This document shows, piece after piece, positions 1 to 58,620 of a DNA stretch of 58,620 nt (its first letter is position 1; each line of letters starts with the position of its first letter). The translations under genes and the position numbers were made by a program. Source of the stretch: a virus (Duplodnaviria; Caudoviricetes). The stretch lies in IMG/VR virus record IMGVR_UViG_3300031841_004380, positions 1 through 58,620 of that record; one strand, given 5' to 3'. The notes under the pieces were generated by a model. The model saw only the letters and a list, made by a program, of their open reading frames with translations. It had not been told where the DNA came from and did not search any database.

Positions 1-47
1 CTCTTTGTGATAATTGTAGAAAATTTTCAGAGTGAGAGTTTATCGTA

Positions 48-215
48 ATGAATATTAGGCAGTTTGAACTAATGCAGGAGGTATATGATACCGCCAAACA
101 GATGGTCTATGAACAAATGGATCAGCTAGAATTAGATTGTCAATATATGAGGAACAAGATAATTTATCTAAAAAATTTAATTGCTGCCTACGAAAAAGAG
201 GAAAAAGAAAGATAA
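48..215 (+). CDS. small hypothetical protein (55 aa)
   Basis: ORF read by hand: MNIRQFELMQEVYDTAK...EEKER*; not in the ORF track. Confidence 0.55.
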   Translation: MNIRQFELMQEVYDTAKQMVYEQMDQLELDCQYMRNKIIYLKNLIAAYEKEEKER

Positions 216-254
216 GGTGTATTGTTGATTACTTCATCACCGGAGGTATCAACA

Positions 255-449
255 ATGAAGAAAAATATAGACTTCAAAATTCGTTCAGATGGCGACATAA
301 AATCGGTGGAAATCTATCGTCAATACCATAAGGATGACGGTACTTCTGTATGGACATATATTGATAGTGTTCATCCTATGAGTAATATGGAGTTGTATTG
401 GTTAAAGAATTATTTGCAACAATATCTCCAGCAAACAGATTGGGAATAG
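255..449 (+). CDS. hypothetical protein
   Basis: GGAGG RBS at 242-246 before ATG 255 (MKKNIDF...); GGTGTAT motif at 216. Confidence 0.65.
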   Translation: MKKNIDFKIRSDGDIKSVEIYRQYHKDDGTSVWTYIDSVHPMSNMELYWLKNYLQQYLQQTDWE

Positions 450-587
450 ATGGCACAACCATTAAGCAGAGAATTATTATTAAGGCGTGGAAGTTGTTGT
501 GGAGGTAACTGCAAGAACTGTCCGTATATCCCTAAAGGTAAACGTGGAGCAACAAATGTTAAGAAGAAATTTCCTACAGATAGGTAG
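450..587 (+). CDS. small Cys-rich protein, DUF5522-like
   Basis: Read by hand: MAQPLSRELLLRRGSCCGGNCKNCPY..., matching the RGxCCGxxCxxCPY pattern. Confidence 0.7.
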   Translation: MAQPLSRELLLRRGSCCGGNCKNCPYIPKGKRGATNVKKKFPTDR

Positions 588-1830
588 CATAGGTGGAATA
601 GGATTAACTTTAGGTAATTACAATATACTAAAGGCACAAGATCAAGTATCAGATAATGCTAAAGCAAAGTCTGTTATCTATATCTATTTACCGGGAGGTT
701 TTGCTGCCCAAGAAACATTTGATCCTAAACCATTAGCACCAGTTGAATATCGTGGGCCTATGAATTCTATACCCACAAAAATTCCCGGTGTTAGATTTAA
801 TGAACACTTAAAAAAGACTGCGGATATTGCAGATAAAATAACTGTAATTAGATCAATGACTCATGGTGAAACTGCCCATGAAAGAGGTGAGCATGATATG
901 CTTACTGGATGGAAACCCTCTGCCGCATTAGTATATCCTAGTATTGGTTCTGTTGTTAGCCATGAACTAGGTGTGCGTAATGATATTCCACCATATATTG
1001 CTATTCCAAAAATACCTAACGAATGGGCTGACGCTGGATATTTAAGCCAAGCATATAATCCATTTAGTATTGGTAGCAGTCCAGAGGATGCAAACTTTAA
1101 AGTGAGAGATTTAACTCTGCCCAATGGTGTTACCAGAGAAAGATTTGAGGATAGAAAACGATTACTCAATATTGTGAACAACAAATTCATACAGAGTAAT
1201 GAGAGTAGTGATAATCTCAGGGCGATGAATTCTTTTTATGATCATTCTTTTTCCATGCTGGACAATAAAAGTTCTACAGAAGCATTTGATCTAAATAAAG
1301 AGAACGATAAGACCAAAGACATTTATGGTAGAAATGCTGCTGGTATGAGAATGTTGCTGGCAAGAAGATTGGTAGAGGCTGGCAGTAGATTTGTGACGTT
1401 AAGTTATGGTGGCTGGGATATGCACCAGAATATTGAAAACGGCATAAAAAATAATGTTCCAGCATTAGATCAAGCATTTGCTGCACTAATTAATGATCTA
1501 GATGATAGAGGTATGTTGGATAGTACATTGGTTATGATAGGTACTGAATTTGGCAGAACTCCTAAGATCAATCCAGATTCAGGCCGAGATCATTGGCCCA
1601 AGGCTTTTAGTATAGTTATGGCTGGCGGTGGAGTTAAAAGAGGAATGGTTTATGGGGAGACTAATGCTATTGCAGATGATATTTTTGATAATCCAGTAAA
1701 ACCAGAGGATTGGGGTGCTACTGTATTTAATTTAGTCGGCATAGATTATGAGAATGTTCTTTATGCTCCCGGTGATAGACCAGTGAAGATTATGGATGGG
1801 GGAAAACCGATTAAGGACATTATTTCTTAA
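556..1830 (+). CDS. DUF1501 family protein (Planctomycete-type, alkaline phosphatase/sulfatase-like), twin-arginine-like N-terminus
   Basis: MLRRNFLQIG start; motifs KSVIYIYLPGG..QETFDPKP, LLARRLVEAG.RFV, GWDMH, GTEFGRTPKIN, GRDHW. Confidence 0.92.
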   Translation: MLRRNFLQIGSIGGIGLTLGNYNILKAQDQVSDNAKAKSVIYIYLPGGFAAQETFDPKPLAPVEYRGPMNSIPTKIPGVRFNEHLKKTADIADKITVIRSMTHGETAHERGEHDMLTGWKPSAALVYPSIGSVVSHELGVRNDIPPYIAIPKIPNEWADAGYLSQAYNPFSIGSSPEDANFKVRDLTLPNGVTRERFEDRKRLLNIVNNKFIQSNESSDNLRAMNSFYDHSFSMLDNKSSTEAFDLNKENDKTKDIYGRNAAGMRMLLARRLVEAGSRFVTLSYGGWDMHQNIENGIKNNVPALDQAFAALINDLDDRGMLDSTLVMIGTEFGRTPKINPDSGRDHWPKAFSIVMAGGGVKRGMVYGETNAIADDIFDNPVKPEDWGATVFNLVGIDYENVLYAPGDRPVKIMDGGKPIKDIIS

Positions 1831-1839
1831 AGTTGCCTC

Positions 1840-1868
1840 TTGACTTCAACCGATAAGGGTAGTATAAT
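1840..1868 (+). promoter_or_regulatory. early sigma70-like promoter with CCGATA spacer
   Basis: TTGACT-17 nt (contains CCGATA)-TATAAT. Confidence 0.8.
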
Positions 1869-1930
1869 GGATACACTGACTACCCTTGTGTTGTTCATTT
1901 TGATCTACACTCTACTTTGGCTAACGGACT

Positions 1931-2524
1931 TTGACCATGACAATGACCTCTGATCTTATTGACCCAAAGAATATCACTCACTATAATCGCACAGATGATG
2001 AGTTGCAAACATTCTGGATATTCTGTATCCTTGTTGCTGGTAAAAATAGCGACACAACCAGCAGGACTGTTAATAAATTATTGGCTACAAGAGGCAATCA
2101 AACTCCATTTGAATTTATCAGAAGTTTTAGAGTGCAAGACTTCCATGATTTTTTGGTGCAAAATAGAGTGGGACAATACGATAGGATTTGCAGAGCATTG
2201 TATGGTTCTACAAGATTAAATCTTAGAACTTGTACCCGTGATGATCTTATGAAGATTCATGGGGTTGGGCCAAAAACTGCAAGATTCTTCTTGTTGCACA
2301 CAAGGGAATTTTGTGACGAAATTGTTCTAGATACTCATATATTAAGATGGATGAGGGAAAAGTGTGGGGTTGATGATGTTCCAAAGAATACTCCACAGAA
2401 CCCAAGGAAATACGCTGGTTGGGCTGGATTATGTAAATATCTTATTGAAATTCATTATCCACGTTTGACACTGGCTCAGGCAGACCTTATGATATGGACA
2501 GAGATGAGCGGAAGATTAGATTAA
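1931..2524 (+). CDS. HhH-superfamily DNA glycosylase (Ogg2/EndoIII-like)
   Basis: HhH motif IHGVGPKTARFFL followed by VLDTHILRW. Confidence 0.8.
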   Translation: MTMTMTSDLIDPKNITHYNRTDDELQTFWIFCILVAGKNSDTTSRTVNKLLATRGNQTPFEFIRSFRVQDFHDFLVQNRVGQYDRICRALYGSTRLNLRTCTRDDLMKIHGVGPKTARFFLLHTREFCDEIVLDTHILRWMREKCGVDDVPKNTPQNPRKYAGWAGLCKYLIEIHYPRLTLAQADLMIWTEMSGRLD

Positions 2525-2682
2525 TGTGGAGAATTTGGTGCAAAGCATTAGGTGAGAAGTCTGGCACAACAGATCGCCAGAGTGATGGTATTGCATTTGT
2601 TCGCACAATACTTGTCTTGCAGGCTATCATTACGAATTTGTTTATTGTTGCAAATATTCTAACGAATTGGTACAAAAACTAA
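2524..2682 (+). CDS. small membrane protein
   Basis: MWRIWCKALG... with one hydrophobic segment; TAATG-coupled to the upstream gene. Confidence 0.65.
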   Translation: MWRIWCKALGEKSGTTDRQSDGIAFVRTILVLQAIITNLFIVANILTNWYKN

Positions 2683-2690
2683 AGTTCCTC

Positions 2691-2719
2691 TTGACAGATG
2701 CCGATACATACTGTATAAT
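2691..2719 (+). promoter_or_regulatory. early sigma70-like promoter with GCCGATA spacer
   Basis: TTGACA-17 nt-TATAAT. Confidence 0.88.
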
Positions 2720-2741
2720 GGGAAGCATGGAGGAAACACTT

Positions 2742-2960
2742 ATGCGATGTGTTAGTTGTTTGGGTGAGATTGATTTTATGCGGGCTGAATTTATTCAAGA
2801 ATTCGGCAAGGCTCAGGTTTGCCGACATTGTTCTACAGAAAAGCGTAGAGTTGGTTATATGGACTATGGACATAAAACTGCTCCACAATTAGTTATGTGT
2901 AGTGCTAATGCTACAGAGACTAAGCGTATTCTTGATCGTGCAAATAGGAGGGCCAGATAA
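2742..2960 (+). CDS. C4 zinc-finger protein (TraR/DksA-like spacing)
   Basis: CVSC...EI...R...CRHC; GGAGG RBS upstream. Confidence 0.6.
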   Translation: MRCVSCLGEIDFMRAEFIQEFGKAQVCRHCSTEKRRVGYMDYGHKTAPQLVMCSANATETKRILDRANRRAR

Positions 2961-3157
2961 TGCTTGGTAAGTTTACATGGAAAGATTTGTTAAAGTTTTT
3001 ACTTGAACAAAGAGAAAAAGGATTACTACAAGAAGATCACGATGTTTTTATTCGTAATGTAGAAACTGGTGACGAGTATATTTGTGATATAGTAGAACTA
3101 GATGGAAGATTGGTAATTGGTTATAACTCAGGAGAAGAAACTTGGGATCTAAAATGA
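2960..3157 (+). CDS. hypothetical protein
   Basis: Translationally coupled ORF in a dense gene run. Confidence 0.6.
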   Translation: MLGKFTWKDLLKFLLEQREKGLLQEDHDVFIRNVETGDEYICDIVELDGRLVIGYNSGEETWDLK

Positions 3158-3405
3158 AAGATAGATTTGATCTTGAGCAAGAAATACTGCAAGTTAAAAG
3201 TTATGCCGACAATATTCGCATGACAGCAGAAAGAATGATAAATGATGATCATGACGGTAATACCAACATTGATTTTTACTGGAACGCATTGAATGGAATA
3301 GCAGTTTTGCTAGATATGCACAGTGATGTTATGTTTGATACATTGAAACAATGTTTTCAACTTGACTCTTACAAGGACTCTTTAGTGGAGGATAATCATG
3401 GGTAG
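3154..3405 (+). CDS. hypothetical protein
   Basis: ORF (MKDRFDLEQE...) in operon-like run. Confidence 0.65.
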   Translation: MKDRFDLEQEILQVKSYADNIRMTAERMINDDHDGNTNIDFYWNALNGIAVLLDMHSDVMFDTLKQCFQLDSYKDSLVEDNHG

Positions 3406-3889
3406 TGATATTTATACAGAAAGTGCTGTTGCTATTCGTTTTGATGATTTTCTAGACAGAAAAGAATTAGATAAAAAGTCTACCATAAATGCTATCGTAG
3501 ATGACTTGATAAAGAATAATATTGTGGTCGAAGGTCTGGTTGAAAAACTCCCTCTTAGAAAAGACAAATATCATCTTGCAGCAGGTTTAGTCGATCTTAT
3601 ATCCATGAGCGACGAAGGATACGAAGATGATCGTGAGCGTAACACTAAAATCCTCACAATCTTTTGTGAAAACGTCGGCATTGATCTGGATAATTTACCC
3701 GAATGTAATTTCCGGTCTTTTGAAAGTTCAAGAGAATCTGGATGGGACGTTGAAACAGATGTTCTTTATCTAATGTTTGAGCCTTCTGGTTTATTTGAAA
3801 CCAAGATGACAAAAGAAGGTAAAAAATTTGCGAAGTTTTTAGGCAAGGAAAGTATTGAAGAAACAACTTGGACTGTTCATTCTTACTAA
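3398..3889 (+). CDS. hypothetical acidic protein
   Basis: GGAGG RBS; 163 aa ORF. Confidence 0.7.
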   Translation: MGSDIYTESAVAIRFDDFLDRKELDKKSTINAIVDDLIKNNIVVEGLVEKLPLRKDKYHLAAGLVDLISMSDEGYEDDRERNTKILTIFCENVGIDLDNLPECNFRSFESSRESGWDVETDVLYLMFEPSGLFETKMTKEGKKFAKFLGKESIEETTWTVHSY

Positions 3890-3905
3890 ATAGAAAGAGG
3901 ATAAT

Positions 3906-4103
3906 ATGCAAACTGTTGTAGATTTTACTAGTCAAGTTTTTGCTTTCATTGAAAATACTTATGGTAAAGGTATTATCAAGAAGGTTAAACTTAAAAAGAA
4001 TGGTGATATTGTTGATAGAATTCTGTCAGATTCTCTATCAAAAGAATATGATTCTGAAAGAACAGGAAACAAACTTGTTGCTATGTTGAGGCTTAATCCG
4101 TGA
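3906..4103 (+). CDS. hypothetical protein
   Basis: AGAGGA RBS; ORF. Confidence 0.65.
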   Translation: MQTVVDFTSQVFAFIENTYGKGIIKKVKLKKNGDIVDRILSDSLSKEYDSERTGNKLVAMLRLNP

Positions 4104-4354
4104 ACAGAAGAAGAAAACAAGAAATAAAGGAAGCAAAGATAAGAGCTATGCAGCATATGTTTTATATGGATGTATACTATTATCTACAGCTAGAATACAA
4201 GCCTAGAATAGTAAAATTATTCACAGACAGTCCTATCGCTGGTAATCTAGTAGATTTAATCAACGAATATTTCTGGGGAGGTAATACTGTTCAGTTTACC
4301 GCTGGTCAAATTGCTGACTTACTGAGAAGTAAGTATAAAACGGGGTATAAATAA
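4100..4354 (+). CDS. hypothetical protein
   Basis: GTGA overlap with the upstream gene. Confidence 0.6.
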   Translation: MNRRRKQEIKEAKIRAMQHMFYMDVYYYLQLEYKPRIVKLFTDSPIAGNLVDLINEYFWGGNTVQFTAGQIADLLRSKYKTGYK

Positions 4355-4390
4355 TTATTGCTATTTATATCTCTAACCAAGGCAACTATT

Positions 4391-4885
4391 ATGATTATTA
4401 TTACTGTATGCCGCACTTTATTTTATCAGTTTTTACTTGTTGCGATAGGATTATCGGTAGGATTTATTCTTAATGCAGAATATATTGGATGGAAATCTAG
4501 CATTATTGAAAGATCAGTTACCAACATATTCAATCCTACTCAATATGACGAAGATATTTGTAAAAGAGTTAAGAACTGGGGTGCTACAAGAATTTGGGCA
4601 GAATTGGGCAGACCTAGTATGTTTGAAGTATTGGAGGATGCCGTACTGGCAGAAGAATACTATATAGGAAAATTCAAATACACAAATGTTGAAACAGGAG
4701 AAACGGAGGTAAAGATTATTCCACAAAGAGTAAGATGGAAACCTTGGGAATATTATTACACAGACCCTTCACCAACATCAAAAGAAGAACTTTTAGACTA
4801 TCTTGAAAACGGAGACTTAAATAGCAAAGAATCAGACAAAGCGTTTCGATTGTATGATGAACTTAGACAACAGGAGAATAAATGA
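4391..4885 (+). CDS. membrane-anchored hypothetical protein
   Basis: N-terminal hydrophobic helix; GGGGTATA motif at 4342. Confidence 0.65.
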   Translation: MIIITVCRTLFYQFLLVAIGLSVGFILNAEYIGWKSSIIERSVTNIFNPTQYDEDICKRVKNWGATRIWAELGRPSMFEVLEDAVLAEEYYIGKFKYTNVETGETEVKIIPQRVRWKPWEYYYTDPSPTSKEELLDYLENGDLNSKESDKAFRLYDELRQQENK

Positions 4886-5190
4886 TGAAGATTTTAGGAT
4901 TATTTTTAGCACTAACCCTCGTTCCTGCAACAGTTAGCTATGGAAGTACTTGGGTTCCTCATGTTCCTTATATTAAACCAGTACCAGTAACTCAACCAGT
5001 AGTAGAAGTACCAGTAGTACCATCTGTAACCTATTCTACTTATACCAGACCATTAATGATTATGTATGACTGGGTTCCTTACTCAGTTAATCATCTTGTG
5101 GTAACAGAAAGGCACGGTCTTTTCTGTAGACACAGAACCTATCATTATGAACCAAGAGTAGAATGGGTATATCAACCAGTATGGAAATAG
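4882..5190 (+). CDS. putative secreted Pro/Val/Tyr-rich protein
   Basis: Signal-peptide-like N-terminus (MMKILGLFLALTLVPATVSYG). Confidence 0.65.
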   Translation: MMKILGLFLALTLVPATVSYGSTWVPHVPYIKPVPVTQPVVEVPVVPSVTYSTYTRPLMIMYDWVPYSVNHLVVTERHGLFCRHRTYHYEPRVEWVYQPVWK

Positions 5191-5390
5191 GACTTGCATC
5201 ACTTGCGATTATTGCTCTGTTGTTTACTATAGGAAGTGGTAGCATGATTATGTCTTTATTTTTCGAGAAAGATGATTCATTGATATACCGACAACCGCAA
5301 ATCGTGCAACCAAAACCAGTAGAACATATAGCTGCTTATTATGAAGAAGATGATCTTTTAGAACTAGATGAAGGACTATTAGATGATTAG
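5181..5390 (+). CDS. small membrane protein
   Basis: Hydrophobic N-terminus, acidic tail. Confidence 0.55.
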   Translation: MEIGLASLAIIALLFTIGSGSMIMSLFFEKDDSLIYRQPQIVQPKPVEHIAAYYEEDDLLELDEGLLDD

Positions 5391-5745
5391 AAAATGGTTT
5401 AGCGTAAAAGAACAAAAACCCGAAGATGGTCAAAAGGTTTATTATTTTTGTGATTTTCTTGGAATATTTAGAGGTGAGTATCATTACCTAAAAAGTAAAT
5501 ACTCTAGTCCACATAAGTTTAGTAGTCATCATGGTATTTTAGATAGTGACGAAGTTTCACATTGGATGCCATATGACCATGCTTTAAAAGATATCATACC
5601 GTTACCTCCAGACTATAAAAAAACACCAATCACTAACACCCAATCTATGCTAAATTCTGGAGAAGAAATATCTATTCCAGAAGATAGTAGACAACTAGAA
5701 TTTACTTATTCAATAACAGGAGAATTAAATGAACAGATTCGCTAG
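5383..5745 (+). CDS. DUF551-like phage protein
   Basis: WFSVKEQKP...VSHWMP pattern. Confidence 0.6.
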   Translation: MIRKWFSVKEQKPEDGQKVYYFCDFLGIFRGEYHYLKSKYSSPHKFSSHHGILDSDEVSHWMPYDHALKDIIPLPPDYKKTPITNTQSMLNSGEEISIPEDSRQLEFTYSITGELNEQIR

Positions 5746-5959
5746 AGCATTACAAAGCAAATATCAAGCCAGAATAGATGAAGCAATAGCCACAATAGAA
5801 TTATATCTTAATAATGCTGTTGGAGTTGGAGAACATCCAGACATTTTAGATGTGCTTGATAGGTATGTTAGTATACTTGAAACTAATACCAGTAAGCTGC
5901 AAGCATTAAACTCTATTCTTCAACCACCAACTAATAATGAGCCAAAAAGCGGTAACTGA
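5729..5959 (+). CDS. hypothetical phage protein
   Basis: AGGAG RBS; YLNNAVGVGEHPDI motif. Confidence 0.7.
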   Translation: MNRFARALQSKYQARIDEAIATIELYLNNAVGVGEHPDILDVLDRYVSILETNTSKLQALNSILQPPTNNEPKSGN

Positions 5960-6755
5960 TTTTTTTATTTTCTGCCCACCTAAATGTGGCACTACTTCTT
6001 TATTTCATATGCTTTCTCAACATCCTGAGTTGAGTCCATGTAATATTAAAGAGCCTCATTTTTTCTCTATAAACTATACTAATGGTTTAGAGTGGTATAA
6101 TAATCTATTTGAAAAAAATGATAAACAAAAATTTGAAGCCAGTACATCGTATTTTAGTAACGAGAGGGCGACAAAAAGACTAAAAAAGAATCTGGATAAA
6201 CAACCCAAACTTATTATTGTACTTAGAAATCCAGTAGAACGGTTTATATCTTTATATAAGCATTTCAGAGCAGTCTATAGAATTGTCAATGATGAGAGTC
6301 TATACGATAATTTTTTATCGTCAATAAGCTGGGCAGAACAATTTGTTGAGAATAACTTCTCTGGACTGGGACTATCTATACAACAGTGGCAAAATAAAGA
6401 GTATGATATAAATGATACACATTTTAAAATGTTTGAAAAGGAGATAAATTGTGGTATGTATTATGAACATATTTGCAACTTATCAGATAATTTAAACTGC
6501 TCTATAATGCTACTTGAATACAGTAAATTCAAGCAAGACAACATTAATACTATCCATACCATAGAAAACTTTTTAGGTATAAGTAATTTTAATGGTTACG
6601 AAAAACTAGAGTATAATCAATCTTCTGATTGGGAACAATTTGTAGATGTTAAATCAGATATCACTAAAGACTTTACTGATAATCTACACGAGCTTTATCG
6701 TTCTTCAAATACTCAGCTAGAAAAATTTCTTAACACAAAACTAAATTGGGACTAA
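5937..6755 (+). CDS. sulfotransferase family protein
   Basis: 5'-PSB loop PPKCGTTSL, KEPHFF, 3'-PB motif LRNPVERFIS. Confidence 0.88.
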   Translation: MSQKAVTDFFIFCPPKCGTTSLFHMLSQHPELSPCNIKEPHFFSINYTNGLEWYNNLFEKNDKQKFEASTSYFSNERATKRLKKNLDKQPKLIIVLRNPVERFISLYKHFRAVYRIVNDESLYDNFLSSISWAEQFVENNFSGLGLSIQQWQNKEYDINDTHFKMFEKEINCGMYYEHICNLSDNLNCSIMLLEYSKFKQDNINTIHTIENFLGISNFNGYEKLEYNQSSDWEQFVDVKSDITKDFTDNLHELYRSSNTQLEKFLNTKLNWD

Positions 6756-6763
6756 AGATATGC

Positions 6764-6792
6764 TTGACAACTGCCGATAAATCATGTATAAT
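6764..6792 (+). promoter_or_regulatory. early sigma70-like promoter with GCCGATA spacer
   Basis: TTGACA-17 nt-TATAAT. Confidence 0.88.
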
Positions 6793-6810
6793 GGCAGACA
6801 GGAGGAAGCT

Positions 6811-7725
6811 ATGCGACTTGGCCTATGCTGTATATCACTCGACTTGCAAGAACTTGACGAACCACTCAAGTTTCAAACAATGACCTACAAACGCTTCTCT
6901 GCACTACCTCGCAGCGAGGCTTTGGATATTCTAGGTTCTCGTATTCTTAACAATATGCAGGTGACTCATGCTACCATTCAGCACTGTGCAAGGAATAATT
7001 ACTGCTATAGGATCAGTAGTGATCTATTTCCTCTTATTACCTATCGTGCTGCTAATATTTCTCTTACTGACTTGCCTCAATACAATCTCATTCAAAAAGA
7101 AATAGAGAATATCAAACAGACTATTGCGGACACAGGTATTCGTATCTCTTGTCATCCAAGTGAATTTAATGTACTTGCATCTCCTAATCAAGATGCAGTA
7201 GATAGAACTATTACAGAACTAAATTTTTACGCAAATTTCCTTGACAGCATAGGTTGTCCAGCCGATTATAATTGTCCGATGAATTTACATATCAATAATC
7301 GGCAAGGAAGCAACGATGAGGTGGTGGCACGATTTATACATAATTTCAATAGACTTAACGATAATTGTCGCAATCGTCTTGTTATTGAGAATGATGATAA
7401 ACTTAATTGCTGGTCTGTGAAACAGCTAGTAGAAGATTTTCACCCCAAGACCAACATACCTATCACATTCGACTATCTGCACCATGCTTGCCATCCAGAC
7501 GGATGGACTGAAGAACAGGCTATTACTGCTTGTTATGAAACATGGCATGGATATCGACCATTGTTTCATTACAGCGAAAATATTCCAGACCATCCTAATC
7601 CTCGTAAACACGCAGATTATGCCGTCAATGACTTTTATACTTACGATCTAGATTTTGATGTTGACATGGAACTAAAAATGAAAGACAAAGCTATTGCTAA
7701 ATTTCTTGGAGAAGTACCAGTATGA
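6811..7725 (+). CDS. uvsE: UV damage endonuclease (UvsE/UVDE)
   Basis: RLGLCC, YRISSDLFP, RISCHPSEF, LVIENDD, FDYLHH, HYSE, HAD, MELKMKD motifs; AGGAGG RBS. Confidence 0.92.
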   Translation: MRLGLCCISLDLQELDEPLKFQTMTYKRFSALPRSEALDILGSRILNNMQVTHATIQHCARNNYCYRISSDLFPLITYRAANISLTDLPQYNLIQKEIENIKQTIADTGIRISCHPSEFNVLASPNQDAVDRTITELNFYANFLDSIGCPADYNCPMNLHINNRQGSNDEVVARFIHNFNRLNDNCRNRLVIENDDKLNCWSVKQLVEDFHPKTNIPITFDYLHHACHPDGWTEEQAITACYETWHGYRPLFHYSENIPDHPNPRKHADYAVNDFYTYDLDFDVDMELKMKDKAIAKFLGEVPV

Positions 7726-7868
7726 GTGGATGGTTAATCGGACTAACTGGTTTGGTGTATTTTTATGTTAGTTTGGAGCAGATGTATAAGGGTAATATTG
7801 GAATGGCAATAGCTTATTTTGGTTATGCTTTCTCAAATATTGGTTTATATTTACTAGCATCAAAATAG
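7722..7868 (+). CDS. small two-TM membrane protein
   Basis: Read by hand: MSGWLIGLTGLVYFYV...GYAFSNIGLYLLASK*. Confidence 0.65.
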   Translation: MSGWLIGLTGLVYFYVSLEQMYKGNIGMAIAYFGYAFSNIGLYLLASK

Positions 7869-7877
7869 GAGTGTGCT

Positions 7878-8033
7878 ATGAAAGAACCAGTAAAGTTTTC
7901 AATGTCTAATGATAGACCTGTGCAAGATACCGTTAAAAAATATCCTCTACCAAGTATTGAGCAGGAATTGTGGGACACTATTCAAGATCACAAAAATGAC
8001 AGAGAAAATGATCAGGAAAAAGAAAAAGATTAG
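7878..8033 (+). CDS. small hypothetical protein
   Basis: AGGAG RBS; MKEPVKFSMS... Confidence 0.55.
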   Translation: MKEPVKFSMSNDRPVQDTVKKYPLPSIEQELWDTIQDHKNDRENDQEKEKD

Positions 8034-8050
8034 ATTGCTTAAAGTTTGAC

Positions 8051-8079
8051 TTGACAGATGCCGATAAGTATGGTATACT
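8051..8079 (+). promoter_or_regulatory. early sigma70-like promoter with GCCGATA spacer
   Basis: TTGACA-17 nt-TATACT. Confidence 0.88.
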
Positions 8080-8112
8080 AGAGGAAATCACTTACTCACA
8101 GGAAATCAAACG

Positions 8113-8520
8113 ATGCCAAAGGGAAAAAAGACTTGCGAGAAATGCGGAACATTGACAGGCCCAAGAGCATATATGTGTCCAGAGTGCAATCATCCTTTTG
8201 TTTTTGCGGTTCAAAGCAAGGAAAAAAGAACAACCAGACTTATCAAAAACTTCAATTGGAAGGAGTTGCAGGTTGGAGATACCATTAAATCTACCGGAGG
8301 CCCATATTATGTTAAGGGTTGCGATTTTATTCCTATGGGTTATCGTGGGAAGTATACCGTTGTTCGTCTTGATGAAGAAGGTATAATTGCCTACTCTGCT
8401 AAAGGTGGATATTGCCATATTTATATGGGCAGAGACAAACAGTGTCCAGAAACTAAAATTTGGAAAACAAAACACAGGCTGGCAAAAGTAACGCCAAGAA
8501 AACCAAAAGGTGTAATCTAA
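8113..8520 (+). CDS. basic zinc-ribbon protein
   Basis: CEKC...CPEC at the N-terminus. Confidence 0.7.
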   Translation: MPKGKKTCEKCGTLTGPRAYMCPECNHPFVFAVQSKEKRTTRLIKNFNWKELQVGDTIKSTGGPYYVKGCDFIPMGYRGKYTVVRLDEEGIIAYSAKGGYCHIYMGRDKQCPETKIWKTKHRLAKVTPRKPKGVI

Positions 8521-8543
8521 GTTAGACACTTTTTGGAGAACAA

Positions 8544-8819
8544 ATGCCACAAAAACATAAAGATAAAGATAATGTAAGAACTATTGAAACGCCTAGTCCT
8601 TACGGTAGCCATAAGAGCATGGTAGTAGATATAGATTCTGAAGCAGAAAACCACAACGTACCTAAAGACAAGGTGATATGTAAGGATGAAAAAGGTTATT
8701 ACGTTACATACAAGAACAGAATTGATAACGGACTTTCAGACCCATGCCGATATGCTTGTCCGTTGTGCAGATTCAGTAATCTAAATATATTGTTTTCAGA
8801 TTGGGATATTCTAAGATAG
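8544..8819 (+). CDS. hypothetical protein
   Basis: TTTTGGAG RBS; ORF. Confidence 0.65.
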   Translation: MPQKHKDKDNVRTIETPSPYGSHKSMVVDIDSEAENHNVPKDKVICKDEKGYYVTYKNRIDNGLSDPCRYACPLCRFSNLNILFSDWDILR

Positions 8820-8822
8820 GTC

Positions 8823-8850
8823 TTGACTTTCCAGCCCAATCTGCTATAAT
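8823..8850 (+). promoter_or_regulatory. sigma70-like promoter
   Basis: TTGACT-16 nt-TATAAT with a TG extension. Confidence 0.6.
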
Positions 8851-8932
8851 ACATTAACGTCGTTAAGGTTTTTGTAAGTGGCGACAAAAATCTTATTTCT
8901 TAGGAAAGCCACAATTTGAAAGGGTTTTGCTG

Positions 8933-9160
8933 ATGACTAAGCAGGATCGTGTTATTAATTATCTTTGTAAGGGAAAGACTCTTAGCCAAGATAGTGCATC
9001 AAGTATGTTTGATGTTGGTAATTTGAGGGCTACTATTAGCGATATCAAGCCAGCCCTACATTCTCAGGGATATTCTGTCACCAGAACTACTGGCCGACAG
9101 GGTGAAACCCGCTATGGTGCAATCGCCCGTAAGACTACTCGCAAGTCTAGCAGGCGATAA
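8933..9160 (+). CDS. small basic HTH-like DNA-binding protein
   Basis: MTKQDRVINYL..GKTLS...FDVGNLRATISDI resembles a winged HTH. Confidence 0.6.
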   Translation: MTKQDRVINYLCKGKTLSQDSASSMFDVGNLRATISDIKPALHSQGYSVTRTTGRQGETRYGAIARKTTRKSSRR

Positions 9161-9227
9161 TCAATTTACAGGTTTTAGTGGCCCCATTAAAGCCAAGGGT
9201 ATATCTCACAATCTAGATATAGATAGT

Positions 9228-9566
9228 ATGGCTTCCTATCCCACTAAAATTTGTAGAATCTGTAATCTTGAAAAAAGCACCGACGATTTCTTTCTTGATA
9301 GAGGTAAACTATATTCTAAGTGTAGAGATTGTTTTAAGACCTATCAAGATCAATTAAAAACTGTTAAGAAAAATGCACCAGCTAAACCAGAAAGATGCGA
9401 GTGCTGCAATAAAATACCTAACAAATGGGCCTGCGACCATTATCCTAATACTACTAAGTTTAGAGGTTGGGTTTGCTGGGAATGTAATAACGCTGCTGGA
9501 TCTGTAGGCGATTCATATGAAGGTGCAGTTAAACTTTTGAATTATTTATATCAGAGAAAAATATGA
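9228..9566 (+). CDS. endonuclease VII-like His-Me finger nuclease
   Basis: CRIC/CRDC zinc motif, then CECC...CDH....RGWVCWECN..G. Confidence 0.75.
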   Translation: MASYPTKICRICNLEKSTDDFFLDRGKLYSKCRDCFKTYQDQLKTVKKNAPAKPERCECCNKIPNKWACDHYPNTTKFRGWVCWECNNAAGSVGDSYEGAVKLLNYLYQRKI

Positions 9567-9736
9567 ATAAATTACATCCCATAACCTATATTGTTGCGGG
9601 TTTACTTGGTGTAGCGTGTTCTGTAATTCAAGTGCAATGTAGACAAATAGAACAACTTAAAAAAGAAAAATATCCAGTAATTATAAGACGGGGTATAGAG
9701 TATTACGAGAAAGCACCAAAAGATAGAGTAATATAA
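9563..9736 (+). CDS. small membrane-anchored protein; stop codon abuts the tmRNA
   Basis: Read by hand: MNKLHPHNLYIVAGLLGVAC...DRVI*. Confidence 0.55.
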   Translation: MNKLHPITYIVAGLLGVACSVIQVQCRQIEQLKKEKYPVIIRRGIEYYEKAPKDRVI

Positions 9737-10091
9737 GGGGGCGTAAAGGTTTCGACAGGTTTGGAAGATTTATATTTAGCAAGTAGTGGTTGATCGACAG
9801 GCCACTTAAAAAGTCGATTAAAAACGCTTTAACTGGCGAAACTCAGTTAGCACTCGCCGCTTAGTATAGCGGTGACAATCTTCGGAAGCGATGAAGGTAG
9901 CGTCCAAAAGATTGTTGTAAAATCCTTCGGCTGTTAAACTCGTTCAACGGGGGTTTAACCTGAGATACAGTTGATCGGAAAGAAGAATGTTGCTTGTTCT
10001 TTATTCTTTCTTAAAACTTATGAGCAAGATAAACTTGTAGAAGGTATAATGAACTAAATACTGGACAGGGGTTCGACTCCCCTCGCCTCCA
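9737..10091 (+). ncRNA. ssrA: tmRNA (SsrA), tag peptide (A)GETQLALAA
   Basis: 5' GGGGGCG pairs with 3' CGCCTCC-A with the Ala G3:U wobble; TTCGAC after the 5' stem; T-arm GGGG-TTCGACT-CCCC; pseudoknot AGTGG/CCACT and ATCGAC/GTCGAT; tag ORF 9835-9864 after TAACT ending LAA-TAG. Confidence 0.95.
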
Positions 10092-10143
10092 CTTAATTTT
10101 GCCGAAAAGGTGTATTTAATCTTAGAAAGGTTGGGTACACAAA

Positions 10144-10404
10144 ATGGCAATCAAAAAATCAGTTGAGCATCTCCAAGAAAATAATATGGGCTATTGGGAG
10201 CATCTACTATTTGCTTCTGGTCATGGAATTAGGTGCATTAAAGCGGGAGTGCTTTTAATTATTCATTCTATTATCCCCGCTTTTTTTCCTAAAACCGGAT
10301 CAATTCTTGTCAACAAATTAAACAAAAGTTTTACAGACCATAATGATTGGCTTGATCTAAAAAATAGAATGGAAAAATTTCAAAACATATATAAATCACC
10401 ATGA
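10144..10404 (+). CDS. DUF6356-like small membrane protein
   Basis: HL...MGYWEH..FA...IH.IIP.FF..TGS pattern. Confidence 0.7.
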   Translation: MAIKKSVEHLQENNMGYWEHLLFASGHGIRCIKAGVLLIIHSIIPAFFPKTGSILVNKLNKSFTDHNDWLDLKNRMEKFQNIYKSP

Positions 10405-10622
10405 GTAAAGAAACAGAATTAAAAGTACTAAAATTAGAATTGAAACAACAGGAAGTTATCACAAATAACTTAACTGTTAAAATCAACAGATACGAAAAGG
10501 CAAACAGCATAGTGAAAAATACTATTGCTCAACAAGACATTGATGACTTAAAAACCGAACTCAAAACAGCAGAGTTGCAAAAAGAAATTTTGTCATCTAA
10601 AATAGAATCTCTACAGAACTAA
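10401..10622 (+). CDS. coiled-coil hypothetical protein
   Basis: Heptad-like K/E/L composition; ATGA overlap. Confidence 0.6.
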   Translation: MSKETELKVLKLELKQQEVITNNLTVKINRYEKANSIVKNTIAQQDIDDLKTELKTAELQKEILSSKIESLQN

Positions 10623-10631
10623 AGATTACGC

Positions 10632-10660
10632 TTGACAGATACCGATAGATAGGATATACT
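10632..10660 (+). promoter_or_regulatory. early sigma70-like promoter with CCGATA spacer
   Basis: TTGACA-17 nt-TATACT. Confidence 0.88.
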
Positions 10661-10696
10661 GAGAGAGACAGGATTCACAGGACACAGGATTTAGAG

Positions 10697-12019
10697 ATGC
10701 AAAGCAATTTTGAATATGTTTGGGGCATGGTGCGTGATCTTAGGGCTACAAGCAGCACTATTGATAAACAGAGCATTATTGAGGACTATTGTTTTGTAGA
10801 CGAAAAGTGTTCTGGCGTAAGGCAAGAAGTTGCAGAATTTACCCAGAATATTCTTCTATATACATACCACCCTCTCTGGCAATATAATGTCACTAGCGAT
10901 AATCTCAAGAAGAAATCTCATCTCAGAGGAAAAGATTTCGGAGATATTTTCTTTCTGCTGAACGCATTGAAAGATCGTCAGATTACTGGTCACGATGCCA
11001 TTGGTGCGGTCAATACGTTTGTGGAAAAATTTCCAGAATACGAAGAACTCATTCACTGTATCATCGACAAGGATTTAAAGACTAGGGCTGGCGACAAGAT
11101 TATCAACAAGGCAATCCCTAATCTTATCCCAGAATTTAGTGTTGCTCTGGCAGATAAATATGATCCGAATATTGTAGCCTGGAAGGATGGTTGGTATGTA
11201 TCTCGCAAACTTGATGGTGTTAGATGTATTTGTATTGTTGATACTGGCGGCAATATTTCATTCTACTCCAGAACAGGAAAACAATTTACTACATTGGGTG
11301 TTGTGGCTGATGGTATTGCAAGCCTCGGTTTATCTAATATTGTTCTTGACGGGGAACTATGTCTAATTGATGAAGATGGTAATGAAGATTTTCAAGGCAT
11401 TATGAAACAACTTCGCAAGAAGGATCATACAATCGAGAATCCCTCATATAAAGTATTTGACTGCTTAACTCTTGCGGAATTCAATACCAAGAAAGGATCG
11501 GCAGATTTATCTAAGCGTCTTTATATGCTTAAAACCTTACTGAAAGATAATGAGTGTCCATGCTTGAGTATTCTAGAACAAGAAAAAGTTAGGGATGATG
11601 AACACTTCCAAGAGTGGATCACCAAAAGCAACAAGGTTGGATGGGAAGGTGTAATGCTTCGTAAAAACGCCCCATATAAAGGCAAGCGGTCTAAAGACCT
11701 TTTAAAATATAAAGCCTTCCACGATGATGAATACGAGGTTATAGGGGTAGAGAATGGGCCTTTTAGGTATGTGAAAGATGGTGCAGAGTGTGAGGAAGAT
11801 ATGCTCAGTTGTGTTTATATTCAACACAAAGGACATGATGTTAGGGTTGGTAGTGGATTTAGTATAGACCAAAGAAAAGATTTCTATAAGAATCCAGACA
11901 AAATCAAGGGTATGGTAATTCAAGTGCAATATTTTGAAGAAACCAAAAACCAAGACGGCGGGATTTCATTAAGGTTTCCTACATTTAAGTATCTTTATGG
12001 GGAAGCTAGAGTGACATGA
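10697..12019 (+). CDS. lig: ATP-dependent DNA ligase
   Basis: Motif I KLDGVR, LDGEL, VFD, EGVMLR, LLKYK, VGSGFS, SLRFP. Confidence 0.95.
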   Translation: MQSNFEYVWGMVRDLRATSSTIDKQSIIEDYCFVDEKCSGVRQEVAEFTQNILLYTYHPLWQYNVTSDNLKKKSHLRGKDFGDIFFLLNALKDRQITGHDAIGAVNTFVEKFPEYEELIHCIIDKDLKTRAGDKIINKAIPNLIPEFSVALADKYDPNIVAWKDGWYVSRKLDGVRCICIVDTGGNISFYSRTGKQFTTLGVVADGIASLGLSNIVLDGELCLIDEDGNEDFQGIMKQLRKKDHTIENPSYKVFDCLTLAEFNTKKGSADLSKRLYMLKTLLKDNECPCLSILEQEKVRDDEHFQEWITKSNKVGWEGVMLRKNAPYKGKRSKDLLKYKAFHDDEYEVIGVENGPFRYVKDGAECEEDMLSCVYIQHKGHDVRVGSGFSIDQRKDFYKNPDKIKGMVIQVQYFEETKNQDGGISLRFPTFKYLYGEARVT

Positions 12020-12690
12020 GCATAAAAAACTTCAAAATTTACGGCGAACGCAATAGCGGCACAAATTTGTTGCAAGCTATTCTTACAGGCAATTCTTTTT
12101 ATCACAAACAAGAAAACCCAGCTTTTAGTATATCTCAGTCAAAAAATTACGGTTGGAAACATTGGTTTGGTTTTAATAGTGAAGACATTAAGAAAGAGGG
12201 GCAAAATACTTTGTTCTTGGGTATTGTGCGTGATCCTTATGATTGGATTATCGCTCTTTTCAAGAAGAAACATCATGTTCCTCCAATTAATTATTCAATA
12301 GACAATTTCCTACTTGGAGAATGGTATTCTATTGACCATAAAAAAAGCTCACCTACTTATGGTCGAGAAGTTTTAGGTGATCGCAACTGGAAAACTGGTG
12401 AAAGATATAAAAATATTTTTGAACTTAGAAAGACTAAGCTAGAATATTTGCTTGATAAGATGCCACAATTGGCTCAATACTATAAATTGATACGATATGA
12501 AGACTTATGCGTAAACCATAATGAATTTTTAGAAGAAATATCTAATACCTATAATTTATCGTTTAATAAAAACTATCTTAAACCCAAACCAAAGCAGCAT
12601 CATCCCGTACAACCCAAAATAGCCAAAATAATCAATGACAATATTGATTGGGGTATGGAGCAACAAGTTGGCTACAGTAAACGCTCTTGA
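12016..12690 (+). CDS. sulfotransferase-like P-loop protein
   Basis: GERNSGTN, GWKH, VRDPYDW, IRYEDL. Confidence 0.72.
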   Translation: MSIKNFKIYGERNSGTNLLQAILTGNSFYHKQENPAFSISQSKNYGWKHWFGFNSEDIKKEGQNTLFLGIVRDPYDWIIALFKKKHHVPPINYSIDNFLLGEWYSIDHKKSSPTYGREVLGDRNWKTGERYKNIFELRKTKLEYLLDKMPQLAQYYKLIRYEDLCVNHNEFLEEISNTYNLSFNKNYLKPKPKQHHPVQPKIAKIINDNIDWGMEQQVGYSKRS

Positions 12691-12763
12691 CAAGCCGATA
12701 CTAGTAGTGTAGAATTGAACGTATCACAGAAATCGCTACTTTTTGGAGACTATCATGGAAACC
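12684..12763 (+). repeat. direct repeat copy 1: promoter + leader + RBS + first 3 codons
   Basis: First 32 nt identical to 12963-12994; contains TTGACA-17-TAGAAT, TATCACAG, TTTTGGAG, ATGGAAACC. Confidence 0.95.
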
Positions 12764-12949
12764 GTGAATGATGAGTTGTATGCAACATATAGACATGACT
12801 ATCATTGGTTTGTAGAAGTGTGGAAAGTTGATGATAAATATTGCGTTTGGATGAGAGGCAAGAAAGTTAACCAAGAACCTTTGGGGTGTTTTGATCATAT
12901 GCCAACTTGGGAAGAAACCAAGTGGTGGTATGACCATCGAGACAGATAG
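12755..12949 (+). CDS. small Trp-rich hypothetical protein between the direct repeats
   Basis: TTTTGGAG RBS, ATG 12755. Confidence 0.7.
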   Translation: METVNDELYATYRHDYHWFVEVWKVDDKYCVWMRGKKVNQEPLGCFDHMPTWEETKWWYDHRDR

Positions 12950-12962
12950 CACTAAAGAAATT

Positions 12963-13043
12963 CTCTTGACAAGCCGATACTAGTAGTGTAGAATGGGACG
13001 TATCACAGGAATTGCTACTTTTTTGGAGACTATCATGGAAACC
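12963..13043 (+). repeat. direct repeat copy 2: promoter + leader + RBS + first 3 codons
   Basis: Near-identical to 12684-12763 (a few substitutions, one extra T). Confidence 0.95.
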
Positions 13044-13736
13044 ATTTTGGACAAGCCCGTTAAGAAAACCACCTATTGCAGAAGCCGAGCAGATGAATTC
13101 TTTGCAACATTTCCTACAGAAAAGATTTCAGCATATAAGGAGTACTGGGAGAGTGTACGACCACAGAATCACGGCGATATTTTTAGGCGTTATTTGTTTG
13201 CTTACTGCTCTGTTCATACTAGTTGGAAGGGGAATTGCTACGGCTACAATGCCATTAAGAACTACGAAGAATGGATCGACAACAAAGAAACTTTGCGAGA
13301 AAAACTCGCAGCATCAGGCGTAGGACTTCACAATAATCGTACCAAGTATATCTGGGATTTTGCTACGCAATTCTGGGCAAATCCTAAAGATTTTTACCTG
13401 ACTACTAAGAAGTATCACGTTAAAAAGCGTGATGAGATTGTGAATAAAATCATGGGTCTTGGAATGGCTAAGGTTAGTTTTGCTCTTGAGATGATTCACC
13501 CAAATGAAGCCAGGGTTTTATGTGGCGACGTTCATCAACTTCGCCTTTACAACATGGAACATCTTACCTATAATAAGAGTAAGCAAGGTATTCAAAAATA
13601 TAAGCGTATGGAACAACATTGGAGTGTAAATTGTGGCAAACTTAAAGTGCCATCATATGTTGCTCGTTGTGTATACTGGGATGCCTTGCAGGGTAAGGAA
13701 GATTCTCGTTACTGGTCATATGTTTTGGAGGCTTAA
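13035..13736 (+). CDS. second HhH-superfamily DNA glycosylase-like protein (Ogg2-like)
   Basis: R..IVNKIMGLGMAKVSFAL followed by CGDVHQLR. Confidence 0.7.
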   Translation: METILDKPVKKTTYCRSRADEFFATFPTEKISAYKEYWESVRPQNHGDIFRRYLFAYCSVHTSWKGNCYGYNAIKNYEEWIDNKETLREKLAASGVGLHNNRTKYIWDFATQFWANPKDFYLTTKKYHVKKRDEIVNKIMGLGMAKVSFALEMIHPNEARVLCGDVHQLRLYNMEHLTYNKSKQGIQKYKRMEQHWSVNCGKLKVPSYVARCVYWDALQGKEDSRYWSYVLEA

Positions 13737-13832
13737 ATGAGTCAAAATGGTAAAGGTGATAAACCAAGGCCAATAGACAAAAAGAAATATGATATTAACT
13801 ATGAGCGTATTTTTAGAAAGAAAACTAAATGA
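13737..13832 (+). CDS. tiny basic phage protein
   Basis: MSQNGKGDKPRP..KKKY..NYERIF; GGAGG RBS. Confidence 0.6.
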   Translation: MSQNGKGDKPRPIDKKKYDINYERIFRKKTK

Positions 13833-14009
13833 ATCATACAATATGGGAAGTTCTTAGCGTATGGTGGATAGTGGCAGTTTTTGATTTAACTGTAGTTTAT
13901 TGTTTCGTAAGATTAGCCAAAGATAAAAAATAGGTGTATAAAATGGTAGACAATTTTAGTATGTATGAATATTATCTACTGGTGGTTGGAATCAATCCAA
14001 CTAATATTA

Positions 14010-14324
14010 ATGAAATTTTACGCAACACTACTGTTAGTACTACTAATACCTAATACACTATTAGCAAATGACCTTATGGTTTTCGGTGCTGATTGGTGCG
14101 GTGCTTGTGTTAAGTTAAAGAATTTTATTCAAAAAAATCCACAGGTAGTAGATAAATATTCTATTGACTTTGTTGATATAGATAAACATCCAGAAGTAAA
14201 AAAGAAGCTAGGTATAACTAAAATACCGCTGTCTATAATCTTTAATGAAGATGGTACGATTAAATCCAAGATACTTGGTTATGATAGCCGTTCTTATACT
14301 CAGTGGTTAAAAGAAAATGAATAA
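14010..14324 (+). CDS. exported thioredoxin-like protein
   Basis: Signal peptide, then FGADWCGAC (CxxC) and the cis-Pro motif KIP. Confidence 0.85.
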   Translation: MKFYATLLLVLLIPNTLLANDLMVFGADWCGACVKLKNFIQKNPQVVDKYSIDFVDIDKHPEVKKKLGITKIPLSIIFNEDGTIKSKILGYDSRSYTQWLKENE

Positions 14325-14511
14325 TATCTACAAAAATAAAGACAAAGGCATGATCTTTGGTGTTTGTGCAGGACTATCTGACAGTAGTGGTATTGATGTA
14401 ACGCTACTAAGAGTAGGATTCATAACTGCTGCTATATTTAGCGGCAGTATCTTTTTCTGGGTTTATCTGGGATTGGGTATTTTTATGCCATTACCGCCCA
14501 ATAAAAACTAA
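14317..14511 (+). CDS. pspC: PspC domain protein
   Basis: MIFGVCAGL...GIDVTLLRV...Y..L.IFMP. Confidence 0.85.
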   Translation: MNNIYKNKDKGMIFGVCAGLSDSSGIDVTLLRVGFITAAIFSGSIFFWVYLGLGIFMPLPPNKN

Positions 14512-14521
14512 AATTTTTGCA

Positions 14522-14550
14522 TTGACACAACCGATAGTATGTGTTAGAAT
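14522..14550 (+). promoter_or_regulatory. early sigma70-like promoter with CCGATA spacer
   Basis: TTGACA-17 nt-TAGAAT. Confidence 0.85.
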
Positions 14551-14588
14551 AGGATATGTTTCGTTAGCTTTAATTTTTGGAGGACACA

Positions 14589-14873
14589 ATGGCAGAAGTG
14601 ATTATGACCAATAAGCAAAACAGGGTACGTTGTAGCGACGAGGATTTCCTGACCGCTGTTTATACTAGCAGTACCTACGCAGAGGTTGCTGAAAAAACAG
14701 GACAAAAGATTGCATCAACAATGGCACGATATTCTAGGGTTAAGAAAGCCTTAGCAGAACGTGGAGAAACTCTACCAGAAATGCAAAGGAAAAAGCCAAT
14801 CAAAAGTATTGACAACATTGATAATATGGTAGAAATTGTTCGTAGACTAAAAGCCCATCATTCTGAATCATAG
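14589..14873 (+). CDS. HTH-like hypothetical protein
   Basis: GGAGG RBS; SSTYAEVAEKTG helix-turn-helix-like segment. Confidence 0.7.
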   Translation: MAEVIMTNKQNRVRCSDEDFLTAVYTSSTYAEVAEKTGQKIASTMARYSRVKKALAERGETLPEMQRKKPIKSIDNIDNMVEIVRRLKAHHSES

Positions 14874-14880
14874 TGATTCT

Positions 14881-14954
14881 GGGGCTGTAGTCCAACAGGC
14901 AGAGACACAAAACTTAAAATTTTGAAAGTGTGCGTTCGAATCGCATCAGCCCTA
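14881..14954 (+). tRNA. tRNA-Leu (anticodon TAA), short variable loop, no encoded CCA
   Basis: Acceptor GGGGCTG/CAGCCCT-A; D-stem GTC/GAC; anticodon arm CAAAA-CTTAAAA-TTTTG; T-arm GTGCG-TTCGAAT-CGCAT. Confidence 0.9.
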
Positions 14955-15407
14955 CTTTTTATTTTTAGCCCTATAATTATCAGTTAATGCGTGACAGTTA
15001 GGGCATAATAAAGATAAGTTATCTAGATTATTATTTGAATTATTTCCATCTATGTGATGTAGTTCTAAAGGTATTTTTTTGTCTAGCCACATAGTGCGAT
15101 TACAATTGCAGCATTTATGACTAAAAATTTGATCTTTTAGCAGTCTGTTTTTAAGTTTCCAACTTTGTATAGTTTGTTTGTTTGATAAATAATCTTCCAA
15201 AGATCTTTTTGGTCCAATTTTTTTACCTTTGTTCCATGCTTTATGATGAAAATGAGAGATATCAATATTGTATTCTTTGATTTTCTTTTTAATACAAGCA
15301 TAATTTCCACCGGCTTCTTTGAGTCCTAATTTATTTAAGCATTGACGATAACTGGAACTTTCACGACATATATTTTCAATTAATTCTTTGGTATATTTGA
15401 TTCTCAT
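14952..15407 (-). CDS. HNH endonuclease (putative homing endonuclease)
   Basis: CCNC...LELHHIDGNNSNN.LDNL.LLCPNCH; AAGGAG RBS; the only convincing minus-strand gene. Confidence 0.9.
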   Translation of the reverse strand: MRIKYTKELIENICRESSSYRQCLNKLGLKEAGGNYACIKKKIKEYNIDISHFHHKAWNKGKKIGPKRSLEDYLSNKQTIQSWKLKNRLLKDQIFSHKCCNCNRTMWLDKKIPLELHHIDGNNSNNNLDNLSLLCPNCHALTDNYRAKNKK

Positions 15408-15416
15408 GCTATCTCC

Positions 15417-15445
15417 TTGACAAACGAACAGGCAGACGGTACAAT
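15417..15445 (+). promoter_or_regulatory. sigma70-like promoter overlapping the HNH leader on the opposite strand
   Basis: TTGACA-17 nt-TACAAT. Confidence 0.65.
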
Positions 15446-15520
15446 ACATATACACCAAAACGTCTACAGATACTAACAGTTTTGTTTTTTGATTTTTAAC
15501 TTTAACCAGAAAGATAGATT

Positions 15521-15682
15521 ATGAATAGCAAGAGTTATTTTGTGGTTGCGGCATTTGCTAGTTTTTGCCTTAGTGTCGGACTATGGTTTTTGGGTGATCC
15601 TGCCATTGCTAAGGAGCAAGGTATTTTTGTGGGTCTATGGGTTCCTAGTATTCTTTGCTTGGGGAATTATTTCAATGGATGA
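15521..15682 (+). CDS. small two-TM membrane protein
   Basis: Read by hand: MNSKSYFVVAAFASFCLSVGLWFLG...EQGIFVGLWVPSILCLGNYFNG*. Confidence 0.7.
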   Translation: MNSKSYFVVAAFASFCLSVGLWFLGDPAIAKEQGIFVGLWVPSILCLGNYFNG

Positions 15683-15833
15683 TATGTCACTTTTTATATG
15701 TGGCATCGTGGTTACGCTCATCAGTGGGATGGGCGTGATTACGAGCCAAGTCTTTTTAGGGTATGATAAATTTCTTGAAGATAGCACAGCAAGGACAATA
15801 GAAGATGACGAGCAAATCGAACAGACTGTGTAA
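15675..15833 (+). CDS. small membrane protein
   Basis: MDDMSLFICGIVVTLISGMGV...; overlaps the previous stop. Confidence 0.6.
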   Translation: MDDMSLFICGIVVTLISGMGVITSQVFLGYDKFLEDSTARTIEDDEQIEQTV

Positions 15834-16128
15834 TGCTTATGTTTTAAATACTTCAGAAAAATCTATCATCAAGGCTTTTGAGATAGTAACTATGAGAGAA
15901 TTGCCAGATTATAATGGTGGTACAATTATTGAAGAAGTAAAAACAGCAGAAGAATTTCTCAACACAGATGAAGAAGCTATTGATCAACCATTCTATAGAG
16001 TGTTTGCGTTATTTAAAGATGGGTATTTCAAAAAGAGAAAAGCTATATCTGATTTTTATAATGTGCAGGAAGCAGCAAATTTTTTAGAAGAATTGACCGG
16101 AAATAAGGTAGATATTTACTCTTATTGA
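15805..16128 (+). CDS. hypothetical protein
   Basis: 107 aa ORF. Confidence 0.65.
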   Translation: MTSKSNRLCNAYVLNTSEKSIIKAFEIVTMRELPDYNGGTIIEEVKTAEEFLNTDEEAIDQPFYRVFALFKDGYFKKRKAISDFYNVQEAANFLEELTGNKVDIYSY

Positions 16129-16240
16129 TCCTAACAAACTTCTAACATCCCCACGCTGCCGAAATGGGTATAATAGGGTATCAATTCAAGACTCAATGTG
16201 AGTCTCCTGCCTTAATTCCTACCATAACAAGGATACCCAA

Positions 16241-17209
16241 ATGAAAAACCATAAAGGCTTTACTTTAATCGAACTGCTCGTTGTTATTGCTATTATTGGT
16301 GTTTTAGTTGGACTTTTATTACCAGCGGTTCAATCAGCCAGAGAATCTGCAAGAAGAATGAGTTGTTCAAATAATCTAAAACAACAGGGCTTGGCAATGC
16401 ACAGTTGTTTAGATGCTAGAAAGTATTTCCCCGGTGCGGCATATACGGTTGACTCAGCCACAGCACCTACTAAAGCTAATCCAGCAGGTAAAGAGCATAG
16501 CTGGAGAGCATTTGTTGTAGCCTTTATGGAAGAAAGCAGTATTGCCAATCAGTATGATTTCGATAAAAACTGGTGGGAGAATACAGCAGCAGTTGCTCAA
16601 CAGCCTAGCATTTTTAAGTGTCCAACAGCATTACCTCCTAATGGTGGTTATGCAAGTATTGATGGGCCAACTAGAGATAGCGATAGTGCTGCTCCAAGTT
16701 TAGACCCAGATAATTTTGGGTATACTGATTACGAAGTATTTACTGGTGTTAAAGATAAGGTATTTCCAAACACTAATAATGTATATCAGAATAAGGGGCC
16801 AGTTTGTGATGGTGTTCTTGTAAAAGATGCAGAAACTAGAGTTGCACAAATTACTGATGGACTTTCCCATTCATTATTAATTGTAGAATGTGCTTCTCGT
16901 CCAGATACTTATAAAGCATCTAATGGTAAGAATTCTGCTACTGGCGACACTAATCAGTGTATTTCATGGGCAGACTCTTTAGGGCCGTTTAAGTTGCACG
17001 GTATTGACACAAACGGTGACAAGTGCAATAATTGCGGTGTGATGCCATTCAACGGCATTAACGATGGCGAAGCATATAGTTTTCATCCTAGCGTTATGAA
17101 CGCTGCATTTGCTGATGGTTCCACAAGAACTCTTGCAGAAAATATTGATCTATATGTTATGGCTGCTATTATCACCAGAGCAGACGGTCAACAGACAGGA
17201 GAATATTGA
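16241..17209 (+). CDS. DUF1559 family prepilin-type N-terminal cleavage/methylation protein with H-X9-DG motif
   Basis: [43 protein letters not shown]; ITDGLS; [15 protein letters not shown]. Confidence 0.96.
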
Positions 17210-17613
17210 TTATGAGAACCATTATTGTAATCTTTACTTTTCTGTCGATACTATTGGCTGGATGTGGTTCTGGTAAGACAGTTCCTAAACCAGTAGCAAA
17301 TATAGAGGGTAAAGTTCTACTACCTAAAGGAAAACCCCTAGAAGGTGGAAGAATTCTACTCAAAGCAAAAGGTGCTAGTGGAACCGTCTTGGCTGATATT
17401 GATAAGGATGGTAGTTTTGAAGTAGACAGTAATGAAGTAGTACTTCAAGGCGACTACGAAGTGTATTTGGTATTCAGATACAATTCAGCAACGGAACGTA
17501 AACTTATTAGATATGTTCCAGCAAAATATCGTGAAATTGGAGAAGGTGATTCTGACATTTCTATTACGTTAGGTGAAGATAATCAGAACATTACTGTAAA
17601 ATTGAAAGCATAA
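17206..17613 (+). CDS. lipoprotein with carboxypeptidase-regulatory-like beta domain (usual DUF1559 partner)
   Basis: Lipobox LAGC; G.V...GKPL.GG.I...D.DG.F...G.Y.V...VPAKY. Confidence 0.85.
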
Positions 17614-18641
17614 TGATAAGAAGTATTTTATTTATATTGATGTGTTTCAGTGTGGTGGGAAACTGCTACGCTGAACCATCGGTAACTATCGCTAAAAAAT
17701 ATATCATACCACACATAACAATATCTGAGGACGTTAAACTTGGAGGCATTAGCGATCTTATTGCAATATCGGATACGCAGTTTTATATCATTACTGATCG
17801 TGGGCCTAATGGTAAAATAGAAACTCCAGAAGGTAAATTTCGCACTCTATTATCTCCAGACTTTAAACCTAGAATATTTAGAATTGGATGGAATGAATAT
17901 CTTCAAACATTCCTACTGGGCGATTACATAAATATTAAAGGACAGAATGGAGACTGCAACGGAAAACCGAATAGCGATAAGGTTAAGAAAATTTTAAATG
18001 CAGATGGGACTAAGCAAATTCTACCAGATGTTGACGGTGTTGATCCAGAGGGTATTGTTTGCAAAAGAAATGGCTCATTTATTGTTACAGAAGAATATGG
18101 GCCTTCTATCATATTTAACGGTAGCGGAGAAAGATACACCCCATTATCTCACCATAGAGATAACCGTGGATTTGAAGCGGTTGCATTAAGTGAAGATGAA
18201 AAGTATTTGTGGACTATGCTACAGAGTCCTGTCGATGAAGGCGATAGAATTATACCATTCATTATCTTTAATCTAAAAACTAAGATTGTTGATCGTAGAC
18301 TAAACTACACGCTTGAAGAAGATACTGAGGATGGTAAGATATGTTGTATGAGTCGCTATAATAAAGACTGCGTTTTAGCTTTAGAACAAAGCGACACAAC
18401 TCCAGCAAAACTATTCCTGTTTAACACAAAAAATGAACAGAAAGCACTGTTTGCTTCACTTGAAAATATTCTACCAGAAATGGCTCATGATATTTCTAAT
18501 GGGAAAAGCGATAAGATTACTGGCCTTAAATTAGAAGGCATGGATTTTATTGACGCTAATACTATTGCGATAGTGAATGATAACGATTTTGATGAAGAAA
18601 AAAATAACTATTTGTGGATATTGAAAATTAACAATGATTAA
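17613..18641 (+). CDS. esterase-like activity of phytase family protein, secreted
   Basis: Signal peptide; GGISDL, TDRGPN, DPEGI, EEYGP, NRGFE, KLEG, NDNDF. Confidence 0.88.
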   Translation: MIRSILFILMCFSVVGNCYAEPSVTIAKKYIIPHITISEDVKLGGISDLIAISDTQFYIITDRGPNGKIETPEGKFRTLLSPDFKPRIFRIGWNEYLQTFLLGDYINIKGQNGDCNGKPNSDKVKKILNADGTKQILPDVDGVDPEGIVCKRNGSFIVTEEYGPSIIFNGSGERYTPLSHHRDNRGFEAVALSEDEKYLWTMLQSPVDEGDRIIPFIIFNLKTKIVDRRLNYTLEEDTEDGKICCMSRYNKDCVLALEQSDTTPAKLFLFNTKNEQKALFASLENILPEMAHDISNGKSDKITGLKLEGMDFIDANTIAIVNDNDFDEEKNNYLWILKINND

Positions 18642-19188
18642 TAACGACTATTTGGTTGATATGAGTTGGTGCGACTCTGGAGGGTCTTGTGACTTTCTAC
18701 CAATTCGGGGGCATAAAAATTTAGGTTTTAAAAACTTCAAAAATAAATCTAAAGCTAAAACAGCTTGGAGTTTTCAATCAAAACTATCTAAGTTCAATCT
18801 TGCCCCCAAATTGTATTCAGGTATTTGTAAAATCCCATATTCTTATGATCCAGAACTTTTAAAATACTGGAACCCCAAAGATACCGTAACAGAGTGGGGA
18901 TTTGTTACTCAAAAAGCAGAAATGCTTGACGAGACAGATCAGCCGCTAATTAAGTTACAAAATTTAGTTGACGCAATCTATAAGCATACTAGCATAAAAT
19001 TTTGGGATTGCCACTGGACGAATGTGGGCTATATTAAACATAGAGGTCGCAACAAACTGGTGTGTATAGATACTGGAGAAGAAAGTTTTCAAGGCTATGC
19101 TAATGCTTGGGGATATGAAGAACCGGGGCCAAAATGCCCATATTGCAATGTTTATGCTTGCGAATGTTCAACAATATATTCTAGCTAG
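18634..19188 (+). CDS. protein-kinase-like fold protein
   Basis: Catalytic-loop-like DCHWTN and DFG-like IDTG; LAPKLY. Confidence 0.6.
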   Translation: MINNDYLVDMSWCDSGGSCDFLPIRGHKNLGFKNFKNKSKAKTAWSFQSKLSKFNLAPKLYSGICKIPYSYDPELLKYWNPKDTVTEWGFVTQKAEMLDETDQPLIKLQNLVDAIYKHTSIKFWDCHWTNVGYIKHRGRNKLVCIDTGEESFQGYANAWGYEEPGPKCPYCNVYACECSTIYSS

Positions 19189-19199
19189 GAGAATAACTG

Positions 19200-19505
19200 A
19201 TGCCTTATATTAATGAAGAAGAAAGACAGGAATTAGATGGGTGTATTTATCAAATGGTAAGATGTATATCTGATACTAGGGTTCATCTGAACAATCCACA
19301 AGATTTTAGTAACTTTCTTGGACGTATCAATTATTGCTTTTCTAGGGTGATTATGGGGGTTATGAAAAATATCTCCTACAAGAATATTGCTATGATAACT
19401 GGTGTATTAGAAAATATCAAACAAGAACTTTATAGAAGGGTAGCATCTCCATACGAAGATAAAAAGATTGTCGAAAATGGGGATATCAAAGAATACAGAA
19501 AATAA
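19200..19505 (+). CDS. DUF6899-like phage protein
   Basis: MPYI...R; GVLE.IKQELYRRVASPYEDKKI.ENGD. Confidence 0.75.
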   Translation: MPYINEEERQELDGCIYQMVRCISDTRVHLNNPQDFSNFLGRINYCFSRVIMGVMKNISYKNIAMITGVLENIKQELYRRVASPYEDKKIVENGDIKEYRK

Positions 19506-19506
19506 T

Positions 19507-19767
19507 ATGGAAAATTCTAATACAATCATATCACTCCTGCTTGAAAATCAGAAATCTTTATCCGACATAAAGAATATGATCACTAAAATTAATGAAGAAA
19601 TTGCTGAATTAACAGAAAAAATTCAAGAATTTGAGATCATATTTGATGCTGCGGAAATTATTGAAGAACAAGCACAAAGAGATGAAGAAATTTACGGAAA
19701 AGAATGGAATCCATATGATGACGAGGATTTTACACCAGACTTTTACGAAGATTACGACAGCGAATAA
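19507..19767 (+). CDS. acidic coiled-coil hypothetical protein
   Basis: ORF composition. Confidence 0.6.
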   Translation: MENSNTIISLLLENQKSLSDIKNMITKINEEIAELTEKIQEFEIIFDAAEIIEEQAQRDEEIYGKEWNPYDDEDFTPDFYEDYDSE

Positions 19768-19780
19768 TTTAGATTAACGC

Positions 19781-19809
19781 TTGACAAGCTGGATAGCCGA
19801 TGGTATACT
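19781..19809 (+). promoter_or_regulatory. early sigma70-like promoter (GCCGAT in spacer)
   Basis: TTGACA-17 nt-TATACT, followed by a TATCACAGGA leader and TTTTGGAG RBS. Confidence 0.85.
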
Positions 19810-19851
19810 TAGGCTATCACAGGACAGTTTGACCTTTTTGGAGAATCACAG

Positions 19852-22491
19852 ATGAAACTTGCAGATCGTACCGTTGAGATTCACAGTCGGGGCATTGACT
19901 CAAACAATCAGTTCACGATTGCCCAGACTAGCAAAATGTTTAAAATCCTTTCGGACTCTCTTTATTCCGATAAGGTTATGGCAGTTGTGCGAGAACTGTC
20001 TACAAATGCTTATGACGCTCACATTGCAGCAGGCAATAATCAACCGTTTAAAGTAATTCTGCCTACTATGGCTAACCCTAATTTTACCGTGAGGGATTAT
20101 GGTACGGGACTTTCTCAAGAGGACATGGAAGAACTCTACACAACTTATGGGGCCAGTAATAAGAACAACAGCAACGATTTTGTTGGTTGTCTTGGTCTTG
20201 GGTCTAAGAGTCCATTTGCTTATACTAAGAGTTTTAGTACCACCTCTTACCACAATGGTAAAGCGTACAACTATATAGCGGCTATGGACGAAGATGGTGT
20301 TCCTAGTCTTAGCCTGTTTGGAGTCACTGAAACTAATGAGCCTAATGGTCTTGAGATTAGTTTTGCAGTCAAGCAGTATGATTTTGATGAGTTTAGTCGA
20401 AAGGCTATGAGGGTCTTTCATTACTTTAAGATGAAGCCGATTATTGAGGGTGGTACTCTATCTACTCTTAATGACAACTCTTACTCTCGCCACAATTATA
20501 TTATCGAGGGTGAAGGTTGGAGGATCGGAAAGATTACATCAAATGGTGGCAGTTATTATCCTAATGAATACAATAATATTGGAACCAGTATTGTTGCTAT
20601 CATGGGTAATATCGCTTATCCAGTAGACCCCTCTAAAGTTATCGGAGATAAAGATAAGGAGCAAGAAGTCAGTGACAATATTCAACGCTGGAACCGTGCT
20701 TTCAAACGGGCAGACGTTGACAACTGGAAGAATCTAGTCAGAGAAATTGTCAGCCAAGGTATGTATCTAGAAATCCAATTTGATATTGGTGAACTAGAGA
20801 TGGATGTTAGTCGAGAAGGTTTGCAGTACACTAAGGATGTGATTAAGATTCTACAACAAAAGACCTCTGCTATTTACCTGCAACTCAAGGCTGATATGAG
20901 TACCAAGATTGCAGAGTGTGATAGTCTGGTCGATGCTTATACTACCTATTATAAGTTGAGTGATCTTGCTGGTGGGTGGACTGCTGGTGCTGACTGGACT
21001 GATCCAGACGGCAAGGTGCATACATTAAAGTCTGGTACTGATCTAGAATATAAGTTTGCAAAGCGTAAGCAGTTGTATGCTATCAATTTTAGGTCGGCAG
21101 GCTATCGTTCTCGTAGACTGGTTTATCTTACAGACAAAGTTCATTGTGAAACTTTGCAAGGCAAGGGAAACTACTATTGGGATCGTAAAACCAAGAGTGG
21201 CCCGCTAACATTCTTCAGGGCCGATACCGCTAGTGCTGAATCTGCCAAGAAGATAGTCACCAAGTATTGCAACCAGAATGACTGTATGGCATATCTTATG
21301 GTTGATAGTGATGATCATAAGGAATCCGACAAGGGTTTTGATCAACTCATTAAAGATATCGGTGGAGCAGACAGGGTTCTAAAAGTTTCTGACTATCGTA
21401 GTCTGATGCGTACTGGAACCTCTGGAAAGAAGCGTGGTTCTACAGGAACGATCAGTAAGGATGAAGTATTTATTATCAAAGGATCGAAGGATTGCACAGA
21501 TGATTGTAAGAGACTGTCTGGTAAAAGCCTTAATGCTTCAGATTATCTTAAAGAACTGTCTGATGATCTTGCAGATAACCTCGCCGATAATCCCGTTCTG
21601 TATGTATCTATCACAAGATATGCTGTAGATGATGGTCAGTCTAGTATTTTTGCGATTCATGGAGCCATGACAAAAGAGGGTAGTCCTCTGCATCCCCTAC
21701 TTAAAAATCAAAATGTATTTGCTATCAAGAAGTCTGCACTTAGCAAACTCCAAAAGCAAGGCGTTAAACTAGTCAAGTTCGATACTTGGTTTGCAAAAAA
21801 GATCGAGAAGTTTAGCAAGGATATATCTCAGCAAATTGACGGATATCATCAAGTAATAGATTATTGTAGAGACGAATTGAATACCGTAGATGATAGGTCT
21901 GGATATAACTGGAGAAGTTCTAGTGCTAGTGATAAAAGAATTATGGCAACCCTGCTGAACATTTATGGTCTAGAGTATCGTAGTCACATCAATAACAAGA
22001 GTCTGTGTGATGTGATGGATAACTGGATGGCTATATGGTTCTTTGGTAAGATGATTCCAGATGATACTAGATTCAGAAACTTTAAGCAAGGCGATGTTAA
22101 TGCACATATTGCAACTATTCTCGCAAAGTATGGTATGAATGGTCTTGATCCGGCAAAGATTAAGAAAGTCTATGAAAAGTATACAGAAACCGTAAATGCT
22201 CTGGGCAATTTTACCGACACTATATCTGATGCTCTAAAAATTTCAGATAAAAGTATTCGTGAAAGAAAGCATCAGTTGCAAGATATCACGGTCATCAGAA
22301 AAAATCTTAAAGCACAGGTTGACAACTCACCTCTGCTCAAGTATATTGTAGGAATGGACGATAGTAGTAGTGGACACGTTGGCGAGGCTAATCCAGACAA
22401 GCCGATTTGCACAGATGGCTACTATACGCCAGAGTGGTACAAAACTGTCGATGCAGATGGTCTGCGTCGGGATTTGGGAAAGTTGATTTGA
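19852..22491 (+). CDS. rIIA: rIIA-like protein with N-terminal GHKL ATPase domain
   Basis: LYSDK..AV.RELSTNAYDAH, RDYGTG, GCLGLGSKSPFAY, SREGL; adjacent to an rIIB-like gene. Confidence 0.85.
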   Translation: MKLADRTVEIHSRGIDSNNQFTIAQTSKMFKILSDSLYSDKVMAVVRELSTNAYDAHIAAGNNQPFKVILPTMANPNFTVRDYGTGLSQEDMEELYTTYGASNKNNSNDFVGCLGLGSKSPFAYTKSFSTTSYHNGKAYNYIAAMDEDGVPSLSLFGVTETNEPNGLEISFAVKQYDFDEFSRKAMRVFHYFKMKPIIEGGTLSTLNDNSYSRHNYIIEGEGWRIGKITSNGGSYYPNEYNNIGTSIVAIMGNIAYPVDPSKVIGDKDKEQEVSDNIQRWNRAFKRADVDNWKNLVREIVSQGMYLEIQFDIGELEMDVSREGLQYTKDVIKILQQKTSAIYLQLKADMSTKIAECDSLVDAYTTYYKLSDLAGGWTAGADWTDPDGKVHTLKSGTDLEYKFAKRKQLYAINFRSAGYRSRRLVYLTDKVHCETLQGKGNYYWDRKTKSGPLTFFRADTASAESAKKIVTKYCNQNDCMAYLMVDSDDHKESDKGFDQLIKDIGGADRVLKVSDYRSLMRTGTSGKKRGSTGTISKDEVFIIKGSKDCTDDCKRLSGKSLNASDYLKELSDDLADNLADNPVLYVSITRYAVDDGQSSIFAIHGAMTKEGSPLHPLLKNQNVFAIKKSALSKLQKQGVKLVKFDTWFAKKIEKFSKDISQQIDGYHQVIDYCRDELNTVDDRSGYNWRSSSASDKRIMATLLNIYGLEYRSHINNKSLCDVMDNWMAIWFFGKMIPDDTRFRNFKQGDVNAHIATILAKYGMNGLDPAKIKKVYEKYTETVNALGNFTDTISDALKISDKSIRERKHQLQDITVIRKNLKAQVDNSPLLKYIVGMDDSSSGHVGEANPDKPICTDGYYTPEWYKTVDADGLRRDLGKLI

Positions 22492-22519
22492 AAAGGTTCT
22501 ATCACAGGAGTAATTAACA

Positions 22520-23359
22520 ATGAGCGTTCCTTTTATGTGGGTTGATGGAAATTTGACGGTGATCCTCAAGAACAAGGCTCACCAAGTTTTGCCAGAACAT
22601 ACTAACTACAAGATGATTCTGGAAGCACTACCAACAGCAAATGAAGATGAGTTGTTGGAACTGGTTGATCTTGAAAAGGCAGTTGCAAATTTTAGCGACG
22701 GTCTGGTAGAGGTCAAGAATGGCAAGGTATTGTTTGAGGGCGAAGAAGTCCACGGCAGTATTAGCCAGCGTATTCTAGAGTTTATGAAGAAGGGTCTACC
22801 GTTCCAGCCTCTCGTAAATTTCTTGAACAACTTGATGAGCAACCCTAGTATGCAGAGTCAGAAAGAGTTGTACGATTTCCTTGAGCATGAACATCTGCCA
22901 ATTACTGAGGATGGACATTTCCTCGCCTATAAGGCAGTTCGTAGTGACTACATGGATAAGTACAGAGGAGCTTTCGACAACCATGTTGGCAACGTCTGTG
23001 AAATGCGTCGAGCCAAGGTTGACGATAATCGTAGCGTAGGATGTTCTAACGGACTTCATGCTGGTGCTTTGAACTATGTTGCCAGTTATGGCAGCGTAGA
23101 AAACAACGATAGAATTGTGATCGTTAAGATTAATCCGGCAGATGTAGTTAGTGTTCCTAGTGATTGCAACTGCGAGAAACTTCGTACCTGTCGATATGAA
23201 GTAGTCGGAGAATATCAAGGTGAACTTCTCAAGCCTCTTTACAAGAGCGAGTTTGGTGAAGATGATTACCATGAGGACGAAGGTAGTCTGTATGATGAAT
23301 ACGATGAGGACTACTGGGATCAGTATGATGATGATTATGATGATGATGATGAATATTGA
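22520..23359 (+). CDS. rIIB: rIIB-like protein with acidic tail
   Basis: NL..NPS, LPITEDG.FLAYK, CSNGLH, VKINPADVVSVP.D....K.R.C.Y.V. Confidence 0.85.
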   Translation: MSVPFMWVDGNLTVILKNKAHQVLPEHTNYKMILEALPTANEDELLELVDLEKAVANFSDGLVEVKNGKVLFEGEEVHGSISQRILEFMKKGLPFQPLVNFLNNLMSNPSMQSQKELYDFLEHEHLPITEDGHFLAYKAVRSDYMDKYRGAFDNHVGNVCEMRRAKVDDNRSVGCSNGLHAGALNYVASYGSVENNDRIVIVKINPADVVSVPSDCNCEKLRTCRYEVVGEYQGELLKPLYKSEFGEDDYHEDEGSLYDEYDEDYWDQYDDDYDDDDEY

Positions 23360-23381
23360 TAGTCTGTGATTCCCTGTGATT

Positions 23382-23428
23382 GGATGGGTGAGCAATTTGG
23401 GCTAAGGCGGTTCGATCCCGCCGCATCC
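23382..23428 (+). ncRNA. tRNA-like mini-structure (T-arm plus partial acceptor stem)
   Basis: GGCGG-TTCGATC-CCGCC T-arm enclosed by GGATG/CATCC; no room for D and anticodon arms. Confidence 0.4.
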
Positions 23429-23529
23429 TCTGCAACTAGATTAGTGTCGCTGCTTTTGGTAGAAGTGTTTTCTGCCCCAGAGACAACCAACTTTTGATTT
23501 TGAGTTAAGTGCAGTAAGGAAGATTTATC

Positions 23530-24765
23530 ATGGGAAATTTCAGTAGCGATTTGGGTTTTAATCCTTTTGACAAAAACAATAGTCCATCTGTGGCGGTGGA
23601 TTTTTTTCAATCATTTCGTCAACAGCATATCTTTTGCTATAATGGTAATCCTCGCAAGAAGATTAGTAGTATGGCTCATACTTCAATGTTCCAAGATGTA
23701 CTTGAAGCAAACCAGAAAGGTTCTGATGCTTACTTCTATATTAATGGTGGACGTAAGCAATATGCCATAAATCAAATAGCCGCATGTTTCTGCGATATGG
23801 ATGCTGGGCGTGATGATGAAGGCAAGTATTTCAAGCCTAGTGTTGTAATGAAGCACAAAGAACGGTTCTTGGACAAGATCAATAGTTTTCCAGTTCCACC
23901 ATCTTGGGTAGTAGATACTCGTAATGGTTATCAGTGCTATTGGATTCTGACTGCTGAAGATAGAAATGTCAATAAGACTACTTGGAAGGGTGTGCAAAAG
24001 AAACTTGCAAATCATTTTGGTGGTGATCCTTTAGCAATCAAGATTAATCAGATTTATAGAGTGCCTTATACTTGGTGGCGTAAGGGCTGGGAAGGTAAGG
24101 CTCCTTACTTTACTAGTATACTTCCCGGTAGTGATGGTCATACGGTGGGATTTAATGATCTGAAAAATGCTCTTGATGGAACATCGGCTAATATTGATTA
24201 TCGCAATCTTAGCAAGAGTAGCAATGCTTGGTTTGATGCTTGGAAGCTGGTTGCTGACGAAGCAGCAAGCAACGGCACTCCAGTAGAAAATATGAGTTGG
24301 GGTGAGCGTAGAGAATTGCATCGCAAGGTTGCTGATATTGTTTTTGAGGCAAAAGAAACCTGTGGAAATAAAGGATTTCTTGGGATGAGTTGTAATCCTG
24401 TGGAGGTAAAGACTCCTTCTTATGATGTAGAATCTGCTATTCGTAATTATAAGGAGCCTAATAATAATGAGAGTATTATAGATCACGCAAGAGCTGTGAT
24501 GGGTTCGGTCAGTCAAGATCGTGCTGATGAAATGGTTCAAAGAACTGTTGGCGAACCTCAACCAGTAGCACCTGCTGCGGTTGATCCAGACAGCCTGCCA
24601 AGCGTTGATTTAAACGCTGACACTCAGCAGACGTTCCTTTTAAAGAAAACCGTTGAGTTCCTCAATCAAGTCTCTACACCGCTATGGTTTAGCAAGAACC
24701 ACTTCCTGAGTAGGGCTGCACGGGAACTGGCTGATGAGATCAGCGATAAGTTTTGCATAGGTTGA
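23530..24765 (+). CDS. RepB-like DNA primase (AEP superfamily) domain protein
   Basis: FCDMD, VVDTRNGYQCYW, QIYRVPYTW motifs. Confidence 0.72.
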   Translation: MGNFSSDLGFNPFDKNNSPSVAVDFFQSFRQQHIFCYNGNPRKKISSMAHTSMFQDVLEANQKGSDAYFYINGGRKQYAINQIAACFCDMDAGRDDEGKYFKPSVVMKHKERFLDKINSFPVPPSWVVDTRNGYQCYWILTAEDRNVNKTTWKGVQKKLANHFGGDPLAIKINQIYRVPYTWWRKGWEGKAPYFTSILPGSDGHTVGFNDLKNALDGTSANIDYRNLSKSSNAWFDAWKLVADEAASNGTPVENMSWGERRELHRKVADIVFEAKETCGNKGFLGMSCNPVEVKTPSYDVESAIRNYKEPNNNESIIDHARAVMGSVSQDRADEMVQRTVGEPQPVAPAAVDPDSLPSVDLNADTQQTFLLKKTVEFLNQVSTPLWFSKNHFLSRAARELADEISDKFCIG

Positions 24766-24771
24766 TTTGTC

Positions 24772-24816
24772 GGGGCCGTGGGGTATAATAAATAGTCAGC
24801 GTCACCCTGCGGCCCC
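24772..24816 (+). other. GC-rich inverted repeat overlapping a GGGGTATA motif
   Basis: GGGGCCGTGGGG / CCCTGCGGCCCC 12-bp stem (two G:U pairs), 21-nt loop. Confidence 0.6.
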
Positions 24817-24832
24817 TTGAGGAAAGCGTAAA

Positions 24833-25243
24833 ATGCACCAAGACCCAGAACATGAAGATTATGACGATGATGATTATAAGCATTATCCAGAATATAATGA
24901 ATATGGATATCCCTATAGTTCAAAAAAGTTTGATGTAGATTGGTCTGCTTGGGAACAGTGGTTGTCCAAAGCGTTATTTGATATTTCAGAAGAAAGCGAT
25001 AATGTTTGGATTTTTGGACATAAATTAACTGCCCCTAAAAAACAATCACAACCAAATAATTCTGGTAAAGATAAGTATTTCTTGTATCTTGGAAGCAATC
25101 AGTACAACGAGGCCATTTGGAAACAAACTTATCTGGTGAAAAAGCCATTACAAACAGCATACAATAACCATATTGCTAGTCATGCTGTTCATTTTCTGCG
25201 GCAACCATCGTACTACAAAGGAATGTTTGACATATTAAACTAA
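24833..25243 (+). CDS. hypothetical protein
   Basis: GAGG RBS; ORF. Confidence 0.65.
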   Translation: MHQDPEHEDYDDDDYKHYPEYNEYGYPYSSKKFDVDWSAWEQWLSKALFDISEESDNVWIFGHKLTAPKKQSQPNNSGKDKYFLYLGSNQYNEAIWKQTYLVKKPLQTAYNNHIASHAVHFLRQPSYYKGMFDILN

Positions 25244-25653
25244 TGAAATACGAAATCACTGATGTCGTAAGGTTTGTGAATGGTTCTAGAGTATTTGTAT
25301 ACAAAAATTTTTCTGGACTTTCACAAGAAGAACCACCAGAAAAACCTATCTCATATGAGTTTGATATTAAAACTCTAACCCTAGAAGAAGTAGCAGAACT
25401 AGAAACTTGCTTAAATACTAAAGAGGCTACATTAATATTTAATGAGTACGCAAGGAAGAAGGATGATGCTTTATATATGACAGAGACCGAATATATGGAT
25501 TATCTGGCAGCGTTGACCTCTAGAATGACAAGTAACTTACTAAAATCATTAGCTAATAAAAATCTACTAAATATTGCTTTCGATGAGGAAAAAAATGACT
25601 TCGTTTTTTGGCCGAATGAACAAGACACAAAAGATACAGAAGAAGAAACCTAG
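25243..25653 (+). CDS. hypothetical protein
   Basis: TAATG-coupled ORF. Confidence 0.65.
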   Translation: MKYEITDVVRFVNGSRVFVYKNFSGLSQEEPPEKPISYEFDIKTLTLEEVAELETCLNTKEATLIFNEYARKKDDALYMTETEYMDYLAALTSRMTSNLLKSLANKNLLNIAFDEEKNDFVFWPNEQDTKDTEEET

Positions 25654-26032
25654 TCGTGCGGACATTCATTTTAAGTACATCTGCGAAGATTGTGAAACTA
25701 TTAATTGGATTAGCTACAAAGAGAATCAAACAGATGGATACAAGATTTGTTGTCCAGTGTGCGATAGCATAATTATACCGACAAAAATATCCAATATTAA
25801 AGTTGAGTATGTAAAAGAGCAGGAGAATATTGAGCGTCCCAAGCCTGTAACTAACATAGTCAACCGCTGCTGCAAAACTCTGTGTGAATATGGTTTTGAT
25901 CAAGATGAGGCACTGATACTAGCTAAGGAAGGATATGCTAAATATCAGACAGAAGACTTGGTAGATTTGGTTAAGAAAATTATTTTTGATTTTGGAGTAA
26001 CAATTGATGAATTTGCGTCCTCAAAAGTTTGA
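25616..26032 (+). CDS. zinc-ribbon + RuvA C-terminal-like domain protein
   Basis: CEDC...CPVC, then TLCEYGFDQDEA...DLVDLVKKI resembling RuvA domain III; directly upstream of ruvB. Confidence 0.6.
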   Translation: MNKTQKIQKKKPSRADIHFKYICEDCETINWISYKENQTDGYKICCPVCDSIIIPTKISNIKVEYVKEQENIERPKPVTNIVNRCCKTLCEYGFDQDEALILAKEGYAKYQTEDLVDLVKKIIFDFGVTIDEFASSKV

Positions 26033-26891
26033 TGATATTATTGGGCAGAAAGATGTTGTTGATCGTCTACGCATCTCTGCGTTCGGCTGTAAAAATTCGA
26101 CCAGTGCGATGCCTCATGTTTTAATAGACGGGCCTCCTGGCCTCGGCAAGACCACCATAGCGAGTGCTATAGCCAGTGAACTGGGCGTGAATCTGTATAC
26201 GCTTAATGCCGCTAATGTGCGTAATATTAAGAGTCTAATGCCATATCTCATGGGCATCACATTAAAATCTGTGCTGTTCATTGATGAAATCCACAGACTG
26301 CCAAAGATAGTCGAAGAATTTCTCTATCCTGTGATGGAAGATTTCAAGATGGAAATTCTTATAGAACAAAATCCTGAAACTATTGATATACCAGAATTTA
26401 CACTGGTGGGTGCTACAACTAGCGGAGGTAGTTTAAGTCAGCCGTTTTATGATCGCTTTATGATTAAAGAACATCTATCTTTTTATGAGCCAGATGTACT
26501 AGCTGAACTGGTAGGATTGAACGCAAGCAAGCTGGGACTTAATCTGTCAGATGATGAAAAAATAGAAATAGCCAAACGTAGTAAGGGAACTCCTCGTGTA
26601 TTAAATGCTAGACTACAGTGGTATAAAAATTATACTGCATATTATCCTAATGAAAAAGATATTGAGAAAATTTATAGTAGTCAAGGTATTGACGAGAACG
26701 GGTTTGATCAAAACGATAAAAAGTATATAAATGTACTAAGGAAAAATCGTGCTAATCCACTTGGCTTAAAGGCATTATCTAGTCTGACAGGTATTGCTAT
26801 GGAAACTATTGAAAACAGTATTGAGCCGTATATGATAAGGAAGGGTTTTGTTTTAAGAACACAGAGAGGTAGGGTGTTAGGTAAAATATAA
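26004..26891 (+). CDS. ruvB: Holliday junction branch migration ATPase RuvB
   Basis: LRPQKF..IIGQ, GPPGLGKTT, FIDEIHRL, LYPVMED, FTLVGATT, GTPR, IEPY...G...RT.RGR. Confidence 0.96.
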   Translation: MMNLRPQKFDDIIGQKDVVDRLRISAFGCKNSTSAMPHVLIDGPPGLGKTTIASAIASELGVNLYTLNAANVRNIKSLMPYLMGITLKSVLFIDEIHRLPKIVEEFLYPVMEDFKMEILIEQNPETIDIPEFTLVGATTSGGSLSQPFYDRFMIKEHLSFYEPDVLAELVGLNASKLGLNLSDDEKIEIAKRSKGTPRVLNARLQWYKNYTAYYPNEKDIEKIYSSQGIDENGFDQNDKKYINVLRKNRANPLGLKALSSLTGIAMETIENSIEPYMIRKGFVLRTQRGRVLGKI

Positions 26892-27127
26892 TGAATAGTT
26901 ATGTATGTAAAAAGAAGCAAAGAAAAGAAGAATTAAATTACCTGGAGCATAAAGATAGAATTCGTGCATTTATTGACAACACTGGATGTACGAATATATT
27001 AAGATATATGATCGAGGACTTAGACACTATAGAAGATATGAGCAATACTCAAAGTATGTATCTATTTCAATTAATATCTTCGCTAGAGACAGCATTGGAA
27101 AATTATCCTAGAGTAAAAAATGTCTGA
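26891..27127 (+). CDS. hypothetical protein
   Basis: Coupled ORF. Confidence 0.6.
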   Translation: MNSYVCKKKQRKEELNYLEHKDRIRAFIDNTGCTNILRYMIEDLDTIEDMSNTQSMYLFQLISSLETALENYPRVKNV

Positions 27128-27425
27128 AGAAATATATACTCCTTTAACCAAAGCAGATAAACATCCTTTGCGTTATTCTTGTTTTCAAGCAGATGTGCGA
27201 GATCGTATAGGCTCTATAGACAAACACCCAGAAGTATGTCAACACATTAATGATTTGTATGATCTAATCGCCTATCAAATGGAGCAAATATTTCGTAAAG
27301 AGCATGAGCTAACAGCCAATAGACACAAAGAAGCATGGAAAAGATACGATAAGCCGATTGAGAACTATGATTCTGTAAAAAGAAAATTTTTCACTAAAGA
27401 AGAACTTGAAGCGAGGAATTGCTGA
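27120..27425 (+). CDS. hypothetical protein
   Basis: Overlapping ORF in gene run. Confidence 0.6.
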   Translation: MSEEIYTPLTKADKHPLRYSCFQADVRDRIGSIDKHPEVCQHINDLYDLIAYQMEQIFRKEHELTANRHKEAWKRYDKPIENYDSVKRKFFTKEELEARNC

Positions 27426-27697
27426 TGAAATGGTCATTAGTTAAGAGTTGGGCTAAAAGCTATGGATATGAATCTTTTAGAGAAGAAACAGACAGAGCAG
27501 ATAATCCTAATAAGTATGACTACTATTGGGCCAAGTCAGGTGACCCTCAAGCCACTGGACTAACTAATAGTGTCAGTAGTCTTGCATTAGAGATATATAA
27601 TCATATCACAAGTAATCAACATATAGAATATCAAAAGGAATACCAAGAACAATTATTTCAACAGGATGTAAAATATGACACAGGATACGGGTTCTAA
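27425..27697 (+). CDS. hypothetical protein
   Basis: GAGG RBS; MKWSLVKSWAK... Confidence 0.6.
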   Translation: MKWSLVKSWAKSYGYESFREETDRADNPNKYDYYWAKSGDPQATGLTNSVSSLALEIYNHITSNQHIEYQKEYQEQLFQQDVKYDTGYGF

Positions 27698-27833
27698 AGA
27701 GATAAAAAAACAAAGCATTACCATTTCTACTATATTCGGCAAGGCCATAGAGGCTATTGTTGCTTATATTACAATATGGTTCTTTAAACCTTTATGGGAA
27801 AAACTCGTAAAATGGTGGAATAAAAATGAGTAA
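27675..27833 (+). CDS. small membrane protein
   Basis: Read by hand: MTQDTGSKE...AIVAYITIWFFKPLWEKLVKWWNKNE*. Confidence 0.55.
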   Translation: MTQDTGSKEIKKQSITISTIFGKAIEAIVAYITIWFFKPLWEKLVKWWNKNE

Positions 27834-28476
27834 TTATCTAAACATAGATATACCTACATTCTTTTGTTATTTAGATACAGGCTTTCTTTACGATAAAGAG
27901 CCTAGTATAAAAAACGACAGAATAGTGGTAGAAGTATTTTCTTTTACTAGCATACCTCAAAGATGTGCTATGTTTTCTGTGATGACTGAATATGGTAGTC
28001 AACACGCTAGAGTACCACTACAATATTTAAGAGCAGATGAAAGTGGTGGCACAGAATATTCTCTAGATTGGTTAGAACTGTGGGATAGCATGAGTTATTA
28101 CGCATCATGCAATATTAATCAATATACTAAAAATCGTTCAGCCAACATTATGCTTAAAGACAAAACTCTACATAAGGCTAAATATCTTTTTACTATAGAT
28201 TGGTGCTTAGGGCCGCAATATCAATGTGGTTATGGAGAAATGGCGGCTGGACATAAATGCGGACATTTCTTTGAAGGTGAAGGTGGTCAATATTTTATGC
28301 AGCCTAACAACAGGGTCTTGTGGGTTGATGGTGGTAGTTTTATTAGCAGAAAGTTTGACAAGAAGCCAGACTGGAAAGTATTTAGTCAAGAATTTAGCTG
28401 TGAACACCAAGGATCAAGATGGGTATCTGAATCTAACGAAGAAGTATACTTTTATGAGTTTAAGGAAAAAGAATGA
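27826..28476 (+). CDS. conserved phage protein of unknown function
   Basis: YLNIDIP, LELWD, YLFTIDW, HKCGH, QPNNR motifs recalled from phage proteins. Confidence 0.7.
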   Translation: MSNYLNIDIPTFFCYLDTGFLYDKEPSIKNDRIVVEVFSFTSIPQRCAMFSVMTEYGSQHARVPLQYLRADESGGTEYSLDWLELWDSMSYYASCNINQYTKNRSANIMLKDKTLHKAKYLFTIDWCLGPQYQCGYGEMAAGHKCGHFFEGEGGQYFMQPNNRVLWVDGGSFISRKFDKKPDWKVFSQEFSCEHQGSRWVSESNEEVYFYEFKEKE

Positions 28477-29129
28477 CGGTCAATTTAATTAGTGTAACTC
28501 CAGACGCTGAAAAAAACATAGCGTATTGTGCTAGAGTATCTAATCCGAATAATCAAAACAATGAAAGCTATGCAAGACTACTGAAGTATTGTATTGATCA
28601 TAATCACTGGAGTATTTTTGAGCAAGCTTTTTTAACGATAGAGATTAATACCACAAGAGGTATTGCTGCTCAAATTCTTAGACATCGTAGTTTTACATTT
28701 CAGGAGTTTAGTCAGAGGTATGCTGATGCCAGCTTTTTAGCAGAGGCTATACCTGTTTTTGAATTACGCAGACAGGACGATAAGAATAGACAAAATAGCA
28801 TTGATGATATATCTGATGAAATGCGTAATAAGTATAATGTTTTGATTAGAGAACATTTTGCCAAAGCAAAGGGTCTTTATGATCAGATGCTACAGGACGG
28901 AATAGCTAAGGAGTGCGCCCGTTTTATTTTACCCTTGGCTACACCTACTCGTTTATATATGAGCGGCTCAGTGCGTTCCTGGATGCACTACATACAGCTT
29001 AGATCAGCTAACGGAACCCAAAAAGAACACATGGATATTGCAAATCGGTGTAAAGATATATTTAGTGAACAATTTCCTACTATATCTGAGGCACTAAATT
29101 GGCGTTCTGGCCCTTCGGAAAAGAGTTAA
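28473..29129 (+). CDS. thyX: FAD-dependent thymidylate synthase
   Basis: HWSIFE, QILRHRSFTFQEFSQRY, KECARFILP, TQKEH. Confidence 0.96.
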   Translation: MTVNLISVTPDAEKNIAYCARVSNPNNQNNESYARLLKYCIDHNHWSIFEQAFLTIEINTTRGIAAQILRHRSFTFQEFSQRYADASFLAEAIPVFELRRQDDKNRQNSIDDISDEMRNKYNVLIREHFAKAKGLYDQMLQDGIAKECARFILPLATPTRLYMSGSVRSWMHYIQLRSANGTQKEHMDIANRCKDIFSEQFPTISEALNWRSGPSEKS

Positions 29130-29425
29130 GATATGCTACTAGGTCAGGTAAATGGCCTACACTAAGAAAAAAACATCTAGAAAAACAGCCATGTTGTATG
29201 GCTTGTGGGTCTTGTAAGAAACCGGAAGTACATCATATAGTCCCGGTACACCTAGAGCCAGCTAGGGAGCTAGACCCAGATAATCTCATCACGCTCTGTG
29301 ATAAATATTGCCACTTTGTATTTGGCCATTTTATGGACTATAAAAGCTGGAATGTGAATATAGTCAATGATGCTGCGTGGTATCTGCAAAATATAAAAAA
29401 TAGACCTAAAAAGTATGGTGTATAA
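29099..29425 (+). CDS. HNH endonuclease
   Basis: CMAC...EVHHIVP....NLITLC..YCH; start codon uncertain. Confidence 0.8.
   Translation: MAFWPFGKELRYATRSGKWPTLRKKHLEKQPCCMACGSCKKPEVHHIVPVHLEPARELDPDNLITLCDKYCHFVFGHFMDYKSWNVNIVNDAAWYLQNIKNRPKKYGV
29417..29424 (+). promoter_or_regulatory. GGTGTATA putative late promoter (cassette 1)
   Basis: Motif recurs about 35-56 nt before start codons at 216, 4342, 10109, 15456(-), 24780, 29417, 31743, 46862, 52170, 55155. Confidence 0.6.
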
Positions 29426-29465
29426 AAGCAAAGTGGTTATCTTTTTATTTTAGATGGTATATAAT

Positions 29466-29783
29466 ATGGCAACATATAAGATTAATGATACAAAAAAAAG
29501 TAATCAGCAAAATACTTTGTTTAATGTAAATAATCAAGGTAGGGATTATAGAAATCAGTATGAAAGCAGTCGGCAAACGACTACTAGAATGAACTACAAC
29601 AAGCCACTAAGACCAGCAACCGCATATCATCCACACTATTTAGTATCAATTCTATTGATGAATACCTTCATAAGAAATAATCTATATCATCCATACATTT
29701 CTTCTGGTAGTAATCTTAATAATAAACCATTTGTTTCTATTTATTCGTTTTACAGAATAATAAAAGAAGAAGAAGAAGAATAA
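29466..29783 (+). CDS. cassette 1 module A (AYHP family)
   Basis: MATYKIN...RPATAYHP...NTFIRNNLYHPY; paralog of 39994, 46905, 55211. Confidence 0.8.
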   Translation: MATYKINDTKKSNQQNTLFNVNNQGRDYRNQYESSRQTTTRMNYNKPLRPATAYHPHYLVSILLMNTFIRNNLYHPYISSGSNLNNKPFVSIYSFYRIIKEEEEE

Positions 29784-29785
29784 TT

Positions 29786-30505
29786 ATGTTAGATCCAGTA
29801 ATCATAGCTGCAATTAAAGCTTCACTTGATAGCAATAAAAAGGTTGCTACAGTTCCTTCGAAAAATAAAAATGATTATGATACTTGGATTCCAATAGTAA
29901 GTGATATAGATTGGGACATAATATTATCTAATATTAATACCAGTTCATCGAATGCAGCACCTGCTTTGTCTAGCGATATAGATTCAGATATTTTTGAAGA
30001 TCGATTCATATTAGCAAAGCCGAATGTACCGGGAGAAGCTGTTTATTTATTAATAGCTCCAGATATACCTTCATGCGGCTCGTGTCAACTTGTTGGTGGA
30101 GATTTTTCATTAAGAGGCGGCATAACTTATCCAAGCGGCGATGGGCCAGAAGGTAACACTCAGGGATACCCTCTAATTGCAACTAGTTGTGAAGAACTTA
30201 ACGAATATATTAGTATGGAGCCACTGATTGAAGGAGCAGAAATAATTATCGGTTATCCTATCGACTGGACTTTCCAATATGCAGACGGTGAATCAGTTAG
30301 CGGTAGCGGATGCGAAAATTTACCAGAAGATATTGCAACGATGTACTCGGAAGTAAAAGGTCTAAGTCAATCAGATTGCGTAAGCACTGATAGATTTACT
30401 CTTTCTTGGATACAGAATACTGCTATTGTGTCTACAGGAACTCCAGAGTCATATTTCGATCCATATGTATATTGTCAAGACGGTGGTTATCGATTAGAGT
30501 CATAA
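29786..30505 (+). CDS. cassette 1 module B (acidic Cys-rich, subtype B1)
   Basis: CGSC..VGGDFSLRGGITYPSGDGP...GYPL.ATSC...GYPIDWT...VSGSGCENLPED. Confidence 0.8.
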   Translation: MLDPVIIAAIKASLDSNKKVATVPSKNKNDYDTWIPIVSDIDWDIILSNINTSSSNAAPALSSDIDSDIFEDRFILAKPNVPGEAVYLLIAPDIPSCGSCQLVGGDFSLRGGITYPSGDGPEGNTQGYPLIATSCEELNEYISMEPLIEGAEIIIGYPIDWTFQYADGESVSGSGCENLPEDIATMYSEVKGLSQSDCVSTDRFTLSWIQNTAIVSTGTPESYFDPYVYCQDGGYRLES

Positions 30506-30524
30506 TAAGAAAGTATATAATAAA

Positions 30525-31751
30525 ATGAGTATATCTCCAGCAGATCCAATGTCTACAATATATTCTGTATACAGAAAAGAACCGGGCGTAACTGACCCTT
30601 CAGACCCTACTCCTGCTGACTTAAAAGAAGGAGGACCATCATACAGACCAACATACGAAAATAGGAATGGGGCGTGTTACCAATGGAGTACAGGTCCTGA
30701 TGGCGAACTATTTCCCGAGAGAGTATGGAACCTTTATGAAGATCCATTTATGGGTGATGAAAACAAAATTCCGAGAAATTTTTATTCATCCTACGGTTTA
30801 TTTATAGACACAGATCCATTTAACATAAAAGATAAAAATGGTCATAATAAAGCATTCGAAACAAAAATATCTATTCAAGAAAAAGAATATTATCCTATAT
30901 CAAAATCTTTAGCAAATATTAATGCTAGCTTGAATGATTATGATAATTTTTTGACGAGTATTACAAAAAAATTTGAGTATCGTAAAAGAAAAGTAAGCAA
31001 TGAATTAGGACTAACAATAAATTCACCAGTTGATCTTGGTAGATTGAAGATTACAATAGACAAAAATCATTTAAATAAAGGTTTAAGATTAACCATACCT
31101 GGGTGGGGAGCGATACTTAATCATCAAGAAAAACCTATACAAGAATGCACTCCACTGCTCCCAGCTAAGCCTAATCCTGCTTGGTTGATCAGAAAAGTTT
31201 ATGTTGTAGCAAATATAGATCCTGTATATTATGAATTGATTAATTTGAAGTGGAAATGGCTAAATAATAATATAAAGAATCCAAAACTAAAACTAGCCAA
31301 TTGGCCAGAAGCTAAATTTTTAGCTGTTAGAAGCAGTAGGTTTTTAGGAGGTATGGGTGTACTTCCTGATAATAGTTATACTTATGCAGTATTACCATTG
31401 TTTCAAGAGAATTTAAAAAATATTACAGCTGAACGTATTGAATATCAAGATTTGTCAAAACATCCATTTACAAATGGTTTTACTTTATTGATACATCCTA
31501 TTGAAATTTTAAGAGAAACAAGAGCTATATCTAGTTTAACAGTATATATTTATCAAGAAGTAGTTCACAACATAACCGCTGCAGAATTAGGATTAAAAGA
31601 TGGTTTGACAAGAAAATATTATTACAACGACAGCACTGAAATAACCGATAATTTAGAAACTAATACCTATAACTTTATCTCAGGTCCAGGCAAATTCCAA
31701 GGATTTCCGCATGATCAAGAGATATTTAATAAATATGTAAGTGGTGTATAG
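30525..31751 (+). CDS. cassette 1 module C (variable cargo, unknown function)
   Basis: 408 aa ORF after B; no recognisable family. Confidence 0.75.
   Translation: MSISPADPMSTIYSVYRKEPGVTDPSDPTPADLKEGGPSYRPTYENRNGACYQWSTGPDGELFPERVWNLYEDPFMGDENKIPRNFYSSYGLFIDTDPFNIKDKNGHNKAFETKISIQEKEYYPISKSLANINASLNDYDNFLTSITKKFEYRKRKVSNELGLTINSPVDLGRLKITIDKNHLNKGLRLTIPGWGAILNHQEKPIQECTPLLPAKPNPAWLIRKVYVVANIDPVYYELINLKWKWLNNNIKNPKLKLANWPEAKFLAVRSSRFLGGMGVLPDNSYTYAVLPLFQENLKNITAERIEYQDLSKHPFTNGFTLLIHPIEILRETRAISSLTVYIYQEVVHNITAAELGLKDGLTRKYYYNDSTEITDNLETNTYNFISGPGKFQGFPHDQEIFNKYVSGV
31743..31750 (+). promoter_or_regulatory. GGTGTATA putative late promoter (cassette 2)
   Basis: Exact motif 56 nt before ATG 31799. 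Confidence 0.6.
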
Positions 31752-31798
31752 ATATACTAACCACACATGCATACTCGTCGTAAAAAAAGAAGTAAAGT

Positions 31799-32767
31799 AT
31801 GTCGACATATAACATAAATCCAAAAGCTATTAGCAGAATATCTTTTAATAAAAATAAGAGAGAATATATACCTCCTACGACTACATTAGGTAGAGATATC
31901 ACTCTAGCAAACGAACTTTCCTCAACAGTTAATACGCCTATTTTTGCTAATGATGTTACGCATGTTGAGAGTTTGACTAAAACTAATGATATGGTCGCTA
32001 ATACCAATTATCCAGTCAATACTGCTGTATTTTTAGGGCATAGAATTCCTTATTTGCCTATTGGAGCTAGCACTGTTTATCCATATGAATCCGAAATATA
32101 TTCTACGTTGCCAGTGAATGATGGATATAAGCCTACCTTCTACCATAAATATTTTGAATCTAAACAGTATGAAAGAGTTGCAGAATTTCCTGACTCTTCA
32201 GTTCTTGCTGGTCTTTCTATAGCATTTGAAGATTTTATAGACAATCTACCAGATATAGAAACACAGTCAGCACAATCGTTTCAGACATTGGCAGAACCAG
32301 ATATCAGATATTTTTATTATAGGTCTATGAATGGTACTTGTCCTGCGTGTGAAGTAAATGGTCTTGAAATGATTGGTGGTGTTAGCTATCCAAGCGGTGA
32401 TGGGCCAATTGATGGTAGCGGTGGATATCCTCTTAATCTTACATCATGTGCAGATTATGATTTAGAAATAGCTAGACAAGCTGGTACATCAGCGGTGATG
32501 GATGAATTGACATGGACTTTTACTTATCTTGACGAAAGCAGTATTAGCGGCGTTTCGTTAAATCCATGTGATGAACTACCTTCAGATGTTACTGCTGCTT
32601 TTAGTTATGTTGGAGCTAATGAAAGAATCTGTGATTTAGCAGCAGAAACATACCCTAATATAGATATATCTATGAATATGTACGATACAGAAATTATTTA
32701 CACAGGAACACCGCCAAGTTCTCCTGTGGGTACACCGTGTTCCGATTTATTTGGAGAATATGTATGA
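31799..32767 (+). CDS. cassette 2 A-like/B fusion (subtype B2 core)
   Basis: MSTYNIN...YPVNTAVF...IPYLP, then YFYYRSMNGTCPAC.VNGLEM.GGVSYPSGDGPIDGSGGYPL...GTPCSDLFG. Confidence 0.8.
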   Translation: MSTYNINPKAISRISFNKNKREYIPPTTTLGRDITLANELSSTVNTPIFANDVTHVESLTKTNDMVANTNYPVNTAVFLGHRIPYLPIGASTVYPYESEIYSTLPVNDGYKPTFYHKYFESKQYERVAEFPDSSVLAGLSIAFEDFIDNLPDIETQSAQSFQTLAEPDIRYFYYRSMNGTCPACEVNGLEMIGGVSYPSGDGPIDGSGGYPLNLTSCADYDLEIARQAGTSAVMDELTWTFTYLDESSISGVSLNPCDELPSDVTAAFSYVGANERICDLAAETYPNIDISMNMYDTEIIYTGTPPSSPVGTPCSDLFGEYV

Positions 32768-33798
32768 GCGTATTTAGTGGGGGTGGTTGGTGTGGGTGGC
32801 CAAATGGAGCAGGTAACCGCACAAGTTATCTGTCATGGGTAGAGAATGCATGGTATTCAGGTGAAGAAGAGGGAAGCCAATACAATAAGAAGAAATGTCC
32901 TTCAAAGCCGGTTGGTATTGAACGTTATTTACCAACTTACTCCCCCAGTATTAAGCAATTAAACAACCTAGGCGATTCATCGTTTAGTAGCGCATATAAT
33001 GAACTAGAAACAGGAAAAGGATGTAAGTCCTTAGTGACGTGTAGCACAGACCCTGACATAAAGTATTGTGCAACCGGCTGTAGGGACGAGCTAACCTTTA
33101 GAAACTCGTTGCAGAACAAAAGTCTGCGTATAAGAAATTTGACTAATAAAGTCATTAACCATGTCCCATTTTATCAGGGCATAATCCCTATTCCTGGTGA
33201 AGAACTATTGGCGGCTACTGGTGAAATTGGTGGCGGATGGGGGGCAAGTTTAAGGCCTCCTAATAGAGTTAAATTCACCGGGCAAATCGAATATAAAAGA
33301 CTAAGTCCTATATTAGGAGGTCTTCCTGCGGATGCAGAGATAGAGACTATATCAGTAACCACTCAATCTCATGAGATAACTGGCACACTCGAGCACTATA
33401 CTCTTGGCGAAAGAGTTCGTTCGAAGACCGGGACATATAGCTTTCGACCAAAAGGCGGAGTATATTCTGCCATGAAGATAAAGACAAATAAGAATAAATC
33501 TGGGACTAAAACCACATATTCTGTAACAGAAGCTAGAATTGATTCTAATAATGCAAATTATACGATTGTGGGTACGGTATGTGTCCAATGGGGACTTTAC
33601 GGAGAACTTCGAACATGCTATCCGATTTACAAGTCAAATGAGCTGATTATTGAGAAGAGTATTGGTTCAGAGAAAACTATGGTAATAGAATTTGAGGCTT
33701 GGACTGATAGTGTAGTTTATGGAAGTAAAAAATGGGCCGGATGGAATGGTTCACAGCGTCGTAATAGTCGCACTAGATATAAATATACTTTAGGGTAA
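32764..33798 (+). CDS. cassette 2 module C (basic, Cys-containing variable cargo)
   Basis: ATGA-coupled to the A-B fusion; GGAG RBS. Confidence 0.75.
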   Translation: MSVFSGGGWCGWPNGAGNRTSYLSWVENAWYSGEEEGSQYNKKKCPSKPVGIERYLPTYSPSIKQLNNLGDSSFSSAYNELETGKGCKSLVTCSTDPDIKYCATGCRDELTFRNSLQNKSLRIRNLTNKVINHVPFYQGIIPIPGEELLAATGEIGGGWGASLRPPNRVKFTGQIEYKRLSPILGGLPADAEIETISVTTQSHEITGTLEHYTLGERVRSKTGTYSFRPKGGVYSAMKIKTNKNKSGTKTTYSVTEARIDSNNANYTIVGTVCVQWGLYGELRTCYPIYKSNELIIEKSIGSEKTMVIEFEAWTDSVVYGSKKWAGWNGSQRRNSRTRYKYTLG

Positions 33799-33846
33799 TA
33801 ACATGAACACATATACAAGTATTCCTCCACAAAATTAAGGATAGCT

Positions 33847-34842
33847 ATGTCAACATATAAAATAAATCCAAATAAAAAAACAGTACCAACTATTAATATA
33901 GCTAAAGTATATCCAGATCCATATCCTAATCTGGATACTAGATCTAAAGTAAATTTTTATAATACTGAAGGTACTGCTTTAGATGCAAACCAGGCCGCTA
34001 GGCATTACGGTAACATTCAACCAAATAGTTTTTTCCAAACTATTGGAGACTATACTAATAGCAGTATTAAGTATGGAATATATGTTCCATATCTGCCTAT
34101 TAGCGTAGAAAATTCTCCTGCTGACGGCACTGTTGAAACTTCTGATAACTTTTACACAGATAATATTGAGAACATAGACTATAATACTAACAATTTATTG
34201 ACTAACAGTAAAAGTATCAGCAAACAAAATAGTTTTACATTCTATAACAATTTACAAACTAGACCAATCACAAATAAAAAACACATTAAAAATCCTCTTT
34301 TTAATAGTCCTATAGGATTTCTTACTGAAGAAGAACTGGCGTTTTTTGAAACTATTCCAGATTTTGTGGTACAAAATAATGACTTTGAAATTTCAAATAC
34401 AGACGAGGTTTCTGCTTTAGCTTTAACATTGAGTAGATATGCTGCGCCAGATGCAGATAGTTGTGGATATTGTGCGGTATATCAGTGGGAATGGTCGGCA
34501 AACACGAGCTATAGTTGCGATCCGTCTGGTGTTCCTGACGGTTGGACGCACTATGTAAGTGGCGAAACATGCGGTATAATAGCTAGCGGTGTGTTCGGTA
34601 CATGCTCTAATCACGTTATTCCAACCTATGTAACAGATATGGTAGGTGATCTTTGGAGTCTTTCAGCTAGGATGGTTGGCGATACTTACGATAGCGAAAA
34701 TGAATGTAATGCTTACAACAACGATCCTGCAACCTCTGGCTGTTATGGTTGGATTCCAGCAAATGGTATGAGCATTTATCCAGTAACAGGAATTCCTGAT
34801 GGTTATGTTCCTTGTAGTGTTGAATTTAATCATATTACTTAA
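33847..34842 (+). CDS. cassette 3 A-like/B fusion (divergent B)
   Basis: MSTYKIN...GIYVPYLP; acidic Cys-rich C-terminal part beginning SCGYC. Confidence 0.75.
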   Translation: MSTYKINPNKKTVPTINIAKVYPDPYPNLDTRSKVNFYNTEGTALDANQAARHYGNIQPNSFFQTIGDYTNSSIKYGIYVPYLPISVENSPADGTVETSDNFYTDNIENIDYNTNNLLTNSKSISKQNSFTFYNNLQTRPITNKKHIKNPLFNSPIGFLTEEELAFFETIPDFVVQNNDFEISNTDEVSALALTLSRYAAPDADSCGYCAVYQWEWSANTSYSCDPSGVPDGWTHYVSGETCGIIASGVFGTCSNHVIPTYVTDMVGDLWSLSARMVGDTYDSENECNAYNNDPATSGCYGWIPANGMSIYPVTGIPDGYVPCSVEFNHIT

Positions 34843-34859
34843 CTTAATGGAGATTGGCG

Positions 34860-36008
34860 ATGGCCTATAATAACTATTATCAAAAGGTAGTGGGTTTTAG
34901 CAAAGGAGATAAGTATACGTGTGCAGAATATAATGTAAACTCATGTGAATGGATAGATGCTGCTCCAGGTTCTGAAATTCCCTTACCACTCCCTGTATCA
35001 TATATACGACGATTATTGATCACTAATCGGTATCTGTCGCTTATGAAAACCGTTATAGATCTTAGGTTTTTATCAAATGACATTGATAGTATACTAATAA
35101 CAAAAAACAAGATTTGTAGAACATTCTGTAAACACCGAGGTTGTGTGTTGTCGAGTTGTGATGCGTGTTGTAAGGGGATTGCTGGCCCTGAAGCAAAATG
35201 CTGGTCAGAATGGGAGATTGATAAGTTTAAAGATAACGAGATATGCTCGGGAACACCAAGAGCTGGGTTGGTAAAAGAAGGCTGCTGTGGATGCACTGTA
35301 TGCAGGTTGGATAACAACCGCAAATACGCACCTATAGCTAATTATAGCGTTGCGTCGTACACAAGATATAGAGGTATTGGCGGAAAACTTATTCCAAGCA
35401 AAATTATAAGAAGAACAGGAACAGCAGCTGGTATAAAGCTAGTCAACGCTAAAGAGGAAGAGGTTAAGGTTTATACTGGAAAATATTATAATAGGCGGCC
35501 AATCAATAATTCGTTTGAAATTATATCATCAGCAGATAGTAGTTCTACGGTTGTAACTACTTATAGGCTAGAATATAGAATGTTAACTAAAAATCTTTTT
35601 GAGATATATGATCAATATAATGGTGTTCCAGAAAGGCTAGGTAACTGGACAAATCCAATGGATGAAAATCTCAATATTCTTAACGGGGAATCAGACTCAT
35701 GGGAAGGCGAGATGGCAAAAATAACATTACGTGAAGTAACTAGTGTGATTATGGCACCTACAGAGAGCCTTCTTCCAGATGGGTGGTCAAAAATTGAAAC
35801 AGAAACAACAACTTATTTTACTGGTCCTGGTGGCGTACGGGTTTCTATCAGCAAATTTGGTGGAATAACCATAGATTACATTAAAACCCCTATAACCATT
35901 AAGGCTGATCAGCAAATACAGCTACAAGCACCGACTGCAATGAGTAAATTTCGTAATATGTTAACGAGTCTTTATTGTGGTTTTGAAGGCTTCAGCTATA
36001 ATACTTAG
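34860..36008 (+). CDS. cassette 3 module C, copy 1 (Cys-rich N-half)
   Basis: MAYNNYY...CEWID; TGKYY.RR..NSFE; WEGEMAKITL.E; LPDGW; Y.KTP.T.KAD shared with 36026. Confidence 0.8.
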   Translation: MAYNNYYQKVVGFSKGDKYTCAEYNVNSCEWIDAAPGSEIPLPLPVSYIRRLLITNRYLSLMKTVIDLRFLSNDIDSILITKNKICRTFCKHRGCVLSSCDACCKGIAGPEAKCWSEWEIDKFKDNEICSGTPRAGLVKEGCCGCTVCRLDNNRKYAPIANYSVASYTRYRGIGGKLIPSKIIRRTGTAAGIKLVNAKEEEVKVYTGKYYNRRPINNSFEIISSADSSSTVVTTYRLEYRMLTKNLFEIYDQYNGVPERLGNWTNPMDENLNILNGESDSWEGEMAKITLREVTSVIMAPTESLLPDGWSKIETETTTYFTGPGGVRVSISKFGGITIDYIKTPITIKADQQIQLQAPTAMSKFRNMLTSLYCGFEGFSYNT

Positions 36009-36025
36009 TTCAATAGGAGTTGGTT

Positions 36026-37231
36026 ATGGCATACAATAATTATTACAAGGTAACTAAAGGCTTTTCTCTGCCGAGAGGAGAAAGCTGCATTCCTGGATGG
36101 AATGAACTAGCATGTGAATATGTAGATGTAAAAACAGGGTCTGAAATGCCACCCAGAGGGATTACTGATGTCGAGATAAAACGGCTAATCGAAGCTAATC
36201 GAACCTCTGAGGGTGGGTTAGTGCCATGGGCAAAAAGTATGAGATTTTATTCAAACAATCCTGATAAAATCTTAGCTGTATTTAAAAATGTATGTAGATG
36301 TTTTTCTACACAAGATAAAACCCAAGGATTTATAACCCCCTGCACGGTACTAGGATGTCACTGCAAAATAATAATAGGTCCGAATACTAGATGTCTTTCG
36401 GATGCAGATGTTAAAAGACTTCAAAATTTTCAAGTATGTAGTGCTGGGATGACAGTTTTTAAAAAAAATAATCAACCAGTCGACCCATATAGCCCTGGCT
36501 GCATGTGCCGTCAATGTTACGATATACAATCTATTGTGGAGGTGGGAGATCCTGTAACTTCTTATGGGAATTTTAGCGATTACAAGACTCGGCGGCCTAT
36601 CAAGGTAATTCTTGCCGACGGCGAGGAGTATAAGACGCCATACAGAATTACAAGTAGAAGAGGCACAAAATCGGCACTACGATTAATCGAGGCTAAAGAA
36701 ACAGCTGTAAAGGTTATAACCGGAAAATATTATGATAGGCGATCTAAGTATAACAGCTTTGAATTTGAAGAACAAATAGATAGTAGTTCTAAAATTCAGG
36801 CTGATTATGAATTAACGCACACAATGACCTATAGTGATTTGATTAGACTCTCTGGTGAAAATACCAATATTAATCCTTTGATTGGTGCAAGCAACAACTG
36901 GGAAGGCGAGATGGCAAAAATAACGTTGAGTGAAGCGGCTAATATCGTTGTTTCACACGTTAAAAAGCTCCCCCTTCCAGATGGATGGATAGCAACAGAG
37001 ATATGGTATGGAGAAAAATTGGAAAACCTTTCTGAAGGTAAAACGGTTGAGCTGTGGAGACATCCCGTGAGTAACGCCTTAGGAGGCGTAAAAATAAAAT
37101 ATGTAAAGACTCCAGTAACCTTTAAGGCTGATGAGGATTATTCCATCACTCTTCCAGAAAAACTAATTAAAAAATATCCTCACATAATAATGAAGACTCT
37201 TGCTGGCTTTAGGAATATAACCCATGTTTAA
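36026..37231 (+). CDS. cassette 3 module C, copy 2 (tandem paralog)
   Basis: Same motifs as 34860; identical 26-nt block at 35700-35725 and 36899-36924. Confidence 0.8.
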   Translation: MAYNNYYKVTKGFSLPRGESCIPGWNELACEYVDVKTGSEMPPRGITDVEIKRLIEANRTSEGGLVPWAKSMRFYSNNPDKILAVFKNVCRCFSTQDKTQGFITPCTVLGCHCKIIIGPNTRCLSDADVKRLQNFQVCSAGMTVFKKNNQPVDPYSPGCMCRQCYDIQSIVEVGDPVTSYGNFSDYKTRRPIKVILADGEEYKTPYRITSRRGTKSALRLIEAKETAVKVITGKYYDRRSKYNSFEFEEQIDSSSKIQADYELTHTMTYSDLIRLSGENTNINPLIGASNNWEGEMAKITLSEAANIVVSHVKKLPLPDGWIATEIWYGEKLENLSEGKTVELWRHPVSNALGGVKIKYVKTPVTFKADEDYSITLPEKLIKKYPHIIMKTLAGFRNITHV

Positions 37232-37982
37232 AAAAATCGTCACTATACTTTTACTGTCTGCTAGTTTGTGTCTGGGTGGCACTATTGACCCTAGTGTTCC
37301 AGATAGTAAGTATGTAGAATATGGTAAAAAATATGAGTGCGTTTTACCTATAGCCGGAATATATGCTGATAAGCTTAATAGTCAGTTCAAGGCATCCTGT
37401 GTTGTAATAGATGAATATTATGTATTAACAGCCGCTCATGTAGTAGAAGGATCAATTACTCAGCATGTAATCTACAAGAATGAAGTTTATCCTTGTAGAG
37501 TTGTAGTAATACCGGTTGAATTTAAAAAAGATGTAAGTCTTGGGCGTAGTGATATAGCATTAGCTAAATTACAAAGACCATTAAAACTAGATTTCTATCC
37601 TGAGCTATATTCAGCAGACGATGAGGTTGGAAAAGTTTGTGGGATGGCGGGATATGGATTTACTGGTACTTTAAAGACAGGTGCTAATAGGCCATTTGAT
37701 AATACTAAAAGGGCTGGATCTAATATTATTGATAAAATAGAAGACGATTTTTTAATTTGCAGTACTGGTAAGGGCACGAAAACCACACTGGAATTCATGA
37801 TTGCACCAGGAGATAGTGGTGGTGGTTTATTTATTGACCAAAAATTAGCAGGAATTAATTCTCGTGTTTTTTCGACAGATGGCAGCGCAAACTCTGATTA
37901 TGGTGATGAAGGGGTTTTCACTAGGATTAGTGTATATTATGAATGGATACAGAATATTAAAAAGTTAACGAAAGACTTGTAA
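37224..37982 (+). CDS. secreted trypsin-like serine protease (S1)
   Basis: Signal peptide; LTAAH, DIAL, GDSGG catalytic triad. Confidence 0.93.
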   Translation: MFKKIVTILLLSASLCLGGTIDPSVPDSKYVEYGKKYECVLPIAGIYADKLNSQFKASCVVIDEYYVLTAAHVVEGSITQHVIYKNEVYPCRVVVIPVEFKKDVSLGRSDIALAKLQRPLKLDFYPELYSADDEVGKVCGMAGYGFTGTLKTGANRPFDNTKRAGSNIIDKIEDDFLICSTGKGTKTTLEFMIAPGDSGGGLFIDQKLAGINSRVFSTDGSANSDYGDEGVFTRISVYYEWIQNIKKLTKDL

Positions 37983-37983
37983 T

Positions 37984-39024
37984 ATGAGTACATATACGGC
38001 TGTAGCCCGTGAAAGCACAAATACAATAAAATTCAATACAATCAAAGAGAAGCAAAACGATTATTATTATTTGATACTGAGAGATAAAACCGTAATTAAT
38101 CCTGATCAGAGTGTAGGTATCAATACTGATCCTATATTGCCATCTCAACGAAAAACAAAAGCAACAAATAATAACTCTTTCACTAATAGTATCTATCCTC
38201 AAAATACGGCTGTATTTAGAAATATAGATGTTCCATATTTAGGCATCAAAAACAACATACCTTTGCCTGACCCTTCGCTATTTTATACTCAAAACGTAGG
38301 CGAAAGTCTGTCTGCTCATGAATTAAAGAAAATTTCTGATACGAGTGTAACTACTTTTACGCAAAATTTTTACAATAAAAAGCAAAACAAAGAATTTTTT
38401 ATTGGTAGAGAAGATGCAAATACTATATACAATTATTATGCACCTGACACATCTCTAGCAATGCAGCAAATATTGCAAGATTTTATTGATAATCAAATTA
38501 ATACACAAAATGCACAGGATATTAGTGCTCAAAATCTTAACGTAGAATATTTTTATTACAGATCTATGGCTGGTACTTGTCCTGGCTGTGTGGTAGAAGG
38601 TGGAGACTTTTCGTTACGGTTTGGTGTCAGTTTTCCCAGTGGAGATGGGCCTCTTAATAATGAACAAGGCTTCCCTTTAGTGGCGTCAAGCTGTGCAGAG
38701 TTAGAACAAGAGATAGCCAACACGCTAGCAAGCTATAGCGATACTTCTATGGAGTTGGGTTATCCTATCGACTGGACTATTACATACAAAGACGGTACTG
38801 TGGTTAGTGGCTCTGGATGTGAAAATGTACCGGAAGATTTTGCAGACGCTTCATCGCAATCTTTTGCTGGATTAAGTGGACCAGGGTGCGAGGCTCTAGC
38901 TACACAATATTCAGGTATCAATATATATTTTGATAGTTTTGATACAGAGGTAGTTGTCTCAAGTAGTGGTACTGTACCAATCGTTGGTACTCCATGTTCA
39001 GATTTATTTGGCAGATTAATATAG
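37984..39024 (+). CDS. cassette 4 A-like/B fusion (subtype B1 core)
   Basis: MSTY...YPQNTAVF...VPYL; YFYYRSMAGTCPGC..EGGDFSLR.GVSFPSGDGP...GYPIDWT...VSGSGCENVPED...GTPCSDLFG. Confidence 0.8.
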   Translation: MSTYTAVARESTNTIKFNTIKEKQNDYYYLILRDKTVINPDQSVGINTDPILPSQRKTKATNNNSFTNSIYPQNTAVFRNIDVPYLGIKNNIPLPDPSLFYTQNVGESLSAHELKKISDTSVTTFTQNFYNKKQNKEFFIGREDANTIYNYYAPDTSLAMQQILQDFIDNQINTQNAQDISAQNLNVEYFYYRSMAGTCPGCVVEGGDFSLRFGVSFPSGDGPLNNEQGFPLVASSCAELEQEIANTLASYSDTSMELGYPIDWTITYKDGTVVSGSGCENVPEDFADASSQSFAGLSGPGCEALATQYSGINIYFDSFDTEVVVSSSGTVPIVGTPCSDLFGRLI

Positions 39025-39038
39025 CTAGTGAGGTAATT

Positions 39039-39980
39039 ATGCGTTTAAGCCAAGCGGTAGAAATACAACAAATTTTATCTACAAATCAAAAAAATCAAGC
39101 AAGTGAGACGTGCCCTACTCACGAAACCATTCTTAGTAATCAATGGATTGAGAGAGGTTTAATCTCAAGTCCAGGAACAGCGTGGCGAGCAGTCGGAATC
39201 GGAAATTTTAAAACATGCGATTCATTTTGCCCAGACAATCCTATCGATTGTGATGGTTTACCCATAGATCCTGGAAGTGGTCTACCAATAATGGGAGGAA
39301 GTCATCCTTGCAAGAAAAAAAATGCGGGATGTAGTTACACTAAAATAGGCAGTGGCACTAGGTTTGGGCAGCCGTTCTCATGTGTCTGCGGCAATTCAAT
39401 TATGGGTGTTAAGTGTAGTAGTGCTGGGAGTGAAAAAATTGTAGGAACAGTTTCAAGCCCATCTACTTCTAGAAAAAGATCGTGCAATAGAGAAGCTTGG
39501 CAAGCCAAGGTAACCAAAATGCGTTTCTATCCTGTACTTGGTGAACGACGCACAGGTGTTGCGTTGGGTGACGATGCGTTCTCAACAAGTATTAGCTATG
39601 AAGGTAATTTTTATGCTTTTAGATTTGGCACATCACAAGATTTACAGAAGTGGATTGATTATAAAACTCGAAACAGAGCTGCTAGGATGAATAACTTTAG
39701 CTTAGATATGTCAGTTGCAGAGTATACGTCTGGTAATCAAATAAATTTTATTTCTGTATCTGATCTTATGACGCCTATTGATCAGGGAGTTGTGAAGACT
39801 TCATCAGGCTATTTACCATATATGATAGTGGGTAAAAGTTTCTCTGGAAGCGCAAACCGTGCGTCTGGTAGTGTGGAGATAGCAAATATACACAAAGATA
39901 GTATAACTGGCCCTCAAGTTTATCGTGAACTTAGTGGACTATTTAATATAGCACAAATGGAATTAAAATCATTCACTTAA
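39039..39980 (+). CDS. cassette 4 module C (Cys-rich N-half, variable)
   Basis: GAGG RBS before ATG 39039. Confidence 0.75.
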   Translation: MRLSQAVEIQQILSTNQKNQASETCPTHETILSNQWIERGLISSPGTAWRAVGIGNFKTCDSFCPDNPIDCDGLPIDPGSGLPIMGGSHPCKKKNAGCSYTKIGSGTRFGQPFSCVCGNSIMGVKCSSAGSEKIVGTVSSPSTSRKRSCNREAWQAKVTKMRFYPVLGERRTGVALGDDAFSTSISYEGNFYAFRFGTSQDLQKWIDYKTRNRAARMNNFSLDMSVAEYTSGNQINFISVSDLMTPIDQGVVKTSSGYLPYMIVGKSFSGSANRASGSVEIANIHKDSITGPQVYRELSGLFNIAQMELKSFT

Positions 39981-39993
39981 TATAAAAACTAAT

Positions 39994-40362
39994 ATGAGTA
40001 CACGCACAGCAACATCATCTCAATCTAAAAATAATGTTTCTTTCAACCGAAAGCCTGGTGGCTATCTGAATTATGACTCAGAAGAATCATTGTATGATCT
40101 TCGGGATGTAAGTCGTGCTATAGCAGAAAAGGGTGTCGGATCATTGATGCAAACAGACCCCACAAGCTTAGCTATACCAGAAAGAACCGCCTATCATCCA
40201 CACTTTGTAGATACGGCGCCTATGATTAATTTTTACTCTTTAAATCGTTGGTATATACCATATTTGCCATTATCTTCAGATCTTAGTTATCTGCCACTTA
40301 GCGACACAGTTACATTTTATGATTTAACTAAGCAAGGGCAAAACAGAATCAGATTTGCTTAA
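39994..40362 (+). CDS. cassette 5 module A (AYHP family)
   Basis: MSTRTAT...NNVSFN...TAYHPHF...NRWYIPYLP. Confidence 0.8.
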   Translation: MSTRTATSSQSKNNVSFNRKPGGYLNYDSEESLYDLRDVSRAIAEKGVGSLMQTDPTSLAIPERTAYHPHFVDTAPMINFYSLNRWYIPYLPLSSDLSYLPLSDTVTFYDLTKQGQNRIRFA

Positions 40363-40380
40363 TATTCCAAGGAGACTATA

Positions 40381-41310
40381 ATGCTTGGTCCTCAATTATC
40401 AAAAAATCAAATAGAAGCTGTTAAACAAGCACAATCAGATAGCAATAATACACAGGGGTTCCCTGCGAAAACTCCAGTAAGCGATAAAAATCCTATTGAA
40501 AAAGTTCATGACGCAATAGACAGATTGAAAAGAAGAGAAGACAGAGACAGGTTGCACGGATGTATATTTAAAAATATTGGATGCATGGGTTTGGATCCGC
40601 TTGAATTATTGGTCAAAATTTTTGATGGAAATTTTGAACCATGTAGAGATGCTGGTATTTGTCAAAAAGATAGATGCAACGGATGCTGCACCAATGAGCC
40701 TTGTTGTGGCAAACCAGACTGTGATAATCATATATTAATATCTATAGATTTATGGTCAGATGTCGACTCCATTACTAGACCTTCTAATGATATAATAGAT
40801 AATATAAAAGCTCCAGAAATACCAGTATTAGAAGACCAGGAGCTTGGTATTATAGGTGAATATATGGATGCATATGCTCCTGTTTGTCCAAGATGTGTAG
40901 TAAATGGCTTGCAGATGGATGGCGGCGTTAGCTTTCCTGACAACGATGGGCCAATTGATGCTAGCGGTGGATATCCTCTTAACTTTGGATCCTGCTCGGA
41001 TTATTATAACGAAATAGCTACCCACAGCGGCACTTCGGCGGTGCTGAGTGAGTTTACATGGAGTTTTACTTATCTAGATAGTACTTTTGTAGGGGGTACT
41101 TCAGTAAATCCATGTGCAGATTTACCAGCAGATGTTATTGACGCTTTTACCTACGACGGTGAACAAAGCCCAACAATATGCAGCGAAGCTGCTGAATCAT
41201 ACAGCAACATCGATATTTCTTTTAGTAGTGCTAGCTATACTGTTCAAAAACAATCATTGCCACCAATTTCTGGTCAACAAAAATGTGGTTCATTCTGGGA
41301 GACAACATAA
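40381..41310 (+). CDS. cassette 5 module B (subtype B2, with an extra Cys cluster)
   Basis: CPRC.VNGLQM.GGVSFP.NDGPID.SGGYPLN..SC.DY...GTSAV..E.TW.FTYLD. Confidence 0.8.
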   Translation: MLGPQLSKNQIEAVKQAQSDSNNTQGFPAKTPVSDKNPIEKVHDAIDRLKRREDRDRLHGCIFKNIGCMGLDPLELLVKIFDGNFEPCRDAGICQKDRCNGCCTNEPCCGKPDCDNHILISIDLWSDVDSITRPSNDIIDNIKAPEIPVLEDQELGIIGEYMDAYAPVCPRCVVNGLQMDGGVSFPDNDGPIDASGGYPLNFGSCSDYYNEIATHSGTSAVLSEFTWSFTYLDSTFVGGTSVNPCADLPADVIDAFTYDGEQSPTICSEAAESYSNIDISFSSASYTVQKQSLPPISGQQKCGSFWETT

Positions 41311-42299
41311 TGGCATGTAACTGGATAGTAGGTGAAGAAATAGAAAATGTAAATTATAACTCTGATTTATATGGAAGAGTGCTTTGGGGTCCTCCAGTAT
41401 ATAGAACAGATGAAAGAGGCCATAGAATCCTTGTAGGCCCAGCTCCTTTTCCTTGCCAACCGAAATTTATAACCAATGGTGCTTGTGTCGGGGGAGAAAA
41501 GGATATTACAACAACAATACCTAAAGATGGCAGCCTAGACGAACATTCATCGTTAGATTTAAAGGCGTGGTGGACTGATGATTATGACCCTTACGACAGG
41601 AACAAAAGAAAAACTGCACCAACATTTGAAATAGACGATGTATGTCCAGACCTCAATACAGCAAGCGAAATTATCAATCGATACAATAACCCAAAAACCA
41701 ACAAAGCATCACCCATGCGTAAGCAGGCCACCTGCGAACGGCGTTTGGGTGGACCATTGACATTTAGTGGGTTCCCCGACTGTAAATATACTGATTACAT
41801 AAAAAATGGATTTGTCGTAAATTACCATTATGAAACTATAAGTATAACATTTGATTCAATAGTAATAAAAAATCTTATGCAAAAAGAAAAAGAATATTTG
41901 CTTAGTCAATTTAGCGAAGAAGAAATCAAAGGCAGGACTTTTAATTTTGGTGCTAGCACTAATCTTATAGATACAAAAGCACTACAATCGGGTGGTGTGA
42001 CTCTTGATCATGAAGAAAAAATTCCCACTAGGTTAAATATTGATTTTTTACAAATAGATAAATATAATCCGGTAGGTGTAAGTGCTAACTACAGAAATTG
42101 GGCTTGGAGTTGGGAATACGCGATTCCAAATTTAGCAACATTAAATAAAATGGGAATTGTATCAATTGAATTCGGCGTAAACTCGCAATGCTTTTTAACA
42201 GAGTGCCCCTTACCACCCTTCACTCCCACTGAATCTTATCATCTAGAACAATGGTACTACACTGATAACACAGATATACAAATTAATAGATTATTATGA
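41310..42299 (+). CDS. cassette 5 module C (variable cargo)
   Basis: TAATG-coupled to B; GGAG RBS; MACNW... Confidence 0.75.
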   Translation: MACNWIVGEEIENVNYNSDLYGRVLWGPPVYRTDERGHRILVGPAPFPCQPKFITNGACVGGEKDITTTIPKDGSLDEHSSLDLKAWWTDDYDPYDRNKRKTAPTFEIDDVCPDLNTASEIINRYNNPKTNKASPMRKQATCERRLGGPLTFSGFPDCKYTDYIKNGFVVNYHYETISITFDSIVIKNLMQKEKEYLLSQFSEEEIKGRTFNFGASTNLIDTKALQSGGVTLDHEEKIPTRLNIDFLQIDKYNPVGVSANYRNWAWSWEYAIPNLATLNKMGIVSIEFGVNSQCFLTECPLPPFTPTESYHLEQWYYTDNTDIQINRLL

Positions 42300-43195
42300 A
42301 AAAAATTAGCTTATTACCATATATCAGAGAAGATATTTTTGGATTAGATTCCAATAGTGGTCAGTTTTATGGCTGGGAAATTATTAAATTTGAGATACAA
42401 AAATATTGGAAATATAGCATGGGAGAAGGCGTTAAGGTAGCAGTCATAGATACTGGATGTGATCTTAACCATAATGATCTTAAAGAAAATTTAATAGCTG
42501 GATTTAATTTTGTTAATGAAGGTTCTGATCCTCAAGATGGTAATGCTCATGGCACTCATGTAGCAGGAACAATAGCTGCTAGTGATAATAACTTAGGGAT
42601 GGTGGGTGTGGCCCCAAGGACGAAAATCATCCCTGTTAAAAGTTTGGGTGACAACGGCTCAGGAAATTTAAAAGACGTCGTTGAAGGGATCATATGGGCC
42701 GCTGACAACGATGCTGACATACTTACCATGAGTCTAGGAAGCCCCACTTCCTCACGCCATATGCAAAACGCCATCAATTATGCGGCCGGTAAAGGTTGTC
42801 TTATTTTTTGTGCTGCTGGAAATAGTGGCCCTAGTAATGATATCATGTTTCCTGCTAGATATAACAATACTATCAGTATCGCAGCAATAGACTCTAATCT
42901 TAATCGGACTAGTTTTAGCTGTAGCGGAAAAAGCCTAGACTTTCTAACACCAGGCAAAGATATTCTTAGTTGTGTGCCTGGAAATCGTTATGCTAAAATG
43001 AGCGGTACAAGTATGAGCAATCCTTTTGCAGCAGCTTGTGCTTCGTTAGCTATTTCTGGTTTAGGCAGAAGAATAACTAGAGACGAATTTATCAAACTAT
43101 TTAAGAAAACAGCACAGAGCTTAAAAGACCCTAAGTATAAAGGCGATAAGAAGTATGAAGGTTATGGCATCCTATACCCTATTGTACCTGCCTGA
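42296..43195 (+). CDS. subtilisin-like serine protease (S8)
   Basis: VAVIDTG, HGTHVAGTI, AAGNSG, SGTSMS. Confidence 0.95.
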   Translation: MKKISLLPYIREDIFGLDSNSGQFYGWEIIKFEIQKYWKYSMGEGVKVAVIDTGCDLNHNDLKENLIAGFNFVNEGSDPQDGNAHGTHVAGTIAASDNNLGMVGVAPRTKIIPVKSLGDNGSGNLKDVVEGIIWAADNDADILTMSLGSPTSSRHMQNAINYAAGKGCLIFCAAGNSGPSNDIMFPARYNNTISIAAIDSNLNRTSFSCSGKSLDFLTPGKDILSCVPGNRYAKMSGTSMSNPFAAACASLAISGLGRRITRDEFIKLFKKTAQSLKDPKYKGDKKYEGYGILYPIVPA

Positions 43196-43257
43196 CCTGC
43201 ATCATTAGTAAGAGTGTACAGTGTGTATGTCAAGCTATAAAATTTTTATTTGTGGAC

Positions 43258-43285
43258 TTGACTTTTTAGATTTCGGTGTTAGAAT
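43258..43285 (+). promoter_or_regulatory. sigma70-like promoter
   Basis: TTGACT-16 nt-TAGAAT with a TG extension. Confidence 0.55.
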
Positions 43286-43305
43286 AGTTTGTCAGAGGAG
43301 ACAAA

Positions 43306-43491
43306 ATGGAAGAGTATGACGTTAGAAAGCAAGTTAGAAAAACCTCTATAGGAAATAAAAAATCCACCAAGAGATTTTCTGATCATATTGAGCAAAAAAA
43401 TGCTAGACATCAAAAGCATGATTTTAAGCACAAGAAAACTGACATAGAACAAGAAGAACTCTGGGAGGAGTGGGAAAAATACTACAACTAA
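43306..43491 (+). CDS. small charged protein
   Basis: GAGGAG RBS. Confidence 0.65.
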   Translation: MEEYDVRKQVRKTSIGNKKSTKRFSDHIEQKNARHQKHDFKHKKTDIEQEELWEEWEKYYN

Positions 43492-43492
43492 A

Positions 43493-43723
43493 ATGTGGCG
43501 AATTAGGAACTTTTTTAAAGCATTATTTTGGCACATAAGCAAAGGAATGCCAAAATCATCGAATTTTGAAATAGAGACCAGATTTAATATCTGTTCAGCA
43601 TGTGAGTCTTTTGATAAAGAAAATAAAGAATGTACAGAGTGTGGGTGCGGGATTTCAAAGAAGAAAGAATTTTTCAATAAATTAGCATGGCAGGATCAAA
43701 AATGCCCACTAGGAAAATGGTGA
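43493..43723 (+). CDS. Cys-rich DUF6171-like protein
   Basis: R..ICSAC......CTECGC...K..W....CPLGKW. Confidence 0.7.
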   Translation: MWRIRNFFKALFWHISKGMPKSSNFEIETRFNICSACESFDKENKECTECGCGISKKKEFFNKLAWQDQKCPLGKW

Positions 43724-44247
43724 GTGATAGATACCGTAAATTCCCCACACTAAGACAAGATATCTTTAGTGAGGTTAGGAATGTCGTTAATACTCAGGAT
43801 ATCCACGTTGTCATTCCCAATGTATGCGGGTTGGACATAAATAACCAATCTAGATTTTCCTTAAGTCTATACGATCAATACCCGATAATCCTAGAGAACC
43901 TCTCGTTGCTGAACGCTAAAAAGCTTGGTGACAACCAAATAATTGTGGCTTATGAGAATTCTAATTCTAAATCTAAAATTATTGTAGCCAATATGTTTTG
44001 TAATGGAAAGAAAGACAAGATTACTCAAAGGATTATTAACTATGGAGCATTATCAGCATGTATGCTTCATCTTAGAGCCTATTGCAAGCAATTAACATCT
44101 TCAGATAAAGAACATAAAGTACAAATACATTCTCCTAAAATAGGCTTAGGATTTGCTGGTGGTGATTGGCGAACGATATCTAATTTAATAGAAGACATTT
44201 GGTGTTACGACTTCGGAGTTTATATTTATGAACCCACCCACAATTGA
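43687..44247 (+). CDS. macro-domain-like protein (divergent)
   Basis: IIVANMF and SPKIGLGFAGGDW..I..LI; start codon uncertain. Confidence 0.7.
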   Translation: MAGSKMPTRKMVSDRYRKFPTLRQDIFSEVRNVVNTQDIHVVIPNVCGLDINNQSRFSLSLYDQYPIILENLSLLNAKKLGDNQIIVAYENSNSKSKIIVANMFCNGKKDKITQRIINYGALSACMLHLRAYCKQLTSSDKEHKVQIHSPKIGLGFAGGDWRTISNLIEDIWCYDFGVYIYEPTHN

Positions 44248-44395
44248 TCTGTCTGTGCTTTTCTTAATCTCTATGGGAGTTATAATAGGGATTATGAATG
44301 GTTTGCAAAACATTAAAGAAACCAGATCAGGCAACAGACCAGCTGCCCCAAAAACCAAAGACAAATTTGTATACGTCTACATGGATTTTCAATGA
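44228..44395 (+). CDS. small membrane protein
   Basis: Read by hand: MNPPTIDLSVLFLISMGVIIG...; GGAG upstream. Confidence 0.5.
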   Translation: MNPPTIDLSVLFLISMGVIIGIMNGLQNIKETRSGNRPAAPKTKDKFVYVYMDFQ

Positions 44396-44925
44396 ACAAA
44401 CTAAAAAACCAGAGATGTTATCTGGCTGGTGCAATAGACAGGGTTTCTGATAGAGGTTCTACTTGGAGGGATTTTATAACTCCTTTCTTAGAAAGCTTAC
44501 AAGTTACTGTATTTAATCCTTTAAAAAAACCTACTAATATTGCCGTCGAAGATGAAAACGTAGCAGCATATAAGCTACAGTTAAAAAAGCATAAGAGGTT
44601 TGATGAATTATCAGAACTAATGAAGAATATTAGGTCGGTAGATCTAAGGATGGTTGATATTAGTGATTTCTTAATAGTAAATCTAGACTTAGACACTCAT
44701 CCATGCGGAACATTAGAAGAAATTTTTTGGGCGAATAGACAAAAGAAACCTATTATAATTCATATGGAGCAAGGCAAACAAAATGCTCCTGACTGGTTGT
44801 TCGGCACTATTCCTCATGAAATGATTTTTAGCGAATGGGAAGAAGTGCAAGAATACCTTGTTTATGTTAATTCGTTTTTCAAGCTAGACAAACCTAAAAG
44901 ATGGTGCTTTTTCGATTATGAATGA
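44392..44925 (+). CDS. nucleoside 2-deoxyribosyltransferase-like protein
   Basis: YLAG, FNP, VDLRMVD.SD, GT.EE..A....KPII. Confidence 0.78.
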   Translation: MNKLKNQRCYLAGAIDRVSDRGSTWRDFITPFLESLQVTVFNPLKKPTNIAVEDENVAAYKLQLKKHKRFDELSELMKNIRSVDLRMVDISDFLIVNLDLDTHPCGTLEEIFWANRQKKPIIIHMEQGKQNAPDWLFGTIPHEMIFSEWEEVQEYLVYVNSFFKLDKPKRWCFFDYE

Positions 44926-45772
44926 AATTCCTATGCATGACATGAAGTGTCTTATAGAGTTTAATGATGGCTATGAGACTCTTATACAAAAAGGCACTGA
45001 ATATGCAAAAACTAAAAACATAGCAATTGTTACACTTGCACGTAATTCGTCAGAAAACATAGGGAATAACCTGAACTTCCTATCTGAACAAATAGAACCT
45101 AAGTTTAATTCTTGTCACTATTACATATACGAGAATGATTCTTCAGATAACACTCCAGAAATTATAGGTGATTGGGCAAAGACGAAAGACAATGTTGTTT
45201 TTGTAACAGAAAAACTAGACACCCCATACATGCCTCTTTCTACCTCTACTACTCGCACAGAAAATTTAGCTAAAGCAAGAAATAAGTATGTCGATTATAT
45301 AGAATCTATCAAGGATAAGCTTGACTATGTTATAGTATTAGATAGTGATTTCCGAGCCTTTTCTATCAAGGGTTTATTAAATTCATTCGGCTGGCTTAGT
45401 GAAAAACCAGAAGCCAGTGCAATAGCAGGATTTTCTTTTCTTCACAAAATTACCAATTTCCCCAATGGTACAGAATCTAAACATCCTCTATTGACTAATT
45501 ATGATTCGTGGGCATATAGACACACTTGGTGGAGTGATACACAACAAAATGGTCTTATGTATTGGTTTCAGTGGTGGATACCTCTTATTGGTTCCCCGCT
45601 AATTAAAGTCAACAGTGCTTTTGGCGGTTGTTGTATCTACAATGTAAAAGACTTTTGCTCTGCTAGATATAGTGGAGAAAATTGTGAACACGTTTTATTT
45701 AACCAAAAAATAACTCGCACCAATCCCAGCTTTGGCCTATATGTTAATCCATCTCAAATTATGTATGTATAA
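44918..45772 (+). CDS. GT-A glycosyltransferase (CAP59/mannosyltransferase-like)
   Basis: YENDSSDNT, LAKARN, DSD, YDSWA, VNSAFGG, CEH. Confidence 0.78.
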   Translation: MNEIPMHDMKCLIEFNDGYETLIQKGTEYAKTKNIAIVTLARNSSENIGNNLNFLSEQIEPKFNSCHYYIYENDSSDNTPEIIGDWAKTKDNVVFVTEKLDTPYMPLSTSTTRTENLAKARNKYVDYIESIKDKLDYVIVLDSDFRAFSIKGLLNSFGWLSEKPEASAIAGFSFLHKITNFPNGTESKHPLLTNYDSWAYRHTWWSDTQQNGLMYWFQWWIPLIGSPLIKVNSAFGGCCIYNVKDFCSARYSGENCEHVLFNQKITRTNPSFGLYVNPSQIMYV

Positions 45773-45781
45773 AGGAAAATA

Positions 45782-46846
45782 ATGATAAACTTACTTGCCC
45801 CCTTAAATAATACTACTGGCTATGGCATTACTTCCACTAACATATGGAAGCAGTTGAATAAACTTACAGACACATATATTTTTCCTATTGGTGGTATATC
45901 ATTAGAGACAGAAGGTGATCAGGAAATTGCACAGGAAGCTATTCAAAGAACATTAACTGGAGAAAGTAAAGACGCCCCATGTTTAAAAATATGGCATATG
46001 CACGATTTATTTTCTAGAGTAGGTAGTGGCAAGTATGGTGTTTTTCCGTTTTTTGAAATAGATAAACTTAAGCCAATCGAATTAGCTTGCCTAAAACATG
46101 CAGATATTATCTTTGCTACTTGTGAATGGGCCAAACAAATATATGTGGATAATGGAATTTCTGCAGATAAAATTGTAATAGCTCCACTGGCCGCAGATCA
46201 CAATGTATTCAATCCGGATATTACACTTCCACAAATGAACACACCATATAAGTTCATTAACATTGGCAAGTGGGAAATTAGAAAAAGTCACGATCTACTT
46301 GTTCATATTTTCAATGAAGCTTTTACAGAAAAAGACAACGTTGAATTACATATGGTAAACCACAATCCATTCCTAAAGCCAGAGCAAGCTCAGGCATGGA
46401 AAGATTTGTATAAAAATAGTAAACTTGGTGACAAAATATTCATACATGACCGAATTCCAACACATAAACAACTCGCTGGACTTATTTCAGAAATGAGTTG
46501 TGGTGTTTATATCTCTAGGGCAGAAGGCTGGAATAATGAGATTTTGGAAACTATGGCCATGAATAAACCTGTGATTGCTACTAATTATTCGGCTCATACA
46601 GCATATTGCAATAAAGATAACAGCTTTTTGGTAGATATGGATGACCTGGAATCTGCTGTAGATAATATGTGGTTTGATGGTTTTGGTAAATGGGCTAAAA
46701 TAGGAGCCAAGCAAGTAGAACAAATTATAGAACACATGAGATATGTCTATAGTAATGATATTCGCGTCAATCCCAATGGTGTTAATACTTCTCAATCTTT
46801 TACCTGGGAAAATACGGCTAAAATAATTTCTAAACACTTATTGTAG
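45782..46846 (+). CDS. GT-B (GT4) glycosyltransferase
   Basis: TGYG, RKSHD, SRAEGW...ETMAM.KPVIAT, FTW. Confidence 0.88.
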   Translation: MINLLAPLNNTTGYGITSTNIWKQLNKLTDTYIFPIGGISLETEGDQEIAQEAIQRTLTGESKDAPCLKIWHMHDLFSRVGSGKYGVFPFFEIDKLKPIELACLKHADIIFATCEWAKQIYVDNGISADKIVIAPLAADHNVFNPDITLPQMNTPYKFINIGKWEIRKSHDLLVHIFNEAFTEKDNVELHMVNHNPFLKPEQAQAWKDLYKNSKLGDKIFIHDRIPTHKQLAGLISEMSCGVYISRAEGWNNEILETMAMNKPVIATNYSAHTAYCNKDNSFLVDMDDLESAVDNMWFDGFGKWAKIGAKQVEQIIEHMRYVYSNDIRVNPNGVNTSQSFTWENTAKIISKHLL

Positions 46847-46861
46847 ATTTTAGGTCGCTGA

Positions 46862-46869
46862 GGTGTATA
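46862..46869 (+). promoter_or_regulatory. GGTGTATA putative late promoter (cassette 6)
   Basis: Exact motif, intergenic, 43 nt before ATG 46905. Confidence 0.62.
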
Positions 46870-46904
46870 TATGAATACGAATCAATATACCAAAATGGTG
46901 ATCT

Positions 46905-47228
46905 ATGGCGACAAGAAAAATCGTATCTCAAATCGATGGCATAAATAATATTAGATTTTCAGAGGTATATGACAATACAAAAATAAGTCAGACTTTTTCT
47001 GAAAACAATGGATCCTATCAGATTGATGAAAATCTTACTTCAAATGAAATAAGCGATAATACCATATCTCCTCCTAGACCCACAACTCCATACGCTTATC
47101 ATCCAACACTAATTAATCGATGCACCTTCGTTAACACCTATATTAATAATGGGCTTTATGTACCTTATGTGTCTGAGAGTTTACAACTTAAACCACCCTC
47201 TATTGAAGAAATATATTACAAAACATGA
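46905..47228 (+). CDS. cassette 6 module A (AYHP family)
   Basis: MATRK...NNIRF...PPRPTTPYAYHP...NTYINNGLYVPY. Confidence 0.8.
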   Translation: MATRKIVSQIDGINNIRFSEVYDNTKISQTFSENNGSYQIDENLTSNEISDNTISPPRPTTPYAYHPTLINRCTFVNTYINNGLYVPYVSESLQLKPPSIEEIYYKT

Positions 47229-48550
47229 ATGTTGCACAATTAAGAAAAAAAGCTAAATTCAATAAAAAAGTAGTATTCAATAATAATTTTTCTAAATACC
47301 AAGATGGCGATGCCGACCTATTAACTTTCAAAGCAGAGACTAATAAAATTGCAGAAGACTTAAGAAAAACTAAGGGGTGGGAGTTCAATATAGTTAAAGT
47401 ATTATTAGATATATTTGCCGATGATGTTGAAGTTTTTGAAACTATTACTATTGGAAGTAATATTCAAGCTTCCCAGACCCTCGATATTCCTCCATATCTA
47501 CACCTTACTGGCAGAGACTGTGAATATAACGCTAGGCAATATTATGATGCCTTGGGCATAATTCCGTGTAGTGCTTGCGATGGACTTACCTTTGGCTCTG
47601 AAGAATTATTTACGTGTTTAGACTCATTCTCTTGTACATCTGAAGGGCCGTTTTTGGGCGGTTTTCCTGTTGATTGTTTGGGATCTAACGCCGCAGATTT
47701 AGAAGCTTGTGCTGATGACTGTGACCCTGGCAGAAATAGTCCAATTGATGGCTATTATAATTTAGCCCTACTAGGCAGCCCAACAGCATTTGTATATACT
47801 GCAAATTATGAAAACTCTAGTTTACCTCATGGACTGGTAACACGCTGGCAACCCGATGGACTATGGGCTGGCCAAGCTTGCAAGGAGTATAAGGGCCCCT
47901 GCTCGCCTTACAGGGTACAGCAGCAATGTGGCTGGGTGGACGCGCCTTGCCCTAAAAGTAATACGCTTGCCTATAGCCCGACCTCTATATTTACGCCGTT
48001 TAAGATAGGTAGACGCGGTTTAATGAGCTCGGTATATTATGGAATCCCAATTACATCTGCTGGTTTAGGAACACAATCTAGCCCATATAAATGGCAGGTT
48101 CGTGGCAATAAGATAAGGAACCCACAGCCTTACATTTGGAAGTCACTTGAGCAAGAACTCGGCCGATATATCCGATCGATATACGGCGCGATCGTCGGGA
48201 GAACTACTCGCAGTAAATGGAAATTGGATCGCCCAGAGCTTGTGAGTCGGGGTGATGTTAGGCCGTCCGACAAACAATATTCCATACCCACAACACTTAA
48301 GATAAGGTTTCTAGCTTCAGAGGGTAGTTTTGAAGATATTTGGCTAGATGAGCCGACTAGTTTTGGTGGCAGTCTTGAACGTGGTTTTGCGAAGCGAACA
48401 CTTATTCGTAAAGCAACAAACGAATGGATGCCGCATGTAATAGAAGTAAATATCACTACAGATAAAGAGAGTTTCATGATTTCCGGTGTAGGAAGAAGAG
48501 CTGTGACCATCGGAGAGTCATATCTATCTCTTATTGAAGACAACAATTAA
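47225..48550 (+). CDS. cassette 6 putative B-C fusion
   Basis: Acidic Cys-rich middle (CSAC...GPFLGGFP.DC) followed by a basic domain with CGWVDA. Confidence 0.7.
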   Translation: MNVAQLRKKAKFNKKVVFNNNFSKYQDGDADLLTFKAETNKIAEDLRKTKGWEFNIVKVLLDIFADDVEVFETITIGSNIQASQTLDIPPYLHLTGRDCEYNARQYYDALGIIPCSACDGLTFGSEELFTCLDSFSCTSEGPFLGGFPVDCLGSNAADLEACADDCDPGRNSPIDGYYNLALLGSPTAFVYTANYENSSLPHGLVTRWQPDGLWAGQACKEYKGPCSPYRVQQQCGWVDAPCPKSNTLAYSPTSIFTPFKIGRRGLMSSVYYGIPITSAGLGTQSSPYKWQVRGNKIRNPQPYIWKSLEQELGRYIRSIYGAIVGRTTRSKWKLDRPELVSRGDVRPSDKQYSIPTTLKIRFLASEGSFEDIWLDEPTSFGGSLERGFAKRTLIRKATNEWMPHVIEVNITTDKESFMISGVGRRAVTIGESYLSLIEDNN

Positions 48551-48561
48551 AGGACATAAGT

Positions 48562-49071
48562 ATGCCAATACCAAACCCTAAACCAAATGAAGATAAACAA
48601 AAATTCGTTTCTCGTTGCATGAGCAGCGAAGTTATGAAAAAGGAATATCCCGATCAGTCTCAGCGTACAGCCGTCTGTTTAAATCAGACTAGGGGCGAAC
48701 AACATTCTTTAATAGAGGCCGTTCACGACAATCTGTGGGCTTCTGTTGAGTGGGATGATGAGTGGGATGAGTTTGTGTGGGAGGTAGATGCCTCAGAAAT
48801 ATATGATGAGGAAGGCAAGGTTATTGCGGCTAAAAAAGAAGGCCGTAAAGTAACACTAAACAAACCTTTTCGCACTCCTGACGGACCAAAGAAATTTAGT
48901 GTATATGTAAAAAATGACAAGGGTAATGTCGTTAAGGTAAACTTTGGTGATCCTAATATGAAGATCAAAAAGAACATACCTGAAAGACGTAAGAGCTTTC
49001 GGGCTAGACATAACTGCGATAACCCAGGTCCAAAATGGAAAGCAAGATACTGGTCATGTAAGGCATGGTGA
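48562..49071 (+). CDS. conserved phage protein (RRKSFRARH motif), probably virion/late
   Basis: MPIP.PK..E....FVSRCM; PFRTP.GPKKFSVYV...FGDPNM...RRKSFRARHNC...RYWSC. Confidence 0.7.
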   Translation: MPIPNPKPNEDKQKFVSRCMSSEVMKKEYPDQSQRTAVCLNQTRGEQHSLIEAVHDNLWASVEWDDEWDEFVWEVDASEIYDEEGKVIAAKKEGRKVTLNKPFRTPDGPKKFSVYVKNDKGNVVKVNFGDPNMKIKKNIPERRKSFRARHNCDNPGPKWKARYWSCKAW

Positions 49072-49075
49072 TATT

Positions 49076-49483
49076 ATGAAAAATTACAAACAATTATTAA
49101 CAGACGTACAGAATCAATTAAAAGCTGATGAGCTTATGGAATATAAGCAAGATTTCTTAGAAATGAATATTGGCTCATTAAATGCAATAATGAGACATGC
49201 ACAGGAAATACTGTCGTCTCTCGAAGATCCTATGGTAAAAGAGAACTTGACAGAGAGCTGGTTACAGGGTAAAATTGCGATAACAGAGGATTACATGAGA
49301 ACCATACATGATTTTGTAAAGTATGTACCTCTGGGTGACGATGATACTTATGCTTCGGACAAACCGGGGCTTTGGGACAACATTCGCAAGAAAAAAGAAA
49401 GAGAAGGTAAAAAATACAAACCAGCTAAACCTGGCGACAAAGATCGACCAGATCCAGAACAGTGGAAGAAATTGACTAAGTAA
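49076..49483 (+). CDS. conserved phage protein
   Basis: ESWLQGKI...EDYM; KPGLWDNIRKK. Confidence 0.65.
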   Translation: MKNYKQLLTDVQNQLKADELMEYKQDFLEMNIGSLNAIMRHAQEILSSLEDPMVKENLTESWLQGKIAITEDYMRTIHDFVKYVPLGDDDTYASDKPGLWDNIRKKKEREGKKYKPAKPGDKDRPDPEQWKKLTK

Positions 49484-49515
49484 TAATTTTTGACTTTTTA
49501 CCATAGGACTAAATA

Positions 49516-50088
49516 ATGACTAAGGAATTTGACGATCTCGATACGTACCTACAGCTTGCCAAAAAGACTATTAATAAATTTGGCGGCTCTCTTCGGGCAG
49601 AAATGATGGGTAGTGAGGATGCTATCTCAGATGTGGCTAATGCTATTATGGTAGGAGATTGGAGATGGGATGAAAATAGAACTGGCCCAACTGGTCAAAA
49701 AAAGACCAAATACTCCTATAGAAACCAATGTGCAATTTGGGCTATACAAACCTATGCTACCAAAAAGTATAAAGCCCCCAAAAAGTCTTCATTAGATTAT
49801 GCAAAAGATGAGGATTCATCTAATATCCGAGATACTTTGCCATCTAAAGAGAAGGACCCCTGCACAATTCTTATGGAGATAGAATCTTACGATAATCTTC
49901 ACAAGGATTTATATACGATATTAAATTCTGAATTAATATCTGAACGCCAAAGAGAATACATTAGACTGTATTACTTTGAAGGTCAAACGCTTGAAAAGAT
50001 CGGAAAAGCCTTTAATATAACTAGAGAGGCCGTTAGGCAAAATATCAATAAGGCTCTAGCTAGTATTAAAGAACTTCTGAATGTTTAA
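49516..50088 (+). CDS. phage sigma70-family sigma factor
   Basis: Region-4 HTH SERQREYIRLYYFEGQTLEKIGKAFNITREAVRQ; region-2-like KYSYRNQCAIWAI. Confidence 0.8.
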   Translation: MTKEFDDLDTYLQLAKKTINKFGGSLRAEMMGSEDAISDVANAIMVGDWRWDENRTGPTGQKKTKYSYRNQCAIWAIQTYATKKYKAPKKSSLDYAKDEDSSNIRDTLPSKEKDPCTILMEIESYDNLHKDLYTILNSELISERQREYIRLYYFEGQTLEKIGKAFNITREAVRQNINKALASIKELLNV

Positions 50089-50449
50089 ATTTTTCCAAAG
50101 AAAAAAAGAACAAGACGTTGATATTGCTGAAGAAAAAGAGAGCATGGCGTCGGTAGAGTTTTCTATCGACGCTAATAATCAAGTTAATGTTTATTGTGAC
50201 TGGATTAGTGATGATCCGGTACTAGCTAAGTTGCTGGCAGAAATGCTATTTAAAATAAATAATGGCTTATTCTCAGGTAATATCTTAGATATTTTTAAAG
50301 CAGAAATTGATAGTAATTCAGAAAGCAAAACCTTTTTGACAAAAACTATACTAGAATGGAAAGTATTGGATGATGCATTTAAGACAATAAGTGATAAACC
50401 AATAGTACAACCATCATCTTTCAATAATAATGTTAAAGCACAACAATAA
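50081..50449 (+). CDS. hypothetical protein
   Basis: Overlapping ORF in gene run. Confidence 0.65.
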   Translation: MFKFFQRKKEQDVDIAEEKESMASVEFSIDANNQVNVYCDWISDDPVLAKLLAEMLFKINNGLFSGNILDIFKAEIDSNSESKTFLTKTILEWKVLDDAFKTISDKPIVQPSSFNNNVKAQQ

Positions 50450-50855
50450 AATTATCTGGGAAAAATGGATAGATCCTTATCTAGCGGAATTACCAGAAAC
50501 AGAATGGCCCGACTTTAATAACGCTTCATATACTGAAGAAGAAGAGTATGATGATGAGGAAGAACCAACCAAGCATAGCATGTATGCTATTTCTTCCCCT
50601 ATGGGTTTAATTCCTTATAATGAATATAATGCGTCAAGCAAAATATTCAACTTTTGGATGGGTCATACTAATTTTGATATTACCCAAAAGGTATCTGATG
50701 CTATAGAGAAAACCCCAGGCATAGAGATATTAGATGTTTTTACACGTTATAGATTTCGCATAGCTATCGGAAAAAGTTTTAAAGATAGAGATGTAATGGG
50801 AGATGTTAATAACAACATAAGGCAACACTTTTATGAACAACTCGGTAGAAAATGA
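50430..50855 (+). CDS. conserved phage hypothetical protein
   Basis: WEKWIDP; FNFWMGHTNFDIT; GIE.L....RYRFRI. Confidence 0.7.
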   Translation: MLKHNNKIIWEKWIDPYLAELPETEWPDFNNASYTEEEEYDDEEEPTKHSMYAISSPMGLIPYNEYNASSKIFNFWMGHTNFDITQKVSDAIEKTPGIEILDVFTRYRFRIAIGKSFKDRDVMGDVNNNIRQHFYEQLGRK

Positions 50856-51504
50856 CTTACTGCAAGATTTACACAACAACAATGCCAGTTTTAAAACAAG
50901 AGAGATATTCTTACATAACCATTTTGTAGCAGATGAAAATCCCGGTGTTGAATATAAGATGGCCAACACCTTTATTAAGAACATACGGGCTTTAGATAGT
51001 TTTAATCATAATCCCATACTCATACATATGCAAAGTTTGGGTGGTGAATGGTCTGATGGTATGTCTATTTATGACTCCATCATTAACTGCGAATCTTATG
51101 TGACTATTATTGCATATGGCCAAGCAGAAAGCATGAGCAGCATAATACTGCAAGCTGCCGATTTAAGAATAATGATGCCACATGCTTATTTTATGAGTCA
51201 TTATGGATCAACAGAAGCTGGCGGCCATTATCTTAATGTGCAAAACTGGGTTAAGTATGAACAAAATATTTGTGACACTATGATGGACATATATGCTAAT
51301 CAGTGTGTTAATGGTAAATTCTTCAAAGAAAAATATGGTGATAAAATATCTGTCTCTAAAGTAAAAAACTTTTTACACACAAAATTGAAGCAGGGCGATT
51401 GGTATATTAATGCTGATGAAACTGTTTATTATGGCTTTGCTGATGGTGTATTAGGTAATAGAAAATATCCAAATATACGGTCAGTTAAAGAATCGATCTT
51501 ATGA
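50833..51504 (+). CDS. clpP: ClpP-like protease (S14)
   Basis: SLGG...G..IYD, GQAESMSS (Ser), FMSH (His), GDWY..ADE..YGFAD (Asp). Confidence 0.88.
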   Translation: MNNSVENDLLQDLHNNNASFKTREIFLHNHFVADENPGVEYKMANTFIKNIRALDSFNHNPILIHMQSLGGEWSDGMSIYDSIINCESYVTIIAYGQAESMSSIILQAADLRIMMPHAYFMSHYGSTEAGGHYLNVQNWVKYEQNICDTMMDIYANQCVNGKFFKEKYGDKISVSKVKNFLHTKLKQGDWYINADETVYYGFADGVLGNRKYPNIRSVKESIL

Positions 51505-52178
51505 ATATTTTAGAGTACGGATACTACGACACAGCTTCAAATGACAGTGAAGTAAAAGACTATATTAAACAAGCTTTAAAGTATCAGCCTAATACCATTT
51601 CGGTTTTGCCGTCTTATCTGAGATGTAGCAAAAACATTATTAAAAATCAGTGTGCCTTATCAACAGTCATAGATTTCCCCTATGGCATTTCTCCTCTCAA
51701 GTCTCGCACATACGCCATAGAGCAGGCTATTAAAGATGGTGCCCAGATTATCGAACTAGTAATTCCTAACCATGCTCTCTGCAACAAAAAATATGACAAA
51801 TTTAGACAAGACATAAACATCCACAAAGATCTGTGTGATCGGCACAATGTAGAATTGAGATATATTCTTGATTACAGAATATTCACCGAATATATGCTTT
51901 ACAAAATTGCACAGATGCTTCTTGCTCACAAAATAGATGTTATCTATCCATCCACCAACCTATTTTTAGACAATATTTCTGATAATATCATTGCCTCTAT
52001 GATGATATCTAAAAAAGTTCCTTATATTGACGTTATTGTTAATGGCAATGCGTGGAATGATGATCATATATCTTTAATTATGAATAACCCTAAAATTTAC
52101 GGATATAAAACCAATAATCTTTATACTCTGGAAAAAATTTTTCATTATCAGCTAAAAACTCCGGAGAAAAGTGTATAA
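51501..52178 (+). CDS. DeoC-like TIM barrel, catalytic lysines apparently lost
   Basis: TVIDFPYG, AIKDGA..IELV; DVIYPST in place of DFVKTST. Confidence 0.7.
   Translation: MNILEYGYYDTASNDSEVKDYIKQALKYQPNTISVLPSYLRCSKNIIKNQCALSTVIDFPYGISPLKSRTYAIEQAIKDGAQIIELVIPNHALCNKKYDKFRQDINIHKDLCDRHNVELRYILDYRIFTEYMLYKIAQMLLAHKIDVIYPSTNLFLDNISDNIIASMMISKKVPYIDVIVNGNAWNDDHISLIMNNPKIYGYKTNNLYTLEKIFHYQLKTPEKSV
52170..52177 (+). promoter_or_regulatory. AGTGTATA putative late promoter variant (cassette 7)
   Basis: 44 nt before ATG 52214. Confidence 0.5.
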
Positions 52179-52213
52179 TAATTTGAGTCTTCTTAAACAA
52201 AGGTAAAATTATT

Positions 52214-52549
52214 ATGGCTACTTTTTATTATAACGCTAGCAAAGAAGGTCGATATAATGACCGAAAAGCCAAAGCTGATCAACCAGTAAAGAATGGTGCG
52301 GGTCAAAATTTCGCAGATGGTGTGCATGAGCCTATAATCGTTACAGATCATAGTGCAGGTTTTGGTGGAGATGAAACATCCGCCCAAAGTTACATTTATG
52401 GCAGTAAACTGAATGTTGACGGAGATGTTCAGAAAAATACCGATACAGCAAGCGAAACATATCCTGGTCAAGAAGACTTTGGAACAGAATTAAAATTTCA
52501 GTTTTTTTATAGTCAAAATCCTAAAAAATATAAAGTGAGTATATTCTAA
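52214..52549 (+). CDS. cassette 7 small leader protein (A position)
   Basis: MATF.. start, size and position match module A; AYHP motif not evident. Confidence 0.6.
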   Translation: MATFYYNASKEGRYNDRKAKADQPVKNGAGQNFADGVHEPIIVTDHSAGFGGDETSAQSYIYGSKLNVDGDVQKNTDTASETYPGQEDFGTELKFQFFYSQNPKKYKVSIF

Positions 52550-53157
52550 TGCCAGGACCAGATTATATAGGCCCGACAACACCCGGAAACGTAAATCTTG
52601 TAACAGCATTCTCTAACGCACTACCTAATAGTGTTTCATTAGATCCTTTGTCTAATCTATATGGCTCAGGATGTGTACCTTCTGGTTGCTTACCTGTTCC
52701 TGGGGCGTGGATGCCACCGTTTTCTATAGAAACAGGCGGCGTAAATTATGCAGTACCTTCTACTTCTATTATTGACAACCCACTTGATTTTGGTGATGCC
52801 CTATTGCCTTTGATTGGAGGCGGCACTGTTGGTCTTGATGCTTATCTTTTAGATCCATCAGGCTATGAAATAAATTCAACAGGATTAGCAATTGGAGGAT
52901 TTCCGTTGACTGGACAAACCTGCGATGAGATGTATACTTCGTTAGCAAGTTTTTTTTCAGAGAGATTTGATAGCTCAGAAAACTATTCCTATGAAATTAT
53001 CCTTCCTCTTATAACATCATATACAAACACATCTGATAATTACATTAGTGTGTCTGGTTGGTGTCCTGATGCTAATTTTGCCGATGTGGATGCATCAGGC
53101 ATTATACCTGGTTACTCTGGCGACTTTGTACAATCCACATGGGAGTCAATACTATAA
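52549..53157 (+). CDS. cassette 7 module B-like acidic protein
   Basis: CVPSGC; GGFPLTGQTCDE matches GYPL...SC.E; VSGWC; almost no Lys/Arg. Confidence 0.65.
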   Translation: MPGPDYIGPTTPGNVNLVTAFSNALPNSVSLDPLSNLYGSGCVPSGCLPVPGAWMPPFSIETGGVNYAVPSTSIIDNPLDFGDALLPLIGGGTVGLDAYLLDPSGYEINSTGLAIGGFPLTGQTCDEMYTSLASFFSERFDSSENYSYEIILPLITSYTNTSDNYISVSGWCPDANFADVDASGIIPGYSGDFVQSTWESIL

Positions 53158-55145
53158 TGGCCAACTGTAATAATTTAGCAAGATTACAAGAATTGAAAGA
53201 AATTGAAGAAGACAAGTTAAAAATTTTCCAATTGCAGACCGCTCTATTCCAGGAAATTAAAAATCAACACCAATCTGATGGCTATTTAAAAGGATATATA
53301 AAGATACCAGGCTTTGGTGGTGTCCCAAAGGAGATTACAGATGCATATGCAGAGATACAAACAGCCATAAACGAGTATGCTAAAAATCTTAATCAATTAA
53401 AATTTAAGAGATTACCTCAAGATACAGTAAATGAACTTACTCAAGTTGTCTCCAAAGTTCAAGAAACTCTTAAGTTAGAACAAGAAGCAATAAAAGCATA
53501 CGTATCTTCATGGGTTTCTAATGCCGAAGTCAATGCTACATTTGGGACGGTTGCTTTTGGCGTTGTAACTGCATTGTTCTCTGGTTTCATATTTCCTCCA
53601 ATAGGACTAACAGCCGGTGCGGCAGCTTTTTTTTATGGAGGGATTACTGTGAGTTTCACGATGTTGGTTGGAACAGGAGGTGTTCTTATAGGAGCATCAT
53701 ATGACCCTAGACGTTACGCATCTGGCGCAATATCATTATTTTACGAAGCTAGAATTAGGGAGACTGAAACTAAAATACAAATTAACCGCTTAACCAGCAA
53801 AATAAACGAATTGTTAAAATACTGTGATTTACCAGATGCTATTTGCCCAATACAATCTAAATATCAAGGTAAATTATTTAATAGAGCAGACATATTAGAA
53901 AAACTAGATGGACTAGAAGAAAAGGTTCCTGGCACAGAAACTAATGATCCAAAAATATTGCAGTTAAATGAAGAAATAAAGAATCATAATTCAGAGATAG
54001 CCATTTTAGATAATGATATTACAAAATATTCAGCATTCTATAATCTAGTTAATAATGCGCAAGCTAATTTATTGAAAAATCAATCTGTGGCCGATCTCAA
54101 TGAAGCGGCAATTGGGGCATTTAACAAATATAATACATACAACGCAAACAACAAGGTGCATCGTCGAGCTATATCTTCCCTGATGGCCTATATGGCTTTA
54201 GAGCAATACGCAGATGCAGCAGTCAGTAAGTTAAATGAGATTGCTGATTTCGGTATTGATAACATACAAAATCAAAACATTAAAAGTATTATGAAGAGCA
54301 TAAAGAAGATGGCAAGAACAGATAATAATTATGGTCTTACAAATTGGACACCAATAAATGAACTTATAGTGCGTTGTCCCTCTTCTTTAGGGTGTCACTA
54401 TTTAAGCACTACTGATAAACTAGTCAGCTTTCCAAGCCCAAGAAATGGCTGGAAGACTTTTGCCGATTCTATATCTGACAATATTTATGATCAGGTTAGT
54501 GTAGAAGGATTAAAATTTCCAGGATTAGAAAAATTGCTTAACGATATGAAAAGTAAACTAATTTCAATTAGCGCTATAATACAACGAAAAGAAACTCTTC
54601 AAAGTCAAATTCTAGTCAAGACACTTAAGATAGCAGCTCAGAAAACATTAAACAGAAAAGACTGGAATGACTGGATAAATCAGAAACTCAACGAATATTA
54701 TGATTTTAGTAGTCCTAATAAAATATCGAAAACAACAACAAGAATACCAGTAACCAAGGCATTGATTGCAGATGGTAAACCAGCCTTTAAGGAACATATA
54801 CAAATCAAAAAGGAGTTTGGGTTTGATTTTACATATAATTCTGATAATTTTACTTATCTTTTTGAAATAGCACAAAATCACTTAAAAGCTGGTCAAGCTA
54901 AAGCTGCGGCGGAACCTTTTCCAGATGGCAGTAGTGGTGATTATCCAATTTACACACAAAGTGATATAAATTATAAAAATGTAAATACTGCAAAAGGCTA
55001 TTCTCATCCTGGTACCACTCACAAGGTTTATGCCTCGGTTGTGCCTACTACTAATAAACTAGACCCTGTTTTAGCAACAATTTTCAGCATTGGAACTGGA
55101 GGTATTCCAGAACTCACTGCTAATCTAAGTATCTGTGCAGAATAA
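53157..55145 (+). CDS. cassette 7 module C: coiled-coil protein with a long hydrophobic hairpin
   Basis: FGTVAFGVVTALFSGFIFPPIGLTAGAAAFFYGGITVSFTMLVGTGGVLIG between amphipathic helices; no signal peptide. Confidence 0.75.
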   Translation: MANCNNLARLQELKEIEEDKLKIFQLQTALFQEIKNQHQSDGYLKGYIKIPGFGGVPKEITDAYAEIQTAINEYAKNLNQLKFKRLPQDTVNELTQVVSKVQETLKLEQEAIKAYVSSWVSNAEVNATFGTVAFGVVTALFSGFIFPPIGLTAGAAAFFYGGITVSFTMLVGTGGVLIGASYDPRRYASGAISLFYEARIRETETKIQINRLTSKINELLKYCDLPDAICPIQSKYQGKLFNRADILEKLDGLEEKVPGTETNDPKILQLNEEIKNHNSEIAILDNDITKYSAFYNLVNNAQANLLKNQSVADLNEAAIGAFNKYNTYNANNKVHRRAISSLMAYMALEQYADAAVSKLNEIADFGIDNIQNQNIKSIMKSIKKMARTDNNYGLTNWTPINELIVRCPSSLGCHYLSTTDKLVSFPSPRNGWKTFADSISDNIYDQVSVEGLKFPGLEKLLNDMKSKLISISAIIQRKETLQSQILVKTLKIAAQKTLNRKDWNDWINQKLNEYYDFSSPNKISKTTTRIPVTKALIADGKPAFKEHIQIKKEFGFDFTYNSDNFTYLFEIAQNHLKAGQAKAAAEPFPDGSSGDYPIYTQSDINYKNVNTAKGYSHPGTTHKVYASVVPTTNKLDPVLATIFSIGTGGIPELTANLSICAE

Positions 55146-55154
55146 CAATATTTT

Positions 55155-55162
55155 GGTGTATT
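55155..55162 (+). promoter_or_regulatory. GGTGTATT putative late promoter
   Basis: Intergenic, 56 nt before ATG 55211. Confidence 0.6.
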
Positions 55163-55210
55163 TAATATAGCATATGCTTTTAGTCTATTTAACCATATAT
55201 GGAGAAGATA

Positions 55211-55744
55211 ATGAGTACACGTACAGCTAAAACCAGAGCTAATGCTGGTGGCAATAATGGTGGAGCAATAATGAATGGTGGTAATATTGCTGCCAATAGC
55301 GCAATTACAGCCACTAACATCACAGCTGATGGAGATAATTTAGTATCGAAAACTAATAATGTGGGCGTTTTTGGCTCAACCCCAGTTGCTAGCTCTACTG
55401 TTAACAAAGCCAACGTTTTCCTTGATGTTGCACAACTAAATGATATTACTGAGACCCTAAATACCCTATATCAAGATCCTAGACCAGATCTCACTAAGAG
55501 TATTCATAAAACTGAAACTTCTCGTACCCTACAGTATACCACAGCTTTCAGAAATGGTTACTACAATATGTTTACTGGTAAGTTCTTTGTGGATCCAACT
55601 GTTCAGGTTGACACGTTTGCTGCTGACCATGCTGCTAGTCCTACTCGTGAAGTTCCTGGCGAACTTGCGTTTATGTACGGGGCGAAAAACCCAACAAATA
55701 CAGCTGATGGCACAGATGTTGATTACGGTCGTAAAACTGGCTGA
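55211..55744 (+). CDS. probable virion protein; homolog of module A
   Basis: GGAG RBS; G/N/A/T-rich; DPRP......H.T...R.....T...NG.Y aligns without gaps to 46905. Confidence 0.75.
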   Translation: MSTRTAKTRANAGGNNGGAIMNGGNIAANSAITATNITADGDNLVSKTNNVGVFGSTPVASSTVNKANVFLDVAQLNDITETLNTLYQDPRPDLTKSIHKTETSRTLQYTTAFRNGYYNMFTGKFFVDPTVQVDTFAADHAASPTREVPGELAFMYGAKNPTNTADGTDVDYGRKTG

Positions 55745-55774
55745 TACCTAAACTTATTGTGAATTTTTACCAAC

Positions 55775-55814
55775 AAAGCAGACCAACGGTGTAAAAACTG
55801 TTGGTTTGTTTTTT
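55775..55814 (+). terminator. putative intrinsic terminator
   Basis: 16-bp stem AAAGCAGACCAACGGT / ACTGTTGGTTTGTTTT, 6-nt loop, T-rich end. Confidence 0.65.
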
Positions 55815-55836
55815 ATACACTTGGAGACTATCCTTA

Positions 55837-56168
55837 TGGCAGACCCAAATACGTTAGGTAGTTTTTTTGAAAACCTAACTACATCAATGGTCATGATTAT
55901 CCTTTCCTTAATAGGCTTTTGGACAACATTTATTAAGAATCTGGTAAATAGAAAAGACGTTGAAGAAATGATCCAATCATGCGCCCAATCAAGCCAATAC
56001 AGTAGAGATCGACATTTTATTATGGAAAGATTAAATGATCATAAGGAAACTATGAATATCTTATTCAGAGCATTAGAAAAAAACACAGAAGTTATGAATG
56101 ATCTTAAAGTTCAAATCGCCACACTTGCTAAAGCTATCGAAACCCTAGAACACAAAATATACGAGTAA
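55837..56168 (+). CDS. single-TM plus coiled-coil protein (holin-like or membrane)
   Basis: TTGGAG RBS; TM MVMIILSLIGFW followed by heptads; start position approximate. Confidence 0.55.
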
Positions 56169-56174
56169 AAAATC

Positions 56175-58328
56175 ATGACTAAAATACTATTACACCGCAA
56201 CAATAATGCTGAATTAACTGGAGTAGTTTTATCTAGCGGAGAACCAGCATTTGCACTAGATCTTAATGTGTTAAAAATTGGTGATGGAGTTAACGCCTGG
56301 GAAAATCTTGATCCTATTGGTGACAGTGGTAGTTTGAGTGCTGCTGCGGTTAGTAGTCTTAATGGTTTAACCGGTGGCATTAGTATTGTTGGCGGCACAG
56401 ACCTTGAGGTAACGGCTGCTGGTAGCTCTATCACTATTGACTATACTGGAGTTGGTGGTGGCTTAACAGATGTGGTAAATGATACTACCCCTCAACTTGG
56501 AGGTGATTTAGATCTTAATACATCTAATATTACTGGTGTTGGAAATGTTAACATAGATGGTAATATCACAGCTGTTAGTGGTTCGTTAGACACTATAGAC
56601 TTAACACCTATAGCCGAGGCAAACTATCCTCCACATTCTGAGGGAAGATTATTTTACGATCAAGAAGCCCACACAATAACTCTCTACAATAATGAAGCGG
56701 ATATTGCTTTACAAATTGGACATGAACAATATATAAGAGTTAGAAATAATACTCCAGACACTATTACTAACGGCTCTGTTGTGAGAATTAATGGCGCTCA
56801 TAATGGCCTAGCTCCTACTATTGTATTGGCTTCAGCTGATAGTGAAGATAATTCTGATGTTGCTGGAGTAGCTACTCACGATATTGAGTCTTCTAGTTTT
56901 GGATATATAACAACATTTGGTTTTGTTAGAAATGTTGTAACTTCGGGGGTAGCTCAAGGAGCTGAAATTTTTCTTTCCACTACTTCTGGAGAATTTACAG
57001 ACACCGCTCCAACAATTCCAAATTTTTCAACATCTATTGGCCATGTAATCTCAGCCCACCCATCGAATGGTACTATTCTTGTTTTTCTTGGCAAACATAA
57101 GCTGGGTGGAGGAGATGTAAAATCTATTAATGGTTATGCGAACTTAAGCGGAATACCTTATATTGGCGCTCTTGGTGATACAAACGCTATGGGTTTAAGA
57201 AGCACACCAGATTTTGTCTACGATAGCGGCAATGGTAATGTTTATATCGGTGGGAACCAAGTGCTTGTTTCTGGAGATAATATTAGTCAATTAGTTAATG
57301 ATGCTGGTTATCTTGACGCCCACCCAACCATCAGTGCTGCTTCATCTTCTAACGGTAATACTGGCAATACTTTTATTCAGAATATTACACTAGATAGTAA
57401 TGGTCATATAACCGCACTTAGTACTGCCGTAGCAACGAGTGGTGGTGGAGGTGGTGGTAGCGGCATACAATCCCTATCTGAAGATCCAGATCCAACTCTA
57501 GGTGGCAATCTTGTTACTAGCACATATTTTGTTAGCGGCAATTTAATTCCTTATAGTAATTCCACTTTTGATCTTGGCACAGCTGAAAGAAAATGGCGAC
57601 ACTTATATCTTAGCAATAATAGCCTAAAGTTTGTTGATGAATCAGAAACCACATACGCTTTAGGAGTAGATGTTGAAACTGGTAATTTAATATACGGCGC
57701 AGATTCTGGAGTGCTAATAAAAGAAAATGATAATATAGGATTGCTTGATGGAAATGTGATGTATGATTACACTTATGGTGGCGGTGATGTAGGCAGCCTA
57801 AACCCTGGTTCAACCGATAAAATTAATATTCTTCGTATCAATCCAGCTGCTGACACTACTATTAAGGGTATTCTTCCGCCGACCGATGCTTCTTCAAAAT
57901 TATATGATAGATTTACACTAATTAATATTAGTAGTAATGTAGTTAACTTAGAACACAACTCCACTGGTGCAAGTTCTAACAACAGAATATTTTTAGATTC
58001 ATCATTAACTAATAATGCTCAAACTATTTTGAAAAAAGGAGAATCTATTGAATGTTATTATGTGGCTGGTACCTTCGACGGAGGCGGTACCCATAGATGG
58101 TTAGCACACCTTAATCAAAATGAACTTAACGGTGATGTTGTTGCTGGTACTGGTATCTCCTTAGTTTATAGCACAGGAACTAACGAACTCGAAATTAGCA
58201 CAAACCTTTATTCTGTACCTGACGGCATCACTGGTGCTAGTGGAGTTAATAATATTGTTGTTATAGGCTCAGGTGATTATGATGCCTTAACTACTAAAAA
58301 TCCAACTACCCTATATTTTATCACTTAA
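56175..58328 (+). CDS. tail fibre / baseplate-associated fibre protein
   Basis: N-terminal L..GEP.F..D....KIGDG..AW..L; two DxxPxLGGxL motifs; DLG....KWRHLYL; C-terminal YDAL.TK.PTTLYFI. Confidence 0.82.
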   Translation: MTKILLHRNNNAELTGVVLSSGEPAFALDLNVLKIGDGVNAWENLDPIGDSGSLSAAAVSSLNGLTGGISIVGGTDLEVTAAGSSITIDYTGVGGGLTDVVNDTTPQLGGDLDLNTSNITGVGNVNIDGNITAVSGSLDTIDLTPIAEANYPPHSEGRLFYDQEAHTITLYNNEADIALQIGHEQYIRVRNNTPDTITNGSVVRINGAHNGLAPTIVLASADSEDNSDVAGVATHDIESSSFGYITTFGFVRNVVTSGVAQGAEIFLSTTSGEFTDTAPTIPNFSTSIGHVISAHPSNGTILVFLGKHKLGGGDVKSINGYANLSGIPYIGALGDTNAMGLRSTPDFVYDSGNGNVYIGGNQVLVSGDNISQLVNDAGYLDAHPTISAASSSNGNTGNTFIQNITLDSNGHITALSTAVATSGGGGGGSGIQSLSEDPDPTLGGNLVTSTYFVSGNLIPYSNSTFDLGTAERKWRHLYLSNNSLKFVDESETTYALGVDVETGNLIYGADSGVLIKENDNIGLLDGNVMYDYTYGGGDVGSLNPGSTDKINILRINPAADTTIKGILPPTDASSKLYDRFTLINISSNVVNLEHNSTGASSNNRIFLDSSLTNNAQTILKKGESIECYYVAGTFDGGGTHRWLAHLNQNELNGDVVAGTGISLVYSTGTNELEISTNLYSVPDGITGASGVNNIVVIGSGDYDALTTKNPTTLYFIT

Positions 58329-58330
58329 TT

Positions 58331-58546
58331 ATGACTGAAAAATACAAAGACATTTTAGCTAAAGCAGAAAAAGAAGCTGATGATCCCAATTATGTTCCTG
58401 CTGACATAAATGACATAAACATAGTGTATAAGGCAGCTGCTTATGAAACCAATCCAACTTACATAGGCGATACTCCAATCAGCGCTATTTATTATGGCAA
58501 TAATGAGATTAAAAAAGTATATCGTGGCTCCAACCAAGTAAGATAA
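58331..58546 (+). CDS. small tail-fibre-associated protein
   Basis: YIGDTPI.AIYYG...I.KVYRGS.QV beta-repeat pattern. Confidence 0.6.
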   Translation: MTEKYKDILAKAEKEADDPNYVPADINDINIVYKAAAYETNPTYIGDTPISAIYYGNNEIKKVYRGSNQVR

Positions 58547-58556
58547 GAGGTAAATT

Positions 58557-58620
58557 ATGACTACAGATGTTTTACAAGACAATACCATTAGACAGGGCTC
58601 TATCGTTCTACAGCCTAGTA
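58557..58620 (+). CDS. start of the next gene (truncated by the window)
   Basis: GAGG RBS, ATG, frame open to the window end. Confidence 0.5.
   Translation, partial: MTTDVLQDNTIRQGSIVLQPS

Follow-up and report, generated by a model that had tools for sequence, protein, structure and literature searches.

A tandem array of three-part gene cassettes in an uncultivated seawater and estuary phage

Organization of the cassette array

The window analysed here, a 58,620-nt stretch of DNA from an uncultivated seawater/estuary phage whose relatives have records of approximately 124-152 kb, contains a three-part cassette that has undergone lineage-specific tandem expansion. The same A/B-then-C gene order recurs at all six units of the window, at five units of the related phage L003, and also in L001; a constant A(-B) part combined with cassette-specific C genes is supported as the build of the array. 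The original prediction had listed these open reading frames and their recurring order, and all are present on the + strand (Table 1), but its count of about seven units is reduced to six, the seventh not being homologous. The A, B and C proteins tested matched nothing in Pfam, PHROGs, NCBIfam, PADLOC or PDB sequences, as had been expected, and at the sequence level the three families have no known relatives in any library tried.

Units 1-6 are bracketed by HNH, protease, ThyX and glycosyltransferase genes and are placed among nucleotide-metabolism and glycosyltransferase genes, with no recognisable tail or head genes adjoining them. The trypsin-like gene inside the array is a core gene with cassettes inserted around it and not a cassette member, since relatives without the array keep it adjoining the S8 protease gene. 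The S8 protease is 62-77% identical across six IMG/VR loci. To the eye, the N-terminus of the trypsin-like protease resembles a signal peptide, as would suit an exported enzyme better than a prohead one. ClpP-, trypsin- and subtilisin-like proteases are all encoded by the phage, and recognisable head genes do not adjoin the ClpP-like gene.

Table 1. Features of the cassette array and its surroundings
Feature	Description	Position	Strand	Evidence or property
GGTGTATA	promoter-like motif, 49 nt before A1	29417..29424	+	
GGTGTATA-equivalent sites	before AB2, AB4, A6, A7, o55199	31743 (AB2), 37930 (AB4), 46862 (A6), 52171 (A7), 55155 (o55199)		
A1	stand-alone A (AYHP...PY type), starts MATY	29466..29783	+	A profile 4e-16
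B1	stand-alone six-Cys B, 65-aa N-terminal extension	29786..30505	+	B profile 2e-56; pI 4.1
C1	cassette-specific	30525..31751	+	4 metagenome homologues, 55-80% identity; no family match
AB2	A-B fusion	31799..32767	+	A profile 8e-27, B profile 1e-57
C2	basic, C2 type	32764..33798	+	pI 9.2
AB3	A + B backbone with alternative 'gamma' core	33847..34842	+	A profile 1e-19
C3	Cys-rich, basic	34860..36008	+	15 Cys, pI 8.6; L003 homologue 25% identity
C3'	tandem paralogue of C3	36026..37231	+	32% identity, E 3e-50
Trypsin-like	serine protease	37224..37982	+	Pfam Trypsin 3e-16
AB4	A-B fusion	37984..39024	+	A profile 8e-18, B profile 1e-72
C4	basic, Cys-rich	39039..39980	+	pI 9.0
A5	stand-alone A, starts MSTR	39994..40362	+	A profile 4e-22
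B5	stand-alone B, Cys-rich N-terminal extension	40381..41310	+	B profile 4e-45; 16 Cys
C5	acidic	41310..42299	+	pI 5.0; L003 homologue 26% identity, E 3e-10
S8	subtilisin-like protease, core gene, right array border	42296..43195	+	Pfam Peptidase_S8 1e-54
A6	A module of ancestral-looking pair	46905..47228	+	A profile 3e-22
'BC6'	partner of A6	47225..48550	+	N-terminal 170 aa homologous to L001 partner, 8e-5
A7	MATF start and upstream motif only	52214..52549	+	no A-profile match
B7	acidic, marginal B-core motif (GGFPLTGQTCDEM)	52549..53157	+	B profile E 0.012
C7	668 aa, putative member at most	53139..55145	+	no family match
o55199	from second ATG, MSTR tag	55211..55744	+	A5-like in first 18 bases and in upstream motif

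Comparison with related phages and cassette borders

The array is regarded as accessory because the HNH, trypsin and S8 genes are directly adjacent in L008, L009 and L011, where units 1-5 are absent, and because the B profile found no match in four relatives, one of which has a record rated 100% complete. The A profile gave a single match in each of three of these four. Identity to L003 was 41% for A5, 39% for AB3, 25% for C3 and 26% for C5, against 56-84% for seven of eight neighbouring genes and 43% for the eighth (o43687). Divergence is therefore far quicker in the cassettes than in the core genes around them.

A GGTGTA-type motif stands upstream of four of the six cassettes, of A7 and of o55199, and also precedes cassettes in L003 and genes with no obvious structural role. 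Contigs with cassette deletions were recovered from other seawater and estuary runs. Contigs X4, X8 and X13 (three of four runs, each from a different study) share a joint, 37979 to 39990, at which AB4 and C4 are absent and which lies in an identical 13-nt repeat where A begins, and a 3,819-nt contig lacks AB2 and C2 through a joint from 31772 to 33846, at the AB2 and AB3 starts. Both joints fit insertions and deletions between close relatives that are bounded by the repeats. Cassettes are gained and lost as units, the recombination taking place at A's conserved 5' end. The expected variation of the cassette set is seen both among related phages and among wild strains.

This resembles the hyperplastic regions of T4-type phages, where non-essential ORFan genes lie between repeated regulatory sequences (PeSL, a promoter with a stem-loop terminator) that bound insertions, deletions and replacements between close relatives (PMC2839356; see also PMC4122927). 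Unlike PeSL, the repeat here consists of the GGTGTA-type motif and the first A codons; terminator hairpins numbered 15, compared with 10.8±3.5 in shuffled sequences, and none lay at a cassette border. The shuffled units also differ, being homologous three-part cassettes rather than unrelated single ORFs.

The A module and its N-terminal tag

An A profile iterated with metagenome relatives was searched against the 506 window ORFs of at least 40 aa and matched six, namely A1, AB2, AB3, AB4, A5 and A6. A module of this kind had been proposed for all seven units; A7 was not matched by the profile even at E ≤ 1, nor was o55199. By BLASTP, A1 also matched A5 (2e-8) and A6 (8e-7). The module is approximately 100 aa long, is cysteine-free apart from one Cys in A6, and has an M-[SA]-T-[YR] tag at its N-terminus and an N..PY[LIV] motif at its C-terminus; the A and B motifs quoted earlier are visible in the alignments. 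In an AlphaFold2 model of AB4, residues 1-184, and with them A, were of low confidence, and this low pLDDT may merely reflect the 14-sequence alignment. Genes resembling A6 adjoin a homologue of o48562 in G001, G002 and G004.

The M[SA]T[YRF] start, part of the original prediction, occurs eight times in 18,081 aa (87 gene-like + strand ORFs), each time at a likely N-terminus. Its carriers are the six ORFs matched by the A profile together with A7 and o55199, two non-homologues of A, and it is kept in the G004 orthologues of both of these (MATF, E 4e-6, and MSTR, E 3e-11, respectively). The A5 and o55199 starts are alike in 17 of 18 bases and share the upstream TATTTAATATAGCA. None of C1, C2, C3, C3', C4, C5 and C7 begins with the tag, and four of the 14 AB sequences of alignment A3 begin with MLNYY or MYY in its place.

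The B domain and its exchanged core

A canonical B domain, once thought to be part of every unit, was identified in B1, AB2, AB4 and B5 but not in BC6, AB3 or B7; the B profile gave no match to BC6 or AB3, and among 1.84 billion proteins it matched 13. The domain spans about 160-180 aa, has six conserved cysteines and is strongly acidic, as anticipated (pI 4.1-4.4, net charge -18 to -26). In the AlphaFold2 model of AB4 it was predicted confidently as an alpha/beta domain, and a structural search with this model returned no match, its predicted fold not being recognisable. Part of B resembles repeats found in a pair of long repetitive proteins, both of which look by eye like cell-surface proteins of bacteria. 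B1 has six metagenome orthologues of 67-86% identity.

Fusion of A to B is found in AB2, AB4 and all 13 metagenome relatives of alignment A3, which ties the two to one function. The third fusion proposed, AB3, has an A module followed by a B backbone whose core has been replaced. Its orthologue P0014 retains the canonical core, and the 'gamma' core of AB3 is shared with L003_7879 (local score 74, compared with 32±5 for shuffles). Against P0009, AB4 is 30% identical in the N-flank, 92% in the centre and 36% in the C-flank, and the corresponding values for B1 are 87%, 49% and 84%. Such comparisons show that a central 52-residue segment of B, existing in at least two alternative forms, is swapped between paralog backbones.

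The C proteins

The C proteins of the cassettes are approximately 310-410 aa in length, are specific to cassette type and fall into separate families. Their supposed basic character holds for C2, C3, C3' and C4 (pI 8.6-9.2) but not for C1 (pI 7.1) or C5. Apart from the tandem pair C3/C3', they were judged from the outset to be mutually unrelated, and the window proteins gave no BLASTP match to each other at E ≤ 0.01 and phmmer E-values of 0.22 and above; hhalign comparisons of the C3 with the C5 family, the C2 with the C3 family, and the C2 family with C4 were likewise negative (E 0.3-0.7). The C2 type has N-terminal C..Y..W[VI]E..W[FY]S and LSP[IVM]LG motifs (alignment A6), and C2 is weakly linked by phmmer to two C genes of L003 (E 0.015-0.04).

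The payloads of the cassettes had been pictured as toxins, effectors or receptor-binding tips, and no such fold was detected. Pfam and PHROG searches with the C proteins gave no tail fibre, spike or depolymerase domain, the C1 AlphaFold2 model (pLDDT 37.6) being too poor for structural search, and no toxin or immunity family was matched in Pfam, NCBIfam or PADLOC, a search that is blind to novel toxin families. A constant part with interchangeable payloads is borne out in so far as the C genes are cassette-specific; free interchange mostly is not, since AB3-C3-trypsin and A5-B5-C5 stay together in L003. The C genes are mostly not freely interchangeable, the single counter-example being the C1-type gene, which follows the B1 backbone in the window and a fused AB backbone in L001.

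Unit 6 and the outlying genes

A B-C fusion had been proposed for BC6, but a B part in this protein is not supported, as the B profile did not match it and hhalign of the B alignment gave an E of 0.27 (0.036 for the BC-like protein of L003). In sister phages, the A6-like partner contains a Pro-rich linker. The low-confidence Atlas model of its C-terminal part (mean pLDDT 0.30) fell closest to the clusters TNF-like, phage tail-tip-fibre and PTL_trimer (TM by row 0.4-0.62).

Unit 7 was rejected as a homologous cassette, its likeness to the others being limited to the tag at the N-terminus and a B motif of marginal significance. The B-profile match of B7 is confined to the GFPL..SC stretch, with an hhalign E of 0.011 over 22 columns. 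Coiled-coil and Gly-rich hydrophobic stretches were seen by eye in C7. Two genes downstream of the tagged o55199 is an Mtd_N tail-fibre gene, whose operon has the same upstream motif.

On checking, none of the three outcomes named beforehand as counting against the cassette interpretation was found, these being insignificant A and B alignments, an invariant C set in related phages, and assignment to an already described structural family with no A-B-C interaction.

Possible function of the cassettes

Our tentative preference is that A, B and C are putative accessory proteins of the virion that dock by way of A/B. In this view A, whether on its own or fused to B, would be the constant part, its terminal tag docking at a common site on the virion or an assembly intermediate; B would hold the C protein encoded beside it, and the phage would display or carry accessory proteins, variable as a set, that serve in host interaction. 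The first choice for such accessories would be outer fibre- or adhesin-like appendages and the second packaged or ejected proteins. The gain, loss and recombination of cassettes as units suggests a variable host-interaction kit. Docking is favoured by a tag that is common to proteins non-homologous to A and kept in G004 orthologues; against it are the position of units 1-6 away from recognisable tail or head genes, the four AB sequences without the tag, and the presence of the GGTGTA-type motif before genes that are not obviously structural. As C is untagged, its docking would depend on the putative B-C contact. The Pro-rich linker, the Atlas clusters, the repeat likeness of B and the closeness of o55199 to Mtd_N are weak leads towards surface appendages.

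Branched multi-RBP systems of Klebsiella phages combine anchor or branching domains with conserved docking peptides at the N-terminus, and RaK2 and phiK64-1 carry many RBPs (compare PMC6872550, PMC13352976 and PMC10253068). The array is similar in its tandem genes, its putative constant N-terminal attachment element, its variable distal parts and its modular, exchangeable set, which in those phages serves host recognition. None of the A, B or C proteins matched a tail-spike, fibre or depolymerase fold or family. In branched systems the anchor and the variable part share one polypeptide encoded in the tail module; the array differs in dividing its modules between two or three genes and in the placement of units 1-6 away from tail genes.

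Nearly as likely as docked virion accessories, although itself doubtful, is a non-virion role in host takeover or counter-defence, with acidic B (a DNA mimic or chaperone?) acting intracellularly with or against mostly basic C, and arms-race turnover in a hyperplastic region. Such a role fits the surroundings of the array, which are genes of replication and nucleotide metabolism (ThyX, HNH, nucleoside deoxyribosyltransferase), and the fact that sister phages do without it. It also fits the presence/absence polymorphism and rapid divergence of the array, the strongly negative charge of B and the high pI of C2, C3, C3' and C4. Recombination at repeated 5' regulatory or start sequences also resembles the T4-type hyperplastic shuffling of non-essential genes (PMC2839356). 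However, a host-takeover role leaves unexplained both the tag on unrelated proteins, kept in distant orthologues, and the six conserved B cysteines; C1 and C5 are not basic, and there was no anti-defence-related match in PADLOC or Pfam, libraries that are very incomplete in this respect.

A T4-like role as internal proteins that are packaged and later ejected is quite improbable. M[SA]T[YR] would then be a capsid-targeting propeptide, A/B would be loaded into the prohead with C, and the cargo, leaving the capsid along with the DNA, would act in the next cell. The T4 internal proteins IPI, IPII, IPIII and Alt are non-essential, fast-evolving and otherwise unrelated, share a short extreme-N-terminal sequence, and vary as a set between related phages (PMC3012670, PMC9026906). 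A short tag on otherwise unrelated proteins (A7 and o55199 with respect to A) is a likeness, and the basic nature of several C proteins and the three protease types would suit packaging. Unlike the T4 proteins, the tag here is on a module of about 100 aa that is often fused to B, and the presumed cargo, C, is separate and untagged. Pfam capsid, sheath and T4 prohead-protease models gave no match in relatives; for the T4-type gp21/gp23 models (PF03420 and PF07068) this covered four relatives, and control genomes were equally silent. The location of the ClpP-like gene away from recognisable head genes, the export-like N-terminus of the trypsin-like protease, and the persistence of both the trypsin and S8 proteases in phages without the array argue against packaging.

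A selfish or neutral expansion of duplicating, recombining ORFan DNA without common function, its shared 5' end being a recombination or expression signal only, would account for the 13 identical nt at the deletion joint, the near-identical A5 and o55199 starts and the absence of an assignable function for any cassette protein, but is very unlikely, as long intact ORFs retained by every copy and, at 25-40% identity, by relatives, invariant B cysteines and motifs, and the conservation of the B1 type across seven sequences indicate purifying selection on the proteins.

Polymorphic toxin systems, in which a C-terminal toxin domain has an immunity gene beside it, and T6SS VgrG-adaptor-effector islands combine a constant delivery part, an adaptor and variable cargo at several loci. 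The array may be compared with them by analogy, in its repeated cassette logic of constant part, adaptor and variable cargo; it differs in being phage-encoded. The searches gave no match to a family of toxins, immunity proteins, PAAR, VgrG or adaptors, and there is no sign of toxicity. It is conceivable, if rather unlikely, that the docking tag and A/B adaptor form a self-contained plug-in system with a swappable 52-residue specificity element, mounting C proteins of different kinds onto or inside the particle, and that cassettes and B-cores are traded among co-circulating phages via the conserved A start. If so, the array would be for phages what polymorphic-toxin or integron-like cassette systems are elsewhere, and all its protein folds would be new.

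Cassette composition

The recurrence of A-B-C cassettes described in the original prediction was confirmed, and all of the ORFs it had listed are present in the window. Each cassette is built from a tagged module of about 100 aa (A), an acidic domain with six cysteines (B; pI 4.1-4.4, acidic as claimed) and a cassette-specific protein (C). A1, A5 and A6 were connected already by BLASTP, as were the B parts of B1, AB2, AB4 and B5; the two A-B fusions AB2 and AB4 were 34% identical over 362 columns (E 2e-43), and the tandem paralogs C3 and C3' matched with an E value of 3e-50. Profiles were iterated over the 506 window ORFs of at least 40 aa, and then over window ORFs together with relatives, giving six secure A modules (A1, AB2, AB3, AB4, A5 and A6; E 4e-16 to 8e-27) and four secure B domains (B1, AB2, AB4 and B5; E 4e-45 to 1e-72). 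AB3 has a clear A module and a replaced B core, and its orthologue P0014, a metagenome protein, has the same flanks around a canonical core. The A profile found no A homology in A7 or in o55199, another tagged ORF; B7 was marginal (B profile E 0.012; hhalign E 0.011 over 22 columns spanning GGFPLTGQTCDEM), and no B domain was found in BC6 by the B profile or by hhalign (E 0.27). The homologous cassettes therefore number six rather than about seven, unit 7 lies outside the family, and of the two kinds of fusion proposed, A-B is real and B-C could not be demonstrated.

The C1, C2, C3/C3', C4 and C5 families had no detectable link to one another, as would be expected if C proteins other than the tandem pair are unrelated, but the hhalign comparisons used alignments of two to four sequences and have little power because these are shallow; a common fold behind the families is possible. 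Orthologues of C proteins in relatives were weakly to clearly detectable. The description of C as often basic holds for C2, C3, C3' and C4 (pI 8.6-9.2) but not for C1 (7.1) or C5 (5.0). An apparent "MFRFIW" start shared by the long ORFs of C2 and C4 (32737-32763 and 38994-39010) was rejected as a C motif, being the conserved AB C-terminus (PCSDLFG) in another frame.

Searches for known families and folds

That no known family can be recognized in the array was borne out. Pfam, PHROGs, NCBIfam and PADLOC returned only sub-threshold noise for the tested A, B and C proteins, and PDB sequences gave nothing below E 0.26 for the AB, C3 and C1 profiles. When the B profile was run against 1.84 billion representative proteins, 13 were found at E<=0.001, eleven of them metagenome AB or B proteins and two long repetitive proteins in which about 45 residues of B were matched repeatedly. 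A word-indexed search with AB4 returned 18 proteins, none with a name, and tblastn of AB4 against GenBank phages gave no match. IMG/VR yielded no relatives when scanned with AB4 alone or with a four-row B alignment, and the related locus L003 was recovered with a 14-row alignment. A homologue search with C3 recovered just C3 and C3' of the window itself. A scan of GTDB genomes gave two weak loci, L005, which was discarded as spurious since it overlaps, in another reading frame, what is probably a formyltransferase gene in a high-GC MAG, and L006, with a shorter, equally weak match.

An AlphaFold2 model of AB4, made from 14 sequences, had pLDDT below 50 for residues 1-184 (A and the linker), and showed an alpha/beta B domain at approximately residues 200-290 with 10-residue block means of 83-93. 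Foldseek found no match to this model in PDB or BFVD at E<=0.001, a wide VIA-align search found no similar fold (best Z 3.4), and the ESM Atlas gave no usable match to AB4. The C1 model (5 sequences; pLDDT 37.6) was too poor for a fold search, and a B1+C1 complex prediction scored 0.00 with the partner fold uncertain, which speaks neither for nor against binding.

The array in related phages

L003, a 26-kb IMG/VR contig, is syntenic with the window from RuvB to the homologue of ORF o49076. The window order is HNH / U1 U2 U3 / trypsin / U4 U5 / S8, then A6-BC6 / o48562, where U1-U5 are cassette units. L003 has five cassettes, in number and order unlike the window: HNH / AB3'-C3'-trypsin / A5'-B5'-C5' / AB-C / AB-C / S8, and further on o48562' / A-BC' (primes marking counterparts). 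The order in the related locus L001 is A6'-BC6'-C(2-like)-AB-C1'. In three sister phages (S8 71-72% identical), HNH, trypsin and S8 are immediate neighbours, and only an A6-like gene and a partner of 498-572 aa with a Pro-rich linker are retained, beside an o48562 homologue; Pfam found nothing in these partner proteins. Cassette sets thus differ among relatives, as the original prediction anticipated. Across whole records of relatives, the B profile had no matches in G001-G004 and two in G005, and the A profile had one each in G001, G002 and G004, none in G003 and five in G005. Gene adjacency in the sister phages and these profile counts show that units 1-5 expanded recently and are dispensable, having been inserted at two points, one either side of the trypsin gene; the A6-type pair looks like an older form of the array.

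Compared with L003, the window had 56-84% identity in seven of eight neighbouring genes (43% in the eighth, o43687), and 41%, 39%, 25% and 26% in the cassette genes A5, AB3, C3 and C5, respectively. An o48562 homologue adjoins the A6-type pair in every examined relative having that pair (L003 and the sister phages L008, L009 and L011). Over its last 80 residues, o48562 shares 47-69% identity with small proteins of pelagiphage, roseophage, Kyanoviridae phage and Nitrosopumilaceae spindle-shaped virus origin; this domain is widespread among marine viruses. Phage C48C1 has an o48562 homologue and was rejected as a syntenic relative, synteny being absent. At the unit-7 position, reverse-strand ORFs of L015 (1246-3919), a locus of G004, encode a MATF-tagged 149-aa protein, and the places of B7 and C7 are taken by an unrelated protein of 547 aa and a Cys-rich one of 176 aa; this tagged locus, too, is variable in its middle.

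Variation in wild populations and mosaic B cores

The window was nearly complete in three runs of one study, from which it may originate, and 8-17% of its words were present in 17 runs from six other studies, mostly labelled seawater or estuary; no RNA run appeared among those listed. Contigs from four runs, belonging to four of the six other studies, were mapped onto window positions 28600-48590; coverage of the cassettes was uneven, and uncovered parts were left out as evidence. Contigs of three of the four runs joined 37979 to 39990, so that exactly AB4 and C4 were gone, and the 13 bases at this junction that fit both sides, TAATATGAGTACA, are the preceding stop codon and the first codons of A. 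A single 3,819-nt contig contained A1-B1-C1 followed by a joint of 31772 to 33846 that has 21 additional letters at the junction, skipping AB2 and C2, and in one run contigs joining trypsin to S8 were abundant. These joints show that natural presence/absence variation acts on whole cassettes.

In an alignment of 25 non-redundant B sequences, the flanks set the backbone type, and the middle 52-residue segment was independent of backbone. Identities over the N-flank, centre and C-flank were 30%, 92% and 36% for AB4 against P0009, a metagenome protein with the B1 backbone, 87%, 49% and 84% for B1 against P0009, and 30%, 75% and 39% for B1 against P0006, which has the AB backbone. A second, unalignable core (gamma) is common to AB3, its L003 orthologue and an L003 B5-type protein, with a local score of 74 compared with 32+-5 in 300 shuffles (shuffle maximum 52). 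The backbone-independent centre and the occurrence of gamma across backbones show that the B centre is exchanged among paralogs. Interchangeability of C had also been proposed, and was mostly not seen, since AB3-C3 and A5-B5-C5 stay together; the one case in its favour is a C1-type gene whose upstream neighbour is a B1 backbone in the window and, in L001, a fused AB backbone.

Genome setting, tag and upstream motif

The window is the entire record, a single contig of 58,620 bp with nearly all long ORFs on the + strand, and derives from a large genome of tailed-phage-like type, of which it is a fragment; IMG/VR records of relatives are 80-152 kb, with one rated 100% complete and another 89%. 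Pfam identified DNA and regulation genes (rIIA-like HATPase, RuvB, ThyX, ATP-dependent DNA ligase, UvdE, two Ogg-like glycosylases and a sigma-70 region-4 protein) and enzymes (a ClpP-like protease, trypsin-like and S8 proteases, two glycosyltransferases and a sulfotransferase). No capsid, portal or terminase was recognized in the window. In G001-G004, among them a 151.8-kb record with a completeness rating of 100%, nothing matched the T4 gp23, HK97-type capsid, tail sheath or S77 protease models of Pfam, the gp23 and S77 models being silent in control genomes as well. Structural genes of this clade are probably too divergent for the Pfam capsid, sheath and S77 models.

Features of the window outside the cassettes
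Feature	Position	Strand	Remarks
DUF1501 protein	487-1830		Pfam; host-like, twin-arginine-like start
Sulfotransferase	5937-6755		Upstream of array
Thioredoxin-fold protein	13965-14324		Hydrophobic N-terminal segment, CGAC site; preceded by GGTGTATAAA motif
DUF1559/N_methyl pseudopilin-like protein	16241-17209		Pfam; host-like, prepilin N-methylation motif
Two glycosyltransferases	44918-46846		Within cassette region
o48562	48562-49071
Tail-fibre candidate	56175-58328		Pfam; 717 aa, acidic, Mtd_N domain and Phage_tail_C tip
GGTGTA(T/A) sites	8509, 10109, 13933, 29417, 31743, 46862, 51445, 55155, 55788	+	Often 32-56 nt before gene starts

The DUF1501 and DUF1559 families, characteristic of Planctomycetota and other PVC bacteria, hint at a Planctomycetota/Verrucomicrobiota-type host; a literature search on Planctomycetes phages turned up nothing bearing on the cassettes. 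Diversity-generating retroelements are known to target Mtd, but no reverse transcriptase was recognized among the window ORFs scanned. The sulfotransferase and glycosyltransferases could act on the A modules, which are rich in S/T/N, or on glycans of the host surface. The thioredoxin-fold protein may be an exported thiol-disulfide oxidoreductase, and could be relevant to the many Cys-rich phage proteins.

The tag, M[SA]T[YRF], occurs in eight of the 87 gene-like + strand ORFs. It starts at the first ATG in all but A1 and o55199, where it starts at the second. The G004 orthologues of A7 and o55199, neither of which is an A module, are also tagged, and the tag is missing from four of 14 aligned AB sequences. 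GGTGTA shows a strand bias, being found 19 times in forward and 9 times in reverse orientation. It, or the shorter GTGTATA (AB4 and A7), lies 42-56 nt before A1, AB2, AB4, A6, A7 and o55199, and such motifs also precede five other genes, including the tail-fibre-gene operon at 55806-58328 and the putative exported thioredoxin, and four units of L003. GGTGTA(T/A) is a candidate phage-specific promoter element; a scan of the window for sigma-70 consensus promoters and terminators gave no informative signal.

Possible role

The array is a new, fast-evolving, dispensable and recombining cassette family. Judged from their fusion, A and B are functionally coupled, and conserved adjacency likewise indicates coupling of C to A/B. 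We tentatively favour the reading that the cassette products are accessory virion proteins, which A/B would dock to the virion. This preference draws on the terminal tag that they have in common, an A-B-C order of genes resembling a chain, the conservation of cysteines, the Pro-rich linker, a weak TNF-like/tail-tip lead for the ancestral partner, and variation of a kind typical for host-recognition genes. Intracellular takeover or anti-defence genes, an explanation that we consider only slightly less likely, would agree equally well with where the array lies in the genome and with its pairing of acidic and basic proteins. The tag would also suit T4-like internal proteins, but C does not carry it, making this identity improbable.

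Phage host-range and counter-defence functions are kept in hypervariable loci that can be exchanged unit by unit. The closest known systems are the CTS-tagged internal proteins of T4 (PMC3012670, PMC9026906), branched multi-RBP systems (PMC6872550, PMC13352976, PMC10253068) and PeSL-mediated shuffling (PMC2839356); by the features tested, the locus is a member of none. It is modular at three levels, those of the terminal tag, the exchangeable B core and the whole cassette, and each can be traced in wild populations from seawater and estuaries. If the products are virion-borne, as we favour, the tag and A/B adaptor would be a new means by which a phage particle has variable proteins attached to it, and a handle on host recognition in this phage clade; if they are not, the locus, compact and clearly bounded, would still be a candidate for new functions in takeover or anti-defence.
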